Source: an uncultured archaeon (GTDB lineage: Archaea; Asgardarchaeota; Heimdallarchaeia; Heimdallarchaeales; Kariarchaeaceae). Taken from it: a DNA stretch of 64,000 nucleotides. Positions within the stretch are counted from its first letter, which is position 1. Every line of letters starts with the position of its first letter. A program made the translations under genes and the position numbers. The notes under the pieces were generated by a model. The model was not told the origin of the DNA. It saw nothing but the letters and a program-made list of their open reading frames with translations, and did not search any database. Shown here piece by piece: positions 1 through 64,000 of this stretch. Where the stretch lies: the NCBI GenBank assembly GCA_964645535.1, contig CAZYCQ010000007.1, forward strand, positions 1 through 64,000. The letters run 5' to 3'.

Positions 1-1
1 T

Positions 2-3000
2 ACCGAAGGGATAGGTAGTAAAGTGAACATAAGTGTAAGTGAACCTGCTAATGGATTGAGCCCTATCGGTAAAGTCGATTTCTATGTTATGGAAAAAGTA
101 GGTGCTCTCGGTCGTCAAATGTTTGACCAAACCATTCTAATGTCCTCCCCATCAATAACTTGGACTGCCTCCGGTTCATATAACATTTCTGGTTTCAGAT
201 TACCGATCCATTCCGTTCAAATCCCGCAATACACCGAATGGCAATTGAAAGAAAATGGAAACACGGTGGTTGTTGGTCAAATCAGCGGTTCACAAGCCCA
301 AATGATGTATGATTCTTCTAAATCTTTATGGTTGCTGTTTGGATCCTCCCAAACTGACGGCAACATCTATACTAATACCTTTTATACCCTCAAACTTGGT
401 AAGACCTATTCTCTAATTCTGAATGCACTTTCCTATGCAAATGAGTTTACTTTTCCAGCCGGTGATACCGGTTCACCAATGCTCGTGGATTTGGATACGA
501 ATTCTTCAGTTGACTTTTCTTTTGACATGATCCGTGCAAATGAGCATCGATCTTATACACAATCTTTAGGATTCATTTCGATTAATTGGATTCCAAAAAC
601 ATTAGGTACAAATTGGGTAATTGCTTCATATTCCGGAACTCAATCCCTTTTCCTCCCATCAATTAACATTACAAAGGTTGAAGCTCTTTCCTCATTGGAT
701 ACAAACATTGTATTTCCTCCAGTTACTGCTATGCAGACTTCTACCAGCTCAATCAGTGTTTCTTTCGAAATATCTGATCTTCCACTTACCCAGGCCACAG
801 TTGATTTCTTTTTGATGAGAAACTATTTTTGGACATTTATTGGACAGGAAACAACGGATTATGGAGGAATTGCAACCCTTAATCTTGCAATCGATTATCC
901 GTTGGGCGAGTATCCGTTGAAGGCAGTGGCAACAGATGGGTCGAATGAATTTGTGGGTCTTTCAACCCTTACCGTGATCCAGCCTACTGCAAAAATCCTA
1001 GTTTCTTATTCTACAGGATATTTTGGTACGGGACTATCTGCAAATTCAACTTTAGTGGATATTGCTGGTACCTTGCAGACTTCTTGGGGAGTCCCATTGG
1101 AGAACCAGTCAGTGGTGCTATTTAGAAATGACGGCGTCCGACTTTCAGAAACAATAACTGATGCTTTTGGAAATTTTGCCTTTCAATACCTTCATAATGG
1201 ATCTGCGGGATCATATTCTTCCTTTGTGTATCTTGTCCATAATAACACGTTATATGATACGCCTATTTCTTGGATTGATGTAAATATACTCAAAGGAACT
1301 CCACAAATTATTGTTGATGATGTGGTTTACGGAGAGTATCTCAACCAAACTTTAGAAATCGGAGGTTCAATTGTGAAGCCAAATGGGCTTCCTCTTGACA
1401 CATCTATTTCATTGCAGTTTTACGACACTACTTCCGATCCATTCCCCATTTGGGTTGATGTGGAAAGTGTATCGTCCCAAAATGGATCTTTTGTGTTCTC
1501 AATACCCAATCCCGGTGTTGGGACATTTCAGTACCGAATCGTCTTTTCTGGAGACATGAATTATAATATGGTTCTTCGTACAATTTCGGTGACTGTAAAC
1601 AAAAGCTTAGGAATGGTCAATCATCTAGATGGTTTTGGAACATCTACCAATCCAATTCCAATCTTCTACAACCACGGTGGCGATTTCTCTTTCAATATAA
1701 CTTCTTCTTCCGGACTTCCCGTCACTGGTGCTCAAATCTCTGTTCTTTCGCCCTCATTGAATGGCTCCTCTACATTTGAAGTTATTGCCAGCGGATATTC
1801 TGATAGTAATGGGATCTTCCAACTTGTATGGCTCCCTCCCGATAGCTATATCGGACCTGCAATCTCATTGCAATTAAGTGGTTTCAGTCCTTACCTCCTT
1901 GTTAAGGTAACTCATGAGAATTTCACGGTTCCAGATACAAAACTGTATTGGAATTACACTGGCTTGGGCTTTACTGCAACCCATTTGGTGAAAAACTACT
2001 ACTACAGTTTTACACAAAGTATAGAATTTTCGGTGACAGATACTATGGGCAAACCTGTAAAGGATGGTACCCTTTTCACGTTGACAATTGGAAATGACCA
2101 AATCCAGGAACCCATTGCAAATGGAATTGTTTCATTCTTGTATACCTTTACGCAACCCGGATTGCTGCAAATTCAATTAATTTACTCTCCCGATTATCCT
2201 ACAATAGGGTTCCCTTACCATGCTTTTTCAATGAACCTTACAATTTCGATTGAAAGGGCGGATGTAGAGCTTTTTGGAACTAATTACCAAGGACTTCAAG
2301 GTGAAACCATCCCAATCAATGTTACATCAAGGAATATGCAGGGAACCCCATTACCCGGTGTCACGCTGGAGCTTTGGTATTTTACAGGGATCTGGAGGCA
2401 AATTCAAACTCCCATTCTCATTTCTGATGAAAATGGGACTGTGGAATACCGTTACTTCATTGATCTACCTTCCACTGGTCTTTTTTCCTTTGAATGGCGA
2501 GTGATTGGTGATGCAAATGTCAAATCAACAACCCTTCCATTCACTGTTGAAGTTACAGGAATAATCACTTCACTTAATTTGACCGCTCCGACTGAATACC
2601 GTTTTTCAGAACTCCAATTTGCTTCAGCGACATTAAAGACCGCGCTTGATGTTCCTCTTGAGAACAAGGAAATAGTCTTCCGTCTAGGAAATTTCACTTG
2701 GTCCGAATTAACTGATGTGAATGGAAACGTCGTGACTCAATTGCCTCTTGGAATGCTCCCTGGTACATATACGCTCCTTGCAACATTTAATGGGGATGGA
2801 GCAAACCTCAACTCTTCCACTTCACAGAATGTGGTAATACATGGTGTAAACACGGTTTTGTCCTTGGTAAACCTACCCCCCCGTATCATATATGCCGAAT
2901 TCTTTAACTTTACAGTAAAGTTGACTGACGATTCAAACAATCCGTTGATCAACAAGGCAGTAAGAATCTTTGTCAATGGAAACCCATATCTTGGCATCAC

Positions 3001-6000
3001 TGACGCATATGGTGAATATGTTTTCAATGAAGTATATTTATCAAATGATGCTAATGCAACAATTGAAGTTTTCTTTGATGGTGTTGATGGATACAACAGC
3101 TCATCCTATTTTACTTCTCTTCAAGTATACAAACATGCTTTGCAAGTGGCAGTTGATATTGACAACGCTTTCTATGATCAGGACATTCAGTTGCATTTGA
3201 CGGTCAATTCAACTAAAGGATCCGTGGTTTCCAATGTTTCCATCTTGGTTTTTCTTGAGGGTCAACTTTTACTGAATGGAACAACAAATGATTTTGGTAT
3301 TCTCAATTCCACGATTCGTATTGATGCTACAGCAGGACGCGTTCTTTTATTCCAAATCGAAGCTCATCATGCCAATTTTTCCTCTGGCTATCTTGAACAG
3401 TCGGTAGTGGTTCAAAGGGCTCCTATTCAAACATCTCTGACCACACCACCTCTTTATTTCTTAACCAACTCATCTATTTCATTCTCAATTGTTGATGCCC
3501 AAGGGAAACCGGTTGAAGGATTGTTGGTGACAGTAAGTTTTAATTACGGTCTTCAAAACCACATTCTTGGTCAAATATATACCAATGCAGAAGGAATTGC
3601 CTTGGTCTCCTTCCTTCCGACACAGATTGGATTGGTTGATATTCTCTTTAGCATAGACGACCCCCAAGGAAACTACATACAGATCCAGTCAAAGAAAACA
3701 TTGGAGGTCTTCCAGGCTCCAACATCTATTTCTTCTTCAATTGCCAGTTCTGGAGAGTTTAATGCCGGCATCCTTGCCAACGTATCTTTATCAACCACAA
3801 CATTTGTTGAAGTCAATGTTAGTCTTGAAGCTTATATCAATGGAGAATGGCTTTTCCTTGAGACTTGTCCCACAACCAATGGAAAGGTGATCTTTTCAGT
3901 TCCTTCCTTTTCCAACAATTCATTTGTACTGTTCCGAACCACGGTCAGTACAATTGGGTTTGAAAATTCATCAACAACAATACTTGCCCAATTCCTTCCA
4001 GTCAATATTGAAATTTCCGATGAGGTGGTGGAAGCTTATGATATTTACACTCCCCAAGTTAATATTTCAACAATCAATGGTTCTTTGGACTTCTATTATA
4101 TGGATCTTTATTTGATCAATTCCTCAAACAACTCCGACATCTTTTGGGGAACTGTTTTTATGGTAAAAGGAACTCCAATCTTCATAGAAAATGGATCTTT
4201 CTTTGATATGTATGGCAACATCCTTTCTAGCTCCTCTGTAGAATTATTGCTTGAATCTGTTAATATAGGGGTCTCCAGTTCAGATTGGTTGAATATTGTC
4301 CTGAATTCTGGTCTGATCCCTCAGATTCCTTTGGCGAGCTTTCCCCTCGGGGATTACACGGTTCGACTTGTGTTTCCATCTCAAGGTTGGTTTTCTGAGG
4401 CACAGGTTACCTTTAACCTTCGGCTGATCCCTGAAAAATTGGTTATTGGGGGAATGGATCTGAATATTGAAAATGGAACTGTCACACAGCTTACTATTCC
4501 TGTCATGGAAAATGAAGGGATTCCAGTTTCAGGTCCACAGATCTACATCCAAGTCTATTTTGATAATGCATGGATTACGATTGGAGAAGGTCTGGTTTCC
4601 AATGGATCTGCATCAGTCCTGATAAATTCCTCCCTTCCATTTGGAACATTTCCTCTGAGGTATTATATTCCAAAATCAAGCTATTATGCCGTGGGAATGG
4701 TGGAAAAGGTAATCACGATTTCAAAAGCAACGGAATTGATTTTCCAAGCTCCAAATGATCTGACAATCGTCTATTCGGATGGTGTTACACTAGTGTACCT
4801 CTTGAGGCTTCATGAGAGTGCTGATCCTTTAGCAAATGAAACCATAATTCTATCTGTGTATGAACAAGATACTCTTGTTGCACAATATTTTGGTGTCACC
4901 AACTCATCCGGACAAGTCATTTTTGAAAATGTGCTTTCTGATCTTATCCCTGGTCACAACTACCTAATTACCGCGGAATTCGCGGGAAGTTCCGTTCTTA
5001 CCCCATCATATTATGAAATATCGAACCCAGAGGTTAGAAGGGAGGAAGTAAGTGTGTCCTATCTCTCTGATTTGTCGATTGATTATGGTCCGGGTGCAAA
5101 CCAGACCATTGCAGTTGGTGTACTAGATGAGAATTTCACAATATCCTCTGGATCAATTTATTGGGCAGTTTATTATAAGAATGGGGCTGGTGTTTGGTTA
5201 CCTCTTGAGGGCTATTCCGGTTTTGTTTCCCTTGATGATCAAAATCCTGTATTATTTGTTTTCAACCTCACTGGGGAATATCAATTGCATGTTGAATACG
5301 TAAATGACAATTCCTTCTATTATTCTAGGGAAGGACTTATTCTTCCATTCGGATGGATCAACGAAGAGGCGACAATATTATCCACTACGTTTTCATCCTC
5401 TTTCCCGATCAATGGATCCATAACGATTGGAACACAGGTAGAGAACAGTGAGGGCTATCCTCTGCCAGGAATCATCGTTGAAGTTTGGACGCCATTCGGG
5501 AACTATTCTGGTACTACTGATGTCAATGGATATGTTGAATTTCTTCTATCTCCAGATTTACCTGGTACTTTCAATCTAATCTTTCACATCCCTCAGCAAG
5601 GTTCTATTTCCGAAAAATATGTGGAAGGAACCCTTGAAATCACTTTACTGGATATTGGTTTTGAAGCATCCATTGATGATGTCTATTGGGATGAATTTAT
5701 CCAAATCAACCTTAATGATAGTATTGCGAACAGTTCAACTTATGAGCTTATTCTGGAAATGGACGGAACCGTGATTTTCCAACGGGCAAATCTGACATTT
5801 GAGGAACTTGTACTCCCATTCCAGCTAATGGATGGAATGCCTGGTTCTGTTGATTATAATTTAACCCGTTATAATCCATGGGCAACCTCTTCGTCCGTTA
5901 CTGGTACATTTGAACTTCTTTCAGTGCCCGTGGAAATTTCTGTTTCTTATTCCGTTGCTAATGGCTCTGTATTCGTAATTGTTGATATCCGTGATGGACG

Positions 6001-6310
6001 AACCTCCGAGAGCATCCAAATTCCATATTCCCTAACGGTTTCAAATAGATCTGAAACAATTACCATTGAAATGAATCGTCCTGAATTTGTTCTTCCCGCT
6101 GATGGGAACCTGACCGTCTCTATAACCGTTGCCGGACGATATGTTGGATCCACCACACAGACCATTTTCATAGAATCATCCATTCCTTTCACCAAAGGAA
6201 CTGAGAACCAATCCATTTTAGACATATTCTCCACAGATTTCTTCGCGATCGTTTTTCTCATAACTGGTGGAAGCAGTCTTGTGATTGTACAGAAAAGGAA
6301 GGGGTCATGA
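2..6310 (+). CDS. Very large (>2100 aa) Ig-like-repeat cell-surface protein, 5' end outside window
   Basis: Frame is open from base 2, upstream of the GTG at 23. Repeated beta-rich units with TD.xG motifs and many N-x-S/T sequons; C-terminal hydrophobic helix plus basic tail (QKRKGS). Confidence 0.8.
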   Translation, partial: TEGIGSKVNISVSEPANGLSPIGKVDFYVMEKVGALGRQMFDQTILMSSPSITWTASGSYNISGFRLPIHSVQIPQYTEWQLKENGNTVVVGQISGSQAQMMYDSSKSLWLLFGSSQTDGNIYTNTFYTLKLGKTYSLILNALSYANEFTFPAGDTGSPMLVDLDTNSSVDFSFDMIRANEHRSYTQSLGFISINWIPKTLGTNWVIASYSGTQSLFLPSINITKVEALSSLDTNIVFPPVTAMQTSTSSISVSFEISDLPLTQATVDFFLMRNYFWTFIGQETTDYGGIATLNLAIDYPLGEYPLKAVATDGSNEFVGLSTLTVIQPTAKILVSYSTGYFGTGLSANSTLVDIAGTLQTSWGVPLENQSVVLFRNDGVRLSETITDAFGNFAFQYLHNGSAGSYSSFVYLVHNNTLYDTPISWIDVNILKGTPQIIVDDVVYGEYLNQTLEIGGSIVKPNGLPLDTSISLQFYDTTSDPFPIWVDVESVSSQNGSFVFSIPNPGVGTFQYRIVFSGDMNYNMVLRTISVTVNKSLGMVNHLDGFGTSTNPIPIFYNHGGDFSFNITSSSGLPVTGAQISVLSPSLNGSSTFEVIASGYSDSNGIFQLVWLPPDSYIGPAISLQLSGFSPYLLVKVTHENFTVPDTKLYWNYTGLGFTATHLVKNYYYSFTQSIEFSVTDTMGKPVKDGTLFTLTIGNDQIQEPIANGIVSFLYTFTQPGLLQIQLIYSPDYPTIGFPYHAFSMNLTISIERADVELFGTNYQGLQGETIPINVTSRNMQGTPLPGVTLELWYFTGIWRQIQTPILISDENGTVEYRYFIDLPSTGLFSFEWRVIGDANVKSTTLPFTVEVTGIITSLNLTAPTEYRFSELQFASATLKTALDVPLENKEIVFRLGNFTWSELTDVNGNVVTQLPLGMLPGTYTLLATFNGDGANLNSSTSQNVVIHGVNTVLSLVNLPPRIIYAEFFNFTVKLTDDSNNPLINKAVRIFVNGNPYLGITDAYGEYVFNEVYLSNDANATIEVFFDGVDGYNSSSYFTSLQVYKHALQVAVDIDNAFYDQDIQLHLTVNSTKGSVVSNVSILVFLEGQLLLNGTTNDFGILNSTIRIDATAGRVLLFQIEAHHANFSSGYLEQSVVVQRAPIQTSLTTPPLYFLTNSSISFSIVDAQGKPVEGLLVTVSFNYGLQNHILGQIYTNAEGIALVSFLPTQIGLVDILFSIDDPQGNYIQIQSKKTLEVFQAPTSISSSIASSGEFNAGILANVSLSTTTFVEVNVSLEAYINGEWLFLETCPTTNGKVIFSVPSFSNNSFVLFRTTVSTIGFENSSTTILAQFLPVNIEISDEVVEAYDIYTPQVNISTINGSLDFYYMDLYLINSSNNSDIFWGTVFMVKGTPIFIENGSFFDMYGNILSSSSVELLLESVNIGVSSSDWLNIVLNSGLIPQIPLASFPLGDYTVRLVFPSQGWFSEAQVTFNLRLIPEKLVIGGMDLNIENGTVTQLTIPVMENEGIPVSGPQIYIQVYFDNAWITIGEGLVSNGSASVLINSSLPFGTFPLRYYIPKSSYYAVGMVEKVITISKATELIFQAPNDLTIVYSDGVTLVYLLRLHESADPLANETIILSVYEQDTLVAQYFGVTNSSGQVIFENVLSDLIPGHNYLITAEFAGSSVLTPSYYEISNPEVRREEVSVSYLSDLSIDYGPGANQTIAVGVLDENFTISSGSIYWAVYYKNGAGVWLPLEGYSGFVSLDDQNPVLFVFNLTGEYQLHVEYVNDNSFYYSREGLILPFGWINEEATILSTTFSSSFPINGSITIGTQVENSEGYPLPGIIVEVWTPFGNYSGTTDVNGYVEFLLSPDLPGTFNLIFHIPQQGSISEKYVEGTLEITLLDIGFEASIDDVYWDEFIQINLNDSIANSSTYELILEMDGTVIFQRANLTFEELVLPFQLMDGMPGSVDYNLTRYNPWATSSSVTGTFELLSVPVEISVSYSVANGSVFVIVDIRDGRTSESIQIPYSLTVSNRSETITIEMNRPEFVLPADGNLTVSITVAGRYVGSTTQTIFIESSIPFTKGTENQSILDIFSTDFFAIVFLITGGSSLVIVQKRKGS

Positions 6311-6374
6311 AAAAATAGCAGTTATTTCATTGGTCAAGAGAATCCCTAAAAAAGCCTAGCCATTTAATTAATTT

Positions 6375-6941
6375 ATGTCAAACTTTGAACGTAAAATGGG
6401 CGAAATGTTCATGAAAAATTTTGCTCAATCGATGATGAAAGATTTGATCAATGACAAGACCAAGGCAGCTAATGTCAATCAAATCGTGAATCAAGGAATG
6501 TCAAAGTCGTTTGGAGATTCATGGGATATGCTTCCGGTCACGGGACCTAGGATGATGGCTCTTATCTTCATATTAAATTCTGTTCTTGGCTCAAAGGGAA
6601 TCACCCCAAAAAAGGTTGCCGAGACTGCAATTGCCAAGGCAAAAGAATTCAATCTTGATGAAAAAAGCACCCAATTCCTTGAAAAAATCAAAAAGACAAA
6701 TTCCATCTCCCCTGAAGAAATCAAGGCGTTTGCTTCCAACTTAGGGGGTCAAGCCAAAGATCAAGTCAATGAATTACTTGATGTAGTCAACAACTTTGAC
6801 CTCAAGGCTACCATGGCCTCTGTCGGTGATGCAGTAACGGATATCGGTGAAAAAGGATTGGAGGGTGCAAAATCCCTCGGTAAATCTGTTGGTGGATTCT
6901 TCAAACGGAAAACAAAAAACAACGACGAAACTACTGAATGA
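6375..6941 (+). CDS. Hypothetical helical protein
   Basis: 188-aa ORF with protein-like composition and AT-rich upstream region; no recognisable motif. Confidence 0.6.
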   Translation: MSNFERKMGEMFMKNFAQSMMKDLINDKTKAANVNQIVNQGMSKSFGDSWDMLPVTGPRMMALIFILNSVLGSKGITPKKVAETAIAKAKEFNLDEKSTQFLEKIKKTNSISPEEIKAFASNLGGQAKDQVNELLDVVNNFDLKATMASVGDAVTDIGEKGLEGAKSLGKSVGGFFKRKTKNNDETTE

Positions 6942-6991
6942 CTTTGACTCCACCTTCTAGTTTAAGTCTCCTGAAATGATGAAACACTGGG

Positions 6992-8245
6992 ATGCGAGAG
7001 GTCTACAAAAACAGAAATGTTAGAGCTATATTGCTCAGTTCAATTTTCAATTCACTAGGTTTCAGCATCCTATGGTTTTCCACCACTTGGTTGGTTTATG
7101 CATTGGGTGGGTCAAATACGGATCTTGGTTTGATTTTGGGCATCGGATCACTGATGTCTATTCTTGCTTCAATATTGGCTTCCTATCTTGCGGATATGTT
7201 TCGCAAAGATTTCATTATCCTGCCTTCCATTGGAATAATGCTACTCGGAACCATATTCCTAGTAACCGCCTCTGATTTAATTGATGTGTTTATTGGACAA
7301 ATCTTGGTTTCAATCGGAGGTGGCGGCAGTGCACCAACGATTAATGCGTTATTTTCAGATTCACTCAACACAGATGAACGAACACGTGTTTTCGGAACCC
7401 AATTCCTTTTGTCCGAAATCTCTAATAGCTTTGGCGGTGTTTTGGGTTTTTTCTTTTTTGCAGGAATGACTGCTGACAACATTGATTCTTTGGATTCCTC
7501 TCTCATCAAACAATTCATTTCAATCTCTACAGGTTCTTTCCTAATTGTTCTCTTAATTGGATTAATGTTCCTTAGGGATCGTCATGTACTTTCTGAACAG
7601 GAAGAAAAGAGCAAAAAGAACCTTATAGAGATTTCAGTTTCTCATTCTCGTAAGGTAATCGCACTTTCTTTGTTAAGTGGTCTTCTCATTGGTTTTGGAG
7701 CAGGTTTTACAATTCCTTATCTTCCGCGGTTTTTCTTTGATGTCTACAAAATAAACCTCTCCAACCTATCAATTTTGATGGCTGGTGTTTCTATTTTCAC
7801 CGCAGTTTGGGGGAAATTCAATGCTAACCTTGCCGAACGTTTTGGTAGAATACAACTCATTGTCCTCAACCAGATGATATCGGTTCTTCTCCTTCTTTTG
7901 CTTTCTACATATCCTCCTGTCCTGTTGGCTTTTTCCGTTCTTGTCATCCGCAATGCAGTAATGAATGGTGTTGGTCCAATTGCCAATTCGATCCTGATGG
8001 AGTATACTCCACGGCAGTCCCGATCAAAGGTCTCCGCGATCAACCAAGTTTCTTGGCAAGTACTTTTCTCAGTAGGCAATATTTTGGGGGGATGGACTGT
8101 TGATAATCTTGGATTTCGAGTTCCAATCCTGACAACAGCAGCATTTTACTTTGTATCAACCTTGCTTTTTTGGCAAATGAAAGGAATTGTTGACATTTCC
8201 CCTCATTCCATCAAAAACGACATGGTTGTTTTCAAGAGCAAATAA
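6992..8245 (+). CDS. MFS transporter
   Basis: About 12 hydrophobic segments; motif-A-like SYLADMFRK and LAERFGR. Confidence 0.85.
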   Translation: MREVYKNRNVRAILLSSIFNSLGFSILWFSTTWLVYALGGSNTDLGLILGIGSLMSILASILASYLADMFRKDFIILPSIGIMLLGTIFLVTASDLIDVFIGQILVSIGGGGSAPTINALFSDSLNTDERTRVFGTQFLLSEISNSFGGVLGFFFFAGMTADNIDSLDSSLIKQFISISTGSFLIVLLIGLMFLRDRHVLSEQEEKSKKNLIEISVSHSRKVIALSLLSGLLIGFGAGFTIPYLPRFFFDVYKINLSNLSILMAGVSIFTAVWGKFNANLAERFGRIQLIVLNQMISVLLLLLLSTYPPVLLAFSVLVIRNAVMNGVGPIANSILMEYTPRQSRSKVSAINQVSWQVLFSVGNILGGWTVDNLGFRVPILTTAAFYFVSTLLFWQMKGIVDISPHSIKNDMVVFKSK

Positions 8246-8351
8246 TCCCCTTCAGTGCTCCAGATTCAAATCATTGGTCATCCTCATTAAACCAGTTTCT
8301 CATCATCAGGGGATATGATCTCTATTCAAAATATCCTGAAATAGATTGTGA

Positions 8352-9617
8352 TCAGTCATCTTGGATATGCTTCCTGATGAGATAGCGCATAATCTCATAG
8401 GCAATTGCTGTCTTCAGGTCTCTGATTTCCCTTACTCTACCGTCCGGGCGGATCATCAATACAACATTTGTATCCGTTCCAAATCCCGCCCCTTCCTTCG
8501 ATAAATCGTTGGCAATGACCAGATCTGCTCCTGTTTTCTTCATTTTTTCCCTTGCTCTGGCAATCAATTCTGATCTGGAAATGCCCCATTCTGCCTTGTA
8601 AACTACCAATAACGCATCACTGTTGGTTGGTTTAATCAAGTCGCTGATCTTTGCTGTTGGAACGAGGTGAAGGTCCATCTCTTGGTCACTTTTTGTTTTC
8701 CCTTGTCGGGTGGTATCGGGAGTAAAATCTGCAACTGCGGCGGAAAGAATGACTATGGCCTTTTTCTCATCCTTTACTCTCTTTAGGACTTCTTCCTTCA
8801 TCTGTTTTGCACTTTCAATTTTTATTGGATCTAGAATTCTTGGGATTGGTTCTCTTGTTGGTCCTAGAATTAATGATACCTTTGCCCCATGAAGCTTGGC
8901 TTCCAAAGCCAAAGCAATTGCAGTTTTTCCACTTGCAGGATTCGTAATATACCTGACATTGTCAATTCGTTCAATAGTCGGACCGCCCGTAATTATGGCA
9001 TGGTAGCCTTTGAGGGATTTTGGTGTAAGTAAGGACATAACATCGAACACTACTTCCTCAATTGGTGGTACTTTTGCTTTGCCTTCCTCACGAATGGGTT
9101 CAATGAAATGGACTCCTCGCGATTTTAACTTCTCAATTGCTTCTTTGATTGCATCTGCATTGATGAGATCCTCATGTGCAACGGCCATCACTTGGATTTT
9201 GACTCCTGCTCCTTGCAAGGAGCTTGCAATCAAAGTGACTGGGGTGTCTGCAATCCCCGCGGCAAGTTTTGCAACTGTATTTGTTGTGGCTGGAAAAATA
9301 AGCATAAGGTCTACTGGTCGGTTCATGACCCCTGCAAATGCAATATGCTCCAAATTTCCCGTGATCCTTGTGATTGGTTCGACCCCTGTGGCCCACCACA
9401 TCAAATCCTTCCCTATCATGGTGAGCGCCGCTTCGGTCATAACGGGAATGACTGTGGCACCTCTGCGGATAAGCTCTCTCGCCAATTGGGGGGCTAAAAA
9501 GGAAGCGATGCTCCCGGTTATCCCCAATACAATTCTCTTGCCTTCCAATCTGCTTGATATTGATGAAAGTATCTTGGTTGTGGGATGTGTAAATGCTGTG
9601 TCAAAAAGATTCATCAT
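8352..9617 (-). CDS. coaBC: Bifunctional phosphopantothenoylcysteine decarboxylase/synthetase
   Basis: GITGSIA, PATTNTVAKLAAGIAD, TGGPTIERIDNVRYITNPASGK, SAAVADF motifs. Confidence 0.93.
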   Translation of the reverse strand: MMNLFDTAFTHPTTKILSSISSRLEGKRIVLGITGSIASFLAPQLARELIRRGATVIPVMTEAALTMIGKDLMWWATGVEPITRITGNLEHIAFAGVMNRPVDLMLIFPATTNTVAKLAAGIADTPVTLIASSLQGAGVKIQVMAVAHEDLINADAIKEAIEKLKSRGVHFIEPIREEGKAKVPPIEEVVFDVMSLLTPKSLKGYHAIITGGPTIERIDNVRYITNPASGKTAIALALEAKLHGAKVSLILGPTREPIPRILDPIKIESAKQMKEEVLKRVKDEKKAIVILSAAVADFTPDTTRQGKTKSDQEMDLHLVPTAKISDLIKPTNSDALLVVYKAEWGISRSELIARAREKMKKTGADLVIANDLSKEGAGFGTDTNVVLMIRPDGRVREIRDLKTAIAYEIMRYLIRKHIQDD

Positions 9618-9733
9618 GAGAGGCTATGAACAAAAAGAACCCTCGTTATTTTAAGGAATTCGTATTTGATAGTTCTTTCTTCAAAAAAAAAGGTGAGTTT
9701 GATTGACAAAATTGATGTATGAATGAGGTGCAG

Positions 9734-9754
9734 GTCTTGTCTGAAAGACAAGAC
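9734..9754. promoter_or_regulatory. Perfect 9-bp inverted repeat (operator or hairpin)
   Basis: GTCTTGTCT-GAA-AGACAAGAC in the intergenic region about 120 bp upstream of coaBC. Confidence 0.35.
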
Positions 9755-9963
9755 AATTATTCTATTTGTTTCCTCCTAAATTAATCTTCTAGGAACAATT
9801 TTGCCCATCTTTCCGATAGAAGAAAAATGCAAAACATGAACTTAGGATGGATTAGACTTGATGGAATATGGTTTCTTCTGTTTTTTTGAAGTTCTTGAAA
9901 ATACTTGATGATATTCTATTATTGGAATTTCTGATAAAGCTTATTAAAAACAATTGTTCCTCA

Positions 9964-11265
9964 CTACTTTTGCTTGAATGGTACGCACTCATAAATAATG
10001 AAGTGTGGATATCGTTCTGCATCAAAAGCAAGTTCTGGATGGCGGGCAATTATTTCTTTGGATGGTCTTGGTTCTCTGATTTCAGTTATGGCAAATCCGC
10101 TTTCTTTTAGACCTTTTGAGTAATCTTCCAAAGTTCTTTCAAATTGCCAAATCGGTTTAATATTGCCCCATGAAATCAACATGGCTCCACCATCAAAATA
10201 TCTGTCGATGATTTTCCCCATCCGTTCCTCTTTCCTAACAATATCAAAAGGCACACGAAAATCGACCGCTCCAAGACGCCCAAAAACAGGGTGTGTATTT
10301 GACCAAATGAATTTCCCTGTAGGCTTGAGAACACGATGAATTTCATTGAAAGCATTCTTATAATCCTTGACATCAATCATCACGATATTCGAAACAACTA
10401 GATCAAATGTATGATCTTCAAACATGTGAAGGTCTGCCAAATCTCCTTGAAAAAACTTGCATCCCGATGGCTCTTCCTTCTCCCTTTGTAAACAATAATC
10501 GATGAATTTCTGTGAATAATCTATCCCAAATGCAATTGCCCCCTTTCTTGCTAATTTCCTCGTTAAATAGCCATTTCCACATCCTGCATCAAGAACCATC
10601 TTATCCTTGACAATTCCAATCATTTCCCACAGACAAGGATCAATTATCCATTGCCGGTTTCGGTCTCCCTCATCGCCATTTTCCCCTTGTGTCTTCAGTA
10701 CTTTGATCCAATTCTCTGCTGTTTCTTCCCAATGTTTCTTTGAATCTTGATTGTCCACATTATCTTCATCCAAAAAATCAGAATGAATTCCAATAAGTGA
10801 AAGGTCTTTCCGATACTTGATGACTTGATTTTCAAATTGAAGAAACTCATCGATAGTGATTGAAGACGCGATCTGCTTTCCTTTCGGTCTCCATACATTT
10901 CTCATTTTGTCAGATTGAAATGGATGAGTTCCTTGGAACTCCTTGAACAACAGATCTTTGTGTTTCTTGCCACAAAAAGGACAATCCAAAAGAAAATAGT
11001 ATGTTTTGTCCCAAAATTTAGAAAACACAAAGCTTCTTTTTCCACATCTGAAACACAGAAAATTGTTGGTCTCATCACACCATGTCATTCCTGTAAAATG
11101 AATTTTATCTCCACAATGCCCGCATGAAAATTGGAAATGCATCTCGCACCGCCATATTGTTTCTTCTGCTGAATATATCCCTTGTTGGATTTTGTAATCC
11201 TTTTCATACTTGGAAATCCGTCTGCAATAATGACATGGCTGAGGGGGTTTAACCTCTATAAGCAT
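9964..11265 (-). CDS. Class I SAM-dependent methyltransferase with Cys-rich N-terminal domain
   Basis: VLDAGCGNG motif I and FDLVVS motif; N-terminus has CHYC, CEMH, CGHC, CFRC, CPFC. Start may be 11265 or 11316. Confidence 0.8.
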   Translation of the reverse strand: MLIEVKPPQPCHYCRRISKYEKDYKIQQGIYSAEETIWRCEMHFQFSCGHCGDKIHFTGMTWCDETNNFLCFRCGKRSFVFSKFWDKTYYFLLDCPFCGKKHKDLLFKEFQGTHPFQSDKMRNVWRPKGKQIASSITIDEFLQFENQVIKYRKDLSLIGIHSDFLDEDNVDNQDSKKHWEETAENWIKVLKTQGENGDEGDRNRQWIIDPCLWEMIGIVKDKMVLDAGCGNGYLTRKLARKGAIAFGIDYSQKFIDYCLQREKEEPSGCKFFQGDLADLHMFEDHTFDLVVSNIVMIDVKDYKNAFNEIHRVLKPTGKFIWSNTHPVFGRLGAVDFRVPFDIVRKEERMGKIIDRYFDGGAMLISWGNIKPIWQFERTLEDYSKGLKESGFAITEIREPRPSKEIIARHPELAFDAERYPHFIIYECVPFKQK

Positions 11266-11442
11266 TAAGAATGATTGTTGCCGACTAATATTAAGCTTTA
11301 GGAGGAATTCATACATTCTTTGACTTGCTAAGTTTCTCGAAAATTACTTGAACTTAGTACCCTTTTTTCCCATGAGATTCAAATTTTTAATTCCTTTAAT
11401 CCACAAAACTTTAATTGGTATTGTTTTATTTTATAATTTAAA

Positions 11443-12315
11443 TTGAAAACTTGTGTTTCCTTGCCAGAAGTTATGGATTTACTTCCGATCCCAATTAGTA
11501 TTCAAACCCCGCACAGAGACCTGATTTATGAAAACAAAAGGATGAAGGAACTATTTGGTCATCTTCCACGAAAAAAATGTTACCAACGGTTTAACCGCGA
11601 TACTCCATGCAACTTTTGTGGACTGGACATTGCATTGGAAACAAAAGAGGAAGCTCATTTTTATGTAAAAACAGAAATAAATGGGAAACAAACCATTCTT
11701 GAAGTTATTTACCAGCCCCTATATGATGATGACAATCAACTGAAGGGCTATGTGGAAATCATGCATGAACTGCCCTATCATTTTCTGCCTCTCTTGGACA
11801 TGGCAAATCAACTAAATGAGATACCATATTCCGTTGCAGTGCTCCGTTTTGGAAAAACTGGATCTGAGATTATCTTCCGAGAAGAACTTCCGTTTCCAAT
11901 TGCTTCTGAAGAAATTGAGCCTTTTCTCACTATGATGGGTGTGCATTGGTTTGCCCTAATAAATCAAGGAAACAACATTAATCTGGGCTTTTTCGGTCCT
12001 ATTCCCGTGACACAGCATAAGGGCTTTGTTTCATATGCCGCTCTTGCAAAAGTAAAGTCAAATGATGCAGATCCAAGACTTCAAGGAACTGATCTTCTCT
12101 TGACATTGTTCTTCACTAATAAGAAATATTCACATCTTTTCAATTACCACGAGCTCTTCTTTGATATAATACAAAGAAAATACCACAAATTAAACGATGT
12201 CAATGAATTGGATTCGGTCTTGATCTCTGAATTAAAAGAAAGCATAATCTCAAAATGGCTTGGAATCTTTCCAATGGATTTTCCCGTGCTGGTTAAGAAA
12301 ATTCCCCTGCTTTAA
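11443..12315 (+). CDS. PAS-domain protein with unknown C-terminal domain
   Basis: PIPISIQ..RDLIYENKRMKELFG..KCY..PCNFC..PLYDDDNQLKGYVEI pattern typical of Cys-motif PAS domains. Confidence 0.65.
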   Translation: MKTCVSLPEVMDLLPIPISIQTPHRDLIYENKRMKELFGHLPRKKCYQRFNRDTPCNFCGLDIALETKEEAHFYVKTEINGKQTILEVIYQPLYDDDNQLKGYVEIMHELPYHFLPLLDMANQLNEIPYSVAVLRFGKTGSEIIFREELPFPIASEEIEPFLTMMGVHWFALINQGNNINLGFFGPIPVTQHKGFVSYAALAKVKSNDADPRLQGTDLLLTLFFTNKKYSHLFNYHELFFDIIQRKYHKLNDVNELDSVLISELKESIISKWLGIFPMDFPVLVKKIPLL

Positions 12316-12874
12316 GATGCAGATATCCTTGTGCAAATCGATGTGCCACTGTCAGAACCATTAGGGAAATAAATACCAAAACAGTTTCAGGTCGCCAAAT
12401 TATCATTACATAAAGAATTGTCGTCTCCACTCCTTCCACTAGGCTAGTTGGGTATCTTTGTGAAATGATATGCGGAATTGGGCGTATCAGTTGTGGATAG
12501 GTCCAAAGAAGAAGATTGAAGGTGAAAAGTGATACCAGAAAAAGAAAATGAAAAAGTAGGTCTGGATATGCCCATCCTACAATGATGGGAACACCTAAGT
12601 ACACAACATAATCCGCTACGATATCCAAAAAGGATCCTAACTCTTTGTCTTTTTTTTCTTTTGCTTGCGCAAAAAATCCATCCAGCACATCAAACGCCCT
12701 ATTCAAAAGAAAAAATATTGTTCCAAATAATGAATTTCCATAATAAAGGTATATCATGGAAACAATTCCTAAAAGGAAACCGAAAGCGGTGACCGTGTCA
12801 GCATTCAGGGTATTGGGAGAAAACAATCCTTTCAGGATCCGGTTTTTCAATTTCCGGAGTTCAGCATCAAACAC
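12293..12874 (-). CDS. CDP-alcohol phosphatidyltransferase family protein
   Basis: DVLDGFFA...GSFLDIVAD signature (DxxDGxxA...GxxxDxxxD); TM helices. Confidence 0.88.
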   Translation of the reverse strand: MFDAELRKLKNRILKGLFSPNTLNADTVTAFGFLLGIVSMIYLYYGNSLFGTIFFLLNRAFDVLDGFFAQAKEKKDKELGSFLDIVADYVVYLGVPIIVGWAYPDLLFHFLFLVSLFTFNLLLWTYPQLIRPIPHIISQRYPTSLVEGVETTILYVMIIWRPETVLVFISLMVLTVAHRFAQGYLHLKAGEFS

Positions 12875-12896
12875 AATTCTATCTCTTTCACTCCAA

Positions 12897-13688
12897 TTAT
12901 AAGATTGCTCTCACTTTTTTGAAATCATCAAGTGTCTTCCGTGCATCATCAATCATTTTAGAAACTGCATCTTCTCCATTGGTTTCAAACGTTCTTAACA
13001 AGGCACTTCCCATGATCACTCCATCAAATCCCAATTCCAATGCTGTTTGCACACCTTCAATATCTGAAATTCCAAATCCAACTAATGCAGGGATGTCTTT
13101 ATTGACGTTTTTTACAGTTTCTAGGATATGGCTCAATCGTTTATCAAATCGCTGGTATCCTCCAGTGGTTGCTAACCCTGAAAGAAAATACACGAATGAT
13201 CTACTTTCTTTTGTCAGCATTTTTGCTCTTTCCAATGATACGTTTGGAGAAACAATAAATGCCGGATTAAGCTCTTTCAACCTTGATGGGTAAAGAGAGG
13301 GTGGAATGTCTGGGAAAATTACCCCTTGAAGCCCATTTTCAACTGCTTTTTGATGAAATCTTTCTATGCCATATTGAAATGCAATATTTCCATAAGTCAT
13401 CAAAAAAGGTGATGTATATCTTCCTATTTGCTGAACTGCTTCCCACAGGGTTTCCATATCAATTCCATTTTTCAGGGCTTTTGCTGAGGCATTTTGGATG
13501 GCATGGCCGTCTGCCACTGGATCACTATATGGAAAGCCTATTTCCACGATATCTGCACCATGTCTCCCAATTTGTTCCATTATTTTGATGGATGTTGAAA
13601 AATCGGGATATCCCAAAACCCAGTATCCCACAAGCAGCTTTCTTCCTTCCAGATATTTTTCCATGAAATCAGAAATTTGCCCCGTCAT
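12897..13688 (-). CDS. trpA: Tryptophan synthase alpha chain
   Basis: [35 protein letters not shown] motifs; overlaps trpB stop. Confidence 0.95.
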
Positions 13689-14905
13689 ATGCTCTTCCCT
13701 TCCTCAATGATCGAAAGTACCTGATCAAGGTCTTTATCCCCTCTTCCTGAAAGCGTAATCACTAAAACTTCATTCTTTTCCATTTCACTTGCACGTTTGA
13801 TTCCATAAGCAAGTGCATGTGAGCTTTCAAGAGCAGGGATAATCCCCTCTAATCTAGATACCAACCGAAATGCTTCAACAGCTTCAACATCCGAAATTGG
13901 AACATAGCTTACCCTTCCAATTTCTTTCCAAAATGCATGTTCTGGACCTACTCCAGGGTAATCCAGACCTGCTGATATTGAATGCGTAGGAATTATTTGA
14001 CCGATTTCATCTTGAATAAGATAACTAAATCCTCCATGGATGATCCCCGGCTTTCCATGTGTCAAGGAGGCACCATTGTCTCCAAGCCTTTCACTTTTTC
14101 CTCCTGCCTCTATCCCAATAAGTTCTATTTCCTCATCAACCAAAGGAAAAAATGTTCCGGCTGCATTTGAGCCTCCTCCCACACAAGCTACAACCACATC
14201 TGGGATGTCCCCTATCTGCGATCTGGCTTGACTAAGCAATTCTTCTCCTATGACCTTTTGAAAATCTCTTACCATCATTGGAAACGGGTGTGGACCTACG
14301 GCTGATCCAATCAGATAATGCGATGTCTCCACCGATGTGATCCAATCACGTAATGCTTCATTCACCGCATCTTTAAGTGTTCTTGATCCGCTGGAAACAG
14401 GGATAACTCTGGCCCCCATCAGCTGCATCCGTTTGACATTGGGCATCTGCCGTTCGATGTCCACTTCCCCCATGTAAATGTCCGTTTTCAATCCGAATAA
14501 AGCACCAACCATTGCGGTTGCCGTTCCATGCTGACCCGCACCGGTCTCTGCGATCAAACGTTTCTTCCCCAAATGTTTCGCAACTAACGCTTGACCAAGT
14601 GCATTGTTCAGCTTATGTGCCCCACCATGAACCAGATCCTCCCTTTTCAGGTAGATCTTCGCTCCCCCTGCATATTCGGTAAGGCGAGATGCAAAATATA
14701 ATGGGGTCGGACGTCCGGCATAGGTTTCATAAAGCATGTTGAGCTCTTCCATGAACATCTTGTTGTTCCTTAACTGGGCATATGCCTCTTCCAACTCTTC
14801 CAAGGCAGGCATGAGCATTTCAGGTGCATATTTCCCTCCGAACCTCCCGAAGAACCCTTTTTGGTCGGGGACATTCTTCAGAGATTGGTTTGATTCCATC
14901 TGCAT
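13685..14905 (-). CDS. trpB: Tryptophan synthase beta chain (TrpB1 type)
   Basis: KREDL.H.GAHKLNN (PLP Lys), [38 protein letters not shown]. Confidence 0.97.
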
Positions 14906-15069
14906 TCAATCAAAAGACAAGTATCTACAGTCAAAAGCGCTGATGGTCAGTTCTTTGGCACTACTTTTTAAAAGAACACTTTTGATGCCTATACCTCAAA
15001 ATTTTCCAATTCATCATCTGAAGTCCTGAATGACAAATGTTTATAGGTTCTTCCTCTTGCTAATAGATA

Positions 15070-15863
15070 ATGACCGAACCGGTCACATATTTGAGTTCAA
15101 GACATAAACAGCTAGAACGAGATGATGATGACGTCCATCCGAAACCGAGGCTTGGACGTAGAGAGTGTGAACCCCATTCTGATGAGATCAACTATCTTTA
15201 CGATGTCCTTTCAACAAATTACCCTGAAGACAGAACTCTTTGGGATCTTCACCATTATTTCCTAATTGAAGGTGAAAAAATCGATATCCAGTTCGATATC
15301 TCATACTTTAAGGGAATGCAAATCCCCTATCGAATTTCATCTTATGATGCCCAAAAATTCAATCATCGTGTTCCCACCATGGCCATCATATCCTTTCTGC
15401 ATCGACCTTCAAAAATGACTTGGGAATCGTCCTAGAACAATGCCAAAGGCTTCAGATTCCTGTTTATGTCATGTTCAGCGATCATCTTCAAGCACCAAGC
15501 TATGTCAGAGCTCCCCTCCTGAAAATATACTATAAAGAGGATAATCAATATCATACCGCCGAAACCCAGGAGATTTGTTGCAAGGAAGGCGAAGAACCAG
15601 ACCCTTCAAAGCTAATTGATATTCTTCCTGAAGTTCTTCCATTCAAATTCGGAATCATTGAACGAAAGGATAAATATCTCAAGGATACAATTTCTCCACT
15701 TTATTTCCTTGGACTTGTCGACAGGGCTACCGAAAAATTGCTGCTTACTAGTCGACAATTGGCTGAACAGAAAGCTGATGAGGAAAAGAGACGGGCTGAT
15801 AAAGCTGAAAAACGGGCTGAACAATTGCTGAAGGAACTTGAGGAATTGAAAAAGAAAGGCTAA
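15070..15863 (+). pseudogene. Uma2-like PD-(D/E)xK nuclease-fold protein, frameshifted
   Basis: ORFs 15070-15435 and 15420-15863 align end to end with the intact paralog at 30429-31268. Restoring one A near 15388 gives MAINILSASTFKNDLGI, matching MAINILSSSTYNSDLG. Confidence 0.75.
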
Positions 15864-16246
15864 TACCAATCCCATATCCCCAATATGACCCCGAAGATTT
15901 CAACAACCACATAAAGCCAGAAGATATAGAGCAACGTACCCGCAATGATCGCAAGCAAGGTGATGTTGATGATCTTCTGTCGCTGGCGTTTTACTTCATC
16001 AAGTGAACAGACTCCATGGCGAGTATAGAAATAATAAGCAAGTCCTGAAAGAAGAGCCAATAAGGCAACTCCTCTGAATGCCCAGCGATAACCATAATAA
16101 AGTGTGTCTGATAAGGATGCCGCGTAGCTAATTGAACTGACTCCAACAAGAACCAAAACGACCGGAGTGAAGCAGCAAAGCCCTCCAATAAATGCACTGA
16201 ATGAAAGCACCCCCTTGAGATTCTTCAATTCCTCAATGATTTCCAT
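15860..16246 (-). CDS. MerT/MerF-like heavy-metal membrane protein
   Basis: GGLCCFTPVVL vicinal Cys pair in TM1, three TM segments, extra loop Cys (HGVCS). Confidence 0.6.
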   Translation of the reverse strand: MEIIEELKNLKGVLSFSAFIGGLCCFTPVVLVLVGVSSISYAASLSDTLYYGYRWAFRGVALLALLSGLAYYFYTRHGVCSLDEVKRQRQKIINITLLAIIAGTLLYIFWLYVVVEIFGVILGIWDWY

Positions 16247-16297
16247 ATGCCATACATATCTCACCGAAATAAAAATCATTACTTGCAAAAAAATTTT

Positions 16298-16783
16298 TCA
16301 GGAACATGAATTTAGCTCAAATTCGACCGATTCAATAAAGGAAAACAATGATTGTACCCTTTCCTCATTCACATTCAAATCCCCCCTTCCAAGACGTGAT
16401 TGACTTTGCACCCAGAATGAAGTCTGGTTTCCTACGCAAAACAGTTGTACATATAGATCATCCGGAAAACGAAATACAAAAGAGAGAAATTTTGCGTGGA
16501 TAAATGTCCCATTATCTCTCAAAATTTCTGTTCGAGGCTGCACGTCAATCCAATTCAATATTGCATCGTGTACCTCCCTCAATGTCGCATTCAGCTTCAA
16601 TGGTCTCAATCCTTCTCCCCTTACATTGAATTCGGCTACCCGAGTACAGTTCGGTGTTGGTGGGCAATCTTCTGGAAAAGTTGTGATGGTTGGATCTGGT
16701 GCACCAAAGTATATCCCAATCAAACTCAACAGGTAGATCAGAACCAAAACTGCAATGGAAATTCCTACTCGTTTAAATTGCAT
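16298..16783 (-). CDS. DUF1499 family protein
   Basis: CPPTPNC, FRFPDD, SQSRLGRGDLNVNEERV signature; N-terminal TM. Confidence 0.85.
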   Translation of the reverse strand: MQFKRVGISIAVLVLIYLLSLIGIYFGAPDPTITTFPEDCPPTPNCTRVAEFNVRGEGLRPLKLNATLREVHDAILNWIDVQPRTEILRDNGTFIHAKFLSFVFRFPDDLYVQLFCVGNQTSFWVQSQSRLGRGDLNVNEERVQSLFSFIESVEFELNSCS

Positions 16784-16831
16784 GCTCTTAATCGAAATTT
16801 AGTCAATCAAAAAGGTATAGATCAGGAAAAA

Positions 16832-17248
16832 TCAATTGGCTTTTTCAACCAACTTCCCCCATTCGATTTTTGGACATTTGTTTTCCACATACAAAAGACC
16901 CTTTTCCTCGGCTGCCTTTCTGGCCTCTTCAGATCGTACCCCTAAAGGTAACCAGATCAACGGAATCCCTTTTTCAGCAGCAATTTTTGCCTGTTCACCT
17001 ACAATCTTCTCATTCAGGTAAAGAATAACTCCGTCAACCGGTTCATCAAGATCTGCAAGAGAAGGGATTACGGGATCTCCCAAAACCTCCTTCTCCTTCG
17101 GATGAATTGGTATCAACTTATGTCCCTTTTCTTTCAGAAAACGGGAAATCTCATTGCTTGTTCGCTCTGGCTTTGAAGATGCTCCAACAATGGCTATTTT
17201 TCGTGGTTTTGTCAAGAATTCGACAATCTGTTCATCTGTCGCTTCCAT
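16832..17248 (-). CDS. CoA-binding protein (YccU-like)
   Basis: IAIVGASSKPERTS..PIHP..SLADL..VD..W..LG..ENKC pattern. Confidence 0.88.
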   Translation of the reverse strand: MEATDEQIVEFLTKPRKIAIVGASSKPERTSNEISRFLKEKGHKLIPIHPKEKEVLGDPVIPSLADLDEPVDGVILYLNEKIVGEQAKIAAEKGIPLIWLPLGVRSEEARKAAEEKGLLYVENKCPKIEWGKLVEKAN

Positions 17249-17425
17249 AGGTAAATTCCTTGGGCATAATTATAAAACCCTTCAATTGGAGGAAAATCCT
17301 TTTTTTAGTTTTATGAACTGTTTTTTGCTTCCGTCCTCCCATGACCCATACTCACATCAAATTTCCTTTCTTGATTTTTCCCTATCCAATTCCACCTTTT
17401 TATATCCAACTCCATCATTCTAGAC

Positions 17426-17668
17426 ATGCTTGTCGACAATGTTACCTCAAATGAAATTCTTCATATCCAAGGAAAAGACGTCAATCTGTCTTGGCCCATC
17501 TTCTCTAAAATCCTTATCCTTGAGGATTGCAACGTCTCCTTGCCAGTCAGGCAGGAACGTGTCCGTGTTCTGGTTCTCTACCGATGTAAGATATCCGGGA
17601 GCATTAAAAGAATGTTTCCTAATTTACTGGTGCTAGATCTCATGGAAACTGAAAGTTTCCCAACTTGA
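17426..17668 (+). CDS. Small hypothetical protein
   Basis: 80-aa ATG ORF filling the gap; stop abuts the convergent gene at 17669. Confidence 0.35.
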   Translation: MLVDNVTSNEILHIQGKDVNLSWPIFSKILILEDCNVSLPVRQERVRVLVLYRCKISGSIKRMFPNLLVLDLMETESFPT

Positions 17669-19219
17669 TCATGATTTCTTCAGAAAACGAACCCTTACAA
17701 TCAAAACCAGTATCATTGGCACAAACACAATCAATGATGCATCTTGTGTTCCCGTAAGAGATGCCGAAGGAGTTGAATCTGTCGTTGTATTTGATACTGA
17801 TGATTGGCTTGTAGTCGATTTGCTTGATGCTGATGATTGGCTTGCAGTTGATTTGCTTGATGCTGATGGTTGGCTTGTTACCTGTGAACTTGTTGGACTT
17901 GACGTTGATGACGAAATCACAGGTTCCGATGTCACTGGAGGAGATGGTTCCTCCAATTCAACAAAGAGAATGGAAACGCTGTATGTGGTGTTGTCATCCA
18001 GCGTCCATAACTCAAGTTCATACATTCCTTCCGTCACTACAACCTCTCCGGATCTTGAAGGTCTAGAGTTGGATACGTACATGTCCAAATAGGACGGACT
18101 GACCAATTCCGAAGAATTATAGAGATCCAAAAATACTGCCGGGAATGCATCCATCGAATCTACCAATGTCAAATTCACTTCCAAACGACCATAATGGGTT
18201 ACATTCAGCAAATACGTATCTTCCTCATCCCTTGCCCCATCAAAGTCCTCTATCAATCCTTCACCAATGGTACCTGTAAAACTGCTATTCAATGGAACCA
18301 TTGGTGATGACGCCGGATCCTCACTTGCATCTCCACCCGTTCCGGCATCATTCTGTGGTGGGAGAACGGCTGACACGTATGACAAAGAAAACTCATAAGT
18401 GATGTTCCAGCCTAAACTGTCAAACTCAATGAAATAATCTCCGCCAGTAGCAATTGGTGTCGACATCAGAATGCTTCCAAAGGAAGAATATTGACTCTCT
18501 GTGACAATTGTCTTGTATTCAGAAGTTAATGAAGTTGCATGGAAAAAGTCACTTCCATCAATCGTGAATGTTACACTCAGATTCAAATATCCTATTCCTG
18601 GAAGGGTCACCCTGAAATAGTCCTCATCATCAAGCAAGCCATCCGATTCCACATGCCCATTTCCGAGATTCCCTGTATAGGTGGTATTCAATTCAACCGC
18701 AACAGGTGTCAACAATTCAGCATCCCTTCCAGCTCCTGCATCATCCTGTCCATAGGATCCTGAAAAATGATCCACCCTGAACCGGTAATCCACCAAATCA
18801 CTATAGGATTCCACCTGAATAACATAATCACCCGTCGTTATGATCGGAGCCACAACGGTCACATTGCCATCATCATACCATATCGTTTCAATTGCAACAA
18901 TCAACCCGTCTTTCAGAATCTCAATTGTAGCAAGACTGACAACCTCTATATTGGTAATTCCCACAGTTACCCGGACAAAACCCGGTGATAATGTAACCTT
19001 GAAATTGTCATGATTGTCCTCATCGCCATCAACATTGGTCAGATTATCCCCCACGCTTCCATCATACCAAACACCCAAAGCAACTGAAATGGCATTCTGG
19101 TAGTCATCTGGTGCATCTGAACCGCTTCCAGCATCGTCTTGGGAAGCCATGACATTCCTTGAAAATCCTCCAATACTCAATATGAGCATCACTGCTAACA
19201 ATAGCGTTCCTGATTTCAT
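17669..19219 (-). CDS. Surface protein with three PPC-like/Ca-binding repeats, Ser/Thr linker and C-terminal anchor
   Basis: Signal peptide; three units beginning QDDAGSGSDA, QDDAGAGRDA, QNDAGTGGDA, each with D..D.F/Y; S/T-rich stalk; TM plus basic tail. Confidence 0.8.
   Translation of the reverse strand: MKSGTLLLAVMLILSIGGFSRNVMASQDDAGSGSDAPDDYQNAISVALGVWYDGSVGDNLTNVDGDEDNHDNFKVTLSPGFVRVTVGITNIEVVSLATIEILKDGLIVAIETIWYDDGNVTVVAPIITTGDYVIQVESYSDLVDYRFRVDHFSGSYGQDDAGAGRDAELLTPVAVELNTTYTGNLGNGHVESDGLLDDEDYFRVTLPGIGYLNLSVTFTIDGSDFFHATSLTSEYKTIVTESQYSSFGSILMSTPIATGGDYFIEFDSLGWNITYEFSLSYVSAVLPPQNDAGTGGDASEDPASSPMVPLNSSFTGTIGEGLIEDFDGARDEEDTYLLNVTHYGRLEVNLTLVDSMDAFPAVFLDLYNSSELVSPSYLDMYVSNSRPSRSGEVVVTEGMYELELWTLDDNTTYSVSILFVELEEPSPPVTSEPVISSSTSSPTSSQVTSQPSASSKSTASQSSASSKSTTSQSSVSNTTTDSTPSASLTGTQDASLIVFVPMILVLIVRVRFLKKS
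17798..17879. repeat. 33-bp tandem repeat (about 2.5 copies) encoding the Ser/Thr stalk
   Basis: Unit TGATGATTGGCTTGYAGTYGATTTGCTTGATGC at 17798 and 17831, partial copy at 17864. Confidence 0.85.
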
Positions 19220-19324
19220 TATTTTTCACCCTCCCATCAAGAGACTCTCCCCCTGATAGGTAATTAATCCTCTACCTCTTTCTATAAAAATTTTTCCTCA
19301 CACGGGAGGTGATATTCCCATGAA

Positions 19325-20272
19325 TCATTGATTCCCACGCGCCCTTATCTCCTGTGGAAGCAAAGCAACATACAACGTCTCAAGAATTGGTGCCTCACCT
19401 AAACGTATGACATCTCCCACCAGATAATCCAATTCCGAAGGAATTCCGCCAATGATATCTCTTTGCAATGAAGTTGTGCCATCTGAAGGAAGGTTGTCAA
19501 CCCATTGTAGATATCGATCTGCAAGGCTGTCCTCAACCCTTGCCCCTTGTGAACGGGCAACCGCAGTGGTCTCCAGAAAAACCTCCCGGATTAAGGATCG
19601 AACCTCTGGAATGGCTCGCATCTCTCCGAAGGTAGCCCGTGTGACACTTCCAACAGCTCCCAACGGACCAATCAGGATCAGTTTCTCCCATTGTGCCGTT
19701 CGAAAATCATCGTGAAGCCTCGTCTCAATCCCTGATGTGGTGAAAAGCCCTCCCACCTTTTCAACTCTCTCCGTCAATCCTCCTTCAATCTCCCCCAACT
19801 CAACAATGCCTGAACCAAGATGGCGGATCACGCCTGTCGTCTCCTTGAAACTGATCACCTTACAGAACCCACCAAGCACCCGTTCACCAAAACGATCCCT
19901 GAGAAAACGTGTGGCATATACCCCGTTGAGCAGGGGCAGAATCAAGGTGCCTTCATGCATCGAGGTTTCCATTCCCACAATTGCCGTCTCAAGATGCTGA
20001 CTCTTCACGGTAAGAATGATGAGATCCGCTTTTTCTCCAAAGGAATCTGTCACCTTCACTTGCAAAAACAGATCCCCCTTTGGACTAAAGACCTTCAACC
20101 CATTTTTCCGCAACACCTCGGCGGATCGCGGTGTAGCCACAAAGGTCACATCATGTCCATGCTCCGCAAGACGTGCCCCGAAATATCCTCCGACCCCTCC
20201 CGTACCCACAACCAGTATCTTCACACGTTTCCATCTTGGAGATGACCTAAAGAGCCTTCGTCCTATAGTCAA
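19325..20272 (-). CDS. panE: 2-dehydropantoate 2-reductase
   Basis: KILVVGTGGVGGYFG, TVKS, PLLNG, WEKL, TTSLQRD...ELD motifs; true start probably GTG at 20224. Confidence 0.9.
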   Translation of the reverse strand: MTIGRRLFRSSPRWKRVKILVVGTGGVGGYFGARLAEHGHDVTFVATPRSAEVLRKNGLKVFSPKGDLFLQVKVTDSFGEKADLIILTVKSQHLETAIVGMETSMHEGTLILPLLNGVYATRFLRDRFGERVLGGFCKVISFKETTGVIRHLGSGIVELGEIEGGLTERVEKVGGLFTTSGIETRLHDDFRTAQWEKLILIGPLGAVGSVTRATFGEMRAIPEVRSLIREVFLETTAVARSQGARVEDSLADRYLQWVDNLPSDGTTSLQRDIIGGIPSELDYLVGDVIRLGEAPILETLYVALLPQEIRARGNQ

Positions 20273-20273
20273 A

Positions 20274-21605
20274 TCAATGATCGCTTAAGTCTCGCAATTG
20301 GTGCAGATAGCTCCGAACCTCATCAATGTCCTCAAAATTACGATCCAAGACCGTGAATTCAAAGACCCTGTGTATTGTCTCAGAAAGCTCGTCCAATGCC
20401 GAAATGTCCAATGCCAGATCTGCCAGCTCACGGATGTTCCGAACAATGGCCTTCTTCAGCATCTCCGAATTGATGTTCCGAGGATCATACAGCTCCGTGA
20501 TGTCATCAATCGCCGAACTTGGATTGATCGCATTGAAATTCAAGATCTGGCTCGCCAAATCCGAATGTCCATAATTCTCCAAGTCATAGATCAGACTCAG
20601 AAGCGCACTGGCAAGTGTCGCATAGGTCTCGCTCAGATCCATCAATCCTTCATCCTTCTTTCGATACGCCAATTGCGACATGGTCCACATGAAAAATTCC
20701 ATCGGATCACGAGAAAGACGATAGAGTTCATTCACAAACACATTCCCTAGGTCTTGCAGGGGTGTGTTCGCCTCAAGATCCTCAAACAAATAAATCAGCC
20801 ATTGCGTCAACCCCCGTGCCAACTTCGTCTCCAAATCCATCAATACATCCTCCGAAGTTACCACCGTCTTGTGGGGATTGCCCGGATCAGGCTTGCTCAA
20901 TGGCCACTCCCTCACCTCCGAAAGCAGATCCGTCAGAAAAAGAAAATAGTTGAACAACTGGCTCGTCTCCGCAAAATCCGCACTCAAAAGATTACGTAAC
21001 TCCGATGAAAAACTTGCAAAAAAACGCAACGTATTCTCATCCGTAATTTTCTGGATATTCGAACGGATCTGATCACGAACCTCGAAAAGAACATTCACAT
21101 CGGTTCCCTCATGCTGAAGCATCTCCCGCCAAAGATAGGAACCCTCCAATGCACGAAAACTATCCCAGATCTTGCCACGAAGAGTTGACAACTCGTCCTC
21201 GTGAATCTCCTCCTCCGTAGGAATCTCATCATCAGATACCGAAAGCACTTTCTCCAATTTCTCCTGAAGATTCTCCAACTCCACCCGAAAAACATCCTTC
21301 AACTTGATCAAGTCATCCGCAGAAAGCATCGAATGGTTGTTCACCATCATATCCAATGTATCCCGGAGCTCTTGGATAGCACGCTTGACATCATCCCCAA
21401 AATACCGCTCCTGCGCATCTGAAAGATTTGACAGCAACTCCCTCACCCGCACCAACACCGGACGCATAACCACCATCCCCTCCCCATACCTGCCTCCCCC
21501 CTGAAATATTCTCGCGCGGATCTGAAATGAAGAATGAGTCTCCAGATTGTCATACAGGGAAACCACTTCTTCCATCAAATCCGCTAATCCTACCATGAAT
21601 GCCAA
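20274..21605 (-). CDS. Hypothetical acidic alpha-helical protein
   Basis: 443-aa ORF co-oriented with and tightly packed against panE and the MFS gene; no motif recognised. Confidence 0.65.
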   Translation of the reverse strand: MAFMVGLADLMEEVVSLYDNLETHSSFQIRARIFQGGGRYGEGMVVMRPVLVRVRELLSNLSDAQERYFGDDVKRAIQELRDTLDMMVNNHSMLSADDLIKLKDVFRVELENLQEKLEKVLSVSDDEIPTEEEIHEDELSTLRGKIWDSFRALEGSYLWREMLQHEGTDVNVLFEVRDQIRSNIQKITDENTLRFFASFSSELRNLLSADFAETSQLFNYFLFLTDLLSEVREWPLSKPDPGNPHKTVVTSEDVLMDLETKLARGLTQWLIYLFEDLEANTPLQDLGNVFVNELYRLSRDPMEFFMWTMSQLAYRKKDEGLMDLSETYATLASALLSLIYDLENYGHSDLASQILNFNAINPSSAIDDITELYDPRNINSEMLKKAIVRNIRELADLALDISALDELSETIHRVFEFTVLDRNFEDIDEVRSYLHQLRDLSDH

Positions 21606-21630
21606 TCGATTTCATGCCATATATAATTAT

Positions 21631-22914
21631 TCACAGCTCCGCACCCTCTTTCTCGCGACCACGCTCCTCAAAATAAATGTAAAAGGAAAGCACCAACGCA
21701 ATCAAGGCAAGAACCATGATCATCAGAAACGATGCAGAAAGACCTATGTTGTCCTTGATCCACCCAAATGCCAAGGGTGTCAGAAGTGAAAGAACCTGAC
21801 CCAAGGAAAATAACGCCCCAAACAACTTCCCACGCTGCTCCTTCTCCACACGATCCGCAAGCAATGCACTCCCTGCTGGAGAACCAACATAGTAAAACGC
21901 CAACAACAGAAAATAAAACGTACTGAACGAAACCAGATCCGCATAATCCGTCAAATACACCAACCCAACTGAAGCAAAAGCAGACCCCACCGAAGAAACA
22001 ACCAAGGCAACCCTAGGACGTGTCCGATCCGACAGAAAACCACCAACCAAGGTAAACATCGACGCAAAACCCAAAACCAAGGCTGTAGCAACCGTCGACT
22101 CATTCTTCGTCAAATGAAGATAATCCTCATACAACAAGGACGTAAATACTGATGCCGTCCGGAAAAAACTCGAACGCAATGAAATGAATAACAAAGGAAC
22201 CAAAACCAACCCTGAAAAAATGAACGAAATGTCAAAACTATGTGAAACAACATCTCCGTCCATCGTTACCATAACCTCTCCATCCGATCCCCTACGCCCA
22301 CTCCAGTTGGTTCGGTCAAACATCCCTGAAACATACCCCAGAATACCCAAGACAAAAAGAAATACCAACCCTCCAATCCCAATCACTCGAGCAACAACCT
22401 CCCAACCACCAACCAATAAACCCAATCCGGAAAACACTATCGGAGAGACCGCTGTCCCCCCCATCCCAATCGCCATATTCAAGGACAATGCCTTACCCTT
22501 GTCATCCTCAAACATCTCCGTTATTATCGCCAACACTGGTGGATGAAACGTAGATGCACCAACTCCCATCAAGGTAAAACCAAGATATAACTGCCAAACA
22601 GATACCGAAAAGGAAAGAAACAACCAAACCAATGACATCAAAAACAAACCTGACAAAATCAAAAAATAACGAAATGAACGAAAACGATCACTGAAAAAAC
22701 CAACCCCAACTGATAACGTCGTCATCACAACTATAAGGGATGTCCATAACAAACCAGCATCAGTATAACTCAACCCAAAATCACTACGAAAAAACAAAAT
22801 CAACGTAGGCAACATAAACATCAACAAATGATTCAACAAATGAAAACACAAAATCATAACATAGTCCTGACGACGAAGTGACATCAAATCCATACCACAA
22901 ACCAAATCAACCAT
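21631..22914 (-). CDS. MFS transporter
   Basis: GFFSDRFR and GGFLSDRTRPR motif A; about 12 TM; GASTFHPP. Confidence 0.85.
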   Translation of the reverse strand: MVDLVCGMDLMSLRRQDYVMILCFHLLNHLLMFMLPTLILFFRSDFGLSYTDAGLLWTSLIVVMTTLSVGVGFFSDRFRSFRYFLILSGLFLMSLVWLFLSFSVSVWQLYLGFTLMGVGASTFHPPVLAIITEMFEDDKGKALSLNMAIGMGGTAVSPIVFSGLGLLVGGWEVVARVIGIGGLVFLFVLGILGYVSGMFDRTNWSGRRGSDGEVMVTMDGDVVSHSFDISFIFSGLVLVPLLFISLRSSFFRTASVFTSLLYEDYLHLTKNESTVATALVLGFASMFTLVGGFLSDRTRPRVALVVSSVGSAFASVGLVYLTDYADLVSFSTFYFLLLAFYYVGSPAGSALLADRVEKEQRGKLFGALFSLGQVLSLLTPLAFGWIKDNIGLSASFLMIMVLALIALVLSFYIYFEERGREKEGAEL

Positions 22915-23386
22915 TTAATTAATATCCCCGTTCAACCCAAATCAAAATGAATAAATCAATAAGCAAGGTTTTTTCCCCAACAGACAAGGTGGAAACAGAA
23001 CCTACAAAATCCAACAACAATATGCCAATACATATATCACATAACCAAAAAATACCTCTTGAATAACCTCAACATCAAATAATAACCAATACACATCATT
23101 CATATCAAAATTAACTTAATCCCAAAAACAATCAATTACCCTATCAACCATTCAAGAAATATACTTCGAGCAAAAAAAATCCCAATTCAACATAAATACA
23201 CAATACATTCCACCTACCAAAAAAGATCCATCCATCTCCCTCAAAAAAATCCGCCAACTTACAACATCAAACACAAAAGCATCCTCCAAAAATTCAACAT
23301 CACAAAAACAACGTTAAACCCCCCCCCATTATCAACTACCTTCAGAACCTTAAAATATAGAAAAAAAACACTCAAACCCGAAGTTT

Positions 23387-23399
23387 CCGAAAATTATAA
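23387..23399 (+). promoter_or_regulatory. BRE+TATA promoter of the CAU tRNA
   Basis: CCGAAAA-TTATAA about 50 bp upstream of the mature tRNA 5' end. Confidence 0.6.
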
Positions 23400-23445
23400 T
23401 TACCCCAAAACATATCAAAAATTGCCGAAAGGAAAACAAAACATT

Positions 23446-23519
23446 GGGCCTATAACTCAGATGGTCAGAGTGGCGGGCTCATAACCTGCAAGTCCTGGGT
23501 TCAAATCCCAGTAGGCCCA
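23446..23519 (+). tRNA. tRNA with CAU anticodon, probably tRNA-Ile2 (agmatidine-modified) rather than Met
   Basis: Cloverleaf: GGGCCTA/TAGGCCC acceptor, ACTC/GAGT D stem, GCGGG-CTCATAA-CCTGC anticodon arm, CTGGG-TTCAAAT-CCCAG T arm, discriminator A; no intron, no encoded CCA. The GGGCC acceptor resembles archaeal Ile tRNAs. Confidence 0.9.
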
Positions 23520-23970
23520 TGTCCATTTTTCATTACTTTTTGGTATTGGAAATTGTTTGAAACATGACCTTTTCCACCGATCAAAATATAGTATCATTCT
23601 TCCAGCTTGTGGAATTTTCAGGAATTCATTGTATATTCCTATTTGCAATTTACTGATTTCTCATATCCCAAGGTAGAATTTGTTCATTGGTCTATCAGGA
23701 ATGATTTAATTCATATGGCAAATTGTTATACCCTTTCGAACATGATTGCCATTTTTCTTGTGGTAACTCCGATATTTCCTAAAATTTCATACAACCAACT
23801 AAACTCACGAAGCATCTCTTGTTTGGGGATTGAATCGATTACTCTTTCAACCATTTTTCGATATACTATTACAGGGTCAATTTCTTCCTTTGATTGGTCT
23901 ATTGACTTTCTTCATTTAATTGGTCGCTTATGCTACAAATTGGTTGATATGATTGAATGGATTTTTTTTT

Positions 23971-26523
23971 TTAATTTCTTGGTCCGAGCAACCTATCTCC
24001 ATTGTAATGGATCATATGGGTTGGAAGTTCAGCTATCCAAACCTCGGTTTCAAATGCAAGTTTATCGGCATATTTTTTGAAATCGGATAATGAGTTGAAA
24101 GCGGTGACAAAGATCAATTTTTCCTGAATATGGGCGAATATGGATATGAGTTGTTGACGTCGTTTTTCATCAATGGGCCCATGGGTGACGAAAGCTTCAA
24201 ACAAGAAAAGCCAATCTTTTTCTTGGTCATAGATGATTACATCCGGTAATTTGCTATGCACATCAATTTCAATACCGAGTTTTTTGCAGATTTTTTGATC
24301 CCAATACTTGTTTTTTCCTGTGTCATCTACAAAAACGACGATAGGCTTTTTGACAAAATTGGTCGCGGTGAATTTTTCGACTATATCCTTTTGAAGTTCG
24401 CTATGCTTTCCCTTTGAAATTTCTATGACGATAGGCTTTCCTTCGCTGTTGATCAAATTTACAGGCAACAAATTTCTGGGTCTTTTGTTTTGGGTCAATT
24501 TGGATTTGAATTCTATGAATTCCGCTGATTTTTTGTGCCATTCAGGAGTATTGAATGCCCTAATTGCGTTTAATGCTTGAGGAGTAAGCCTATAATTGTT
24601 GTAGCTACTGTTTATGGCTCGATCGGGCTTGTCTTCATTCTGAATGACCAGTCCTTGTTGGATAAAATGATGAAGGCATTTTCTCCTTATTTCCTCTCGA
24701 TCTTTGAAAATATAGTCGAATCGATTTTTGGCACGTTTAATAATGGAAAGAAAGTCATTTTTCTCGTTATTTATGGTATAGGGTTTTGAAGAAGCCAGAG
24801 CCCAATCTCGATGCTTAATTCCTGTCAAGGTCAGCAAGATTATTGCCGCTTTTTCATCTGTAATCTCATAGGTGATTTCTAGATCTTTTAAAATTCGGAT
24901 TGCATCGTTGACTAATTGATTTATTTCATGTTTTTTCAAACAATTCCAGGATGCGATTAGTTCATTTATACGTAACTGCTGATCTGGGGGAATTTCACCC
25001 AATTTTTCCAAGGTCATTGAATCCGGGAAGGGAAGGTATTTGAAATCAGTTGAATTTATTTGTGTACTTCCGTTAATGGCTCTGATGTAATTGTCGACAT
25101 AATTTGAATTCAGGTAATATAGGAGACCGAGGGCGAATTTTTTTGATTTTGCATTCAGGTCAATGAAATTGATTTTGTTGTCGAAAGTAATGTATTGGAT
25201 ATGGGGAAAATCTTCTTTGGTGATCAACGTACAGATTAGCCTAGTATTGTCCTCTTTGGTGGACATTCTCCGTATCAACAGATATGTTCCAACAGGGACA
25301 CGATACTTCGTGTAGTCTTTTTTCAAAAACTGTACCTTTTTTTTCAGGTTCTTTCTTGGAAAATTCAATTTTAGGGGGAAAATATGGTTTGCCAAGATCA
25401 GTGGATAGGCATCAATGGGCTGTTTGCCGAATTGCTCAAGCAAGTGGAAATGATGGTCGGATTGCGGATTGATCAACCATTTTCTGGTTCTATGTTGAAC
25501 CACCTGACCTGTAGAAACAGTTAGGAGGAGATCTTTAAGCGATTTTGAATTGGAGGGTCTTTTCAATAGGCTATCCACTTGCGATTTTGTTGATGGGATA
25601 CAGATGAGGGAGTCTTCTGGGAGAATCACATTTTCATATGGAATCTGCTCTTTGAATAGGGATTGGACCGAATGGTTGATGGAAATGGTTTCGACAATTA
25701 CGGATGTTGCCGTAATTTTTTTTTGGGTAAAGATTACAATGTTTTCTTGTAGCACTTGATCTTTGGAGAAAGCCTCATCTCGTTCCTCCACAACAAAAAT
25801 CTTGAGTAAGGCATTGTCTTTTAGGAATTTTTCCCGAAAGTCTTTAAAGTAAAACCCGTTGGTGAAACTTCTGGGCACAATTCCAATTAGATATCCGTTT
25901 TTGGAGAGGAGATTCTTGCACAAGCCCAGAAAGGCAGTATAAAGGTTGTTATGTCCGCCAGTTAATTTCTTGATTTTTTCTAATCGGGGGTGGTTATTTT
26001 TGATTTTTTTGTAAGGTGGGTTCAATATGATTGCTTCGAATTCGCCATTATCTGAGGTATCTTGCAAGTACGGTTCAAGTGACTTTTTTCTCTCAAGGAG
26101 GGCTATTGAAGAATCTACGAAGTCCTCAATGAAGATTGAAAAATTCAGTTGACAGTCATAATTTTCCTTCAAGTATTTTTTCAAGACCATAAGGGAATCT
26201 CTGAGGGGTTGTTCCAAAGTTTTGTCAATTTCATACGCAGTGGTCGCGATGGTACGACCTTTGTAAAAATCCGAAAATTTCTCAACACAGAAAATGATAA
26301 GAGAAACCAGAAGATTTCCCACTCCCGCTGCTGGATCAAGAAAGGATCTTGGGGGTGATTCAATGTTGCAATTATTGAGAATGAAATCGGTCAGCTTCCT
26401 AGGAGTAAAATATTGGCTATATTTTGACTTATAGGCTTGGGTTCTTGTTGAACTTATTTCCTCTGCCAAGGAATGAACATAATTGACCGGATTTATCTCC
26501 ACTAATGGTTCCAATCTTCTCAA
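23971..26523 (-). CDS. Fused restriction-modification protein: N6-adenine MTase plus BsuBI/PstI-family endonuclease
   Basis: FLDPAAGVG motif I and NPPY motif IV; C-terminal HSKLPDVIIYD..WLFLFEA..HGPID..AFETEVW..HMIHYNG.RLLGP matches the BsuBI/PstI C-terminal domain. Confidence 0.85.
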   Translation of the reverse strand: MRRLEPLVEINPVNYVHSLAEEISSTRTQAYKSKYSQYFTPRKLTDFILNNCNIESPPRSFLDPAAGVGNLLVSLIIFCVEKFSDFYKGRTIATTAYEIDKTLEQPLRDSLMVLKKYLKENYDCQLNFSIFIEDFVDSSIALLERKKSLEPYLQDTSDNGEFEAIILNPPYKKIKNNHPRLEKIKKLTGGHNNLYTAFLGLCKNLLSKNGYLIGIVPRSFTNGFYFKDFREKFLKDNALLKIFVVEERDEAFSKDQVLQENIVIFTQKKITATSVIVETISINHSVQSLFKEQIPYENVILPEDSLICIPSTKSQVDSLLKRPSNSKSLKDLLLTVSTGQVVQHRTRKWLINPQSDHHFHLLEQFGKQPIDAYPLILANHIFPLKLNFPRKNLKKKVQFLKKDYTKYRVPVGTYLLIRRMSTKEDNTRLICTLITKEDFPHIQYITFDNKINFIDLNAKSKKFALGLLYYLNSNYVDNYIRAINGSTQINSTDFKYLPFPDSMTLEKLGEIPPDQQLRINELIASWNCLKKHEINQLVNDAIRILKDLEITYEITDEKAAIILLTLTGIKHRDWALASSKPYTINNEKNDFLSIIKRAKNRFDYIFKDREEIRRKCLHHFIQQGLVIQNEDKPDRAINSSYNNYRLTPQALNAIRAFNTPEWHKKSAEFIEFKSKLTQNKRPRNLLPVNLINSEGKPIVIEISKGKHSELQKDIVEKFTATNFVKKPIVVFVDDTGKNKYWDQKICKKLGIEIDVHSKLPDVIIYDQEKDWLFLFEAFVTHGPIDEKRRQQLISIFAHIQEKLIFVTAFNSLSDFKKYADKLAFETEVWIAELPTHMIHYNGDRLLGPRN

Positions 26524-27028
26524 TCTTCTTTATTCCCCCTCCAATAAAAAGTCATACATCATCACAATAGTGGGTTTTCGAGGAAATTTGGTCGAATTCA
26601 TGGAAAAGGGAAACATCATGACGCTTGTACATTCGTCTGGCTTTGTTTTTTCAAGTTCAACATAAAACCGAATGTAGGAAGTAAACGTAATCCCTAGTTG
26701 GTTTTGATTGGCCAAAGTGAATGGTTGGTGAAGAGAGATGCCTCTTTTGGGCATTGAAGAAAGGCTTGTGCAATTTCGAGGTGAATGTGCAGTCTTCCTT
26801 TGATACGGTTGGTGAGTTTTCATTGAAATCTCTCTGTATCTGCAATGAATTAGCAAAATCATTTTGTCCTTTAAGGGGTGTAATTTGGTGGTTCTTTCCT
26901 TTTCTTTCATTGTGTGACCCTTATTTGCCGAATGAATTATCGTCTCATTCCTGTATTCTTGATATTGTTTTTCTCACAAATTTGGCAAATTCTCGAAAGT
27001 TTTATATGTTTTTTTTTCGTACCTTCTC

Positions 27029-28363
27029 ATGCGTGCTCGAAAACTCAGTGCACTCTTCATCTGCATGATGATAAGTTTCATCAACTTTTCTCCCATAGAG
27101 GGAAATATTGCAATGAACATTTCGGATATAGCCCATAAGAATGGTGTACCGGGACGAATCGTCACTTCAATCGATGGGTTGAGGGATTGCACGGATCCGG
27201 CACTCGTTAAGATGAAATGCGATGAGTGGTTACCGAATGCACCGTCAGACGGAGATTATGGCGGTATTACCGTATTCCTTGACGACGGGTTAAGCGTCAC
27301 TGATTGGCAGAACCTAGAAAGCGGCTTCTACGGGATGTCGATTGACATTATCGGATATCTAACTCCCGACGATCAAGGAAACATCCCCGATACGTTGATT
27401 GGTGGAGTTGGACAGGATTCACTTCAAGGCATTACTGATGCAGACCTTGGGTATCTTGATTCCGATTTTCATGCACTTGGTGTACTCAGTGCTTTCGGTA
27501 CAATTGCAAGGAATGCAAAGGTTCTTTTTGTAAATATTCGTGAAAAAACAGATTTACCAGAAAACACAGGATTTTTGCTTTATGATTCCAGAATGTGGGA
27601 ATGGATCAAGAACAATATCGGGCAATACAATATCAGGATTATTTCAACCTCGATCAATACAGGATATTTGTTAGCAAAAAACCAAACAAATACCGATCTA
27701 CTTACCGAAATTTATGAGCAGGGGGTATTCATGGTTGCTGCTATCGGAAATGATGCTTGGAATGATCCAAATAGGGGTCACTATTTTCCAAATTACCACC
27801 CTTACGTTTATTCAATTGGCTCTATTGACCATGAGATGCGAGGTAACTCTGATGATGAAGATTACTATTCGGTAGAAAACAGATATTCTGGGTTCAGCCA
27901 AGCATGTAGGGACGGGGAGAATAACTTTACCCTTTGTGCTTCATATGGTGATGAATGGGATGTTAATCCAGCAGAAGCTTTGGATTTTGTAATGCCTGGT
28001 AATGGTGTTCCTATTGCATTTGAACCGACAATCCAACAAGCGTTACTCGGACATGTCTTGGAGTTTGCATCGGGAACCAGCTATAGTGCCCCCTATCTTG
28101 CAGCGACAGCCTTGGTTGCAATTTATGGCTATTCACAGGCATATTATTCCGTGGCGGGAAGCTTTGCTTATCCCTCTGTCTCCATGATCTATGATTTCCT
28201 GAAGGAAAACGCCTATTCGCCAGAGGAGGGGCACCATCAACGATACGGGTGGGGAATGCCTCTAGTCTCTTTGGTTTACTCTGGCGCATATGCCAAAGGA
28301 CTTGCAGATGCCCCGCCTCCACCATCCGGAGGTGGAGGAGGAAGTGGTTGGTATTTCTATTGA
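27029..28363 (+). CDS. Secreted S8 (subtilisin-family) serine protease
   Basis: Signal peptide; catalytic Asp (VFLDDG), probable His (DFHALGV), oxyanion Asn (AAIGND), Ser (SGTSYSAP); YGWG near C-terminus. Confidence 0.8.
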   Translation: MRARKLSALFICMMISFINFSPIEGNIAMNISDIAHKNGVPGRIVTSIDGLRDCTDPALVKMKCDEWLPNAPSDGDYGGITVFLDDGLSVTDWQNLESGFYGMSIDIIGYLTPDDQGNIPDTLIGGVGQDSLQGITDADLGYLDSDFHALGVLSAFGTIARNAKVLFVNIREKTDLPENTGFLLYDSRMWEWIKNNIGQYNIRIISTSINTGYLLAKNQTNTDLLTEIYEQGVFMVAAIGNDAWNDPNRGHYFPNYHPYVYSIGSIDHEMRGNSDDEDYYSVENRYSGFSQACRDGENNFTLCASYGDEWDVNPAEALDFVMPGNGVPIAFEPTIQQALLGHVLEFASGTSYSAPYLAATALVAIYGYSQAYYSVAGSFAYPSVSMIYDFLKENAYSPEEGHHQRYGWGMPLVSLVYSGAYAKGLADAPPPPSGGGGGSGWYFY

Positions 28364-28373
28364 GGTGAAATGC

Positions 28374-28811
28374 ATGAGGGAAAAGGCATTTTTGGCCTGG
28401 GTATTCCTTACCCTTATTCTAGCCACACCTCCTGTAGCATATCATTATTCCATTCCCCAATCAAAAGGGGAGGTGATTCTGGATGAGACCCGTGCCGTCT
28501 CCGCAGGTGAGGTGGTCGTGTACAACCTAACAGAACCCCTCCTGCCAGCAATTATGGGCTGGCGAGTGGATGGATGGGCAACCGCAGTCTTGGCCACCGT
28601 TAAATCACTTGTAGGCAATCTGACATTATTTCAGGCTTGTTATTCGACCAGTTTGTCAGATCTTGAGCAGAACTATAGGGAACTTTGCGAAGGGACGCCA
28701 AAATCTATTGACACAAACTCTTTCAGAGACTATATTGGGGTTTCATACTTCATAGTGCTGGTGTTTGGCACGCCAGACATCTATCATATCCAGATCGTTT
28801 TTCAAAGATAA
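28374..28811 (+). CDS. Membrane-anchored small protein, paralog 1 of 3
   Basis: GAGGTGA SD directly after the S8 stop, ATG at 28374; N-terminal TM; EVILD, YNLT, TVKSLVGNL, two Cys, FGTPD. Confidence 0.75.
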   Translation: MREKAFLAWVFLTLILATPPVAYHYSIPQSKGEVILDETRAVSAGEVVVYNLTEPLLPAIMGWRVDGWATAVLATVKSLVGNLTLFQACYSTSLSDLEQNYRELCEGTPKSIDTNSFRDYIGVSYFIVLVFGTPDIYHIQIVFQR

Positions 28812-29315
28812 GTCCTCGAGTGCAGGTAGGAGATCAATCCCGTCCAAGAAAAATATTTGATTGTCCTATTCCATTTGACACCTAGTTTTTTAACGCCTCA
28901 CTTATTGACTTAGAATTCAAACCTATCTTGCCTTGTATTTTTCAGTAACAGATCTTGTTTCTTCATGACATTCTCCAATAAACCTGTTCAAATTTTGTGC
29001 AAACTGTATCGATTTACTGAAAGGATTTGTGGTAATGGATTTTTTTTGAGCAATGGGATGGTTATCAATATTTTTTTTTTGAAATATACTGGTCAAAAGA
29101 GACATACTGAAATCTAGAGGAAAGGTTGATGAGTAAGGGCTAGGTTATTGCCATTTCAAGTAGGTCTAAGAAATCAGTACCTCTAATTCCTGCAAAATGT
29201 TCTCGGTTTTTGGTCACCCATTTCAACGACTTCAAAAGACCAGTTGGAAGAGATGAGATACAATTCGCAGGGGTTGATGATTTCCCACATCAATTTAATT
29301 TCTGGAATTCGTCCG

Positions 29316-29747
29316 TTATTCTATTGGGGTAATTCGGATCTTAACCACGTCGGCCTGTCCGAATGTCAATACGAGATATTGGGAGACTGGAATTCGAAGG
29401 GTAAATGGAGTATTTGTTACAGGTGTTTTTCCGTAGCATATTCTCCAATACTTTTCCACGAGGTAAGTGTAGCCAAGTTTGCCGATCCAGCAGTTTCGGT
29501 AAATTGCCAAATCTGCATTGATTGATTTGATTGTGATTTGGAAGAATCTTGGTTGCTTGCATTGAAATTGATTGCATTGGCTCAATTTATTGGTTAAATT
29601 GAAGGGTACGACTGCTCCTTTCCACCTGATAATCAATTTTTCCATTGTATCTGTCCTATTGATTGTTGGGAGTGGAAAGAAGGAGAGCTGCAAGGCCAAA
29701 ATAGAGGATATCAGCATCCATGAGATGATTGCATCGGCTTTTTTCAT
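29316..29747 (-). CDS. Membrane-anchored small protein, paralog 2 of 3
   Basis: MKKADAIISWMLI.. anchor; FNLT, TIKSINADL..C, second Cys, FGQAD align with paralogs 1 and 3. Confidence 0.7.
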   Translation of the reverse strand: MKKADAIISWMLISSILALQLSFFPLPTINRTDTMEKLIIRWKGAVVPFNLTNKLSQCNQFQCKQPRFFQITIKSINADLAIYRNCWIGKLGYTYLVEKYWRICYGKTPVTNTPFTLRIPVSQYLVLTFGQADVVKIRITPIE

Positions 29748-29840
29748 GGGTGACGTATGCATTGGGTGGTTTATAAGTACACCTTGGATGTCTCCTTTTT
29801 CTTCTAAATCGTGCTTTTTGACTGGTGTTTCATGACTTTT

Positions 29841-30305
29841 TTAGTATCTTTGGACAAGGACAATGCGGATTCTGATGGTGTCTGGCATTCCAAACTCGAT
29901 GAAGATCAATTCCGAGGGATCAATGAGGTCGGTGAAAATTATTGTTTCGATTGTTGTCTGATCCCTGCATCTTTCTTTGAAGTTCTGTCTCAGGTCTGTT
30001 CGGTCATGCACAGAAAAGCAAGAGCTATGGATGGTCAAGTTGCCCATAAATGACTTTATGGTGACATGGAACAGGAACTGACGTCCACATCTGTGGGGTG
30101 CCCCGCAATATGCGTTCTTTATTAAGCCAGATGTCTGGTCAGTGAGGTTATAGACAATTCCCCAATTATTGAACCCCACTGCAGTGTTATCGAGAATTAC
30201 CTCTTTTACCTTTTTGTCAATGTCCGGCATGGGGAAATGGAATAGGGGCATTGCCAGAAAGAGTGTGAGGATCATCCAAGCGGAAACTGCTTTTTCTTTG
30301 TTCAT
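29841..30305 (-). CDS. Membrane-anchored small protein, paralog 3 of 3
   Basis: MNKEKAVSAWMILTLFLA anchor; EVILD, YNLT, TIKSFMGNL..C, second Cys, FGMPD. Confidence 0.75.
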   Translation of the reverse strand: MNKEKAVSAWMILTLFLAMPLFHFPMPDIDKKVKEVILDNTAVGFNNWGIVYNLTDQTSGLIKNAYCGAPHRCGRQFLFHVTIKSFMGNLTIHSSCFSVHDRTDLRQNFKERCRDQTTIETIIFTDLIDPSELIFIEFGMPDTIRIRIVLVQRY

Positions 30306-30428
30306 TTCAGGTATGCGCATGGGTTCAGTTGTTAATAAGTACACCTTCCCGTTTTGATTGTTTCCTTGTCACTTTGAATGTTCTCTGTTTCCGCAAAGTT
30401 TATTGTCTTATCAATCGAATCAACCATA

Positions 30429-31268
30429 ATGTCAAAACCCGATGCGGAAGGCGTAGTGTATCTAAATTCGAGGCACCGGGAGGCTGCACTTCGGCAGATG
30501 CAGGAGAAACCCCAACCGCAACCGCGCTTAGGGAGACGAGAAAGTGAACCGCATTCTCATAAGATCAATTATCTACATGATGTCTTGTCGACAAATTTTC
30601 CGGATGACCGCACGTTCTGGGATTTGCATCACTATTTTGATCTTGATGGTGATCCAGTCGACTTGCAATTCGACATCTCATACTTTCGTGGCTTGAAGTT
30701 TCCAGATCAGGTCTCCTCATTCCGATCGGATGATTTTGAGGGACTTGTTCCGACAATGGCGATCAACATCCTCTCCTCATCCACTTACAATTCAGATTTA
30801 GGGCTGACTGCCCAGACCTGTCAAGAATTGGGTATTCCTGTTTACGTCATATTCAGCGACCATATATTTAGGCCGAAAGCTGTGAAAGCACCTTTCCTGA
30901 AAATCATTTACAATGATGGTGGCAGGTATCAAATGGCGGAATTGCATGAGCCATGTTGTCGGAAAGGGGGTGAAATCGATCCATCCCACGTGTTGGACGT
31001 ACGTCCTGACCTGCTTCCCTTTAAATTTGGTATTATGGAGCTGGAAGTAAAATATTGGAAAAAGGGGAAGCGGTATCCGCTCTACCAATTGGTCTTAATT
31101 GACAGAGACACTGGTGAACCGTTGAAGACCAAGTCAGAACTTGCGATGGCAAGGGCTGAAGAGGCAGAAAGGAAAGCTGAAGAAGCAGAAAGGAAAGCTG
31201 AGGAAGAACGGCGAAAACGTCTCGAATTGGAGCAGGAACTAAAGATTCTAAAGGATTCTAAGGATTGA
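30429..31268 (+). CDS. Uma2-like PD-(D/E)xK nuclease-fold protein with coiled-coil tail
   Basis: QFDISYF..VPTMAINILSSST..DL..LGIPVYVIF resembles Uma2 PD..PDLVVEVLSPST..GIPEYW; AEEAERK tail. Confidence 0.7.
   Translation: MSKPDAEGVVYLNSRHREAALRQMQEKPQPQPRLGRRESEPHSHKINYLHDVLSTNFPDDRTFWDLHHYFDLDGDPVDLQFDISYFRGLKFPDQVSSFRSDDFEGLVPTMAINILSSSTYNSDLGLTAQTCQELGIPVYVIFSDHIFRPKAVKAPFLKIIYNDGGRYQMAELHEPCCRKGGEIDPSHVLDVRPDLLPFKFGIMELEVKYWKKGKRYPLYQLVLIDRDTGEPLKTKSELAMARAEEAERKAEEAERKAEEERRKRLELEQELKILKDSKD
31155..31208. repeat. 21-bp tandem repeat (AEEAERK heptads)
   Basis: GCTGAAGARGCAGAAAGGAAA twice plus a partial third copy. Confidence 0.85.
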
Positions 31269-31603
31269 GGTAATGGCAACTGCCGCACCCAGTATTGGAG
31301 TGAATGATTCTACCAGCATAAAATTTTCAATTCCAATAGTGAATCAACAATGGACAAGTATGGGTTGGCTTTTCTGGGTACAAAATCGCAAGGATGGACA
31401 AAAAAGGATGTGTTTTCCGTCTGAAACATTCACCTGATCTCCGCACAAAATTTCATGTATTTTTTAGTGGTTTATGCAATCTACACGATAGATAACTTGT
31501 CGGATTTCGATCTAATTTCCCATCCCCATTTTGCTTGCAGTAAGTATAAAATCACTAACGGCTGACAAAATTCATTTTTAAACGGTACTGATCGAATGCA
31601 TTC

Positions 31604-32518
31604 ATGGAATATTCTGTAGGGTTCGTGGTCAATCCAGAAAGTCGAGGGGGAGAGACCGGCCGCACTTGGGAGAAAAAACTGAAGGTGATTGAGCGTGAGC
31701 TGAAGCATCCGTTTGAGTACAGGATTGCGGAGGGTATCGGAACGGGTGTGGTTGCCACAAAGGATCTCATTGCCGAGGGGCATAACCTCATTGTTGCGGT
31801 AGGTGGAGAGGGGACTGCTAATGAAGTGGTCAACGGGATCATGGAATCTGGAAAGGATGTTGCTTTAGGGTTTATCAGGTCAGGGACGGTGAACGACTAC
31901 CTGAAGGTGATTGGCTGGCCTCATTCCCTTGAGGAACAAATTGGTCTGCTGAACCGCGGTGAAACACGAAGGACGCCGGTGACGCGGAGCGAGGCAGTGG
32001 GTGAGGCTACCCGTTACGGGCTGAATGTGGCTGACATCGGCATCGGCACGTCTATCTCCTATGATGCATCTGTCAAGCGCTCGATCACCTGGATCAAGTC
32101 AGGATTGAGATACACGCTGCTCGCCCTGAAGGCGATTCTTAAATGGAAGAACCTTCCCGTTGTAATCCGGACGGACGATGAGACCATTGAAGGGGATTTA
32201 ACGTTGTTCATGGCAGGTTACTCCAACGAATCGGGTGCGTACCGTGTTCTTCCGCAGGCGAATCCTTGGGGTATCAAGATGGCGTATATGGCTGCCATGG
32301 GGTTTTCGAAGCTTTCCATGCTGCGGCTAATGGGTGTGCTGAAAAAGGGGGGACATGAAGGGTACAAAAATGTGTATCTGGGATTTACCCAAAAAATTGA
32401 GCTGGAGAGTGAGGTTCCTTTGATGGTTGAGGTTGATGGTGAGGTCTTCGGTTTCAATACGCAGAAAGTAATTGTGGAGGGTGTTCCTGAGGCTATTCCG
32501 GTCATATCTACCGAATAG
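31604..32518 (+). CDS. Diacylglycerol/lipid kinase family protein (YegS/BmrU-like)
   Basis: VVNPESRGG, AVGGEGTANEVVNG, SGTVND, EVDGE motifs. Confidence 0.88.
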   Translation: MEYSVGFVVNPESRGGETGRTWEKKLKVIERELKHPFEYRIAEGIGTGVVATKDLIAEGHNLIVAVGGEGTANEVVNGIMESGKDVALGFIRSGTVNDYLKVIGWPHSLEEQIGLLNRGETRRTPVTRSEAVGEATRYGLNVADIGIGTSISYDASVKRSITWIKSGLRYTLLALKAILKWKNLPVVIRTDDETIEGDLTLFMAGYSNESGAYRVLPQANPWGIKMAYMAAMGFSKLSMLRLMGVLKKGGHEGYKNVYLGFTQKIELESEVPLMVEVDGEVFGFNTQKVIVEGVPEAIPVISTE

Positions 32519-32576
32519 GTTGACATCTCTTCTCCAGTGAACAGATTAAAGTACTTGACTGGTATGAATCCTATAT

Positions 32577-33776
32577 ATGGCTCTCTTTTCTCGTCTCTAT
32601 GAGTTGCAGGTAAGGCAAATCCCCTTTCTTCATCTGGTTGAACTTCTGGGCATTCTAAATCTTTTCACTCCTGTGTCGATTTTGGTCTTGTTTGGCTTTT
32701 CTGAAATCTTTGGATGGAGCCTTTCGGACTGGCTCTTTTTTCTCTCGGTGATTCCTGTTCCTGGATTACTTGGCATCCTACTTGTGTTGTTGCTTTTCGG
32801 TCATTCGGATTTTCGGTTCTGGTCAAGTTTCCACGTTTATGTGCTTTGGGTCGAGAGTGCTGTTCTGACCTTTGCCGTTGCCGGAACGCTCGACGGTTTT
32901 TCTCTTGCTTCTGCGCAGTTGTCTTTTTTGGTTCTGTATTTTGTCGTAACCATTCTGCTTGGTATGGCTTCATATCTGAATCTGCTTGCCAATCCCATCA
33001 AAAGCATCAATATGGTTGAACATGTGGGAGATTCTCTCATCTCGGGTAATTTTGATGTGAAGGTCTCGGACACTTCTCTTTTAGAGGACCAGTTTTTCCG
33101 CCCTTCATTTGATCTCTTGCAGCAATCCCTTTATTTCACGAATCAATTGATCGGTCAGCAGAGAGCTGCTTCGCATCTGCTTTCTGACACTTCTTCCCAA
33201 ATTCGGAAGATGACTGAAAGTCTTTTCCGTTCAGTTGACGAGATAGCTGCCTCATTGAGGGATCTTACCATGGCATCTGCGGATCACAGCATTCAACTGT
33301 CGAAAATTGTTTCTGACCTGACCAAATTCGAGAGCTTGCTGGTCGGCGTCCTTGAGGAAGTCCACCAGCTTTCCAAAAGAAGCAATGAACTGGCGGTGCA
33401 GACTGCTGTTCTTGCATTGAATGCCGAAATTGAAGCCTCGCGTGCAGGTGACTACGGCAGGGGATTCAAGGTAGTGGCCTCAAATATGCGTGCATTTGCG
33501 GAAGCCATGGGTTCAAATGCCAAGAAGGTAACGGAGTTCACCAAGTCCATTGACGAGGCATTCCGTTCATTCTATGATGGTTTTTCTCAGCAGATGGAAT
33601 CTGCCTCAAGCTTCTCAGAGGAGAATGCCGCAGTCACTGAAGAGGTTCTTGCCACTTCAGAAACGATTCTGAAGCTTACTGCTGCGCTCAAGGATGTCTC
33701 AGTTGAATTGGATCTTCGATCTTCTGAACTGCTGGAATCCTTACCTTCCGGGGAAATTGCGCATAGTAATGACTAA
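32577..33776 (+). CDS. Methyl-accepting chemotaxis-like protein
   Basis: N-terminal TMs; signalling tip [28 protein letters not shown]. Confidence 0.85.
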
Positions 33777-33904
33777 ACGCCATTTCAATAGGCTCCAAAT
33801 GACTTGGGTATGCGTCCATCAATTCTGCTCGTTTCATGATAAACTGCTAAATTCCTTGAAATTACAATTTATGGGTCGATTTTGAATTAAATGTGTTGTT
33901 CAAT

Positions 33905-36900
33905 CTATATCTTTCTTTTCTTTTTGATGATGACTACTGTTGCAAAGCCTGCAAGTGCAATTTGCCAATCAAGGGCCGGCAGTCCGAATTCAGGTGCGGC
34001 AAGCGAGGATGTTCTTCCATTGCTCACAAGGATGGTGATGCTGACTGTTGCAGAATTCAAACTGGTATCGACTGCCTTGAAGGTGAAGGTATATTCTCCA
34101 TCAACCACCTGTGTTGAATCCCAATCGTACACGTAGTTCCCTGAGGAATCCTGTTGCATGACTTCTTGGGATCCGTCATGGAGCTGGATGGTAACTTGCT
34201 GAAGTTCGACGTCATCAGATGCTGCCACTTCAAAAGTGACCGTTCCGCTTACATTTGCTCCATCTGCTGGATTGAGGACGGATATGGTCGGTGGTGTTGT
34301 ATCTGTGGTTGGAGGGGCAATACCTATGGTTGTCAGTATGCGTGTCTCAGATACGACCGTATGCTCGTTTTCGTCGACATCGACTGCAACCACACTCCAT
34401 GATAGGTTACCTAGTGGCAGATTTCCGAGGTTCAGGGTGATTTCATAATTTCCTGTTGTATCGTTGTAGGTCATCAACAGGGACTGTCCACTGATTTCAA
34501 GACTGACTGACTTGAGACCCCAATCATCCGTTACGGTTGCTTCAAATTTCATCATGGGTGTTTCAGTGACATTGACGGTTGTTCCATCAGCTGGGCTGAT
34601 CAATGAAATCGTTGGGGGATTGCCGGTCTTCAGGTTATCAATTTTCACCCGGATTGTGGATCTGCTCCAATGTCCATCCATATCAAGTACTTCTACTGTG
34701 AAGGAGATGACTTGGTTCTCAAAGCCTTGTGTCAGGGTATCGAATTGAACACTGTACTCGCTCACCTCCATGCCGTTAACAGTCGTCACGGAAATGGGTT
34801 CGACTGCATTGCCGCCGAGATCCTTCCAGAAGATGACGGCGTATGCACCCACATCATCGGTCACTGTGAAATTGATGTTGGCGATTCCCTCAATGGTACT
34901 GTCATTAGTCAATTGCCAAGTTATGTCTGCTGGTTGATAGCTTTCATTGTAGTTGTCAATGACAATGCTTCCCCCTGCAAATCCTTCATTTCCGGCATTG
35001 TCTCTGATCCGGACATCGAAATTCCATCTCCCGTCCGGTAATGTGCTCGTATCAAGGAAGGTCTCCCAAACTTCATTTTCTGGTGTTGAGTAGGTGGTGT
35101 TTGGTGTGAACCCTACAGGCACATTGAACAGGGGATGGTCTGCTGGAGCATCATCTCTGAACAAGGTTCCTGTAACATTGTTGATGCCACTGGATGGGAA
35201 TCTTGGTACCCAATCAGTTCCGTTCCAGTATGAGTCTCTTGAGTCCCAAGTTTCAACGGCAAAACGTTCAGTTCCATGGACTACATTGTTGCTTTCATCA
35301 AGATAGTCAAATTCATCATAGAAGGTAGATCCTCCACTTCCGCTAGCAATATACATGTAGCCCCATGGCTCCTCCAGATCCTCATTGTCGGTAAGGAATG
35401 TGTTGTTGAAGGTTATTGATGCACCTGTGAAGTTTCCAACGACATTTCCTTGCTCATCTGTTAATTTGGGATTTTGCGTATATATGCTGATGTCGTATGC
35501 TAGGTATTGCAGTTTCCATTGATCTACCCATCTGCCTGATGACCATCCAATGCCATTGTTTGTGTCTGGGACAAAGGTCACATTTTCCAGATCTCCTTGG
35601 AAAGGAACATGAACACTGATGTGAAATTCCTCTGTTTCATTGTTCCATGGAATCGTTCCTCCTAAGGAGAAAATAGGTAGGTCAAACAAATCAATGGTGA
35701 ACAATTGATTGACCCCTTGGGGGAATGAAGGCACTGCATTGGCGATTGCATCATCAAGAGCGTAGAAACCTAATGAAATGTATGAAGCAAGTCCCCAACG
35801 ATCGGGTGTCATCCACCATGTAAGATATCCCACCTCAGTTAGATTGATGGCTTGCCAAGATGCAGAATGGGAATAGACATATGATGAAGTAATCATATTG
35901 ATCAATTCTGTCTGATTGACAGATCCATACATTGTCACTTTGGTGGCATCAACCCATCGATCTTTTATCCAATATGTTGTATTGTCAATATAATTTGACG
36001 AGAATGTAACGCCAAGGGATTCAAGCTCATTCATGATTTTTTCTGCTGTGGCGTTTGCGGCACTTGTTCCGGTGGAACTGTTGAAATACACATCCATCCA
36101 CATTCCAGAACTTCCTGGAATTGCAGTCTTGAGGTGATTTGCGCGGAAGTTGACGGCAAGGACTGATGAATAGAGTGAATCATTTCCGACAAGAAGGTTT
36201 TGAGTCAAACCAGCTCTGTCCTTTCCGCGTACCTCCAATTGGGTGTTGACGTATCCTTTTCCATCCACTCTAAACCATAGGTTGTCGACATTCCTCCAGC
36301 TATATTGGGTGAATGTATAATCAAAACCGATAGTAATGTCAGAATAATTTCCTCCTGAAAGCTTGGCATTTATGGACCAAGCGTCATATTGGTTTTGTTG
36401 TTCCGGTGATGGATGGTAGTCAATATAGACTTGAGAGTCACTGCTGTTGCCGACAGAATAACTGACATTTTCCACATTTGGGAGGCTGTGGGAAAGGGTC
36501 AAATTTCCTAAGTTTGACGGGGCAAGCCAATCGACTCTTGCCAATTCCTTGACAGAAAGAACATGTCCTCCTATCTGATTCTGAATCTCATCTTGATAAT
36601 GAATCCCAAATGAACCAGCAATCTCATTGCCTTCCCTCCAAAACGAGACATCAATTCCTGTGGATGGAAATGGATCGATAGTGGCTGCCAATCCTCCATT
36701 TTCTCGTGGGATGGATCGATTGATGATCTCTTTGAAATTTGTCCAATCCACATGTCCTGAAAATTGAACTGTGGTTATTTGTACCCATTGATTACCGTTC
36801 CACTGGTCATAGCCTGATGAACCTTCCATCACGATATCCCATGCCGCAACGTAGCCACTGAAGAAATTGACCATCTGATTTGCCAAGGATTCAGCTGAAG

Positions 36901-37246
36901 CAGGATCATTGGTCTCGAATTCCAATGAAATCCACAGGTTGCGGTCTGTTGGACTGTTGGATTGATATGTATTGAGATAGCCCCACCTGAAACTGCTGAA
37001 TTCCGGAGGCGAAAGGAGTGAATCCATATCCAACTGGTCGAGTTCTACCTCTGCTCCTTCAAGACGAACATCGGTATAAATATATCCATCTGGACTGACT
37101 CCTGTATAGATATTCTCGTGATACCACAATGTGGTCTGTTGGCTCTTAATGGAGACCACTTGTGCTGACTGTTCTCCCACCGCTGGTGCAGTGAAGATAA
37201 ACATAGAAATTACCAATACAGAAATGATTAGCTTTGCTTTCATCAT
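33905..37246 (-). CDS. Large surface glycoprotein with C-terminal Ig-like domains and PEFG-type anchor
   Basis: Signal peptide; DTTPPTISVLNPADGANVSGTVTF Ig repeats; APEFG plus TM plus KKKRKI. Confidence 0.82.
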   Translation of the reverse strand: MMKAKLIISVLVISMFIFTAPAVGEQSAQVVSIKSQQTTLWYHENIYTGVSPDGYIYTDVRLEGAEVELDQLDMDSLLSPPEFSSFRWGYLNTYQSNSPTDRNLWISLEFETNDPASAESLANQMVNFFSGYVAAWDIVMEGSSGYDQWNGNQWVQITTVQFSGHVDWTNFKEIINRSIPRENGGLAATIDPFPSTGIDVSFWREGNEIAGSFGIHYQDEIQNQIGGHVLSVKELARVDWLAPSNLGNLTLSHSLPNVENVSYSVGNSSDSQVYIDYHPSPEQQNQYDAWSINAKLSGGNYSDITIGFDYTFTQYSWRNVDNLWFRVDGKGYVNTQLEVRGKDRAGLTQNLLVGNDSLYSSVLAVNFRANHLKTAIPGSSGMWMDVYFNSSTGTSAANATAEKIMNELESLGVTFSSNYIDNTTYWIKDRWVDATKVTMYGSVNQTELINMITSSYVYSHSASWQAINLTEVGYLTWWMTPDRWGLASYISLGFYALDDAIANAVPSFPQGVNQLFTIDLFDLPIFSLGGTIPWNNETEEFHISVHVPFQGDLENVTFVPDTNNGIGWSSGRWVDQWKLQYLAYDISIYTQNPKLTDEQGNVVGNFTGASITFNNTFLTDNEDLEEPWGYMYIASGSGGSTFYDEFDYLDESNNVVHGTERFAVETWDSRDSYWNGTDWVPRFPSSGINNVTGTLFRDDAPADHPLFNVPVGFTPNTTYSTPENEVWETFLDTSTLPDGRWNFDVRIRDNAGNEGFAGGSIVIDNYNESYQPADITWQLTNDSTIEGIANINFTVTDDVGAYAVIFWKDLGGNAVEPISVTTVNGMEVSEYSVQFDTLTQGFENQVISFTVEVLDMDGHWSRSTIRVKIDNLKTGNPPTISLISPADGTTVNVTETPMMKFEATVTDDWGLKSVSLEISGQSLLMTYNDTTGNYEITLNLGNLPLGNLSWSVVAVDVDENEHTVVSETRILTTIGIAPPTTDTTPPTISVLNPADGANVSGTVTFEVAASDDVELQQVTIQLHDGSQEVMQQDSSGNYVYDWDSTQVVDGEYTFTFKAVDTSLNSATVSITILVSNGRTSSLAAPEFGLPALDWQIALAGFATVVIIKKKRKI

Positions 37247-37315
37247 CTAATTTATTCTTCTTAAAGTATTAAAACCTAGTTGAACATTGTTAATGAAATT
37301 GTGGTGGATATTTAT

Positions 37316-38077
37316 TTAATGCAGAGGGAGCTCAATTGGATCAAATTCAATTGCATCGGCAGACACACAATAAATTGGGATTTTCTTCACATTGACAGGA
37401 TTCTCAATTCGATAGGTATGTACATGCCCACAAACAATTATTGAAGGAGAATATTCTGAAATCAAATCGAACATCCGATCATCAAATATTTCTTGGTACC
37501 CTGCATCTCCTGGATTGCAGTCCGGGAGCTTTCCTTTGAATCCTCGTTTTATTTCTTCTGTCGGAGGAAAATGTGTCAGCACAATCAATCTATCCACTTC
37601 GGGAAGGCTATCCAGCGATTTTTTCATCAGGTTCAGTTCCCTGTCCAATATTTTGTCATCATTTTCCCTTCCCCTTCGGCTCCAGCCACGGGTGCCTGCA
37701 ATACCGATCTTTAATTCGTTGGCTTCCAAAAGCAGTGAATTTTTGTGAATTATCCTGATCCAAGAGGTGTTATTATCCAATCTTTCAAGAAACGCTCTCG
37801 CCTTTCTCTCATTTTTGAGACTGAAATCATGGTTTCCCTTAACTATCACCTTGAGACCCGGAAGAGAGGCAAGAAATTCGTAATCTGGTCGGGATTCGTC
37901 CAAATTTTTTCCCCAACTGATGTCTCCAGGCATCAACATTACATCTTCAGTTTTCACCTTTCTTTTCCAATTTTCCTCGATCTTTCTGGTGTGGTTTTCC
38001 CAGTTTCTGCCGAATTTGGTCATACTTTTCCCTAACGCGGAAGGAAGATGCAGGTCACTAATCGCCCAAATTTGCAT
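37316..38077 (-). CDS. Calcineurin-like metallophosphoesterase
   Basis: ISDLH, PGDISW, KGNHD, HFPP, GHVH motifs. Confidence 0.9.
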   Translation of the reverse strand: MQIWAISDLHLPSALGKSMTKFGRNWENHTRKIEENWKRKVKTEDVMLMPGDISWGKNLDESRPDYEFLASLPGLKVIVKGNHDFSLKNERKARAFLERLDNNTSWIRIIHKNSLLLEANELKIGIAGTRGWSRRGRENDDKILDRELNLMKKSLDSLPEVDRLIVLTHFPPTEEIKRGFKGKLPDCNPGDAGYQEIFDDRMFDLISEYSPSIIVCGHVHTYRIENPVNVKKIPIYCVSADAIEFDPIELPLH

Positions 38078-38160
38078 ATGTCTCACCTTGCAAAATACCA
38101 AATAAACCATTGGGGATTACATCCATGTACTTATATATGTGAAGAAAAATTTGAGATTGC

Positions 38161-38294
38161 CTACCCATGATCGGAGCACATGCCTCACTAGCATTTCATC
38201 CAAATACATGCTAGCTGAAGCTCCATCAGACTGGGTAGAACCTAACTTCTCTCCATTTTCTCCATTTTTCCCGTTTTGCTCGGTCTGAGGGTAG
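38161..38294 (+). ncRNA. Candidate structured leader or sRNA upstream of an MFS gene
   Basis: Nested stems CTACCCA/TGGGTAG, TGAT/ATCA, GGAGC/GCTCC, CTAGCAT/ATGCTAG; TTATATA about 25-30 nt upstream; alternative pairing with 38283-38294. Confidence 0.45.
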
Positions 38295-38309
38295 TAGGAT
38301 GTAGTAAAG

Positions 38310-39485
38310 ATGAACTTCAAAAGAAACAGGATGCTGTTCTATCTCCAATCTGTTGATGTACTGGGAATGTCCATCCCAACCATCTACCTCATTTGGCAGA
38401 GGGCTGGACTTGACCTAGCTGACATCCTCCTACTGCAGGGTATATTTGGCCTGTTTGTGCTCCTTCTGGAGTATCCTTCAGGCATCCTTGCAGACAGGTT
38501 CGGAAGACGAAACGCAGTTGCAATCGGTAAAGGATTCACCGCCTTGGGTCTCATAGGCTACATGATGGGGTCTTCCCTTGTCCACTTCGTCTTCATCGAA
38601 CTGATCTTTGCTGTAGGACTTGCGGCAGTTTCAGGTGCCAATATCGCCTTCATTTGGGATTCTGCCATCGAAGCAGGAGAAGAACCCCATGCCAAGGAAA
38701 TCGTCAACACAGGGATCATGATCACCACCGGAAGCAACATGACCCTCCTGTTGATTGGGGTCGGACTGATGCTTATCAACGCCTACCTCCCAATCTATAT
38801 CGGCATCGTTTATCTCTGTGTCTTGGCAATTGTCCTCCTTATGGGAGATGAACCCAAAAAGGTGACTCTTCTCTCCGCTGGAAAGATATTGAAGCAATCA
38901 ACCAAATACCTCGGTCAGCGAAAATTCATTGAAGTTGTTGTCATCTCGGCAATCACCATGATCTCCTTGAGAATCGCCTTCTGGGCATACATCCCCAAAC
39001 TTCAGGACAATCAAGTCCACGAGACATGGTACAGCGTCGTGCTCATGATGGCGAATATGGTGGCTTTCAGCACTGCAGCACTCCTGAGGAGAAAAAAGAC
39101 ATATTCATACCAATCAATGATGATTGCCTTTGCTGCTGCTGCTGTAGGTATAGGGATGTTCATCTTCAGGCTCAATGTGCTTGGGGTCATAATTGCCATA
39201 ATACTCCATCAGGTGGCAAGAGGGATTATTCCAACCCTTGCGGCCGTCATGGTCAATGAACTTGCAGATTCAGAGGTTAGGGCTTCTGTTCAATCACTGA
39301 AAAGTATGGTGACCAATCTTGCATACTTTGCAATTTCCTCACTGGCTTTCATTCCATTGGTTAAACCCCACATCATGATCCTGAACTTTGCCGTGGTCAT
39401 GGTCCTCATCCTATCCGCCCTGTTTCTCAGGGTTGCTGAAAGTAGCAGGAAAACAGTCAATCCAATTCCCCACTGGAAACCTTAA
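38310..39485 (+). CDS. MFS transporter
   Basis: EYPSGILADRFGRR motif A; about 12 TM; RASVQS. Confidence 0.87.
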   Translation: MNFKRNRMLFYLQSVDVLGMSIPTIYLIWQRAGLDLADILLLQGIFGLFVLLLEYPSGILADRFGRRNAVAIGKGFTALGLIGYMMGSSLVHFVFIELIFAVGLAAVSGANIAFIWDSAIEAGEEPHAKEIVNTGIMITTGSNMTLLLIGVGLMLINAYLPIYIGIVYLCVLAIVLLMGDEPKKVTLLSAGKILKQSTKYLGQRKFIEVVVISAITMISLRIAFWAYIPKLQDNQVHETWYSVVLMMANMVAFSTAALLRRKKTYSYQSMMIAFAAAAVGIGMFIFRLNVLGVIIAIILHQVARGIIPTLAAVMVNELADSEVRASVQSLKSMVTNLAYFAISSLAFIPLVKPHIMILNFAVVMVLILSALFLRVAESSRKTVNPIPHWKP

Positions 39486-39509
39486 TTCCTTTGAAAGAAC
39501 ATACAACTC

Positions 39510-40112
39510 ATGTCAAAAAAAAGTTCAAAGAAACTTGAGCAGATTGACTTAACCCAATTCCAAGAACCTTTGACGCAAGATCAGACACAGAAGCTTCTGG
39601 AACCCCTGAAAAAACGCTTCGAGGGCAATCAACGCGTTGAGGGGATCAAATGGGAGGACATTGAAGACAGGCTCAATAAGGCTCCAGATAAGCTGCGGAT
39701 CCTTCACGCGATGGAGATAACTGGAGGGGAACCTGACGTAATCGGCATCGAAAATGGTGAAATCATCTTCTGCGATTGCTCACCCGAATCTCCAAAGGGA
39801 AGAAGAAGCCTGACCTACGACCGAGAAGGGCAAACGGCCCGCGAAAAGAAAGGGATCTATCCCCCCGGAAATGCAGTCGGCATGGCCGAAGCTATGGGTA
39901 TCGACCTCCTGACTGAGGAAATGTACTTCCAACTCCAAAATGTCGGAAATTTCGATTCAAAAACATCAAGCTGGCTGAAAACTCCTGCAGAAATCAGAAA
40001 GTTGGGCGGTGCCATTTTCGGCGACTTCAGGTTCAATAGGGTATTCGTCTACCATAACACTACACAGAGCTTCTATAGCTCCAGAGGATTTCGAGGGATG
40101 CTGAGAGTATAG
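39510..40112 (+). CDS. DUF4256 family protein
   Basis: METGGEPDV, DCSPESPKGRRSL.YD, KTSSWLKTP..IRKLGGA.F.D.R..VFVYHN..SRGFRG. Confidence 0.85.
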   Translation: MSKKSSKKLEQIDLTQFQEPLTQDQTQKLLEPLKKRFEGNQRVEGIKWEDIEDRLNKAPDKLRILHAMEITGGEPDVIGIENGEIIFCDCSPESPKGRRSLTYDREGQTAREKKGIYPPGNAVGMAEAMGIDLLTEEMYFQLQNVGNFDSKTSSWLKTPAEIRKLGGAIFGDFRFNRVFVYHNTTQSFYSSRGFRGMLRV

Positions 40113-40135
40113 ATCCTCTTTTCCCCACTTCTTAC

Positions 40136-40243
40136 TTATGCCAACCTGTAAAGAAGAAATTTGGCTTTCTCCATCTCAATTGCCTTCTGGAGATCAATCT
40201 TCCTCTTCAAGTCGGTAATTTTGGTTCTGTCTTTGTTTTCCAT
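40136..40243 (-). CDS. Small 35-aa protein (not in ORF track)
   Basis: MENKDRTKITDLKRKIDLQKAIEMEKAKFLLYRLA*, preceded by SD-like AGGTG; fills an intergenic gap. Confidence 0.5.
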   Translation of the reverse strand: MENKDRTKITDLKRKIDLQKAIEMEKAKFLLYRLA

Positions 40244-40365
40244 GTATTACACCTGAGCAATTCCTGCTCATACCAATATACTCACGCCTATAATATATCC
40301 AATCTCCAATCCCAATATGCATTTTTCCAACACTGCCGTACATCCTCCCATCCAAAAGTGTCCGC

Positions 40366-41148
40366 TTAAACCCTATGGTGAAACCGGCGAAGAATTATTA
40401 TCGGAAGGCCAATCATGGTCCAGATAGGAAATGGGCTTATGTCGGTCGAAGCAGTATAATCAGAATCAAGTACTGAAGTAATCGTCTTTATGACCTGTAC
40501 CTCAATCATATGCTCCGTAGGCAGATCTGTCTCGGAATCAAATACCCCAATGATCCCACGGTCTTCATACAAACGAAGGTATGCACCCTCTGGAACTGAA
40601 TCCGCATAGGGTACCAATACCTCCGAAGTCCTTCCGTGATCCACCCAGACCTGTTCCAAAATACTGGTGTTCCACTCTAACACCAACCAGCCAGGTCCAC
40701 CACTAATGACATCATGTGCAATCACACCTCCACTTGAAACCTCCACTGAAGCTATGCCGGAGCTCAATCTCTCTGTCACCATAAATGGTGGTGCCAGAAC
40801 GGATCCGTTCACAGTCACTGGAAAATCCTTCGTCAGCTCCCACTTGCCAACAAGACCAAGATCCTGGTGTAGCATCGCATACATCGTGTCCGTAACCAAA
40901 GAAAGATCCAGTTTGACCACCAAGGATTCCGTCACCCCTGGAAACAAACGCTCAATCCCAACAATCTCTCCCGGTTCACCATTAATGTCATTATGAATGA
41001 CCATCCATGCAGGACCATCATATTCTATCCGGTCTATGACAATAATATCATCCACCAAGGGTTGGGAAACTACCACCACCTCCTGACCAGGTGCACTTAT
41101 CATTGGGAAAATCAATAGCAAAGGCAAAAGAAAAACAAGCCGGCTCAT
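40366..41148 (-). CDS. Surface protein with two repeated beta domains and C-terminal anchor
   Basis: Signal peptide; internal duplication (GPAWMVIH..YAMLHQD.G / GPGWLVLE..YLRLYED.G); SPFP plus TM plus RRFHHR. Confidence 0.7.
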   Translation of the reverse strand: MSRLVFLLPLLLIFPMISAPGQEVVVVSQPLVDDIIVIDRIEYDGPAWMVIHNDINGEPGEIVGIERLFPGVTESLVVKLDLSLVTDTMYAMLHQDLGLVGKWELTKDFPVTVNGSVLAPPFMVTERLSSGIASVEVSSGGVIAHDVISGGPGWLVLEWNTSILEQVWVDHGRTSEVLVPYADSVPEGAYLRLYEDRGIIGVFDSETDLPTEHMIEVQVIKTITSVLDSDYTASTDISPFPIWTMIGLPIIILRRFHHRV

Positions 41149-41241
41149 AGATTAACAGATGGAAGGTGGCAAAAAAGGATATTGGTGCATAAAAAAATTG
41201 GTTTATTTAAAAAGAAGTTAGATGTGAATATGAGAAAAATA

Positions 41242-41316
41242 TGGGCTCGACCGGATTTGAACCGGTGACCCCCTCGGTGTAAGCGAGGTGCTATAACCAG
41301 GCTAAGCCACGAGCCC
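41242..41316 (-). tRNA. tRNA-Val (UAC)
   Basis: Reverse complement GGGCTCG..CCTCG-CTTACAC-CGAGG..ACCGG-TTCAAAT-CCGGT-CGAGCCC-A; no intron. Confidence 0.95.
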
Positions 41317-41384
41317 TTTTTCAGTACCTTTTGTATGATCGGATAATTTCGTATTCGATCTAAATTTTGTTGGGGTTGTTTTGG

Positions 41385-41399
41385 TTTAATCTTTTTCGG
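41385..41399 (-). promoter_or_regulatory. BRE+TATA promoter of tRNA-Val
   Basis: Minus strand CCGAAAAAGATTAAA, similar to the promoter of the other tRNA. Confidence 0.5.
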
Positions 41400-41512
41400 T
41401 AGTTCTGTTTTTTTTCAGTATGAATTTGTATTTTGATCATTCATTTGTTTTGTAAAATAAAGAAAATTTTTTAGAAGTGAATCTTTTTTTTGTTTAATTC
41501 GGGGTGCATTAA

Positions 41513-42568
41513 ATGAGCAAGTCGCGGCATTTTTTCTCTACTGGTGATTCTCGCATTATAAACCTAAAATTTTCTTCAGGGGTGATGAACCTGACCATTT
41601 CGTTGAACCGATTTGGGGATTTTCCGTTTCGGCAATCGTTGATGCTGATACGTCCATTTCACATTGTGCATCAACTGGCTATTGTATTGCTGGTTGTCAG
41701 TCTGAAGGGGTACTTCCCTCCTTGGTATATTTTTTTGAAGGCATGGTTGATGCTGTTTCTTTTGATGCCATTTCTGTTCGGTTTGAATGACCTGATGCAT
41801 CGATTGGAAGACCGACGGATGGGGCGGGATCGTTTGTTCACGTCAGAATCGATTTCCATGATTTCTGTTGGCTTTTTTTTGGGTTCGGTTTTTCTGGTGA
41901 TGGCTTTGATTGCTTTGGAATCTGGTCTGATGACGTTTGTCTGGTTGCTATTGATGATTCTTTGCGGTCTTTTGTATGGTTATTTCAAGCATGAAAGAAG
42001 GACATTTTTGACCTATATTTTTCGGATGTTGTCTGGCGTTACCTTTTATCTGGTGGTTTCAATGTATTTCGGTTTTTCATCCATTGATGGCTGGGTTTCG
42101 TTAGTTGTTGGTGTTCTAGACCTTTTTTCACATGTTGCGGGTGATTTGCGAGACTTTCCGATGGATGTTGCGGGAGGTGTTCGGACATTTCCGGTGGTTT
42201 ATGGGGTAGATAGGACTGAACGATTTATATTTGGATTGCAATTGCTTGGATTGTTTCTAGTTGGCATAATCTTCCGGTATGGATTTTGGTTTTGGTTATT
42301 TATTTTGGTGGGATGCAGTCTAGGTTGGCTGACATATTTTGTTTTGAGGGAAGGCAATGCCTATTCTTGGCAGCATGCTGCGTTTCATGGTCAAAAGATT
42401 TTGATATATGTCTTGGTCGGTGTTTTTCATGGCGTATCCATCTGGTTTGTTCCTTTGTACATGATGGGATGGTTTGTTTCCTATTGCTTGTATCTTTGGG
42501 CTGATGACCGGTTGAGTGGCTCTTCTGGGCTTTTGGGCTATGTGCTGAGTAATCCTTTGTGTCTGTGA
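41513..42568 (+). CDS. UbiA-family prenyltransferase
   Basis: LNDLMHRLED and DLRDFPMDVAGGVRTFPV Asp-rich motifs; polytopic membrane protein; start uncertain. Confidence 0.8.
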   Translation: MSKSRHFFSTGDSRIINLKFSSGVMNLTISLNRFGDFPFRQSLMLIRPFHIVHQLAIVLLVVSLKGYFPPWYIFLKAWLMLFLLMPFLFGLNDLMHRLEDRRMGRDRLFTSESISMISVGFFLGSVFLVMALIALESGLMTFVWLLLMILCGLLYGYFKHERRTFLTYIFRMLSGVTFYLVVSMYFGFSSIDGWVSLVVGVLDLFSHVAGDLRDFPMDVAGGVRTFPVVYGVDRTERFIFGLQLLGLFLVGIIFRYGFWFWLFILVGCSLGWLTYFVLREGNAYSWQHAAFHGQKILIYVLVGVFHGVSIWFVPLYMMGWFVSYCLYLWADDRLSGSSGLLGYVLSNPLCL

Positions 42569-42648
42569 ACTCGTTGGAGATCGGTTGTTTAAGTTTCCTG
42601 TTCCTAACCATTTGATTTTTATTGGTTTTATTTAATCGAAGCTTAGAG

Positions 42649-42969
42649 ATGTCATCAACCGAGGAAATTTTGAAAGAGATCGTTGAGCTGGAGGAGCAAA
42701 GCTCAAAACTTGAAGAGGAAGCCCAGTTGGAGGCTCAGAAGATCATAGAGAATGCCAAGGCAGAAGCGGAGGAGATCATCAAGAAGGCTCGGAAAGCTGC
42801 TGAATCGGAGATCGACCGTTTGGTTCGCGAGGAAGAGGCCAAGAGCAAAGATCTTCTTGCCTCCATAGACAAGGAGATTGCAGAGCAGAAAGAAGCCCTG
42901 CGAGCAGCTCAAAAGGCAAAGGGGAAGGAAGCAGTTGCAGCTGCCATGAAAATTCTGTTGGGTGAATAG
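42649..42969 (+). CDS. A/V-type ATP synthase subunit H (G-like stalk)
   Basis: E/K/A-rich coiled coil (EAQKIIENAKAEAEEII), directly upstream of subunit F. Confidence 0.7.
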   Translation: MSSTEEILKEIVELEEQSSKLEEEAQLEAQKIIENAKAEAEEIIKKARKAAESEIDRLVREEEAKSKDLLASIDKEIAEQKEALRAAQKAKGKEAVAAAMKILLGE

Positions 42970-43305
42970 ATGAGCCGCGCGATTGAGCGTTCCCGAATTG
43001 TAGGTCTGACTGATGAAATGACCTCATTAGGTCTTCGTTTGGCTGGAATCAAGAACGTGTACAGTGTTCCTGAAGGAGATAATGGTCGTGATCTTCTTCG
43101 TAAGCTTGTTCAGGATGATTCCGTTGCGGTTCTGATCATTACGGAAAAATACGCCGAAATGAACCGGCGTATCTTGGATCGGGCTGCATTAAGACCTTGG
43201 CCGGTAATTGTTGAGATTCCTGGACCTGAAGGTAAGATGGAACGGGAAACCAGTACCTTGAAGACTTTAGTGAAAAACGCCCTTGGCATTGAATTGGAAT
43301 TGTAA
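42970..43305 (+). CDS. A/V-type ATP synthase subunit F
   Basis: DEMTSLGLRLAGI..VAVLIITE..PVIVEIP..LVKNALGIEL. Confidence 0.88.
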   Translation: MSRAIERSRIVGLTDEMTSLGLRLAGIKNVYSVPEGDNGRDLLRKLVQDDSVAVLIITEKYAEMNRRILDRAALRPWPVIVEIPGPEGKMERETSTLKTLVKNALGIELEL

Positions 43306-43349
43306 CTTATTAGGAAACTCTCATAAAGGATGTGACAACTGACTAATAG

Positions 43350-45038
43350 ATGACCGAATCGGATCCATTGGATAGGCTGATCCAGATCATAGAAATTAGC
43401 TTTATCTTCCTGCTCAGTTTTACGATCATTGCCTTGGTTGATGCCGCCTTTGAGGGTTTGAACCTTTATCGACCTTTGGCGACTAATTACCTAGGTGCTC
43501 CTGAGGTTGGGGATCTGCGAGGCGGCAATTTTGAGGAGATTGTGAGGATTACTTTTATCCTGAATGGTCTTCTCTTTATTTCAAGCTTAATATTTGGTGT
43601 TTGGATACGCAAGACCCGTGATGGTTGGACTTGGTCCGATCTTGGGTATACCTTGCATACAGAGAATTACAGCTTTAAAGAGCTTGTTTTGAGAGGGATA
43701 CTGCTTGGGATCATTGCAATTCTTATATTCTATGCGGTGATGACAGGCATGTTCTACCTTGAATTCGGCTCCGAAGGTTTTCTTTCAATATTCGCCTACA
43801 GCAATGGAGATCGGCTGTTTACTCCCAAGGAGCTCAATGCAAGTTACTATTTCGGGATTGTTGAAATGGGATTTATCTGGCCTTTATCTGCTGGTTTCTT
43901 TTTTTTCAGCTATGCGTATAACTCATTGAAGTCACGATTCCCTTTAGCCATCTCAAATCTTCTTGCCACGGCTTTTTATGTGTTTTACCTGATCTTTTTC
44001 TTCTTGATCCCTCAGAGGGAAAAGGTCTCGATGTTTTACAGAATCCTATTCTCTCCCGATTCCATTCCTGGTTTTTCACCCTACCTCTTTTGGGGACAGG
44101 TTGTGGTTTTCCTGATCATTCTCTACATCAACTTTTCCTCGTTTGAACAGACAGGTTCAATTGTCTTGCCCTTTTTGATGAATTTTGTCTTCAATGTTGG
44201 TTTGACTCTGCTACGTGCGGGAAATACCTTGGCATTCAAGAATCTTGATCTACTCATGATCCTTCCTGTTTTGGGTTTGGGTGCTGTGGTGGTGGTTTGG
44301 TATTTGATCCGGAACGATCATTTCTCTACACTTCGAATTGCCGCCTCTCAGCTCAAGGATATTCGTGGTATCTCTTGGAAAGAATTCCTTGTTTCATTGA
44401 CTATATTTGTAATGCTTGCATTCATCTTTCCTGGGATCATCTATGAGCTATTGTTCATCAACAACACTTCGCCTGCTGCCTTGCCAAGATGGGTCATTCC
44501 CTCATTTTTTGCCTTGGACTTTGCCTTGCTTCTCTCTTTCATCTTCCTTGTACTTTCCTATCAACCTTCAAGAGTATATGATGTACTTTTGATCACAAAA
44601 GATGGACTTCCTCTTGCATCAAGGCTTGAACGGTTTGCAAGTGACGAATTTTTGGTTTCTGGATTTTTCACGGCACTTTCATCAGTGGATAGGGAACTCT
44701 CCGATGGAAAGGAACGTGTCTCGGTCATCAAAAGAGGCAATGAGGAGATCTTGGTCGAGGAAGGTGTGAAGACCCGATTGATCGCTCTTGTGGATCATGC
44801 CCATCCTGCTCTTAGAAACATGATTCTATCAGAATATCGTGACTTCGAGATAGGTATTGCAAACGTCGATCTTTCAGAGATCTTGAGTAAAGGGGAGGAT
44901 TTTGCATCTGCGTTAGAATTCGTGAACCGAATCAATGCTAAGAAAGTCCGATTTGAGATCCCTCAACCGATTCGTTGGAGTATTGCGCTTTCCATGGTTG
45001 TCGGTCCTTTGATGGTTCTTCTAAACGGCTTGATCTGA
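43350..45038 (+). CDS. Polytopic membrane protein (CPBP-like) with C-terminal longin/roadblock-like domain
   Basis: Many TMs including W.DLG; cytoplasmic VLLITKDGLPLAS..DEFLVSGFFTAL..IKRG..ILVEEG. Confidence 0.6.
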   Translation: MTESDPLDRLIQIIEISFIFLLSFTIIALVDAAFEGLNLYRPLATNYLGAPEVGDLRGGNFEEIVRITFILNGLLFISSLIFGVWIRKTRDGWTWSDLGYTLHTENYSFKELVLRGILLGIIAILIFYAVMTGMFYLEFGSEGFLSIFAYSNGDRLFTPKELNASYYFGIVEMGFIWPLSAGFFFFSYAYNSLKSRFPLAISNLLATAFYVFYLIFFFLIPQREKVSMFYRILFSPDSIPGFSPYLFWGQVVVFLIILYINFSSFEQTGSIVLPFLMNFVFNVGLTLLRAGNTLAFKNLDLLMILPVLGLGAVVVVWYLIRNDHFSTLRIAASQLKDIRGISWKEFLVSLTIFVMLAFIFPGIIYELLFINNTSPAALPRWVIPSFFALDFALLLSFIFLVLSYQPSRVYDVLLITKDGLPLASRLERFASDEFLVSGFFTALSSVDRELSDGKERVSVIKRGNEEILVEEGVKTRLIALVDHAHPALRNMILSEYRDFEIGIANVDLSEILSKGEDFASALEFVNRINAKKVRFEIPQPIRWSIALSMVVGPLMVLLNGLI

Positions 45039-45635
45039 TCACTGGTTGTATCTCTCCTTGAGGTCGTCGATCTCTTTTATACGATATGCTCTGAAGGCAA
45101 GGATAATGATACTGACCACTACCAAGAAAATCCCTGCTTTCATGATAAGGTCTCCCAAGGAATATCTCTGTACGATCTTCATCTCGGCTTGATTGTAATA
45201 GACAACCCCCACCAACAGTCTTGCATCCTTGTTTGCTCTTAATGCCACATAGATGGATGTAAATTCAACTTCAATCCATTCGCTGACTTTATTGTTTGAT
45301 CCGCTGAGGAACGATTTTTCTTCTAAGGTTGCATCAGTTTCATTTTCGAATAAAGGAAAAAGGGAAACAAAATACTTGAGGTCTTCTGTTGCTGCCATTC
45401 CGAAAAAAGCCTGCCCTCCATCCTTGTTAGTCAATTGTCCTTGATACACGAGGGTTTGTCCCGTCTTGATTTGCTGTTCATTTTCTCTATCTCCAAGGAC
45501 GACAGTTCCTATTGTGTTGGGATTGGCAACTGATGACCTAATCACTAACCCACCAAGCATGATAATGATTCCAGTTGCAACCAATATCTTTATCAGTTTA
45601 CTATTTCTCCATACCGTTCTTATTTGACGTCTCAT
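45039..45635 (-). CDS. Hypothetical membrane protein (2 TM)
   Basis: Two terminal TM helices around a beta-rich loop. Confidence 0.65.
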   Translation of the reverse strand: MRRQIRTVWRNSKLIKILVATGIIIMLGGLVIRSSVANPNTIGTVVLGDRENEQQIKTGQTLVYQGQLTNKDGGQAFFGMAATEDLKYFVSLFPLFENETDATLEEKSFLSGSNNKVSEWIEVEFTSIYVALRANKDARLLVGVVYYNQAEMKIVQRYSLGDLIMKAGIFLVVVSIIILAFRAYRIKEIDDLKERYNQ

Positions 45636-45709
45636 GGATGAATTTTAACAATTAGGTAAAAAAAAATTTTCCCCACTCCACATATTTTCCACTACATTTT
45701 GTTCATAAA

Positions 45710-46912
45710 TCACTCGTCTGAAGGCTGGTACTTCGGAAGTTCCTTTCGCAGGGGTTTGTCAACTCTATATCCCAATGCATACTGTCCTTGAATAAGCTCT
45801 TGGATCTGATCAGTACCTTCATATATCCTTGCCCCTCTGGAGTTTCTCCAATACCTTTCCACAGGATATTCGGCAGAAAATCCGTATGCTCCATGAATTT
45901 GGATGGCATTGTCTGCACATTCTTGTGCTACATTGGTAGCATGCCATTTTGCCAATGCCGTCTCCCTTGTGTTTCTCATTCCCATGTTCTTCATCCATCC
46001 TGCTCTGTAGGTCAACAATTCTGCTGTTTCTATTCCTCGAACCATATGGGCGATGAGACGCTGAACGAGTTGATGTTTGCCTATTTCAACACCAAAGGTC
46101 TGCCGTTCAAGAGCGTACTTGACTGCGGCATCCCTTGCAGCCTTGGCTAAACCGACGCTTCCGGCTGCAACGGTATACCTTCCATTGTCCAGACAGGTCA
46201 TGGCGATCTTGAAGCCTTCCCCTTCCTGTCCCACAAGATTTTCTGCGGGTATGGCAACTTCGTCATAGTTTATGAACCCCGTATTGCCTGCCCGTACTCC
46301 GAGCTTATCCTTGATTGATCCTGTGCTTACTCCCTTGAAGTTCCTTTCAACAATGAATGCAGAGATGCCGTGATGCTTCTTGCTCTTATCGGTATATGCA
46401 AAGGTAAGGAAATGGTCGGCTGTATCCGCAAGACTGATCCACATCTTGTTTCCTCTGAGGATATAATAATCACCTTCTTTGGTTGCAGTTGATTGGATTC
46501 CTGCCACATCGGATCCTGCATTTGGTTCCGTCAAGGCGTAAGTGGCAATTTTCTTTCCTTCTGCCTGTGGTACAAGGTATTTCTGCTTCTGTTCTTCAGT
46601 TCCCCATTGGAGAAGGCCGAGCGAATTAAGTCCAACATGGACGGACATGACTACTCTGAGCGCAGTATCCACATATTCAAGCTCTTCACTGACAATTCCC
46701 AGCGAGATGTAGTCCATGCCTGCCCCTCCGTACTCTGTGGGGATACAGACTCCTAGGAACCCTTCTTCTCCCATCTGTTCGATGGTCTTTCTGTCATATT
46801 CATGCTTCTTGTCTAATTCAGGAATTGAAGGTGCAACTTTCTGGGCAAAGCTTCGAACGCTCTGCCTCAGTGTCTTATGCTCATCGGTAAAGCTGAAATC
46901 CATATGTGTCAT
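45710..46912 (-). CDS. Acyl-CoA dehydrogenase
   Basis: ALTEPNAGSD, GNKMWIS, RQTFG..IG, QIHGAYG, IYEGT.QIQ. Confidence 0.95.
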   Translation of the reverse strand: MTHMDFSFTDEHKTLRQSVRSFAQKVAPSIPELDKKHEYDRKTIEQMGEEGFLGVCIPTEYGGAGMDYISLGIVSEELEYVDTALRVVMSVHVGLNSLGLLQWGTEEQKQKYLVPQAEGKKIATYALTEPNAGSDVAGIQSTATKEGDYYILRGNKMWISLADTADHFLTFAYTDKSKKHHGISAFIVERNFKGVSTGSIKDKLGVRAGNTGFINYDEVAIPAENLVGQEGEGFKIAMTCLDNGRYTVAAGSVGLAKAARDAAVKYALERQTFGVEIGKHQLVQRLIAHMVRGIETAELLTYRAGWMKNMGMRNTRETALAKWHATNVAQECADNAIQIHGAYGFSAEYPVERYWRNSRGARIYEGTDQIQELIQGQYALGYRVDKPLRKELPKYQPSDE

Positions 46913-46946
46913 TTTTACAGGAGTATTTCAGTAAATCGGTTATTTC

Positions 46947-47002
46947 TGTAACAAATTTTCCTTATTTTGTTACAAAGGTTACAGGCAAATTGACGGTCAA
47001 TT
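46947..47002. promoter_or_regulatory. Two palindromic operator candidates between divergent acyl-CoA dehydrogenase and pfk
   Basis: TGTAACAAA-N10-TTTGTTACA (46947-46974), an extra GTTACA half-site, and AATTGAC-G-GTCAATT (46988-47002). Confidence 0.5.
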
Positions 47003-47042
47003 GTAATTAAGGTTTAATAGAACGTTTGAAGAAGTCAGACCG

Positions 47043-48074
47043 ATGAAAATCGGAATCTTGACCTCAGGTGGAGACACTCCTGGAATGAATGCGGTTATCC
47101 GTGGCTTTGCGATGCGGGCACGCGGTCTCGGTCATGAGGTAATCGGAATCAAATACGGATGGAAAGGTCTGATGGATGGATTGTTCATGGAAATTCCAAT
47201 GGACTATGATGAACTGATCGCCAAAGGCGGAACGATACTATATTCAGGCAGGACAAATCCATTCAAGCGAGATGATGGGGTTGCACGCATCCGCAAAACA
47301 TTCAAGGAACATGGGCTTGATGCGGTTGTTGCCATTGGTGGGGATGACACTTTGGGAGTTGCCAATAAGTTAACTCAGGAAGGATTACCTATGGTCGGTG
47401 TTCCTAAGACCATAGATAATGATCTTGATGCAACGGATTACACTTTCGGTTTTAACACCGCCTATTCAATTGCAGCCAATGCGATGGAGAACATGAAAAC
47501 CACTGCCCGTTCTCACGGTAGGATTTTGGTAGTTGAGGTGATGGGTCGTCATGCAGGTTGGTTGACTCTGTATGCAGGCATTGCAGCAGGTGCACACGCA
47601 ATCCTGATCCCTGAATTCCCTCTAGACATGCAAACGGTTGCCTCATTAATCCGCAAACGTTTCGAGAACCCAGAGACTGCATGGGCTATCGTTGCAGTCT
47701 CGGAAGGTTATGAATTTACGTCACAACAGACTGAAGGAGTTGAGACAGATGAATTTGGGCATGTCCGGCTGGAAAAACTGAAGATCGGTGAGAAGGTTGC
47801 TGAATTTCTCGAAAAAGAGGTGGGGGCTACTGCTCGTGCCGTAGTTCTGAGTTATCTCCAACGTTCCGGTGCTCCTTCTCCATATGACAGGGTTCTTTCC
47901 ACTCGTCTTGGAATTGCAGCCGCTGACTTGGTACACGAAAGGAAATTTGCCATGATGCCATCACTCAGAGGAACAAAGATTGTACCTGTAGCCTTGAACG
48001 ATGCTGTGGATCGTCTGAAATTAGTTGATGAAGAACATTGGGATGTCGCGAAGAAACTTATGGGTCTTGACTAA
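47043..48074 (+). CDS. pfkA: 6-phosphofructokinase, PfkA family, probably PPi-dependent
   Basis: TSGGDTPGMN, IGGDDT, PKTIDND, EVMGRHAG. Confidence 0.93.
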   Translation: MKIGILTSGGDTPGMNAVIRGFAMRARGLGHEVIGIKYGWKGLMDGLFMEIPMDYDELIAKGGTILYSGRTNPFKRDDGVARIRKTFKEHGLDAVVAIGGDDTLGVANKLTQEGLPMVGVPKTIDNDLDATDYTFGFNTAYSIAANAMENMKTTARSHGRILVVEVMGRHAGWLTLYAGIAAGAHAILIPEFPLDMQTVASLIRKRFENPETAWAIVAVSEGYEFTSQQTEGVETDEFGHVRLEKLKIGEKVAEFLEKEVGATARAVVLSYLQRSGAPSPYDRVLSTRLGIAAADLVHERKFAMMPSLRGTKIVPVALNDAVDRLKLVDEEHWDVAKKLMGLD

Positions 48075-48541
48075 TTCTTGTAGTAATGCTTAACCTTCAC
48101 TGCTACACCATAATCCAATTGTACCATCGCATAGCTGGGATGCTTACTAGTTCCCACAGCAATCAGATTTCTTTGGGGGTCAAGAACTAGTACCTCTGAA
48201 TTTGGGCTGATATTTTCGCTGCTTTCCAATACATGGCGGTTGTAGAGGGATTTTCCTTGGGAAACAAAAGGAACTGCTTCCTCCATGGCGACAACAAGGT
48301 GGCTTCTCAGCCCGTTCTTAAGAAGAAATTCTCCTCCAGACATTGTCGGAATGTATCTTCCGTCCATGGGTCTAAGACTAAACAATAACTTCTCTCCTGA
48401 ATATATCTCATTTACCCGTTTGGTTTTTTTGGATCGGCTAATTCTTAGGTTTGGGATCTCTACATCATTAAGCTCTGGAAATTGGAATCGTAAAACCGTC
48501 TTGATTTTCACCCTTTCGGCATCTGTGGGTTGGGTTGCCAT
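48071..48541 (-). CDS. PUA-domain protein (archaeosine TGT C-terminal-like)
   Basis: RISRSKKTKRV..LFSLRPMDGRYIPT..AVPFVSQGKSLY..EVLVLD..LIAVG..GVAVKVK. Confidence 0.8.
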   Translation of the reverse strand: MATQPTDAERVKIKTVLRFQFPELNDVEIPNLRISRSKKTKRVNEIYSGEKLLFSLRPMDGRYIPTMSGGEFLLKNGLRSHLVVAMEEAVPFVSQGKSLYNRHVLESSENISPNSEVLVLDPQRNLIAVGTSKHPSYAMVQLDYGVAVKVKHYYKN

Positions 48542-48629
48542 TACCTTCTCCTTAGATGAGATTTGATAACTATTCCTTTTCAATCTGCAACAGAACAACA
48601 TTATTATATTCTCACGTGAACATTTTGGT

Positions 48630-49043
48630 ATGAGTGCCCGAAGAAAAGCCCGACGTGCTGCAAGAAAGAAAGGTGGTTTGCCAGGTGTCTCACCGAAAAA
48701 CATGAAGAAAGCCATGGGGCAGATGGATGTTCAGGAAATAGATGGGGTTCGGGAAGTTGTGATCCGGAAAGATGGTGAAGAAATCGTTTTGAAATCACCC
48801 GATGTCCAAGTTCTCAATATGGGTGGTCAGGAAATTTACACAATAACCGCTGCTGCAAAAGAAACACGAACTCTGACCAAAAATCTTCCAAGCGAAAAGC
48901 CATCAGATGATACCGTGGAAGTTTCAGATGCAGATGTGAAATTCATTGCAGAAAAGGCAGGGGTTTCTGAAGTCCGTGCAAGAGAAGCTTTGATCCAGGC
49001 AAAGGGTGATCTCGCTTCTGCACTTTTATCTCTATCACAATAA
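48630..49043 (+). CDS. nac: Archaeal nascent polypeptide-associated complex protein
   Basis: MKKAMGQMDVQEIDGVREVVIR NAC domain; UBA-like DVKFIAEKAGVSE..AREAL..GDLASA. Confidence 0.92.
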   Translation: MSARRKARRAARKKGGLPGVSPKNMKKAMGQMDVQEIDGVREVVIRKDGEEIVLKSPDVQVLNMGGQEIYTITAAAKETRTLTKNLPSEKPSDDTVEVSDADVKFIAEKAGVSEVRAREALIQAKGDLASALLSLSQ

Positions 49044-49298
49044 CTTTCTTTTTTATATTTGGTCTGACGTCAGTTTCCAAATTTCCGTCACAAAAACAAT
49101 CTGTGTCTTTCGAACAAGCTTTTAACAAAATTATCATATTTTCAGTTTATCTAAACAAAAAATGAACATTTGCACATTATTTTATAATTTTCAAGAGGTA
49201 GGTGGGGTTCAAACCAATACCTTTTTTATAGTAAACTTCAATTTAGGAAATAATCACAGGACAATACTGTGTTGTGATACTAAGAAGAGGTGAAAATC

Positions 49299-50186
49299 AT
49301 GAAAAAAACCACTCTATTTCTAATGAGCGTATTGATCATGGGTGCATTTCTTGTACCTGTCGCTCTTACTGCCCATGAAGAAGGGGAAGAGCATCTTGAA
49401 CCGGGTTTGGTTGTAAATGCAACCAAGACTGACCTTTCAACCTTTACCATTGATGGTGAAGAAGACGATTGGGCAAATGTTCCAGAATATGTTATCTCAT
49501 TGAAACAACTGAACAATGAAGCCAACAGCAAGCATGGAGATTTCAAAATCGCCTACAATGATACTCATGTAGCTCTATTGGTCTTGATTGAAGACAACTA
49601 TAATGTCAATCTTTCCTCACACAAACTATCTCCAGCTATGGCTGTTGAATGGAAGATTGATGCAGATGCAGGACCTCACATGGGGACTGATGAGGGTGTT
49701 TCCACTGGAAAAGTCGACATTTGGCATTGGGAGCTTGAACATGAGGCAGGTTTCCTCCACACTCCCAATCCAGACAGTGGACACGGTGGCCATGGATTGG
49801 ATGATGAATGGGCTACATCCCCCACCGAAAGATATGATGATTCCAAGGAAAATTCCCTTTATGGTGCTTGGGGCTATGTACAGGATGAAAGTGAATTTGT
49901 TTTCGAATTCATTCGTCCCTTGACCACCAACGATGCAAATGATACTCAATTCAGTGATGATGCATCCTTCTTTATGAACATTGCATATTGGGATCCAGAT
50001 CAGACTGATGCAGGGTGGACTGGATCTGGTCATTACATTACCGTTACTGACTTCGAGTGGATCCAGATCAATTTCGGGAATCCCCCAACTGAAGATACTG
50101 GTGAATCTGGAAGCCCTGGATTTGTTTTCTGGGCAACTTTCATGACCCTTGCATCATTCGCTTTAATAAGAAAGAAAAAATTCTAA
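49299..50186 (+). CDS. Secreted DOMON-like (ethylbenzene dehydrogenase gamma/heme-binding type) protein with PGF-type anchor
   Basis: Signal peptide, TIDG..DW, HMG, VDIWHW, FEFIRPL, IAYWD..H; SPGF plus TM plus RKKK. Confidence 0.65.
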   Translation: MKKTTLFLMSVLIMGAFLVPVALTAHEEGEEHLEPGLVVNATKTDLSTFTIDGEEDDWANVPEYVISLKQLNNEANSKHGDFKIAYNDTHVALLVLIEDNYNVNLSSHKLSPAMAVEWKIDADAGPHMGTDEGVSTGKVDIWHWELEHEAGFLHTPNPDSGHGGHGLDDEWATSPTERYDDSKENSLYGAWGYVQDESEFVFEFIRPLTTNDANDTQFSDDASFFMNIAYWDPDQTDAGWTGSGHYITVTDFEWIQINFGNPPTEDTGESGSPGFVFWATFMTLASFALIRKKKF

Positions 50187-50995
50187 AGCTTTTGAACTTT
50201 AAAAACTAGCTCAAAATGTGATATTCTTGGTGCAAATTTCTTAACTTCAAAAATTTGGGTTTCTTCAATGGAAATGGATTGTTTTTTTAGGATTTCAATA
50301 TATTTTTCCACTCTTTGATTCACCTTTTCCCTTTTTTCCAATGGATGGAGGTGAATGGTGCCAGATGATTTTAATGCTTGGGTTGCTACCTTCAAATGTG
50401 TATGATCTACTTCATGATATCCCATGAGAACCCGGTCTGCCCAGTTCTCTAACTCTATTTCTCTGCAATCTATATTGAAGGCCTTCTCAGTTTTCTTGCC
50501 ATTGGCATAAAGAGTTTTCAACAAATAGGAATAGGTGATGGGATCTCGTTCAACAAGGATGTAGTCTATCTGCCTATGGACAATTGGTTGCATACTGAGG
50601 TTTCCCACAGCAGCAAACATGTCTAGAAGCTTTTCACCATCCTTGACCTCTTTCAAAATTCTTTGTCTTAAATTTCTGTTTCCTCCTGAAAATGTGATTT
50701 TACCTGCATCAAGAACGTACACAACTCCATTCTCCTTATGTTTGGTGATTGTTGTGGGATTGCCTGCAAGATGTCTTAATATTGGTCTCCTGTTTTCTCC
50801 AAGAGTTCCTGTCTGTTGGAATACCCCTGTACACCAAGAAAACTTTTCCATCACGATATTTCCGACAATTTCGGGAATTTCTTCTCTACTTCTCAAGATC
50901 ATGAGGGAGCCAATTCTCTTGAAACCTTTCGGAATCTGGATATCCCTGATCTCTGGCGGTAGTGCCTGACGAATCGTCTCCCTGAATGATGGCAC
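50183..50995 (-). CDS. Trm5/Taw2 (TYW2) family SAM-dependent tRNA-modification enzyme
   Basis: HKENGVVY.LD..ITFS.GN, LDMFAAVGNLS, ADRVLMGY, VKKFAP..H. Confidence 0.85.
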   Translation of the reverse strand: MPSFRETIRQALPPEIRDIQIPKGFKRIGSLMILRSREEIPEIVGNIVMEKFSWCTGVFQQTGTLGENRRPILRHLAGNPTTITKHKENGVVYVLDAGKITFSGGNRNLRQRILKEVKDGEKLLDMFAAVGNLSMQPIVHRQIDYILVERDPITYSYLLKTLYANGKKTEKAFNIDCREIELENWADRVLMGYHEVDHTHLKVATQALKSSGTIHLHPLEKREKVNQRVEKYIEILKKQSISIEETQIFEVKKFAPRISHFELVFKVQKL

Positions 50996-51083
50996 AATTT
51001 CATTTCAATTTGATGCAAAATTGATTGTTTCGATAGAACACGATAAAGAAGCATAATTAGACAATTAACCCGGCAGACGAACA

Positions 51084-51851
51084 TTGATTGTTGATAGTTC
51101 ACAAAACTGTTTAAGAATAGCTGAGGCAGCAGAGATTTGGACACCTTTGCGTCAGTTTATTGCAGATGGAAAAATAGACCTTGGAAACCCTTTGGCATTG
51201 ACTGAATACAACCGTGCCCTATTATTTGGATTGACAGGATGCCGGATTGAAATACCGAGAGAATATCTGATTCCTGCTGTTTGTCTCAGGTATTCTTATA
51301 TTCAATTTCTCAAGGATCAATTTCCCCATTCAAAAACACTTCTTGATGTCGGAACTGGTACTTCCGCTATTCTCGCATTGATTGCCCATCATCTTGGGTT
51401 CAGGGTTTTTGCCACGGAACTGGATCCTGTGGCATTGGAATGGGCTCGAAAAAACCTTGAATCAAATGGGGTGAGGACAATTGTATTCCCTAGTAGCGGT
51501 GGGATTCTCAAAGGTGTTGTTCCTCCTGATGCCCTTGACGAAATCGATTTGACTGTCACCTATCCACCATTTTATCCGATGGATACTCCTGGTCGGACAT
51601 CATTCAAGAAGAGGGGATTCAAAGGGTCTTCTTCCGAGTTATTTGGTGGTGTGACGGGAATCGAATTCACCCGTCAATACATATCTGAGGCTTGTGAATT
51701 CCAGATTCCTGTTCCTTCTGTTCTTCTGCACAAAAAGGAATTTGCAAGGCAAACAGAACGCTTCTATTCTTCCTCATACTCTGTGCATACAGTTCCTGTC
51801 AAGGCTGGAACCCGGTACCGGTTTATTGTTTACGGTGTCCTTAAGGCATAA
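51084..51851 (+). CDS. RlmF/METTL16-like RNA m6A methyltransferase
   Basis: YLIPAVCLRYSY, LDVGTGTSAI, ATELD, YPPFY (NPPF variant). Confidence 0.78.
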   Translation: MIVDSSQNCLRIAEAAEIWTPLRQFIADGKIDLGNPLALTEYNRALLFGLTGCRIEIPREYLIPAVCLRYSYIQFLKDQFPHSKTLLDVGTGTSAILALIAHHLGFRVFATELDPVALEWARKNLESNGVRTIVFPSSGGILKGVVPPDALDEIDLTVTYPPFYPMDTPGRTSFKKRGFKGSSSELFGGVTGIEFTRQYISEACEFQIPVPSVLLHKKEFARQTERFYSSSYSVHTVPVKAGTRYRFIVYGVLKA

Positions 51852-51943
51852 CCCGCTTTTATGGGATCTGACAGGTTGACAACATTCTACAAGCCTGTTT
51901 TCAATCGACTTCTTTTTAATTGAACTTGTCTTATATGAATTAG

Positions 51944-52216
51944 ATGTCTGAACGTAAAACTGCTGTGAAGAAAAAGAAGAAGTGGGGCAAGACCTATGAA
52001 TATGTCCCTGTTGTCCGATCCATGACCATCGATGAGGAGAAACGTGCCGATATGGAGAAGGAGTTGAAAAACCTGAAACCTACAACTCCTGAATCCTTTG
52101 CCAACAAATATGGCATCAAGGTGAGCTTGGCTCGTCTTATTTTGAACAAGTATGTTGAAGAAGGGAAGCTCAAAATCCTCGCGAACGGTAGCAAAACCAA
52201 TCTCTATTCCGCTTAA
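51944..52216 (+). CDS. rps25e: 30S ribosomal protein eS25
   Basis: KKKKKWGK N-terminus; TPESFANKYGIKVSLARLIL..EEGKL winged helix. Confidence 0.88.
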   Translation: MSERKTAVKKKKKWGKTYEYVPVVRSMTIDEEKRADMEKELKNLKPTTPESFANKYGIKVSLARLILNKYVEEGKLKILANGSKTNLYSA

Positions 52217-52851
52217 TTTTTCTTTTTCTTGGTCACTTGCCCTTTTGCCAGTTTTGCCATTTTTTTGAGATGTTCTTTCCAGTCGAAATTGCTGAAAGTA
52301 TCAAATCCATGGTTTTCTTTGTTTTTCTCCACTTTGTATTCATCGACAATTAGATACGAAATGTCTCCTAGGGCGTCCACAAGACCTATAACCAACTTTT
52401 TCTTGCTTGATGTCGCCAATTCGAGAAGATAGTCCAGATCCTTGATTTGAATGGCATCTCCTTCCCTAAGTGGACGAACATAATAACGGGCACTTGCATT
52501 GAATATTTTGACTCCCTTGTCATAAAGCCTGAAAAAAAATGTTGAACCCGAACCTTGGTTGATAACATGACCTCTGTTCCGCAAATCCTTGTACACCATA
52601 TACCTGTCGGAAAAATCCGGATCTGATTTTGCAAACATCGCATAAAGTTCAATCTCTGTTAAAAGTTTCTTGTTTTTGTCCATAGGTTTGATCTTTCCCC
52701 TTTCCGCTAGGTGGAGAACTTCATAAGGTGTCAGTAACAACCCTCCTCCTTTCTGTGGTGTTCCATAGGATCCTAAGTTGTACAAGGTGATTGCGTTTGC
52801 TCCTGCCGCGATGCCACATGTTTCTTCCACAAGGACTGGAATTTCCATCAA
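52213..52851 (-). CDS. endA: tRNA-intron endonuclease subunit, probably structural
   Basis: LTPYEVLHLAERG, YMVYKDLRNRG, FRLY, KKLVIGLVD..GDISY; the catalytic His expected after Y..G is absent. Confidence 0.8.
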   Translation of the reverse strand: MMEIPVLVEETCGIAAGANAITLYNLGSYGTPQKGGGLLLTPYEVLHLAERGKIKPMDKNKKLLTEIELYAMFAKSDPDFSDRYMVYKDLRNRGHVINQGSGSTFFFRLYDKGVKIFNASARYYVRPLREGDAIQIKDLDYLLELATSSKKKLVIGLVDALGDISYLIVDEYKVEKNKENHGFDTFSNFDWKEHLKKMAKLAKGQVTKKKKN

Positions 52852-52940
52852 ATAACAAGATTCTACACACTAAATAAATGGTGACGTAGGTTTGTTCACC
52901 CTTACTTGCTCTTTATATATTGATCTTCAGAAATTTAAGT

Positions 52941-53474
52941 ATGGTTTACAAAAAGGAGGTTCTTGCATTTCGTCAGGAAAAGGACAAATTTTTCAAGAGC
53001 TCACATCATAGCCCGTTAACAGAAAACCAGAAACGAAACTTCGTTGGACTTCAATACTTTCCAGTAGACGAGAAATACCGGCTCAAGGTCAAGCTTCAAC
53101 GTGATCCAAATCCTGAACGAGTGACAATGCAAACCTCAGATGGTCTATGGAGAGATTATGACCGGATTGGTTATTTTGATATCAAAATTGATGGTCAGAA
53201 GGCAAGAGTGTATGTTTATCAGTCCTCGGACAATCCTGATTACTATTTCATTCCCTTCAAGGATGCGACATCTGGTAAGGAAACCTATGGTGCCGGAAGA
53301 TACGTCGAAATTGAACCTTTGGGAAACGATGAATTCATACTTGATTTTAATATGGCATATAATCCCTATTGTGCCTATAATGGACGATTTTCCTGTCCCA
53401 TTCCCCCTAGAGAAAATTGGCTGGACATAAGGATCGAGGCTGGTGAAAAGAATTATCCTGAACCAGAATATTAG
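52941..53474 (+). CDS. DUF1684 family protein
   Basis: F.GL.YFP.D..YR, FIPFKDATSGKETYGAGRY, LDFNMAYNPYCAY..FSCPIPP.EN..IEAGEK. Confidence 0.92.
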   Translation: MVYKKEVLAFRQEKDKFFKSSHHSPLTENQKRNFVGLQYFPVDEKYRLKVKLQRDPNPERVTMQTSDGLWRDYDRIGYFDIKIDGQKARVYVYQSSDNPDYYFIPFKDATSGKETYGAGRYVEIEPLGNDEFILDFNMAYNPYCAYNGRFSCPIPPRENWLDIRIEAGEKNYPEPEY

Positions 53475-53539
53475 GGTTTTTTTTAAATAAGACACGAATG
53501 CTTCAGATGGTTTATAACAGATAGGGTTTTCTCATTCTT

Positions 53540-54283
53540 GTGACTGAAGGTTCTGTCGAAATACGCACTGAGCCAAAGCCTACAGAAGTCAGGACATTTC
53601 CCTTGTCATTTGTCAGAATTGATCGACTACTACCTCATGAGGAAATCATTGAACCTGAACTAGAAAAGCTTGTTCACGACCTAAGAATCAATGGTGTCTT
53701 GAGATATCCTGTTGTCGTCTCAAAGGATACTTACGTTATTTTGGACGGTCATCATAGATACAGTGCCCTCCAACGGTTGAATTTTGAATTCGCTCCCGCC
53801 ATCCTGCTTGACTACGAAGATGATGATCTTATAACTGTCGATACTTGGTATCCAATTGTTCACACCTCTCTTCATGATTTTCTGAATCATCTCCCTTCTC
53901 AAGACTATAAGATGGTCGATGAGCCATTCAATATTCTTCTACACAAGGTACAGCAACGTCATTACACTGCGGTTGTGGGAAATTCGGAACAGGTGGTTGC
54001 CTATACTGGTTCCCGTAGATCTTTGTTTAAGTTGGTTCGAAACCAGTATCTGACCACTACCCAATATGCAGACAATCCCAATGTAGCGTTAGACCATGCC
54101 AAAGAAGGAAAGATTGCTGTAATTTCTTGGGCTTACACAAAGAAGGAAATTGTAGAAAAGGCACAAGCACATGAGGTCTTTCTTCCAAAAACCACAAGAC
54201 ATACCATCAAATACCGATATCCCCCTATCAATCTCCACCTTGAAGATCTGAAGAACGTCAAGGAAGAAGAGATAAATTTCTAG
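53540..54283 (+). CDS. serK: ADP-dependent L-serine kinase SerK-like (ParB/Srx fold)
   Basis: PHEE, ILDGHHR, LDY..V.TWYP, TK.E..EVFLPKTTRH; similar in motif order and length to Thermococcus SerK as recalled. Confidence 0.75.
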   Translation: MTEGSVEIRTEPKPTEVRTFPLSFVRIDRLLPHEEIIEPELEKLVHDLRINGVLRYPVVVSKDTYVILDGHHRYSALQRLNFEFAPAILLDYEDDDLITVDTWYPIVHTSLHDFLNHLPSQDYKMVDEPFNILLHKVQQRHYTAVVGNSEQVVAYTGSRRSLFKLVRNQYLTTTQYADNPNVALDHAKEGKIAVISWAYTKKEIVEKAQAHEVFLPKTTRHTIKYRYPPINLHLEDLKNVKEEEINF

Positions 54284-55086
54284 ATTTGAATATAGGGTCT
54301 ATCCTTCATATCGTGTTCTTCCCTGAATGTGAAATACGCAGGAACTACCAATGCATGTATTGCCCTGTTCACATCAGGGTCATATTCCCACGTGTTGATC
54401 AATTCAATCAGGTATCGAATAATGAATTCAGGATATGCTTTTGGTTCCGGAAGATCACGACGGTTTGAATGTCCCAAAACATAGTTTAATGTTCTTCCAT
54501 CATCCCTATTTTCATAGGTTGCTCTGATCAGTTGGTGCAATCTAGGTGTTGCATACTCAAGCCTCTTCTCCTTTTCCATTGCTTCAATTCCAGCAAACCA
54601 TGCATGATAGGCAGTTCTTCTCAAGATCAGATCCCGTGTATTTGCTGATTCAAGGATGATATCGAGTAAATCGATATCTGTAGTTCCTTTCAGAGCTTGT
54701 AGAAGGGCATAAAGAAGGTCATCTGATGCCGAGGCCAATTGATCTCCAAACAGTTGTTCACGTTCTTCAAGGGGCAATTCTTGAAGAATCTCTATAATTG
54801 TGATCTTTTGTAGAAGTTTGGCTTGTCTATAGGTATTGACTAGCAGATCTTTTGCCTGCTTTTCAGGGTCGTTCTTGAACAATTTTCGGATGACAATTGT
54901 AGCATTCAATCTAAGGAGATTATCTTGGGCTTCCAAAAATGGAAGAAGGACTTCAATATCTTCTGGAAGGCCATATCTGCCTAGAACCAGTATAGCCTCT
55001 ACTTGGATGAATTTTTTGTTGCTATTTAATTTCCGTAAGGCAATAGTTCTCCAAATCTTTGCTTTGATGGTCTCAACAACACTCAT
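54280..55086 (-). CDS. HEAT-repeat protein (operon gene 4)
   Basis: EAILVLGRYG..LLPFLE.QDNLLRLNATIVIRKL and RDLILRRTA helical hairpins; ATGA overlap and AGGAGAGGT SD. Confidence 0.7.
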   Translation of the reverse strand: MSVVETIKAKIWRTIALRKLNSNKKFIQVEAILVLGRYGLPEDIEVLLPFLEAQDNLLRLNATIVIRKLFKNDPEKQAKDLLVNTYRQAKLLQKITIIEILQELPLEEREQLFGDQLASASDDLLYALLQALKGTTDIDLLDIILESANTRDLILRRTAYHAWFAGIEAMEKEKRLEYATPRLHQLIRATYENRDDGRTLNYVLGHSNRRDLPEPKAYPEFIIRYLIELINTWEYDPDVNRAIHALVVPAYFTFREEHDMKDRPYIQI

Positions 55087-56609
55087 TGCACTACCTCTCC
55101 TTGCTTGATCAAATATCTGATTGCCCGATGTTGAGGCTCTGTCAGATCCTTGAGTTCTGAATAATCCACTGTCTGCGCAAGCTTACCTTCGTCCTCACGG
55201 ACGTCGCTTATGTAGGCATCTTTTTTCCGAGTTACCTGCACCGCTCTTGAAACCAATGGAAGGTCATATGGTGACGTAGGGTACCCGGTTCCGGTCTTAA
55301 CACCTAAATATGCCGCTATGTGCATTCCTGCAAACTTCTTGAAAATGATGATATCGGGCAATCCAGGCAAGGGGGTGATAAAGCCGTTCTTTTCTGCGAG
55401 CAGGTGATTCCTCAAAATAATCATTTGCTCTTGACCAATGGCATCCTCATTTATTGAAAAAACTGCAACATCTTTGTCAGGAAGCTTAACCCTTCCATGT
55501 GCTTTGACTGCTGGCTTGTCCATCAGGAGTTGCTGGCGCGAGGAAATCTTATTTCTCTGTATCTTGCCGACAAGATTGGCAACCTTGTCGAATGATTGCG
55601 CTCTGATAGGCCAGAGATCTGCCCAATATCCATTTCTGAAACTGTGCCAAACCAATGCCTCTTCAGAAAGAACTTCTCGATAGTTCTCAATGCGCTGTTT
55701 CGTTTCCGATCTCTTCCAATGTTTAACCAATTCATAATCATTCTTGATTGACTTTGCAATGTCAAAAACACTCTTACCCTCATTTTCTTCAAGTTCTGTC
55801 AGCCACTGAAGGAAAATGAAGCCTACCTCTCCAAAAGGTTGTCCAAGGTTTCCTTTCAGGTCTGGTTTGATTTGAGTAACTATATCCTCATTTAAGGTCT
55901 CCAGATATTTTCTCAGGGCATAATGACCAAACCCATGCAAAGTTAGTTCCCATAAGGGCATTCTTTTCTCAAGCTTGGTTCTTTCTTGAACAATCTGTTT
56001 GATCTCTAAGAGGAAATTGTAGAAAACAGAAGTTTTCCTCATGGAGGCCGGGGGGATATAGAAATCTTCGATTCCATAAAGCGAAAGGACTCTGAGAGAT
56101 GCCACAAAATCTTGAAAATATTGCCACGCCCAAGGCGCACTTCTTTCCTTAACCAGTTCAAAGACATTGTTGGCGAACAACTCCTTGATGATGGCATCTT
56201 TTCTATAAATCTGTTCTAAAAGGCTAGGGAATGTGGATTCGGTTTTTTCTGCCAAAAGAGCCATTGAAAGAAGCTGAACCAACTTGGCCTTGATGGAATC
56301 CTTTGAAAGGGAAAACCTTGTAGCGGGCATATAGATTCTTGCTTTTCTTGAGGCAAGAAACAGATCTCGACCATTCGGTACAAGATTGTTGTGGTTTTTC
56401 AATTCTTGAAGCAATTCCAGCTCATTGGTTGAAATCAAGGCATGCGGTGTACCTGCTTGATTGGTTTGCAACAGTACCGAATCGTAGATATTGCTGTCCA
56501 GAAACAAGGCAACCATGTAATCCTCTGGTGCATCCCCAAAAAGATTTTTCACCTCATTTCTTGCTTCCTTATACGCCTCAAGGAATTTTGGATCCGTGAA
56601 ATCCATCAC
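55083..56609 (-). CDS. Hypothetical 508-aa protein with HxxGH helix (operon gene 3)
   Basis: LWELTLHGFGHYAL; start overlaps the vWA stop (GTGATG). Confidence 0.7.
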   Translation of the reverse strand: MMDFTDPKFLEAYKEARNEVKNLFGDAPEDYMVALFLDSNIYDSVLLQTNQAGTPHALISTNELELLQELKNHNNLVPNGRDLFLASRKARIYMPATRFSLSKDSIKAKLVQLLSMALLAEKTESTFPSLLEQIYRKDAIIKELFANNVFELVKERSAPWAWQYFQDFVASLRVLSLYGIEDFYIPPASMRKTSVFYNFLLEIKQIVQERTKLEKRMPLWELTLHGFGHYALRKYLETLNEDIVTQIKPDLKGNLGQPFGEVGFIFLQWLTELEENEGKSVFDIAKSIKNDYELVKHWKRSETKQRIENYREVLSEEALVWHSFRNGYWADLWPIRAQSFDKVANLVGKIQRNKISSRQQLLMDKPAVKAHGRVKLPDKDVAVFSINEDAIGQEQMIILRNHLLAEKNGFITPLPGLPDIIIFKKFAGMHIAAYLGVKTGTGYPTSPYDLPLVSRAVQVTRKKDAYISDVREDEGKLAQTVDYSELKDLTEPQHRAIRYLIKQGEVVQ

Positions 56610-58009
56610 TCTGCAATCGCCTCCTGTATGATTCTTGCACCAAGCTGGTCGATTTTAGTCGGATCGATCAATATTGGCTTGGTGATGCCACCCAACATCA
56701 CCTTGGTGTCCCTGTAAAGGTCACTGTTCTTGAATTTCTCAGGTGCCATCAGGAAATAGGAGATATCCCAATTTCGATCCATGCTTTTCTTGAGGAAATT
56801 AAAATATTGGTTCAGTTGAATCATGCATTCTTTTGTCTCTGTTTTTGTTGAGCTACTATTGTGTTCAAAATACTCAATGAGGAACTTATCGGGTCTTCCT
56901 GGAATCTTCCCCTTAAATGGAACGTTTGGTCGACCATCAGTTAGAACAATGATTTGAACATCATAGTCGTTTTCCTTGTGATTGTTTGTAACATGATTGA
57001 CTACTGCATTGACTGCATGAACCAATCTGGTTTTTCCTTTGGCTTCGGCTTCAAACAGGAATCTTTCCAGCCTTGCGTTGTCGTCAATTACATAGGGTAC
57101 TTCTGTCACAGGTACCAAATGCATTTTGAAGGTGTCGAATTCCCGTCGTTTCCTGCGGTTGGTCAGATTGAAATAATAATAAAGGCCAAGGGACGTGAGG
57201 AGGGCTCCGTCAAGTCTGGTCAATCCCCCACTGAAGACTGTTCTTGCCATCGATTGGCTGACATCGACAATAAAATAAATCAGGGAAAGCCGATCCTTAT
57301 CCACTACGCGGATATCTTCTGTTTCAATTGATGGAGGTGGGATATTGGCACTTCTGAGAATTGCTGCCTTGTATGTATGCCTTTTCTTGATCTTTCCTCG
57401 TGGTCGGGCATCGATGTTATCAACTGGTCGCAATGAAGCCTGTCTGATGATCATGTTTCCCAATGTTTTTCCAAGAACATCCAGAACATCACTCTGTTGG
57501 ACTCTACGTTTCCGACCAAATTGATCCCTGATCTCAATATCTGTCAGCTCATTTAGTCTGCTAAGCATAGACTGTGCAACAGAAATGGATCTTCCATATT
57601 CTTGTCGCATCAGTTCAAGATGTCTTTCAATGAACTTCATGATGTCTTCCGGCGTCAGCAAAAGATCTTTGTTCACTAATTCCAAAGCTTCCGGAAGGGT
57701 ATAATTCATCATGAAGTTAAGAACTTTGAGTTGATCAATAAGTTGTTCCTCAGTTTTTGCATCCAAATTGGTTGTCAGAAGCATATCACGAATCAACTCA
57801 ACTGACTTATTCGCTTCATTGGCGAGCCTGATGATTGTCCCCTCCCTTGATGACCTACCAAGATGGGGATTTCTCCATTTTCTAAGAATTTCCGCTGCAT
57901 CTTGAAATTGCAAGATGAACTCTGTGGATCCATAATTGACCAATGGATCCTGATAATGAGCCTCTGTCAACCATTTGATTCGATGTGGCATTGTCGTAGC
58001 CCCCATCAC
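56606..58009 (-). CDS. vWA-domain protein (operon gene 2)
   Basis: MIDAS FIVDVSQSM, GKT, IIVLTDGRPN; long helical N-terminal region. Confidence 0.88.
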   Translation of the reverse strand: MMGATTMPHRIKWLTEAHYQDPLVNYGSTEFILQFQDAAEILRKWRNPHLGRSSREGTIIRLANEANKSVELIRDMLLTTNLDAKTEEQLIDQLKVLNFMMNYTLPEALELVNKDLLLTPEDIMKFIERHLELMRQEYGRSISVAQSMLSRLNELTDIEIRDQFGRKRRVQQSDVLDVLGKTLGNMIIRQASLRPVDNIDARPRGKIKKRHTYKAAILRSANIPPPSIETEDIRVVDKDRLSLIYFIVDVSQSMARTVFSGGLTRLDGALLTSLGLYYYFNLTNRRKRREFDTFKMHLVPVTEVPYVIDDNARLERFLFEAEAKGKTRLVHAVNAVVNHVTNNHKENDYDVQIIVLTDGRPNVPFKGKIPGRPDKFLIEYFEHNSSSTKTETKECMIQLNQYFNFLKKSMDRNWDISYFLMAPEKFKNSDLYRDTKVMLGGITKPILIDPTKIDQLGARIIQEAIAE

Positions 58010-59550
58010 AGGTATGCTACATCAAGAAGTGATTCATAGCTCGGCTTAACCATGCCATATATCTCATCTTGAGCATCCTGGGGCAATTTCTCGATACCCT
58101 CATAGGAAAGTACCAAACTCTTGAGCTGTTCCTCACTCATGGCAGTCAATTTATCAAGCTCTTCGGTAACTTCCTCCACGCTGATTGCACTTCCACCTGC
58201 CCTTAAATGCTCTCTTAGGTTCAACTTGAGGGATTGGAGGGCATTATTGACCAATGTGGGTGAAATATCATACAGCTCCAAGGTAGCCTTGACATTGTCA
58301 AGGGTGATGATGTTGCTTTCAGTTCTCTTATCCTCATTTGCCCGTATGACTACTTCACCAATTGCGTTATTGAGGGTACGGAGGTCTATGTAGGGTGAAC
58401 GTTGGGGATTGTGCACCTCATCAAGTCCTGCATAGAATTCCGCCCGTGCAAACTTATTCTCGGATCTTCCGGAAAGATTCTTGAGTGCGTTCGGAATAGA
58501 TTCACTTGCGAGATGGGCTACAAATTCAACGGCTAAACGGGATACAAAATCATTCTTCCCTTCTCCCATCAATTCAAACATGCGGATAAGGGCTGGATTG
58601 GCAACAATGTTAGCTCTTTGGATGATCAAATGCTCCTCAAACATGTCCTTGACGATCTTAATACGATCCTCGACATTTCTTGCTGGCCAAAGCACCTCCG
58701 GAATACGATTGATGATCGGCTGTGATTCCTCTCCAAAAACGGTTAGTGGGGCGTTCGAAGTGAATATGATTGCTCCATCGACATAGACTGGTTGCCCCGA
58801 AAGGTTATATTTGATTCCTTCAGGATCTTCAAGGAACCCCATCAACGATTCCAGTAAGCTGAGATGAAGTCTTTGAATTTCGTTAACAACCAAGAATCCC
58901 TGAGAGAGAGTTCCGACCTTATGTGCTTTGGGATCAAATGTGGTATTGCTGGAATCCCCAAAAAGCTGTTCAAGGTTCTCAACACCCGCCAACAACATAT
59001 ATAGGCTATCGGGATCATTCCGTGGATCGATCTGTGCTGTCCTGACTATTGTCTTTTCGATAGGAACTTTCTTCAACAATTCCGGAACTTTTTTGCCAAG
59101 TTTGACCATCTGATCAGTATTGTCAATGTCTACCCTTTCTCCTCCTTCCGAAAGTACTTCTTCGATAGTCGATCGGGCAAAGGGGGAAAGACTTTGAAGG
59201 ACATCGATTGCTCCATAGATGTTCTTGTCATAATTGTTGATGACCTTGATAAGATAGCCTGCATCTTCGAGGAATGGACTTCCTTTGATATGGTATTTCT
59301 TCGCATTGATTTCATGGGTCAAGTGGTTAAGCAAAACTCTTGCAAAAAGGGTCTTTGCCTCCCCAGTTGGACCCGTCAAAAGAACCTTTCCTCCAACTGC
59401 CAGTTTGTCCATAACCAATTTCTTGATGTTGTCATTGCCCCTTACTGTTTTGTCATCAAGCACTTTCTGCCTGAATTTCTCGTCCGTCATGATGGAACGA
59501 ACTGAGCATCCTTGATACCCCGCATCTATTAGGTTCTGAACTGTTTGCAT
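58006..59550 (-). CDS. AAA+ ATPase, chelatase/MoxR-related (Rv0958-like) (operon gene 1)
   Basis: N-terminal TV..L..AGY...SV, Walker A GPTGEAKT, Walker B FLVVNE, sensor-1 FTSN, Arg finger IINR. Confidence 0.82.
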   Translation of the reverse strand: MQTVQNLIDAGYQGCSVRSIMTDEKFRQKVLDDKTVRGNDNIKKLVMDKLAVGGKVLLTGPTGEAKTLFARVLLNHLTHEINAKKYHIKGSPFLEDAGYLIKVINNYDKNIYGAIDVLQSLSPFARSTIEEVLSEGGERVDIDNTDQMVKLGKKVPELLKKVPIEKTIVRTAQIDPRNDPDSLYMLLAGVENLEQLFGDSSNTTFDPKAHKVGTLSQGFLVVNEIQRLHLSLLESLMGFLEDPEGIKYNLSGQPVYVDGAIIFTSNAPLTVFGEESQPIINRIPEVLWPARNVEDRIKIVKDMFEEHLIIQRANIVANPALIRMFELMGEGKNDFVSRLAVEFVAHLASESIPNALKNLSGRSENKFARAEFYAGLDEVHNPQRSPYIDLRTLNNAIGEVVIRANEDKRTESNIITLDNVKATLELYDISPTLVNNALQSLKLNLREHLRAGGSAISVEEVTEELDKLTAMSEEQLKSLVLSYEGIEKLPQDAQDEIYGMVKPSYESLLDVAYL

Positions 59551-59621
59551 ACAAGTCAGAATTTGACGTTCTTCATATAAAGAAAACGGTGTTGACGTAT
59601 GTTAAACTCGCAAGCAATTTC

Positions 59622-60206
59622 CTATTGCAGGTATTGGCTCGCCAATGTGCTTAAATCTGTATCTGGCAAGTTCGCAAAGTGTTGCAGGGCTTCCCTGATT
59701 TTGGGATCGAATGCCTCGTTTTTCCCTTGCATTGCTCCAAGGCATTTGATCACGGCAATTTTTACAGGGTTAATCTGTGATGCTGCTAAATTCATCAGAA
59801 TTTCAACAGTTTCTCCGATCCTTTCTGGTGCAAACGCTCCTTGTTTTTCCAGCCAAGCTACTGGATCCTGTCCAAACAGTGCCTCTTGAATGAATGAAGC
59901 CGACCAATTTGACCCTCCGCTCGATCCTAACTCCACAGTGGCAGGGGTTGCTTCCTGTTCCTGTGCTACACCCCACTCCATATTAAGCCTTCTTTCAATT
60001 TCCTCTGGGTCATTGATGGATCTTACTACGTTTGGTGTTTCTAATGACAGTTGATCATGACATTTTCTGCATAAAAATCGAACAACCTTTTGACCCACCT
60101 CATTGTCGCGTACCTGAAGCCAATTTACACCATCCTGTCCGCAGATGTCGCAGTATTGGAATTCCATCTCGTTTTCCAAAACCCGACCCAAAAACTCATC
60201 CGACAT
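59622..60206 (-). CDS. Zinc-finger plus HEAT-like protein
   Basis: CDIC...CRKC near the N-terminus; VKIAVIKCLGAM helical hairpin near the C-terminus. Confidence 0.6.
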   Translation of the reverse strand: MSDEFLGRVLENEMEFQYCDICGQDGVNWLQVRDNEVGQKVVRFLCRKCHDQLSLETPNVVRSINDPEEIERRLNMEWGVAQEQEATPATVELGSSGGSNWSASFIQEALFGQDPVAWLEKQGAFAPERIGETVEILMNLAASQINPVKIAVIKCLGAMQGKNEAFDPKIREALQHFANLPDTDLSTLASQYLQ

Positions 60207-60336
60207 ACCCTCATTTGGTCATCCTCTCTCAAAAACTTTCTTTTGCTCAAATGAAGTTGGAAATACCGTAGTATCTCTTCAGTATCACAACTAATTTAAT
60301 AAAACATGATCCGTTCATTTCTTACGGTGAACACAT

Positions 60337-60504
60337 ATGAGGCTGGTAACTGTACATCTCCCTAAAGAATTCCTCTATGGACTTGATGAACTGGTTCGAC
60401 TACAGAAATATCCGACAAGATCGGAGGCAATCCGGGTCGCCATCCGCGACTTATTGAAGGATGAACTCTGGAATTCGAATCTTGTCAAGTCCTCATCCGT
60501 CTAG
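60337..60504 (+). CDS. Ribbon-helix-helix regulator (CopG/CdrS-like; not in ORF track)
   Basis: MRLVTVHLPKEFLYGLDELVRLQKYPTRSEAIRVAIRDLLKDELW.., 55 aa, GGTGA SD upstream. Confidence 0.88.
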   Translation: MRLVTVHLPKEFLYGLDELVRLQKYPTRSEAIRVAIRDLLKDELWNSNLVKSSSV

Positions 60505-60723
60505 AAGTAATTTAGCTATTTCAATCACATTCTTCCCCACGTTTCCTGGTTCATCATTTGCCAAGGCTTTTAGGTAATCTTCCCATTTTATTTCTCCCAA
60601 GGCTTCCTTCCATTTTTCATATTGGTTCTTGATGTTTTCCAAGGCTGTCAAGTGACGCTTGCAGAATCCATCCTCAATGACCAATGATATACAGTCTTCA
60701 ACCTTGCAAAATTCTTCAGACAC
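60493..60723 (-). CDS. Small C3H zinc-finger protein
   Basis: CKVEDC..GFCKRH followed by a helical region (YEKWKEALG.I.WEDYL). Confidence 0.65.
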   Translation of the reverse strand: MSEEFCKVEDCISLVIEDGFCKRHLTALENIKNQYEKWKEALGEIKWEDYLKALANDEPGNVGKNVIEIAKLLLDG

Positions 60724-60856
60724 ACCTTTTCATACGAACACAGTCATTTAATGATGTTGGTCTCTTCTCCCACTTTTCCCGGAAATTCCTATTAATTTGA
60801 CACATTGGGCGATTAAACCTTTTATGTCTTGGCAAGACATTTTAGATGGTGTTTTC

Positions 60857-62470
60857 ATGAGGTTTTTCAGAAGAACACGCAATCTCAAACGAAGGATTTT
60901 CAAAAAGAAAATAGGGTATGTTCATCTTGTTCTTTCAGGAAAGATCCCTGTCTATGCAAAAAAGAAATCATTTATCGAAGGCAAAGTTTTCCCCTCTCCA
61001 CCCCTTACACTCTTGGGTCTTTATGAAACCACTCTTCGACTTGTTTCAAATCCGCGTGTAAAGGGATTGATCATTCATTTAAGCAATCTGGAGCTTGAAC
61101 GCTATGGCGATTATGAATTCCTCAGGAATCTCATGAAAATTTGGACTGAATATGGAAAAAAGGTATATGTCTATGCTTCAAACTATGATACCCTTTCCTA
61201 TTACCTTGCAAGTGCAGCTACCAAAGTTTATCTGACTCAAGGAGGGATTCTCGGCACGATTGGATTGAATCTTGAAATTCCGTTCTTGAAGGAATTTCTG
61301 GAAAAATGGGGTTTTCAAGCTCAGGTAGTTCAGATCAGCCCCTACAAATCTGCCGCAAACAATCTTTTCTATGAAGAAATGCCAAAAGAGCAGGAGAAAA
61401 TGATCAACTGGATGCTTGATTCCCTCTATGAAGGGGTTGTCCTCGGAATTTCCCAAGGTAGGAGCCGCGAAATTAATGACGTAACTTCACTTATCGACAA
61501 TTCTCCCTTGACTGACAGGGAAGCGTTAGATCAAGGATGGATTGATGGAATTCTCTCCTCCTCCGACATTCTTTCAGAAATCAAAAAGGAAGATTCTTCC
61601 GCAGTAATCACTGAATATGCAGATGCCTTGGGTAGACTTCCCATCCCCGGCAAGAAAAAGGCTCAAATTGCATTGATCCCTGCTGTAGGGGGTATTGTTG
61701 ATGGTCAAGGAAGCGATCGAGGTTTTCCCAATCCTTTCGAGGATCGATATCAAGTTGCAGATATATCTACCATCAATGCCATAAGAGCAGTCCGGAAAAA
61801 TAAAAAGAAATACAAGGCTGCTCTTCTTTTTGTGGATTCCCCAGGCGGAAGTGCAACGGCATCAGAAAACATCCTGAATGAATTGAGGCTGTTGAGCAAA
61901 GAGATGCCTCTTTATGCCTATTTCCACAGTGTTGCTGGATCGGGCGGGTACTATATCTCCATGGCCTCGAAAAAAATCTATTCTGAACGTACGACTATCA
62001 CGGCATCCATTGGGGTGCTCACTGTCAAACTGATCCGCAAGGGACTTATTGAACAACAAAAAATTAAGCCCTATGTGTTCAATAGAGGAGCACATGCTGA
62101 CCTTCAATCTCCCGAAAGACCTTGGAATGAAGAAGAGTTGAATATTGTCAAAAAACAGATTGAGAACATCTATGACATATTTCTGGATCACGTCAGCACC
62201 AACAGAGGAATCGAACGGGACAAACTTCATGAAAATGCTCAAGGAAAGGTTTTCATTGCACCCCAAGCACTTGAGAAAAACCTTCTTGACAAAATCATTC
62301 CCCTGAAAGACGCATTGGAAGAGATCGCTTCTGAAGTTGGTTCCAAAACAGCCGATTTCCATGTTTTTCCTCCAATCGGTAAGCCCATCGCCCCCTTGGA
62401 AATGCCCGATCCGAAACAGATCAACGGAAAAATCATGTTGCAGATGTTTCCTCCCTTGAAATTCAGATAA
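60857..62470 (+). CDS. sppA: Signal peptide peptidase SppA (S49, two-domain)
   Basis: YYLASAA, YKSA, VDSPGGSA.ASE, AGSGGYYIS, TASIGV, AQGKVF; start uncertain (60797/60824/60857). Confidence 0.9.
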   Translation: MRFFRRTRNLKRRIFKKKIGYVHLVLSGKIPVYAKKKSFIEGKVFPSPPLTLLGLYETTLRLVSNPRVKGLIIHLSNLELERYGDYEFLRNLMKIWTEYGKKVYVYASNYDTLSYYLASAATKVYLTQGGILGTIGLNLEIPFLKEFLEKWGFQAQVVQISPYKSAANNLFYEEMPKEQEKMINWMLDSLYEGVVLGISQGRSREINDVTSLIDNSPLTDREALDQGWIDGILSSSDILSEIKKEDSSAVITEYADALGRLPIPGKKKAQIALIPAVGGIVDGQGSDRGFPNPFEDRYQVADISTINAIRAVRKNKKKYKAALLFVDSPGGSATASENILNELRLLSKEMPLYAYFHSVAGSGGYYISMASKKIYSERTTITASIGVLTVKLIRKGLIEQQKIKPYVFNRGAHADLQSPERPWNEEELNIVKKQIENIYDIFLDHVSTNRGIERDKLHENAQGKVFIAPQALEKNLLDKIIPLKDALEEIASEVGSKTADFHVFPPIGKPIAPLEMPDPKQINGKIMLQMFPPLKFR

Positions 62471-62536
62471 ATACCCCCTCGTCCCTTATGAAACATTTTT
62501 TTTTGTGGAAAATCAAGAAACATTGAAGCCTACCCC

Positions 62537-63646
62537 ATGAGCACGACACAAGAGAAAATTCAGGAAATAGAGGAAGAACTGAGGAGAACCAAGGTCAACA
62601 AGGCCACTGAAAGTCATATTGGCCGACTCAAGGCAAAACTAGCCAAGCTCAAGAGGGAACAGCAGGAGCAGATCCTCGCCAAAAGTGGCAGGGGTGGCTC
62701 AGGATATGATATCAAAAAGAGTGGGGATAGCAGTGTCGCTCTCATTGGTCTTCCTTCCGTCGGCAAATCCACCCTATTAAGTCGACTGACCAACAAGGAA
62801 TCAAAAACTGGTCATTATGCCTTCACCACATTGGAGGCAATTCCCGGAATCATGGAATACAATGGTACACAGGTTCAGATCATTGATCTGCCCGGTATCA
62901 TTTCCGGTGCGTCAAAAGGGAAAGGACGAGGCAAGCAGGTCCTGGGGGTGGCTCGGAGCGCAGACCTGATTCTCATTGTACTGGATGTATTCGATGCGGA
63001 AAACCATATGCGTCTGATCATGGAAGAACTCTATCACTTCGGTATCAGGCTTGATCAGGAAAAACCGGATATCGAGATCGAGAAAACCAGAAGTGGTGGT
63101 ATTGCCATTGCCTCTATCAAGAAGTTAACCAAGATTGATGAAAAAACAATAAAGGCAATCATGAACGAATATAAAATCATCAACGCAAATGTCACCATCA
63201 GAACAGACATCGATGCTGACCAACTGATTGATGTTCTTGAGGGAAACCGTGTCTACATCCCCTCTGTGGTTGTTGTCAACAAAGTGGATCTAGCCACTCC
63301 TGAAATGATTGAGGATATCAAGAACAAGCTAAAGGTGGATCTCTTCATCTCCGCAGAGACCAATTACAACATGGAAGAACTCAAGAAACTCCTTTTTGAG
63401 AAGCTTGATTTGATTCGTATCTATCTGAAACCATATGGCCAACCTCCTGATTACGAGGAACCTCTCATCATGAAGGCAGGGGCTACAGTTGAGGATGTTT
63501 GTGATCGCCTCCACCGCAACCTGAAGAAAGAATTCAAATTCGCTCGTGTTTGGGGCAAATCCGCAAAGCATGCTGGTCAGAGAGTCATGCTCAACCATGT
63601 TCTCGAGGATGAGGATGTTCTCACAATCATCAAATCCCGGAATTGA
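62537..63646 (+). CDS. DRG/Rbg1-family GTPase with TGS domain
   Basis: NKATESHIG.LKAKLAKL, GLPSVGKST, YAFTT, DLPG, NKVD, VWGKSAKH.GQRV. Confidence 0.95.
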   Translation: MSTTQEKIQEIEEELRRTKVNKATESHIGRLKAKLAKLKREQQEQILAKSGRGGSGYDIKKSGDSSVALIGLPSVGKSTLLSRLTNKESKTGHYAFTTLEAIPGIMEYNGTQVQIIDLPGIISGASKGKGRGKQVLGVARSADLILIVLDVFDAENHMRLIMEELYHFGIRLDQEKPDIEIEKTRSGGIAIASIKKLTKIDEKTIKAIMNEYKIINANVTIRTDIDADQLIDVLEGNRVYIPSVVVVNKVDLATPEMIEDIKNKLKVDLFISAETNYNMEELKKLLFEKLDLIRIYLKPYGQPPDYEEPLIMKAGATVEDVCDRLHRNLKKEFKFARVWGKSAKHAGQRVMLNHVLEDEDVLTIIKSRN

Positions 63647-63704
63647 AAAAACTGATCCCTCTTACTAAAACATATATTTAATGCTTCAATCATAGCTATA
63701 ATTA

Positions 63705-64000
63705 ATGGCCACAATACTCAAGAAAATCGTGATCCTCGGAACAACCGGAAGTGGAAAGACCACTTTCTTGCGCAATATCGCTGGACAGGTGGATGATGCC
63801 GAGGTGACACGACGAGTGGTCATCGAAGAGGCACAAGTCCTCAACACTTTTACTGCCATTGACAAAGATCTATTCAAAGATTCCACCACTACCGTCGCCA
63901 TGAACGTCCGAAATGTTCTCTTCGCCACCACCATGTCGAATCAGTTCCGTTTCTTCTCAATATCCCAAAACGCCAATCCTGAGGATTGGGATGAACTTGA
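63705..64000 (+). CDS. Small GTPase (MglA/Arf-Rab-like), runs off window end; not in ORF track
   Basis: MATILKKIVILGTTGSGKTTFL (G1) and STTTVAMN (G2-like); no stop before 64000. Confidence 0.8.
   Translation, partial: MATILKKIVILGTTGSGKTTFLRNIAGQVDDAEVTRRVVIEEAQVLNTFTAIDKDLFKDSTTTVAMNVRNVLFATTMSNQFRFFSISQNANPEDWDEL

Follow-up and report, generated by a model that had tools for sequence, protein, structure and literature searches.

In mutagenic fork restart, break-induced replication and immunoglobulin hypermutation, strand-coordinated mutation tracts start from a fixed site and fade over ~1–10 kb, these tracts being somatic or experimental events. The tRNA-gene footprint described here for a Heimdall-group archaeon is likewise strand-coordinated and fading with a fixed start, but it is an evolutionary equilibrium of base composition, and any break or stall site is putative. 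Skew switches at bacterial and archaeal oriC and at human N-domain origins also go from A/C to G/T on the + strand in sharp jumps of one polarity with a gradual return between them. However, origin switches extend over hundreds of kb, whereas here the range is ~5 kb and each of the roughly 40 switches coincides with a tRNA gene; their signature differs from the genome's own long-range skew, and no Orc1/Cdc6 gene or ORB repeats lie nearby. In eukaryotes, mutations concentrate at tRNA genes with a deamination-type, activity-linked spectrum, and in yeast these genes are targeted by AID/APOBEC (PMC6130373). The archaeal footprint shares the tRNA hot spots and the deamination-type spectrum, and perhaps a weak link to activity; it differs in covering 2–5 kb on both sides (roughly 40 nt of flank in eukaryotes; PMC6130373), in flipping polarity inside the gene and in its absence from the rRNA and ribosomal-protein loci checked. 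Vertebrate mitochondria replicate by strand displacement, with the second-strand origin lying within a tRNA cluster, and in their H/L asymmetry the strand presumed to be single-stranded is rich in G and T via A→G and C→T deamination, in a gradient that is strongest at synonymous sites (PMC3269012). Here, too, one strand is enriched in G and T at synonymous sites in a graded manner, as read from base composition, but on a cellular chromosome for which strand-displacement replication is not known, and as a two-sided mirror at many dispersed tRNA genes with kb-scale decay. No published account of a kb-scale mirror skew at tRNA genes was found in the literature searched.

A preliminary description of the window (the whole 64,000-nt stretch of DNA analysed) had noted that the + strand is A/C-rich to the left and G/T-rich to the right of both tRNA genes. 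This was confirmed by the third-codon-position keto skew computed per gene, KT3 = (G+T−A−C)/N, which when given for the + strand, KT3(+), is negative on the left and positive on the right. The + strand flips sharply at tRNA-Met(CAT) (23445–23520, + strand; aragorn; Rfam RF00005, 67.9 bits), with the switch maximum at 23443, and at tRNA-Val(TAC) (41242–41316, − strand; aragorn; Rfam), with the maximum at 41328. The switch scores of 0.57 and 0.52 correspond to z values of 7.9 and 7.2 relative to all genome positions (genome-wide s.d. 0.073); the 1-kb interval at 22.5 kb ranks second in extremeness among 6,980 in the genome, and that at 41501 is within the 15 most extreme. The argument that the polarity is equal despite the opposite directions of the two tRNAs is true as an observation but little informative, because reverse-complementing an AC|GT pattern gives the same pattern again.

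Upstream of tRNA-Met lies a G-depleted spacer of 530 nt (22915–23444; A251 C141 G29 T109), in which the earlier count of one G in 23281–23340 proved exact on recounting. This spacer holds a BRE/TATA-like box ~45–58 nt ahead of the gene, and other tRNAs of the genome are preceded by a box of the same type. The left, upstream-side footprint (17669–22914) covers four − strand genes, i.e., unknown, ApbA/PanE, unknown and MFS by Pfam, whose KT3(+) values of −0.15, −0.24, −0.49 and −0.60 become A/C-richer toward the tRNA. The gene at 20274–21605 has a sense-strand KT3 of +0.49 here vs. ~0 in homologues from 7 relatives; these homologues also partly indicate that the genes in the skewed flanks belong to the resident core. 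On the 3′ side, the segment 23521–28811 is low in skew and in GC (KT3(+) +0.06 to +0.14; GC 0.37–0.38), encodes a fused methylase/BsuBI-PstI-type restriction gene (23971–26523, − strand) and a subtilase (Pfam), and is a candidate younger insert. The G/T-rich block at 29316–37246, with genes of both strands (KT3(+) +0.30, +0.24, +0.09, +0.30, +0.25, then +0.11), is possibly the older right flank of tRNA-Met, pushed away by this segment.

The left footprint of tRNA-Val, on its downstream side and weaker (38310–41241), covers MFS (+), DUF4256 (+) and DUF7282 (−) genes by Pfam, with KT3(+) of −0.12, −0.17 and −0.33. The strong right footprint, on the upstream side (41317–42568), consists of a T/G-rich spacer (41317–41512; A44 C16 G35 T101), within which lies the tRNA-Val promoter box CCGAAAAAGATTAA (41386–41399, − strand), followed by the UbiA gene with KT3 +0.46. 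The codon contrast described earlier between the left MFS gene (38310–39485) and UbiA holds in direction, being modest in MFS (third positions C 0.34, T 0.23) and UbiA having G 0.33, T 0.40 and C 0.13. A fading tail with genes of both strands follows at 42622–48074 (KT3(+) +0.12, +0.25, +0.17, +0.13, +0.09, +0.10). The preliminary description had also reported C/A enrichment at 62.5–64 kb and predicted another switch beyond the window. The enrichment is weak before 63.7 kb and real from there onward: the next A/C-rich flank begins at 62537–64000, with KT3(+) of −0.01 (62537–63646), −0.22 (63705–64415), −0.26, −0.43 and then +0.18, its peak lying past the window. The predicted switch is present at contig position 66.29 kb (66287; score 0.49), 2.3 kb beyond the window, but aragorn and Rfam detected no stable-RNA gene there, and the next tRNA on the contig is tRNA-Gln at 69.69 kb.

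Aligning the skew on tRNA genes genome-wide, as had been proposed earlier, showed that switches sit on tRNAs across the whole 3.6 Mb genome. The 12 strongest are all centred no more than 60 nt away from a tRNA gene, and no reverse-polarity switch as large as these was found in the 3.6 Mb; at neutral-type sites, 15 of 16 such switches are on a tRNA, the 16th being 730 nt from one. The sign is shared by 39 of 40 tRNAs (p = 7e-11) on both flanks. The footprint decays over ~5 kb and is gone by about 5–8 kb, and the outward strand near strong tRNAs has the neutral-site composition A.17 C.10 G.28 T.44, reaching background by ~6 kb. The flip occurs inside the tRNA gene, the sequence being A/C-rich through the transcribed 5′ leader to −1 and G/T-rich from +1. 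The upstream flank is stronger than the downstream flank (0.21 vs. 0.13, p = 8e-4), so that tRNA orientation determines the stronger side, and T-run terminators stand immediately 3′ of the tRNAs. The amplitude follows chromosomal region more closely than it follows codon demand, used as a proxy for tRNA gene activity (regional GC3, rho 0.54–0.57, p about 1e-4; demand, rho 0.33, p 0.04), and the high-demand tRNAs Leu-GAG, Ala-GGC and Ala-TGC have no footprint. A few centres lack a tRNA, namely one of moderate strength within the EF-1alpha gene and the one at 66.29 kb. The footprint varies between lineages, and one relative of the same genus has none.

The skew peaks at four-fold degenerate sites and in intergenic DNA, and its polarity does not depend on whether a gene points to the tRNA or away from it, showing that it is a positional mutational footprint, long accumulated, that is neither coding nor selective. 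From a background of A.30 C.23 G.16 T.31, four-fold sites shift to A.19 C.17 G.27 T.37 in genes directed away from the tRNA and to A.36 C.34 G.10 T.20 in genes directed toward it, i.e., the sense-strand sign is opposite in the two groups and the skew survives the coding-strand control suggested earlier. Pfam matches (MoeA, aminotransferase, LanC-like, GT2 and a restriction gene) support the genes directed toward tRNAs as real, and gene orientation beside tRNAs is unbiased. The decay is unaffected by operon limits, with a drop between neighbouring genes of 0.18 within operons vs. 0.16 across them (p = 0.56). In the one strain pair compared, 1 of 9 SNPs in 8.1 kb falls in the footprint, and recent mutations are not in excess. 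No footprint was seen upstream of the 23S rRNA gene, at the ribosomal-protein operon or at ordinary divergent promoters (n = 413; mean −0.002, maximum 0.26), and because of these three results generic transcription is not the cause. The footprint is keto-type (G with T), its GC and AT skews being anti-correlated as expected from deamination of single-stranded DNA (PMC3269012), whereas the background skew, about ±0.1 over 100 kb or more, is purine-type (G with A) with correlated GC and AT skews. Thus, the footprint depends on position, has a fixed polarity and a limited range, is independent of the coding strand and is specific to tRNA genes; the earlier suggestion that tRNA genes are centres of strand-asymmetric mutagenesis stands, given the persistence at four-fold sites and the switches at tRNAs throughout the genome.

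A recurrent, short-range outward unwinding or DNA synthesis that begins in tRNA genes is tentatively proposed as the cause, a reading that is plausible but falls short of being probable. Such a process would start repeatedly within tRNA genes and travel a few kb outward both ways, and on either side the strand running 5′→3′ away from the tRNA would be treated differently, gaining G and T and losing A and C. As judged from composition only, the net substitutions on this outward strand would be A→G and C→T. The process may combine unwinding with synthesis, either because forks that stall at the tRNA transcription complex are restarted or through R-loop-triggered strand-displacing synthesis, and the outward strand would be left single-stranded and deamination-prone or be resynthesised with errors favouring G and T; the substitution direction, the single-strandedness and the DNA synthesis at tRNAs are what we infer. 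The firing of ordinary chromosomal origins is not meant. Head-on fork stalling would give the stronger upstream side. Whether a tRNA points with or against the long-range skew makes no difference to the upstream/downstream asymmetry (rho 0.09, p 0.65, n = 30), which speaks against a simple polar fork barrier, provided that this skew marks fork direction, and R-loop-primed synthesis alone predicts a downstream side at least equal to the upstream side, the opposite of what was found. In other organisms, replication forks are strongly impeded at 23S rRNA and ribosomal-protein genes. The lack of a footprint at these genes here counts against the proposed outward process, as do the Leu-GAG, Ala-GGC and Ala-TGC exceptions, the tRNA-less centres and the lack of a recent-mutation excess between strains (9 SNPs only).

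The main rival, which we regard as rather unlikely, dispenses with DNA synthesis: strong tRNA promoters would fire both ways, yielding read-through RNA past the tRNA terminator downstream and untranslated antisense RNA upstream, and these untranslated RNAs would form R-loops in which the outward non-template strand deaminates. The polarity fits, since transcription moving outward has the outward strand as its non-template; the asymmetry tracks tRNA orientation rather than background skew, and a weaker downstream side would be expected from the T-run terminators. The moderate centre in EF-1alpha lies in a highly expressed gene, and the codon-demand link is positive, albeit weak, but regional GC3 predicts amplitude better, and several high-demand tRNAs are footprint-free. 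Eukaryotic tRNA genes do undergo transcription-associated mutagenesis, although it spans tens of nt rather than kb (PMC6130373). The archaeal footprint extends well past the transcribed unit and the sequence directly beside it: it covers 2–5 kb on both sides, and the A/C-rich state runs through the transcribed 5′ leader. The rival also needs antisense RNAs of 2–5 kb that outweigh the sense transcription of the genes crossed, and the 23S rRNA gene and ribosomal-protein operon, the most transcribed loci checked, lack a footprint.

That the tRNA genes are genuine, regularly firing bidirectional replication origins, as the preliminary description inferred, is very unlikely. The AC-to-GT polarity is origin-like, sharp jumps being upward only and never sharply downward, as at human N-domain origins, and according to a published note the GC skew of complete Heimdallarchaeia genomes does not follow a simple two-replichore pattern (PMC11291895). 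However, the footprint fades by ~5 kb and does not run to a termination zone, and its keto type is not that of the purine-type chromosome-wide skew, which is presumably replicative. Some 40 sites are involved, and ORB-like repeats are absent from the spacers, the search for ORB and mini-ORB repeats giving only low-complexity chance repeats in 22800–24000 and none in 41100–41600. The earlier remark that no cdc6/orc gene is nearby was correct: the Cdc6_C profile (PF09079) has no match on the window's contig (C7), and it matches only the three Orc1/Cdc6 genes at C50:17.0–18.2 kb, C50:8.1–9.3 kb and C12:about 38 kb. The tRNAs of these two Orc1/Cdc6 contigs have no footprint, and the footprint-free relative of the same genus also argues against origins.

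It is still less probable that the skew is a mosaic of foreign DNA, in which tRNA-integrating elements, e.g., rolling-circle or single-stranded replicons, bring their own strand bias. tRNA genes are classic integration sites, the restriction gene adjoins tRNA-Met, and five genes without any Pfam match adjoin tRNA-Gln. However, the candidate inserts carry the least skew, the most skewed genes include housekeeping types (MoeA, aminotransferase, ApbA, MFS, UbiA), and nearly every tRNA, 39 of 40, shares the polarity, with both flanks taking part. No att-type repeat of at least 12 nt of tRNA-Met, tRNA-Val or tRNA-Gln was found at the candidate borders, and Pfam found no integrase domain in the flanking ORFs.

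An explanation of the skew as a by-product of coding strand, codon selection or the amino-acid content of membrane proteins could draw on MFS and UbiA, the window's two most skewed genes, being membrane proteins with a T-rich sense strand and on all genes left of tRNA-Met lying on the − strand, but with skew highest at four-fold sites and spacers, opposite sense-strand skew in genes directed toward tRNAs, unskewed homologues in other genomes and the MFS genes at 38310 and 21631 differing by position, it is refuted and retains a negligible probability.

The skew suggests a DNA process that begins at tRNA genes. A broader reading, which is speculative and improbable as it stands, is that in the Heimdall group of Asgard archaea tRNA genes, together with a few further loci such as EF-1alpha, may be dispersed, Orc-independent sites where transcription complexes or R-loops repeatedly give rise to the start or restart of DNA synthesis. 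If true, replication in the prokaryotes most closely related to eukaryotes would be initiated at many sites and in a transcription-linked manner, and such initiation would be readable straight from the genome sequence as kb-scale mirror skews.

The window comprises the first 64 kb of the 90.7-kb contig C7 of a 3.62-Mb genome (176 contigs, 41.3% GC), and an open frame longer than 2,100 codons (2–6310, +) runs off its start. Two tRNA genes in the window, tRNA-Met(CAT) at 23445–23520 (+) and tRNA-Val(TAC) at 41242–41316 (−), mark abrupt changes in strand composition. The A/C-rich left and G/T-rich right flanks that the preliminary description had reported for the + strand are borne out, including the single G in 23281–23340; the 530-nt spacer before tRNA-Met contains A251 C141 G29 T109, and the spacer to the right of tRNA-Val contains A44 C16 G35 T101. 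This mirror-image keto skew around tRNA genes is referred to here as the footprint, and the AC-to-GT change point as the switch. Expressed at third codon positions as KT3, i.e., (G+T−A−C)/N, the + strand skew is −0.15 at 17.7 kb and drops gene by gene until it is −0.60 at 22.9 kb, lies between +0.06 and +0.14 at 24–28.8 kb and between +0.24 and +0.30 at 29.3–33.8 kb, is negative once more left of tRNA-Val, where it declines to −0.33, and reaches +0.46 in the UbiA gene to its right before declining to about +0.1 by 48 kb. Among the 6,980 1-kb windows of the genome, that at 22.5 kb ranks second in extremeness, and the tRNA-Met and tRNA-Val switches lie 7.9 and 7.2 s.d., respectively, off the genome mean.

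When 1 kb on either side was compared at every genome position, all of the top 12 AC-to-GT switches fell within 60 nt of a tRNA gene, and no GT-to-AC switch of matching size was found in the genome. With third codon positions and spacers only, 15 of the 16 switches scoring at least 0.5 sat on a tRNA gene and the remaining one lay 730 nt from one. The skew has the same sign at 39 of 40 tRNA genes (p = 7e-11), with a mean amplitude of 0.32 versus 0.00 (maximum 0.27) at gene junctions away from tRNA genes (413 divergent, 102 convergent and 708 tandem). The mean profile fades over about 5 kb, extending up to about 8 kb upstream of the strong cases. No skew is seen upstream of the 23S rRNA gene or at the ribosomal-protein operon. 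Introns are present in 10 of the 43 tRNA genes found by aragorn in the whole genome. A further gene resembling tRNA-Trp(CCA), interrupted by a long intron and with a T-run after it (contig C116, about 3430–3575, − strand; locus L003), was detected neither by aragorn nor by Rfam at a relaxed threshold, and was found only because a skew switch (3.48 kb) sits on it, an example of how the footprint may help locate overlooked tRNA genes.

The skew survives the control for coding strand that the preliminary description had called for. The genes flanking tRNA genes show no preferred orientation (left and right strands −+ in 9 cases, +− in 10, ++ in 13 and −− in 6), and within 1 kb of a tRNA gene the sense-strand KT3 is +0.24 in genes pointing away from it and −0.19 in genes pointing toward it. 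At four-fold sites near strong tRNAs, the sense strand of the "away" genes contains A.19, C.17, G.27 and T.37, and that of the "toward" genes A.36, C.34, G.10 and T.20, compared with a background of A.30, C.23, G.16 and T.31. The outward strand, i.e., the strand running 5′ to 3′ away from the tRNA, is therefore rich in G and T regardless of coding strand. Strong Pfam matches show that the "toward" genes are real; they were obtained for MoeA, a class I/II aminotransferase, a LanC-like protein, a GT2 glycosyltransferase and the restriction gene of the window. The gene at 20274–21605 has a KT3 of +0.49, versus −0.04 to +0.09 in its homologues from seven relatives. Near tRNA genes, codon positions one and two move in the same direction as the third, and protein composition is therefore dragged along. 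Genes were called simply as longest ORFs, and these calls are wrong in places, e.g., in the ribosomal-protein operon; the main results do not depend on them alone, since the all-site and spacer analyses concur. The skew is positional and mutational, and not a coding artefact.

The flip sits within the tRNA gene, the sequence being A/C-rich through −1 and G/T-rich from +1, and the A/C-rich state takes in the transcribed leader, which follows a BRE/TATA-like box that the tRNA genes share. The tRNA introns are of intermediate composition (KT −0.01 over 278 nt) and give no information on the flip site. Genes for tRNAs of the same amino acid on separate contigs have near-identical promoter boxes 45–85 nt upstream: AACTACCGAAAAAGATTAAA precedes all three tRNA-Val genes (C5, C7 and C55), and boxes are also shared among the tRNA-Gln genes of C7 and C16 and the Met/Lys-type genes of C7, C11, C101 and C6. 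The same polarity at both tRNA orientations, stressed in the preliminary description, holds but carries little weight, because an AC/GT pattern is its own reverse complement and such polarity is expected of any two-sided process. It is the strength of the two sides that is set by tRNA orientation, the upstream side outweighing the downstream side (0.21 vs. 0.13 over 1 kb, p = 8e-4), as is seen at both tRNA-Met and tRNA-Val. Relative to background, the outward strand differs by about −.14 in A, −.08 in C, +.10 in G and +.11 in T, a composition that would be expected from net A→G and C→T changes, and GC3 is raised in strongly skewed genes. The same pattern in mitochondria has been ascribed to deamination of single-stranded DNA (PMC3269012). 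The sequence surrounding the bases depleted at four-fold sites shows no clear deaminase-like motif. In several footprints the outer edges are fairly sharp, 1.4–3.5 kb out, and operon boundaries have no effect, the drop between adjacent genes being 0.18 within putative operons vs. 0.16 across them (p = 0.56).

Amplitude correlates weakly with the codon demand on the tRNA (rho 0.33, p 0.04) and better with regional GC3 measured 4–15 kb away (rho 0.54, p = 4e-4). GC3 per contig ranges from 0.28 to 0.55, and the tRNA genes of low-GC3 regions (C1, C9, C10, C12, C32, C50 and C59), high-demand ones included, are nearly unskewed.

Some centres lack a tRNA gene. A moderate one occurs in the EF-1alpha gene (C36, 17639–18931), about 270 nt in and near the DxxG motif; third positions go from about −0.1 to +0.3 to +0.5 across it, and over about 3–4 kb the genes to its left are A/C-rich and those to its right G/T-rich. 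Further centres with no recognisable RNA gene occur at 66.29 kb on C7, at 20.8 kb on C52 and at three weaker sites; at the first two, neither Rfam nor aragorn gave a match for an RNA gene, relaxed thresholds included. The switch that had been predicted beyond the window is present at 66.29 kb, but aragorn and Rfam detected no RNA gene with it. This switch (score 0.49) lies between two + strand ORFs at C7 66008–66737 (L001:2008–2737, where L001 is the locus past the window end; 2.0–2.7 kb past the window), exactly on the 14-nt overlap of a cupin gene (KT3 −0.43) and a gene for an uncharacterised 146-aa protein (+0.18). C7 has two weak flanks. The segment at 23.5–28.8 kb, on the 3′ side of tRNA-Met, is weakly skewed and low in GC, and holds the restriction gene, an 850-aa fusion of Eco57I-type methylase and BsuBI/PstI-type restriction endonuclease domains (23971–26523, −); that at 66.3–69.7 kb, on the 3′ side of tRNA-Gln, contains five genes with no significant Pfam match. 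Past both segments the skew is strong, climbing toward the segment border. On one reading, the tRNA 3′ ends received insertions of younger DNA that displaced the older skewed flank outward, which would account for the 66.29-kb switch without an RNA gene. Because neither att-type repeats of the tRNAs at the low-skew segment borders nor an integrase was found, the insertion reading remains an idea. Beside tRNA-Gln, at C7 69858–71928 (L001:5858–7928), a PAPS-reductase/DUF3440 gene (KT3 +0.60) and a ParB-N-domain gene (+0.53), a pair that we take to be IbrA/IbrB-like, are among the strongest skews seen.

Among relatives, the mean 1-kb tRNA amplitude is 0.18 in G002 (same genus), 0.21 in G007 (same family) and 0.18 in G015 (same order, complete genome), with 90–100% of tRNAs positive in these three, and 0.03 in G003 (same genus, 10 contigs), with 55% positive. 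In 22 other genomes of the phylum, represented by one tRNA each, the mean is 0.08, and three exceed 0.3. The trait is therefore widespread in the order, patchy in the phylum and absent in one close relative, and its presence in G002 and absence in G003 provide a handle for finding the responsible factor. UDG (PF03167) occurs in the four footprint genomes (G000, G002, G007 and G015) and not in the footprint-free G003, a distribution that is anecdotal (five related genomes) and the reverse of what a simple "lost repair" idea would predict. EndoV (PF04493) was found in G015 only, and reverse gyrase gave no match above cut-off in any of the five. An 8.1-kb contig of GCA_003696825.1, which starts about 95 nt from tRNA-Val, is 99.89% identical to 41412–49522 of the window; only 9 SNPs separate the two, a single one falling in the footprint, which is too few for a spectrum or density. 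The SRR7905022 assembly is identical to the window over 2.6 kb.

No description of this pattern turned up in the literature searched, which covered strand asymmetry and GC skew at tRNA genes in archaea (Asgard and Heimdallarchaeia included) as well as R-loops and recombination-dependent replication. The closest published findings are mutagenesis at eukaryotic tRNA genes, which reaches tens of nt (PMC6130373), the deamination model for mitochondria (PMC3269012), and the remark that cumulative-skew plots of complete Heimdallarchaeia genomes show no two-replichore pattern (PMC11291895). The data require a process that starts in tRNA genes, travels outward in both directions over a few kb, marks the outward strand, ignores protein-gene direction and operon boundaries, and varies with chromosomal region and lineage; high transcription alone is insufficient. 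Short-range outward unwinding with DNA synthesis is tentatively favoured, in which forks stalled at tRNA transcription complexes would restart, or R-loops would trigger strand-displacing synthesis. The outward strand would then be the exposed lagging-strand template or the displaced strand or, alternatively, the nascent strand, into which G and T would have been misinserted preferentially. Outward transcription with R-loops, driven by bidirectional tRNA promoters, is the main rival and is possible, if less probable; roughly a fifth of the weight is left to something not yet thought of.

That tRNA genes are true origins, one of the two readings offered in the preliminary description, is unlikely. 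The footprint is short-range, keto-type (G with T) and present at about 40 sites, and no ORB-like repeats were found in the spacers beside tRNA-Met and tRNA-Val. Of the three Orc1/Cdc6 genes, two are on C50 and one is on C12, and the tRNAs of both contigs have no footprint; C50 (23.9 kb), which also carries tRNA-Arg(CCT) and the beginning of the 23S rRNA gene, has the lowest GC3 of the genome (0.28) and no keto skew. A separate long-range skew of about ±0.1 at neutral-type sites keeps its sign over at least 100 kb (e.g., on C2, C4, C5 and C8) and is purine-type (G with A), its GC and AT skews agreeing in sign, whereas the two signs are opposite in the tRNA footprint. This long-range skew is assumed to reflect replication, the Orc-bearing contigs being too short to tell. 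As a test of fork direction, the upstream/downstream asymmetry was compared with the way each tRNA points with respect to the long-range skew, and no relation was seen (rho 0.09, p 0.65). Mosaics of foreign DNA also fit poorly and are very improbable, and a coding artefact, with genes pointing away and toward skewed in opposite senses, is the least credible of all.

Replication and transcription are routinely read from strand skews, and the strongest skews of this genome correspond to neither process as usually seen. Should the footprint reflect DNA synthesis that is initiated or restarted at tRNA genes, it would have a bearing on the mode of Asgard replication and on how eukaryote-like, many-site, transcription-linked initiation arose. 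If instead it reflects R-loops or antisense transcription, tRNA promoters would be pervasively bidirectional and mutation pressure very strong locally. Under either reading, the codon usage and even the amino-acid composition of neighbouring genes are pushed, and origin prediction, the detection of horizontal transfer and phylogeny can be misled.

Follow-up and report, generated by a model that had tools for sequence, protein, structure and literature searches.

An uncharacterised AAA+/vWA-MIDAS operon with pseudo-enzyme components in Heimdall-group Asgard archaea

Do four tightly packed minus-strand genes of an uncultured Kariarchaeaceae archaeon encode the parts of one molecular machine, and if so, of which kind and with which further partners? 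The genes lie in a stretch of 64,000 nucleotides (contig CAZYCQ010000007.1), hereafter the window, in which a preliminary description had seen an uncharacterised remodelling or stress system of four or five parts. The open reading frames were confirmed, with open translations, and the features that matter here are the following:

60337-60504, plus strand: RHH neighbour gene, 55 aa, ribbon-helix-helix; outside the conserved system
59622-60206, minus strand: Zn-ribbon/HEAT-like neighbour gene, 194 aa, two CxxC pairs and a weak HEAT-like C-terminus; outside the conserved system
59573-59582, minus strand: TATA-like box CTTTATATGA, read directly, its centre 28 nt ahead of the AAA start codon
58006-59550, minus strand: divergent AAA+ ATPase, 514 aa; opens the operon in this genome
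56606-58009, minus strand: vWA protein, 467 aa from GTG, 461 aa from the likely ATG at 57991
55083-56609, minus strand: 508-aa protein, two domains, no family assignment
54280-55086, minus strand: HEAT-repeat protein, 268 aa; closes the operon

Re-reading of the frames, translations and junctions bore out the four packed genes, and the motifs that had been reported (Walker A GPTGEAKT, Walker B VVNE, an intact MIDAS, the CxxC pairs and the RHH) are all present. The genes had also been described as joined by stop/start overlaps. Two of these stand on direct reading of the sequence: GTGATG at 56609-56604 between the vWA and 508-aa genes, with the vWA stop TGA at 56608-56606, and ATGA at 55086-55083, where the HEAT start overlaps the 508-aa stop. 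The AAA/vWA junction likewise reads GTGATG (58009-58004, with the AAA stop TGA at 58008-58006), but the true vWA start is probably the ATG at 57991, because 9 of 13 orthologues begin with MPHRI in the homology comparison; since this ATG lies 14 nt past the AAA stop, the junction would be a short gap with no overlap. The junction spacings are -4, -4/-1 and +14 nt. An archaeal TATA box precedes the transcription start by about 26-27 nt, and by this analogy the spacing of the TATA-like box suggests that the operon may be transcribed from a separate promoter, with no leader on the first gene. No transmembrane segment is found in the operon proteins, and their G+C content resembles that of the rest of the window.

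The arrangement of the four genes is far beyond chance, because they are colinear in all 15 genome loci and in all 26 metagenome loci of sufficient length; the HEAT family itself was found in 15/15 loci. This co-occurrence, constant across genomes, ties the third and fourth genes to the AAA/vWA pair, as the preliminary description had supposed. The operon genes are single-copy and confined to one Asgard class: within the window's order they occur in 45 of 46 genomes and within a sister family in 10 of 12, all 22 of another family lack them, and they were found nowhere else in a phylum sample of 301 genomes (family census of the class: f1 11/11, f2 30/31, f3 1/1, f4 3/3, f6 10/12, f5 0/22, f7 0/2). 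The AAA gene occurs in 52 and the 508-aa gene in 51 of these 301 genomes, in the same families. Within the window's genus the operon is intact and conserved at 76-95% identity, and its sequence identity tracks taxonomy. The surroundings consist of housekeeping genes, including translation and tRNA genes; no signs of mobile elements were found around the operon, whose G+C content is native, nor was any conserved candidate target gene found adjoining it. Sequence searches against Pfam, NCBIfam, PADLOC and the PDB assign no characterised complex, in agreement with the earlier view of the system as uncharacterised, and no paper describing the operon was found. These genes do form an AAA+/vWA operon, one that is specific to Asgard archaea and uncharacterised.

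The two genes upstream, which had been counted as possible parts of the system, do not belong to it. The CxxC/HEAT and RHH genes are absent beside the operon in the 14 other genome loci and the 26 metagenome loci, and form a conserved pair of their own elsewhere in the family. The 194-aa neighbour adjoins the operon only in this genome (G000), G026 and G160, three genomes of this genus; it lies 31 kb away in G045 and on other contigs in G166, G178, G232 and G244, and is usually found beside the RHH gene. Its CxxC pairs are CDIC and CRKC, and its HEAT_2 match reaches only E 0.12. The RHH protein matches RHH_1 at 36.7 bits (cut-off 20.5) and resembles the archaeal cell-division regulators CdrS (6.8e-10) and aCcr1 (5.7e-7), both below the cut-offs of the NCBIfam equivalogs, which were not reached (CdrS 38.8 against 100; aCcr1 29.3 against 60).

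The first operon protein is an AAA+ ATPase with a P-loop, sensor-like residues and a lid domain. Walker A (GPTGEAKT, residues 60-67) reads GPTGE[AG]K[TS] across homologues, and in Walker B (VVNE, 221-224), about 150 residues further on, Asn replaces the usual Asp, the Asn-Glu pair being found in 100/100 homologues; this Asn could signal a weak ATPase or an inactive one. The sensor-1-like N266, R282 and R391 are invariant. An alpha-helical lid (284-436), whose best matches include the Lon alpha-subdomain, follows the P-loop core and is in turn followed by a helical tail (437-514) ending in AYL; the penultimate residue of this x-Tyr-x tail is Tyr in 68 and His in 19 of 100 homologues. A His/Cys3 cluster, usually between Walker A and B, is kept in most of the ATPases and reads S/S/A in the window's genus. 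Among the models used for the MoxR/ChlI-like group (PF07728 AAA_5, PF07726 AAA_3 and PF01078 Mg_chelatase), AAA_5 scores 19.2 (gathering cut-off 22), Mg_chelatase 12.5 (20.3) and AAA_3 gives no match; Sigma54_activat, at 18.0 (20.2), is also below threshold. Structural neighbours in the ESM Atlas carry Mg_chelatase/AAA_5/Sigma54_activat. In the AF2 model, core residues 179-281 have pLDDT <50, too low a confidence for assigning the AAA+ clade from its helix-2 insert and pre-sensor-1 beta-hairpin. Many MoxR-like paralogues are present in this genome.

The vWA protein begins with a conserved, family-specific N-terminal domain (residues ~1-240, including WRNPHLGRSSREG), continues with a vWA domain (~244-365) with a complete MIDAS and ends in a conserved C-terminal part. 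The DxSxS...T...D signature of the vWA families PF13519/PF00092 is present as D249-x-S251-x-S253, T327 and D358, all invariant in 14 orthologues. The VWA_2 match covers residues 245-359 and profile positions 2-106 of 107 at 24.2 bits, below the cut-off of 27; the nearest relatives of the domain are the cobaltochelatase-subunit model TIGR02442 (1.6e-5) and the vWA regions of BchD/ChlD (1.3e-3).

The 508-aa protein is modelled as a zincin-like pseudo-peptidase joined to a DHHA1-like domain: an N-terminal domain (~1-355) of predicted zincin/gluzincin-like fold without catalytic residues, and a C-terminal alpha/beta domain (~367-508) of predicted DHHA1-like fold. The HxxGH motif that had been taken as its hallmark (HGFGH, 224-228) is not conserved, F227 being its sole invariant residue, and HExxH is absent throughout. 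The best-placed helix carries HAxAH without the catalytic Glu in f2, f4 and f6, and QLLSM, with no His, in the window. Compared with the gluzincins (M1 aminopeptidases/LTA4H, M32 carboxypeptidases, DUF885-like proteins), the protein thus lacks HExxH and bears an extra DHHA1-like C-terminal domain; comparison with E. coli PepN shows no sequence similarity. Where the preliminary description had proposed a client or effector, the protein has the look of a catalytically dead scaffold.

The 268-aa protein is a tandem HEAT (PBS-lyase type) repeat protein. Its HEAT_2 match (27.0 bits) lies just under the cut-off of 27.7; searched with the family profile, alphaRep/PBS-type HEAT proteins are found at 7.8e-37, in up to seven stretches, and adaptin beta subunits at ~1e-6.

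A different gene is the real fifth component. In 46 of 56 genomes the gene immediately before that of the ATPase encodes an Arf-like pseudo-GTPase; the copy in this genome is unlinked, and was missed by the preliminary description because it lies on another contig (C9). The Pfam Arf model (PF00025) is matched above cut-off by 9 of 11 members (best 1.7e-9), and the family matches Arl1 at 2.1e-10 and Arl1/Arl3/Arf chains at 1e-10 to 1e-7. Conservation is good in the C-terminal half of the fold; however, in contrast to Arf/Arl small GTPases, the G-motifs are lost. GTP binding or hydrolysis is unlikely, because the P-loop is shortened, GKT is missing in most members (the copy in this genome keeps a VGKTT remnant), and G3 DxxGQ and G4 NKxD are absent from the family alignment. 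Catalytic or nucleotide-binding motifs are therefore lost in both the zincin-like and the Arf-like proteins.

Like the MoxR/ChlI-type couples (NorQ-NorD, CbbQ-CbbO, RavA-ViaA, CobS-CobT, ChlI-ChlD), the operon has an AAA+ gene immediately followed by a gene whose product carries a C-terminal vWA domain including a full MIDAS. Moreover, the stretch before Walker A, LLE..M, sensor 1 (FTSN) and the ..NRI.. layout of the ATPase presumably resemble the DEINRA-type MoxR/ChlI consensus. The ATPase nevertheless departs from this group in its length (514 aa, against ~300 aa in MoxR proteins), its ~150-residue gap between Walker A and B, its Asn-Glu Walker B and its sub-threshold Pfam AAA scores, and the pseudo-zincin, HEAT and pseudo-Arf subunits have no counterpart in the known AAA+/vWA couples.

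We consider it rather probable (roughly 0.6) that the four genes encode one soluble cytoplasmic AAA+/vWA-MIDAS machine, specific to the Heimdall group and vertically inherited, with a pseudo-Arf fifth subunit encoded elsewhere in this genome; the best reading is an undescribed remodelling complex whose scaffolds are pseudo-enzymes. If the MoxR/ChlI-type couples are a guide, the ATPase, the sole enzyme of the set, would assemble as a ring to which the vWA protein would dock via its family-specific N-terminal domain. The MIDAS metal may then grip an acidic residue on a target or partner subunit, and ATP binding and hydrolysis would pull or reshape the target. Hydrolysis could be slow and switch-like, to judge from the invariant Asn-Glu Walker B. 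The pseudo-zincin/DHHA1-like, HEAT and pseudo-Arf proteins would be scaffold and target-recognition parts.

The AAA-vWA-508-aa core could instead be a highly divergent homologue of the PrkA/YeaG (SpdA)-YeaH/YhbH-SpoVR/YcgB module of bacteria and haloarchaea, and would then serve stress or starvation proteostasis; PrkA functions as a protease that depends on ATP (PMC9512850), and SpdA works in starvation-induced proteolysis (PMC13684143). Gene order is the same and sizes are similar, about 55 proteobacterial loci having tightly packed prkA (640 aa), yeaH (423 aa) and spoVR (~500 aa) genes, and among the structural neighbours of the ATPase's Atlas model a PrkA AAA cluster ranks second (TM 0.65); the Lon-like lid points the same way. 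PrkA and SpoVR are also the top forward profile matches of their supposed counterparts, and with hhalign the invariant E202 and EGFA-x-Y of the 508-aa protein fall on the invariant REI...NEG(W/F)A-x-(F/Y) of SpoVR with identical spacing, an E-x22-EG(F/W)A-x-(Y/F) motif common to both families, in three colinear motif blocks. The scores themselves, however, do not rise above the background set by controls: 30.3 for AAA against PrkA (27.3 for reversed PrkA), 32.3 at a probability of 7% for the 508-aa family against SpoVR (33.0 for its own reversed profile), and 23.0 for vWA against YeaH, which is lower than vWA against the non-cognate PrkA (27.1). The Pfam models AAA_PrkA (PF08298), PrkA (PF06798), DUF444 (PF04285) and SpoVR (PF04293/PF24755) give no match to the proteins at E<=1 and none genome-wide, and the ATPase profile fails to retrieve the solved PrkA chain 9xip; for SpoVR no solved structure exists. 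At 514 aa the ATPase is ~130 residues shorter than PrkA (640 aa) and lacks its C-terminal domain, while the operon has two extra conserved genes, HEAT and pseudo-Arf. Asgard archaea almost entirely lack the canonical module: just 1 of the 301 genomes has SpoVR above its cut-off, and there it sits on 4-kb contigs with genes that share ~50% identity with those of proteobacteria. Common descent with PrkA-YeaH-SpoVR is thus rather unlikely in our view.

It is improbable that the complex is a chaperone for metal-cofactor insertion, like ChlI/ChlD-ChlH, CobS/CobT-CobN, NorQ/NorD or CoxD/CoxE, with the 508-aa protein as the metal-receiving client. The kinship of the vWA domain to the cobaltochelatase-subunit and BchD/ChlD regions, the Mg_chelatase neighbours of the ATPase, the HAxAH...E kept by the 508-aa family in f2, f4 and f6, and the His/Cys3 cluster of most ATPases would all suit such a role; yet the window's genus, where the operon is still conserved, has lost both putative metal sites (QLLSM; S/S/A), and neither metalloenzyme nor tetrapyrrole genes are conserved in the neighbourhood. 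In vWA-MoxR ternary systems, AAA+/vWA pairs are joined with variable third components, and a conflict or defence system of this type, with the pseudo-enzymes as sensors or effectors, would fit a genome so rich in MoxR-like paralogues. Against it stand the single-copy, near-universal presence in the order, identities that follow taxonomy, the setting among translation and tRNA genes with native G+C and no mobile-element signs, the absence of a toxic effector domain, and PADLOC models that give just a P-loop-level TRIP13 match (8e-4) and a weak WGR match; neither a patchy, transfer-like phylogeny nor linkage to defence islands is seen, and we regard a defence role as scarcely credible.

Beyond the AAA+/vWA-MIDAS remodelling complex favoured here, the parts list and the ATPase tail allow a bolder and quite doubtful proposal, namely that the five proteins are a Heimdall-specific ATP-driven machine selecting substrates for proteolysis, parallel to the eukaryotic 19S regulatory particle. 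If this were true, the AAA ring would be accompanied by a vWA receptor comparable to Rpn10, a dead metalloprotease comparable to Rpn8 and an alpha-solenoid comparable to Rpn1/2, the Arf-fold pseudo-GTPase would hold the HEAT solenoid, and the x-Tyr-x tail of the ATPase would dock on the 20S proteasome, as HbYX/GQYL tails do.

The operon occupies the minus strand from 54280 to 59550, where ORF calls and translations give four open frames of 514, 467, 508 and 268 codons. The genes considered here are the following.

58006-59550, minus strand: AAA+ ATPase
56606-58009, minus strand: vWA protein
55083-56609, minus strand: 508-aa protein
54280-55086, minus strand: HEAT protein
53540-54283, plus strand: ParB_N-domain protein, convergent to the end of the operon
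59622-60206, minus strand: Zn-ribbon/HEAT gene
60337-60504, plus strand: RHH gene
25870-26388 of contig C9 of the same genome, G000 (L060:1486-2016), minus strand: Arf-like pseudo-GTPase, intact, 176 codons, unlinked

The stop/start junctions claimed in the preliminary description are exact on direct reading (GTGATG at 58009-58004 and 56609-56604, ATGA at 55086-55083), but the overlap between the ATPase and vWA genes probably does not stand: because 9 of 13 orthologues open with MPHRI, the vWA gene probably starts at the ATG at 57991, 14 nt past the ATPase stop. In the 71-nt spacer 5' of the ATPase gene, CTTTATATGA is centred 28 nt before the ATG, a position that we take to be compatible with an archaeal TATA box and a leaderless first gene. 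The G+C content of the operon genes is 0.40-0.44, in line with the 0.421 of the window, and none of their proteins has a membrane-spanning stretch. The stretches 49290-53474 and 60797-63646 are occupied by housekeeping genes, whose products are TYW2-like and RNA methyltransferases, ribosomal protein S25e, a tRNA-intron endonuclease, a DUF1684 protein, an SppA (S49) peptidase and a TGS-domain GTPase of the DRG type.

The four genes are colinear in 15/15 genome loci and, among mainstream family members, in all 26 metagenome loci of sufficient length, so the proposed association of the 508-aa and HEAT genes with the AAA/vWA pair in other genomes is not refuted. A search of 5.8 billion proteins gave 107 relatives of the ATPase, all from Asgard archaea of the Heimdall group and all except one annotated as hypothetical; their labels are Kariarchaeaceae, Heimdallarchaeaceae, Heimdallarchaeota and, in the most distant cases, Hodarchaeota. 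More divergent AAA clades, at 37-43% identity, are labelled Hodarchaeota or Promethearchaeota. For the 508-aa protein, a set of 1.84 billion proteins contains only 17 representatives. In a phylum sample of 301 genomes the 508-aa gene is present in 51 and the ATPase gene in 52, in identical families and in single copy each. The class census places them in the window's order (11/11, 30/31, 1/1 and 3/3 genomes of families f1 to f4) and in its sister family f6 (10/12), and in neither f5 (0/22, a set containing genomes 96-99% complete) nor f7 (0/2). Nearly every genome of one order and a sister family carries the operon, in single copy, and the identity of all four proteins to those of the window drops with taxonomic distance. 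Horizontal transfer or a mobile element is ruled out by composition, neighbours and this taxonomy-tracking identity. A search of 8.4 million papers on Asgard archaea and Heimdallarchaeia yielded no description of the operon, and scans of all six proteins with Pfam, NCBIfam and PADLOC left the ATPase core and the 508-aa protein without a family, in agreement with the view that the system is uncharacterised. Related literature concerns PrkA (PMC9512850) and SpdA/YeaG (PMC13684143); the archaeal ArvA operon (PMC10927574) is unrelated.

The ATPase has four invariant blocks: GPTGE[AG]K[TS]; VVNEIQRL followed by LLESLMGFLE; FTSN; and INRIP. The Walker A and Walker B motifs originally proposed fall in the first two, and the set presumably suits an AAA+ protein of MoxR/ChlI style. 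The Asn-Glu of Walker B is present in 100/100 homologues and lies about 150 residues from Walker A; the intervening segment contains three Cys in most homologues, replaced by Ser, Ser and Ala in the window's genus. Sequence models of several AAA families gave sub-threshold matches only, the profile found nothing significant among PDB sequences and no chain that continued past the P-loop, and hhalign against the MoxR paralogues of the same genome returned P-loop or short local matches only. At least 12 such MoxR-like AAA_5 paralogues lie above the Pfam cut-off in G000, two of them, of 512-554 codons, on contigs C77 and C102. Confidence in the AF2 model of the ATPase is low for the core, with a pLDDT below 50 over residues 179-281; residues 284-436 align with AAA+ lids in nearly all of the best 50 rows. 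Its ESM Atlas neighbours are clusters with Mg_chelatase, AAA_5 and Sigma54_activat and, structurally, a PrkA cluster (TM 0.65). The protein ends in V-A-Y-L (58006-58020); of 100 homologues, 68 have Tyr at the last position but one, 19 have His and 2 have Phe. This C-terminus is reminiscent of the HbYX and GQYL tails, which dock ATPases on the 20S proteasome, but a link to the 20S particle would be speculative.

The vWA protein matches VWA_2 just under the cut-off, and its MIDAS is intact as first described, all five residues being invariant among orthologues. Its first 240 residues form a conserved domain without any match in Pfam or, by profile, among PDB sequences; neither did the whole vWA and 508-aa family profiles find anything significant there. 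The 508-aa protein gives a confident AF2 model (pLDDT 82.9, pTM 0.84), in which zincin-like and DHHA1-like domains are probable, at middling values. Foldseek on the AF2 models of this protein and the ATPase gave no match at E<=0.001, the model stored in the ESM Atlas is poor (pLDDT 0.38) and gave no usable match, and hhalign of the family against E. coli PepN found short local matches at most. HExxH is absent. The HxxGH motif formerly attributed to the protein is not a family feature, since HGFGH conserves just its Phe; the helix after the beta-sheet carries HAxAH in f2, f4 and f6 and QLLSM in the window. The description that fits the protein best is that of a dead zincin-like scaffold. Seven weak matches to residues 379-438 in a 2614-aa Gram-positive surface repeat protein were judged spurious. 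The HEAT protein profile matches PBS-type HEAT repeats at 7.8e-37.

When all flanking ORFs were clustered, a gene of 170-205 codons emerged directly 5' of the ATPase gene, on the same strand, in most loci. Its product scores above the Pfam Arf cut-off in 9 of 11 members and matches Arl1, Arl3 and Arf chains at 1e-10 to 1e-7. It has a shortened P-loop and lacks both DxxGQ and NKxD; on these motifs, the protein most likely cannot bind GTP. The G000 copy retains a VGKTT P-loop remnant, missing from most orthologues. Full-length orthologues share their genomes with the ATPase gene, and the two genes are adjacent in 29/30 genomes of f2, 10/10 of f6, 7/12 of f1 and in 24/25 metagenome loci. In the sister species G045 the gene lies 1.9 kb 5', on the opposite strand; with this displacement and the unlinked copy of G000, the arrangement in the window is therefore derived from an ancestral operon of five genes. 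In most related loci of the family the ParB_N gene is found 1-2 kb 5' of the Arf-like gene; in G045 it is directly 5' of the ATPase gene. From its positions, the rearrangement broke the locus exactly between the Arf-like and ATPase genes.

The Zn-ribbon/HEAT and RHH genes, first taken as parts of the system, have to be removed from it: neither adjoins the operon in 14 other genome loci or 26 metagenome loci. The former lies 5' of the ATPase gene in just three genomes, all of the window's genus (G000, G026 and G160), and is accompanied there by the RHH gene only in G000 and G026. They form a conserved adjacent pair of their own within the family, 31 kb from the operon in G045 and on other contigs in G232, G244 and G247; the pair is co-directional in these four genomes and divergent in the window. 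The RHH protein is similar to CdrS and aCcr1, regulators of archaeal cell division, with scores below the cut-offs of both, and the two genes may be a cell-division regulatory pair. A role of the RHH protein as operon regulator is rejected from the synteny.

Active-site or nucleotide-binding residues have been lost from the 508-aa, HEAT and Arf-like proteins; the ATPase is likely the sole enzyme, and the MIDAS metal the sole binding chemistry. The most economical reading, by analogy with MoxR/ChlI-vWA couples, is that the products would form one soluble complex. From assembly onwards, we infer that the ATPase ring would act through the vWA adaptor, pulling on or reshaping a protein target, with the pseudo-zincin/DHHA1, HEAT and pseudo-Arf subunits supplying shape and specificity. 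In the window's genus the operon is kept although both putative metal sites (Cys triad in the ATPase, His pair in the pseudo-zincin) are gone, which makes metal insertion unlikely. Nor is a defence function likely for an operon of vertical, single-copy, housekeeping-like pattern without PADLOC matches.

The ATPase/vWA/508-aa core could instead be a cousin of the PrkA-YeaH-SpoVR module, a parallel already drawn in the preliminary description, which is real as regards gene order, sizes and one structural neighbour in the Atlas; sequence does not demonstrate homology. Against profiles from about 55 proteobacterial prkA-yeaH-spoVR operons, PrkA and SpoVR are the best forward matches of the ATPase and the 508-aa protein, respectively, and the latter shares with SpoVR a suggestive motif (an invariant Glu, 22 residues, then EG(F/W)A-x-(Y/F)). 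However, these hhalign scores equal the reversed-profile controls within noise (30.3 vs 27.3 for ATPase/PrkA, 32.3 vs 33.0 for 508-aa/SpoVR), PrkA gives the vWA protein a higher score than YeaH does, E. coli YeaG and YeaH gave P-loop or short local matches only, and the canonical module is absent from G000 and nearly all sampled Asgard genomes. No solved SpoVR structure was found. Among the 301 Asgard genomes, canonical SpoVR genes occur only in G286, a 'Heimdallarchaeota' MAG, on contigs of about 4 kb (L036, L040, L061); they are 50-55% identical to gammaproteobacterial SpoVR, one copy of 762 codons has its match split as by an insertion, and they are likely contamination or a recent transfer.

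The operon joins a very unusual AAA+ ATPase, with an invariant Asn-Glu Walker B and a long Cys-bearing insert, to a MIDAS adaptor and to three proteins derived from enzymes or switches with lost active sites (zincin, Arf GTPase, HEAT solenoid). Should the core prove a cousin of PrkA/SpdA, starvation proteolysis would reach Asgard archaea. If the Arf-fold protein binds the HEAT protein, this would be a simple prokaryotic Arf-solenoid pairing, as in eukaryotic coats and adaptors. The window's genus, with the Arf-like gene unlinked and both putative metal sites lost but the four genes intact, is a natural variant for asking which features are dispensable.
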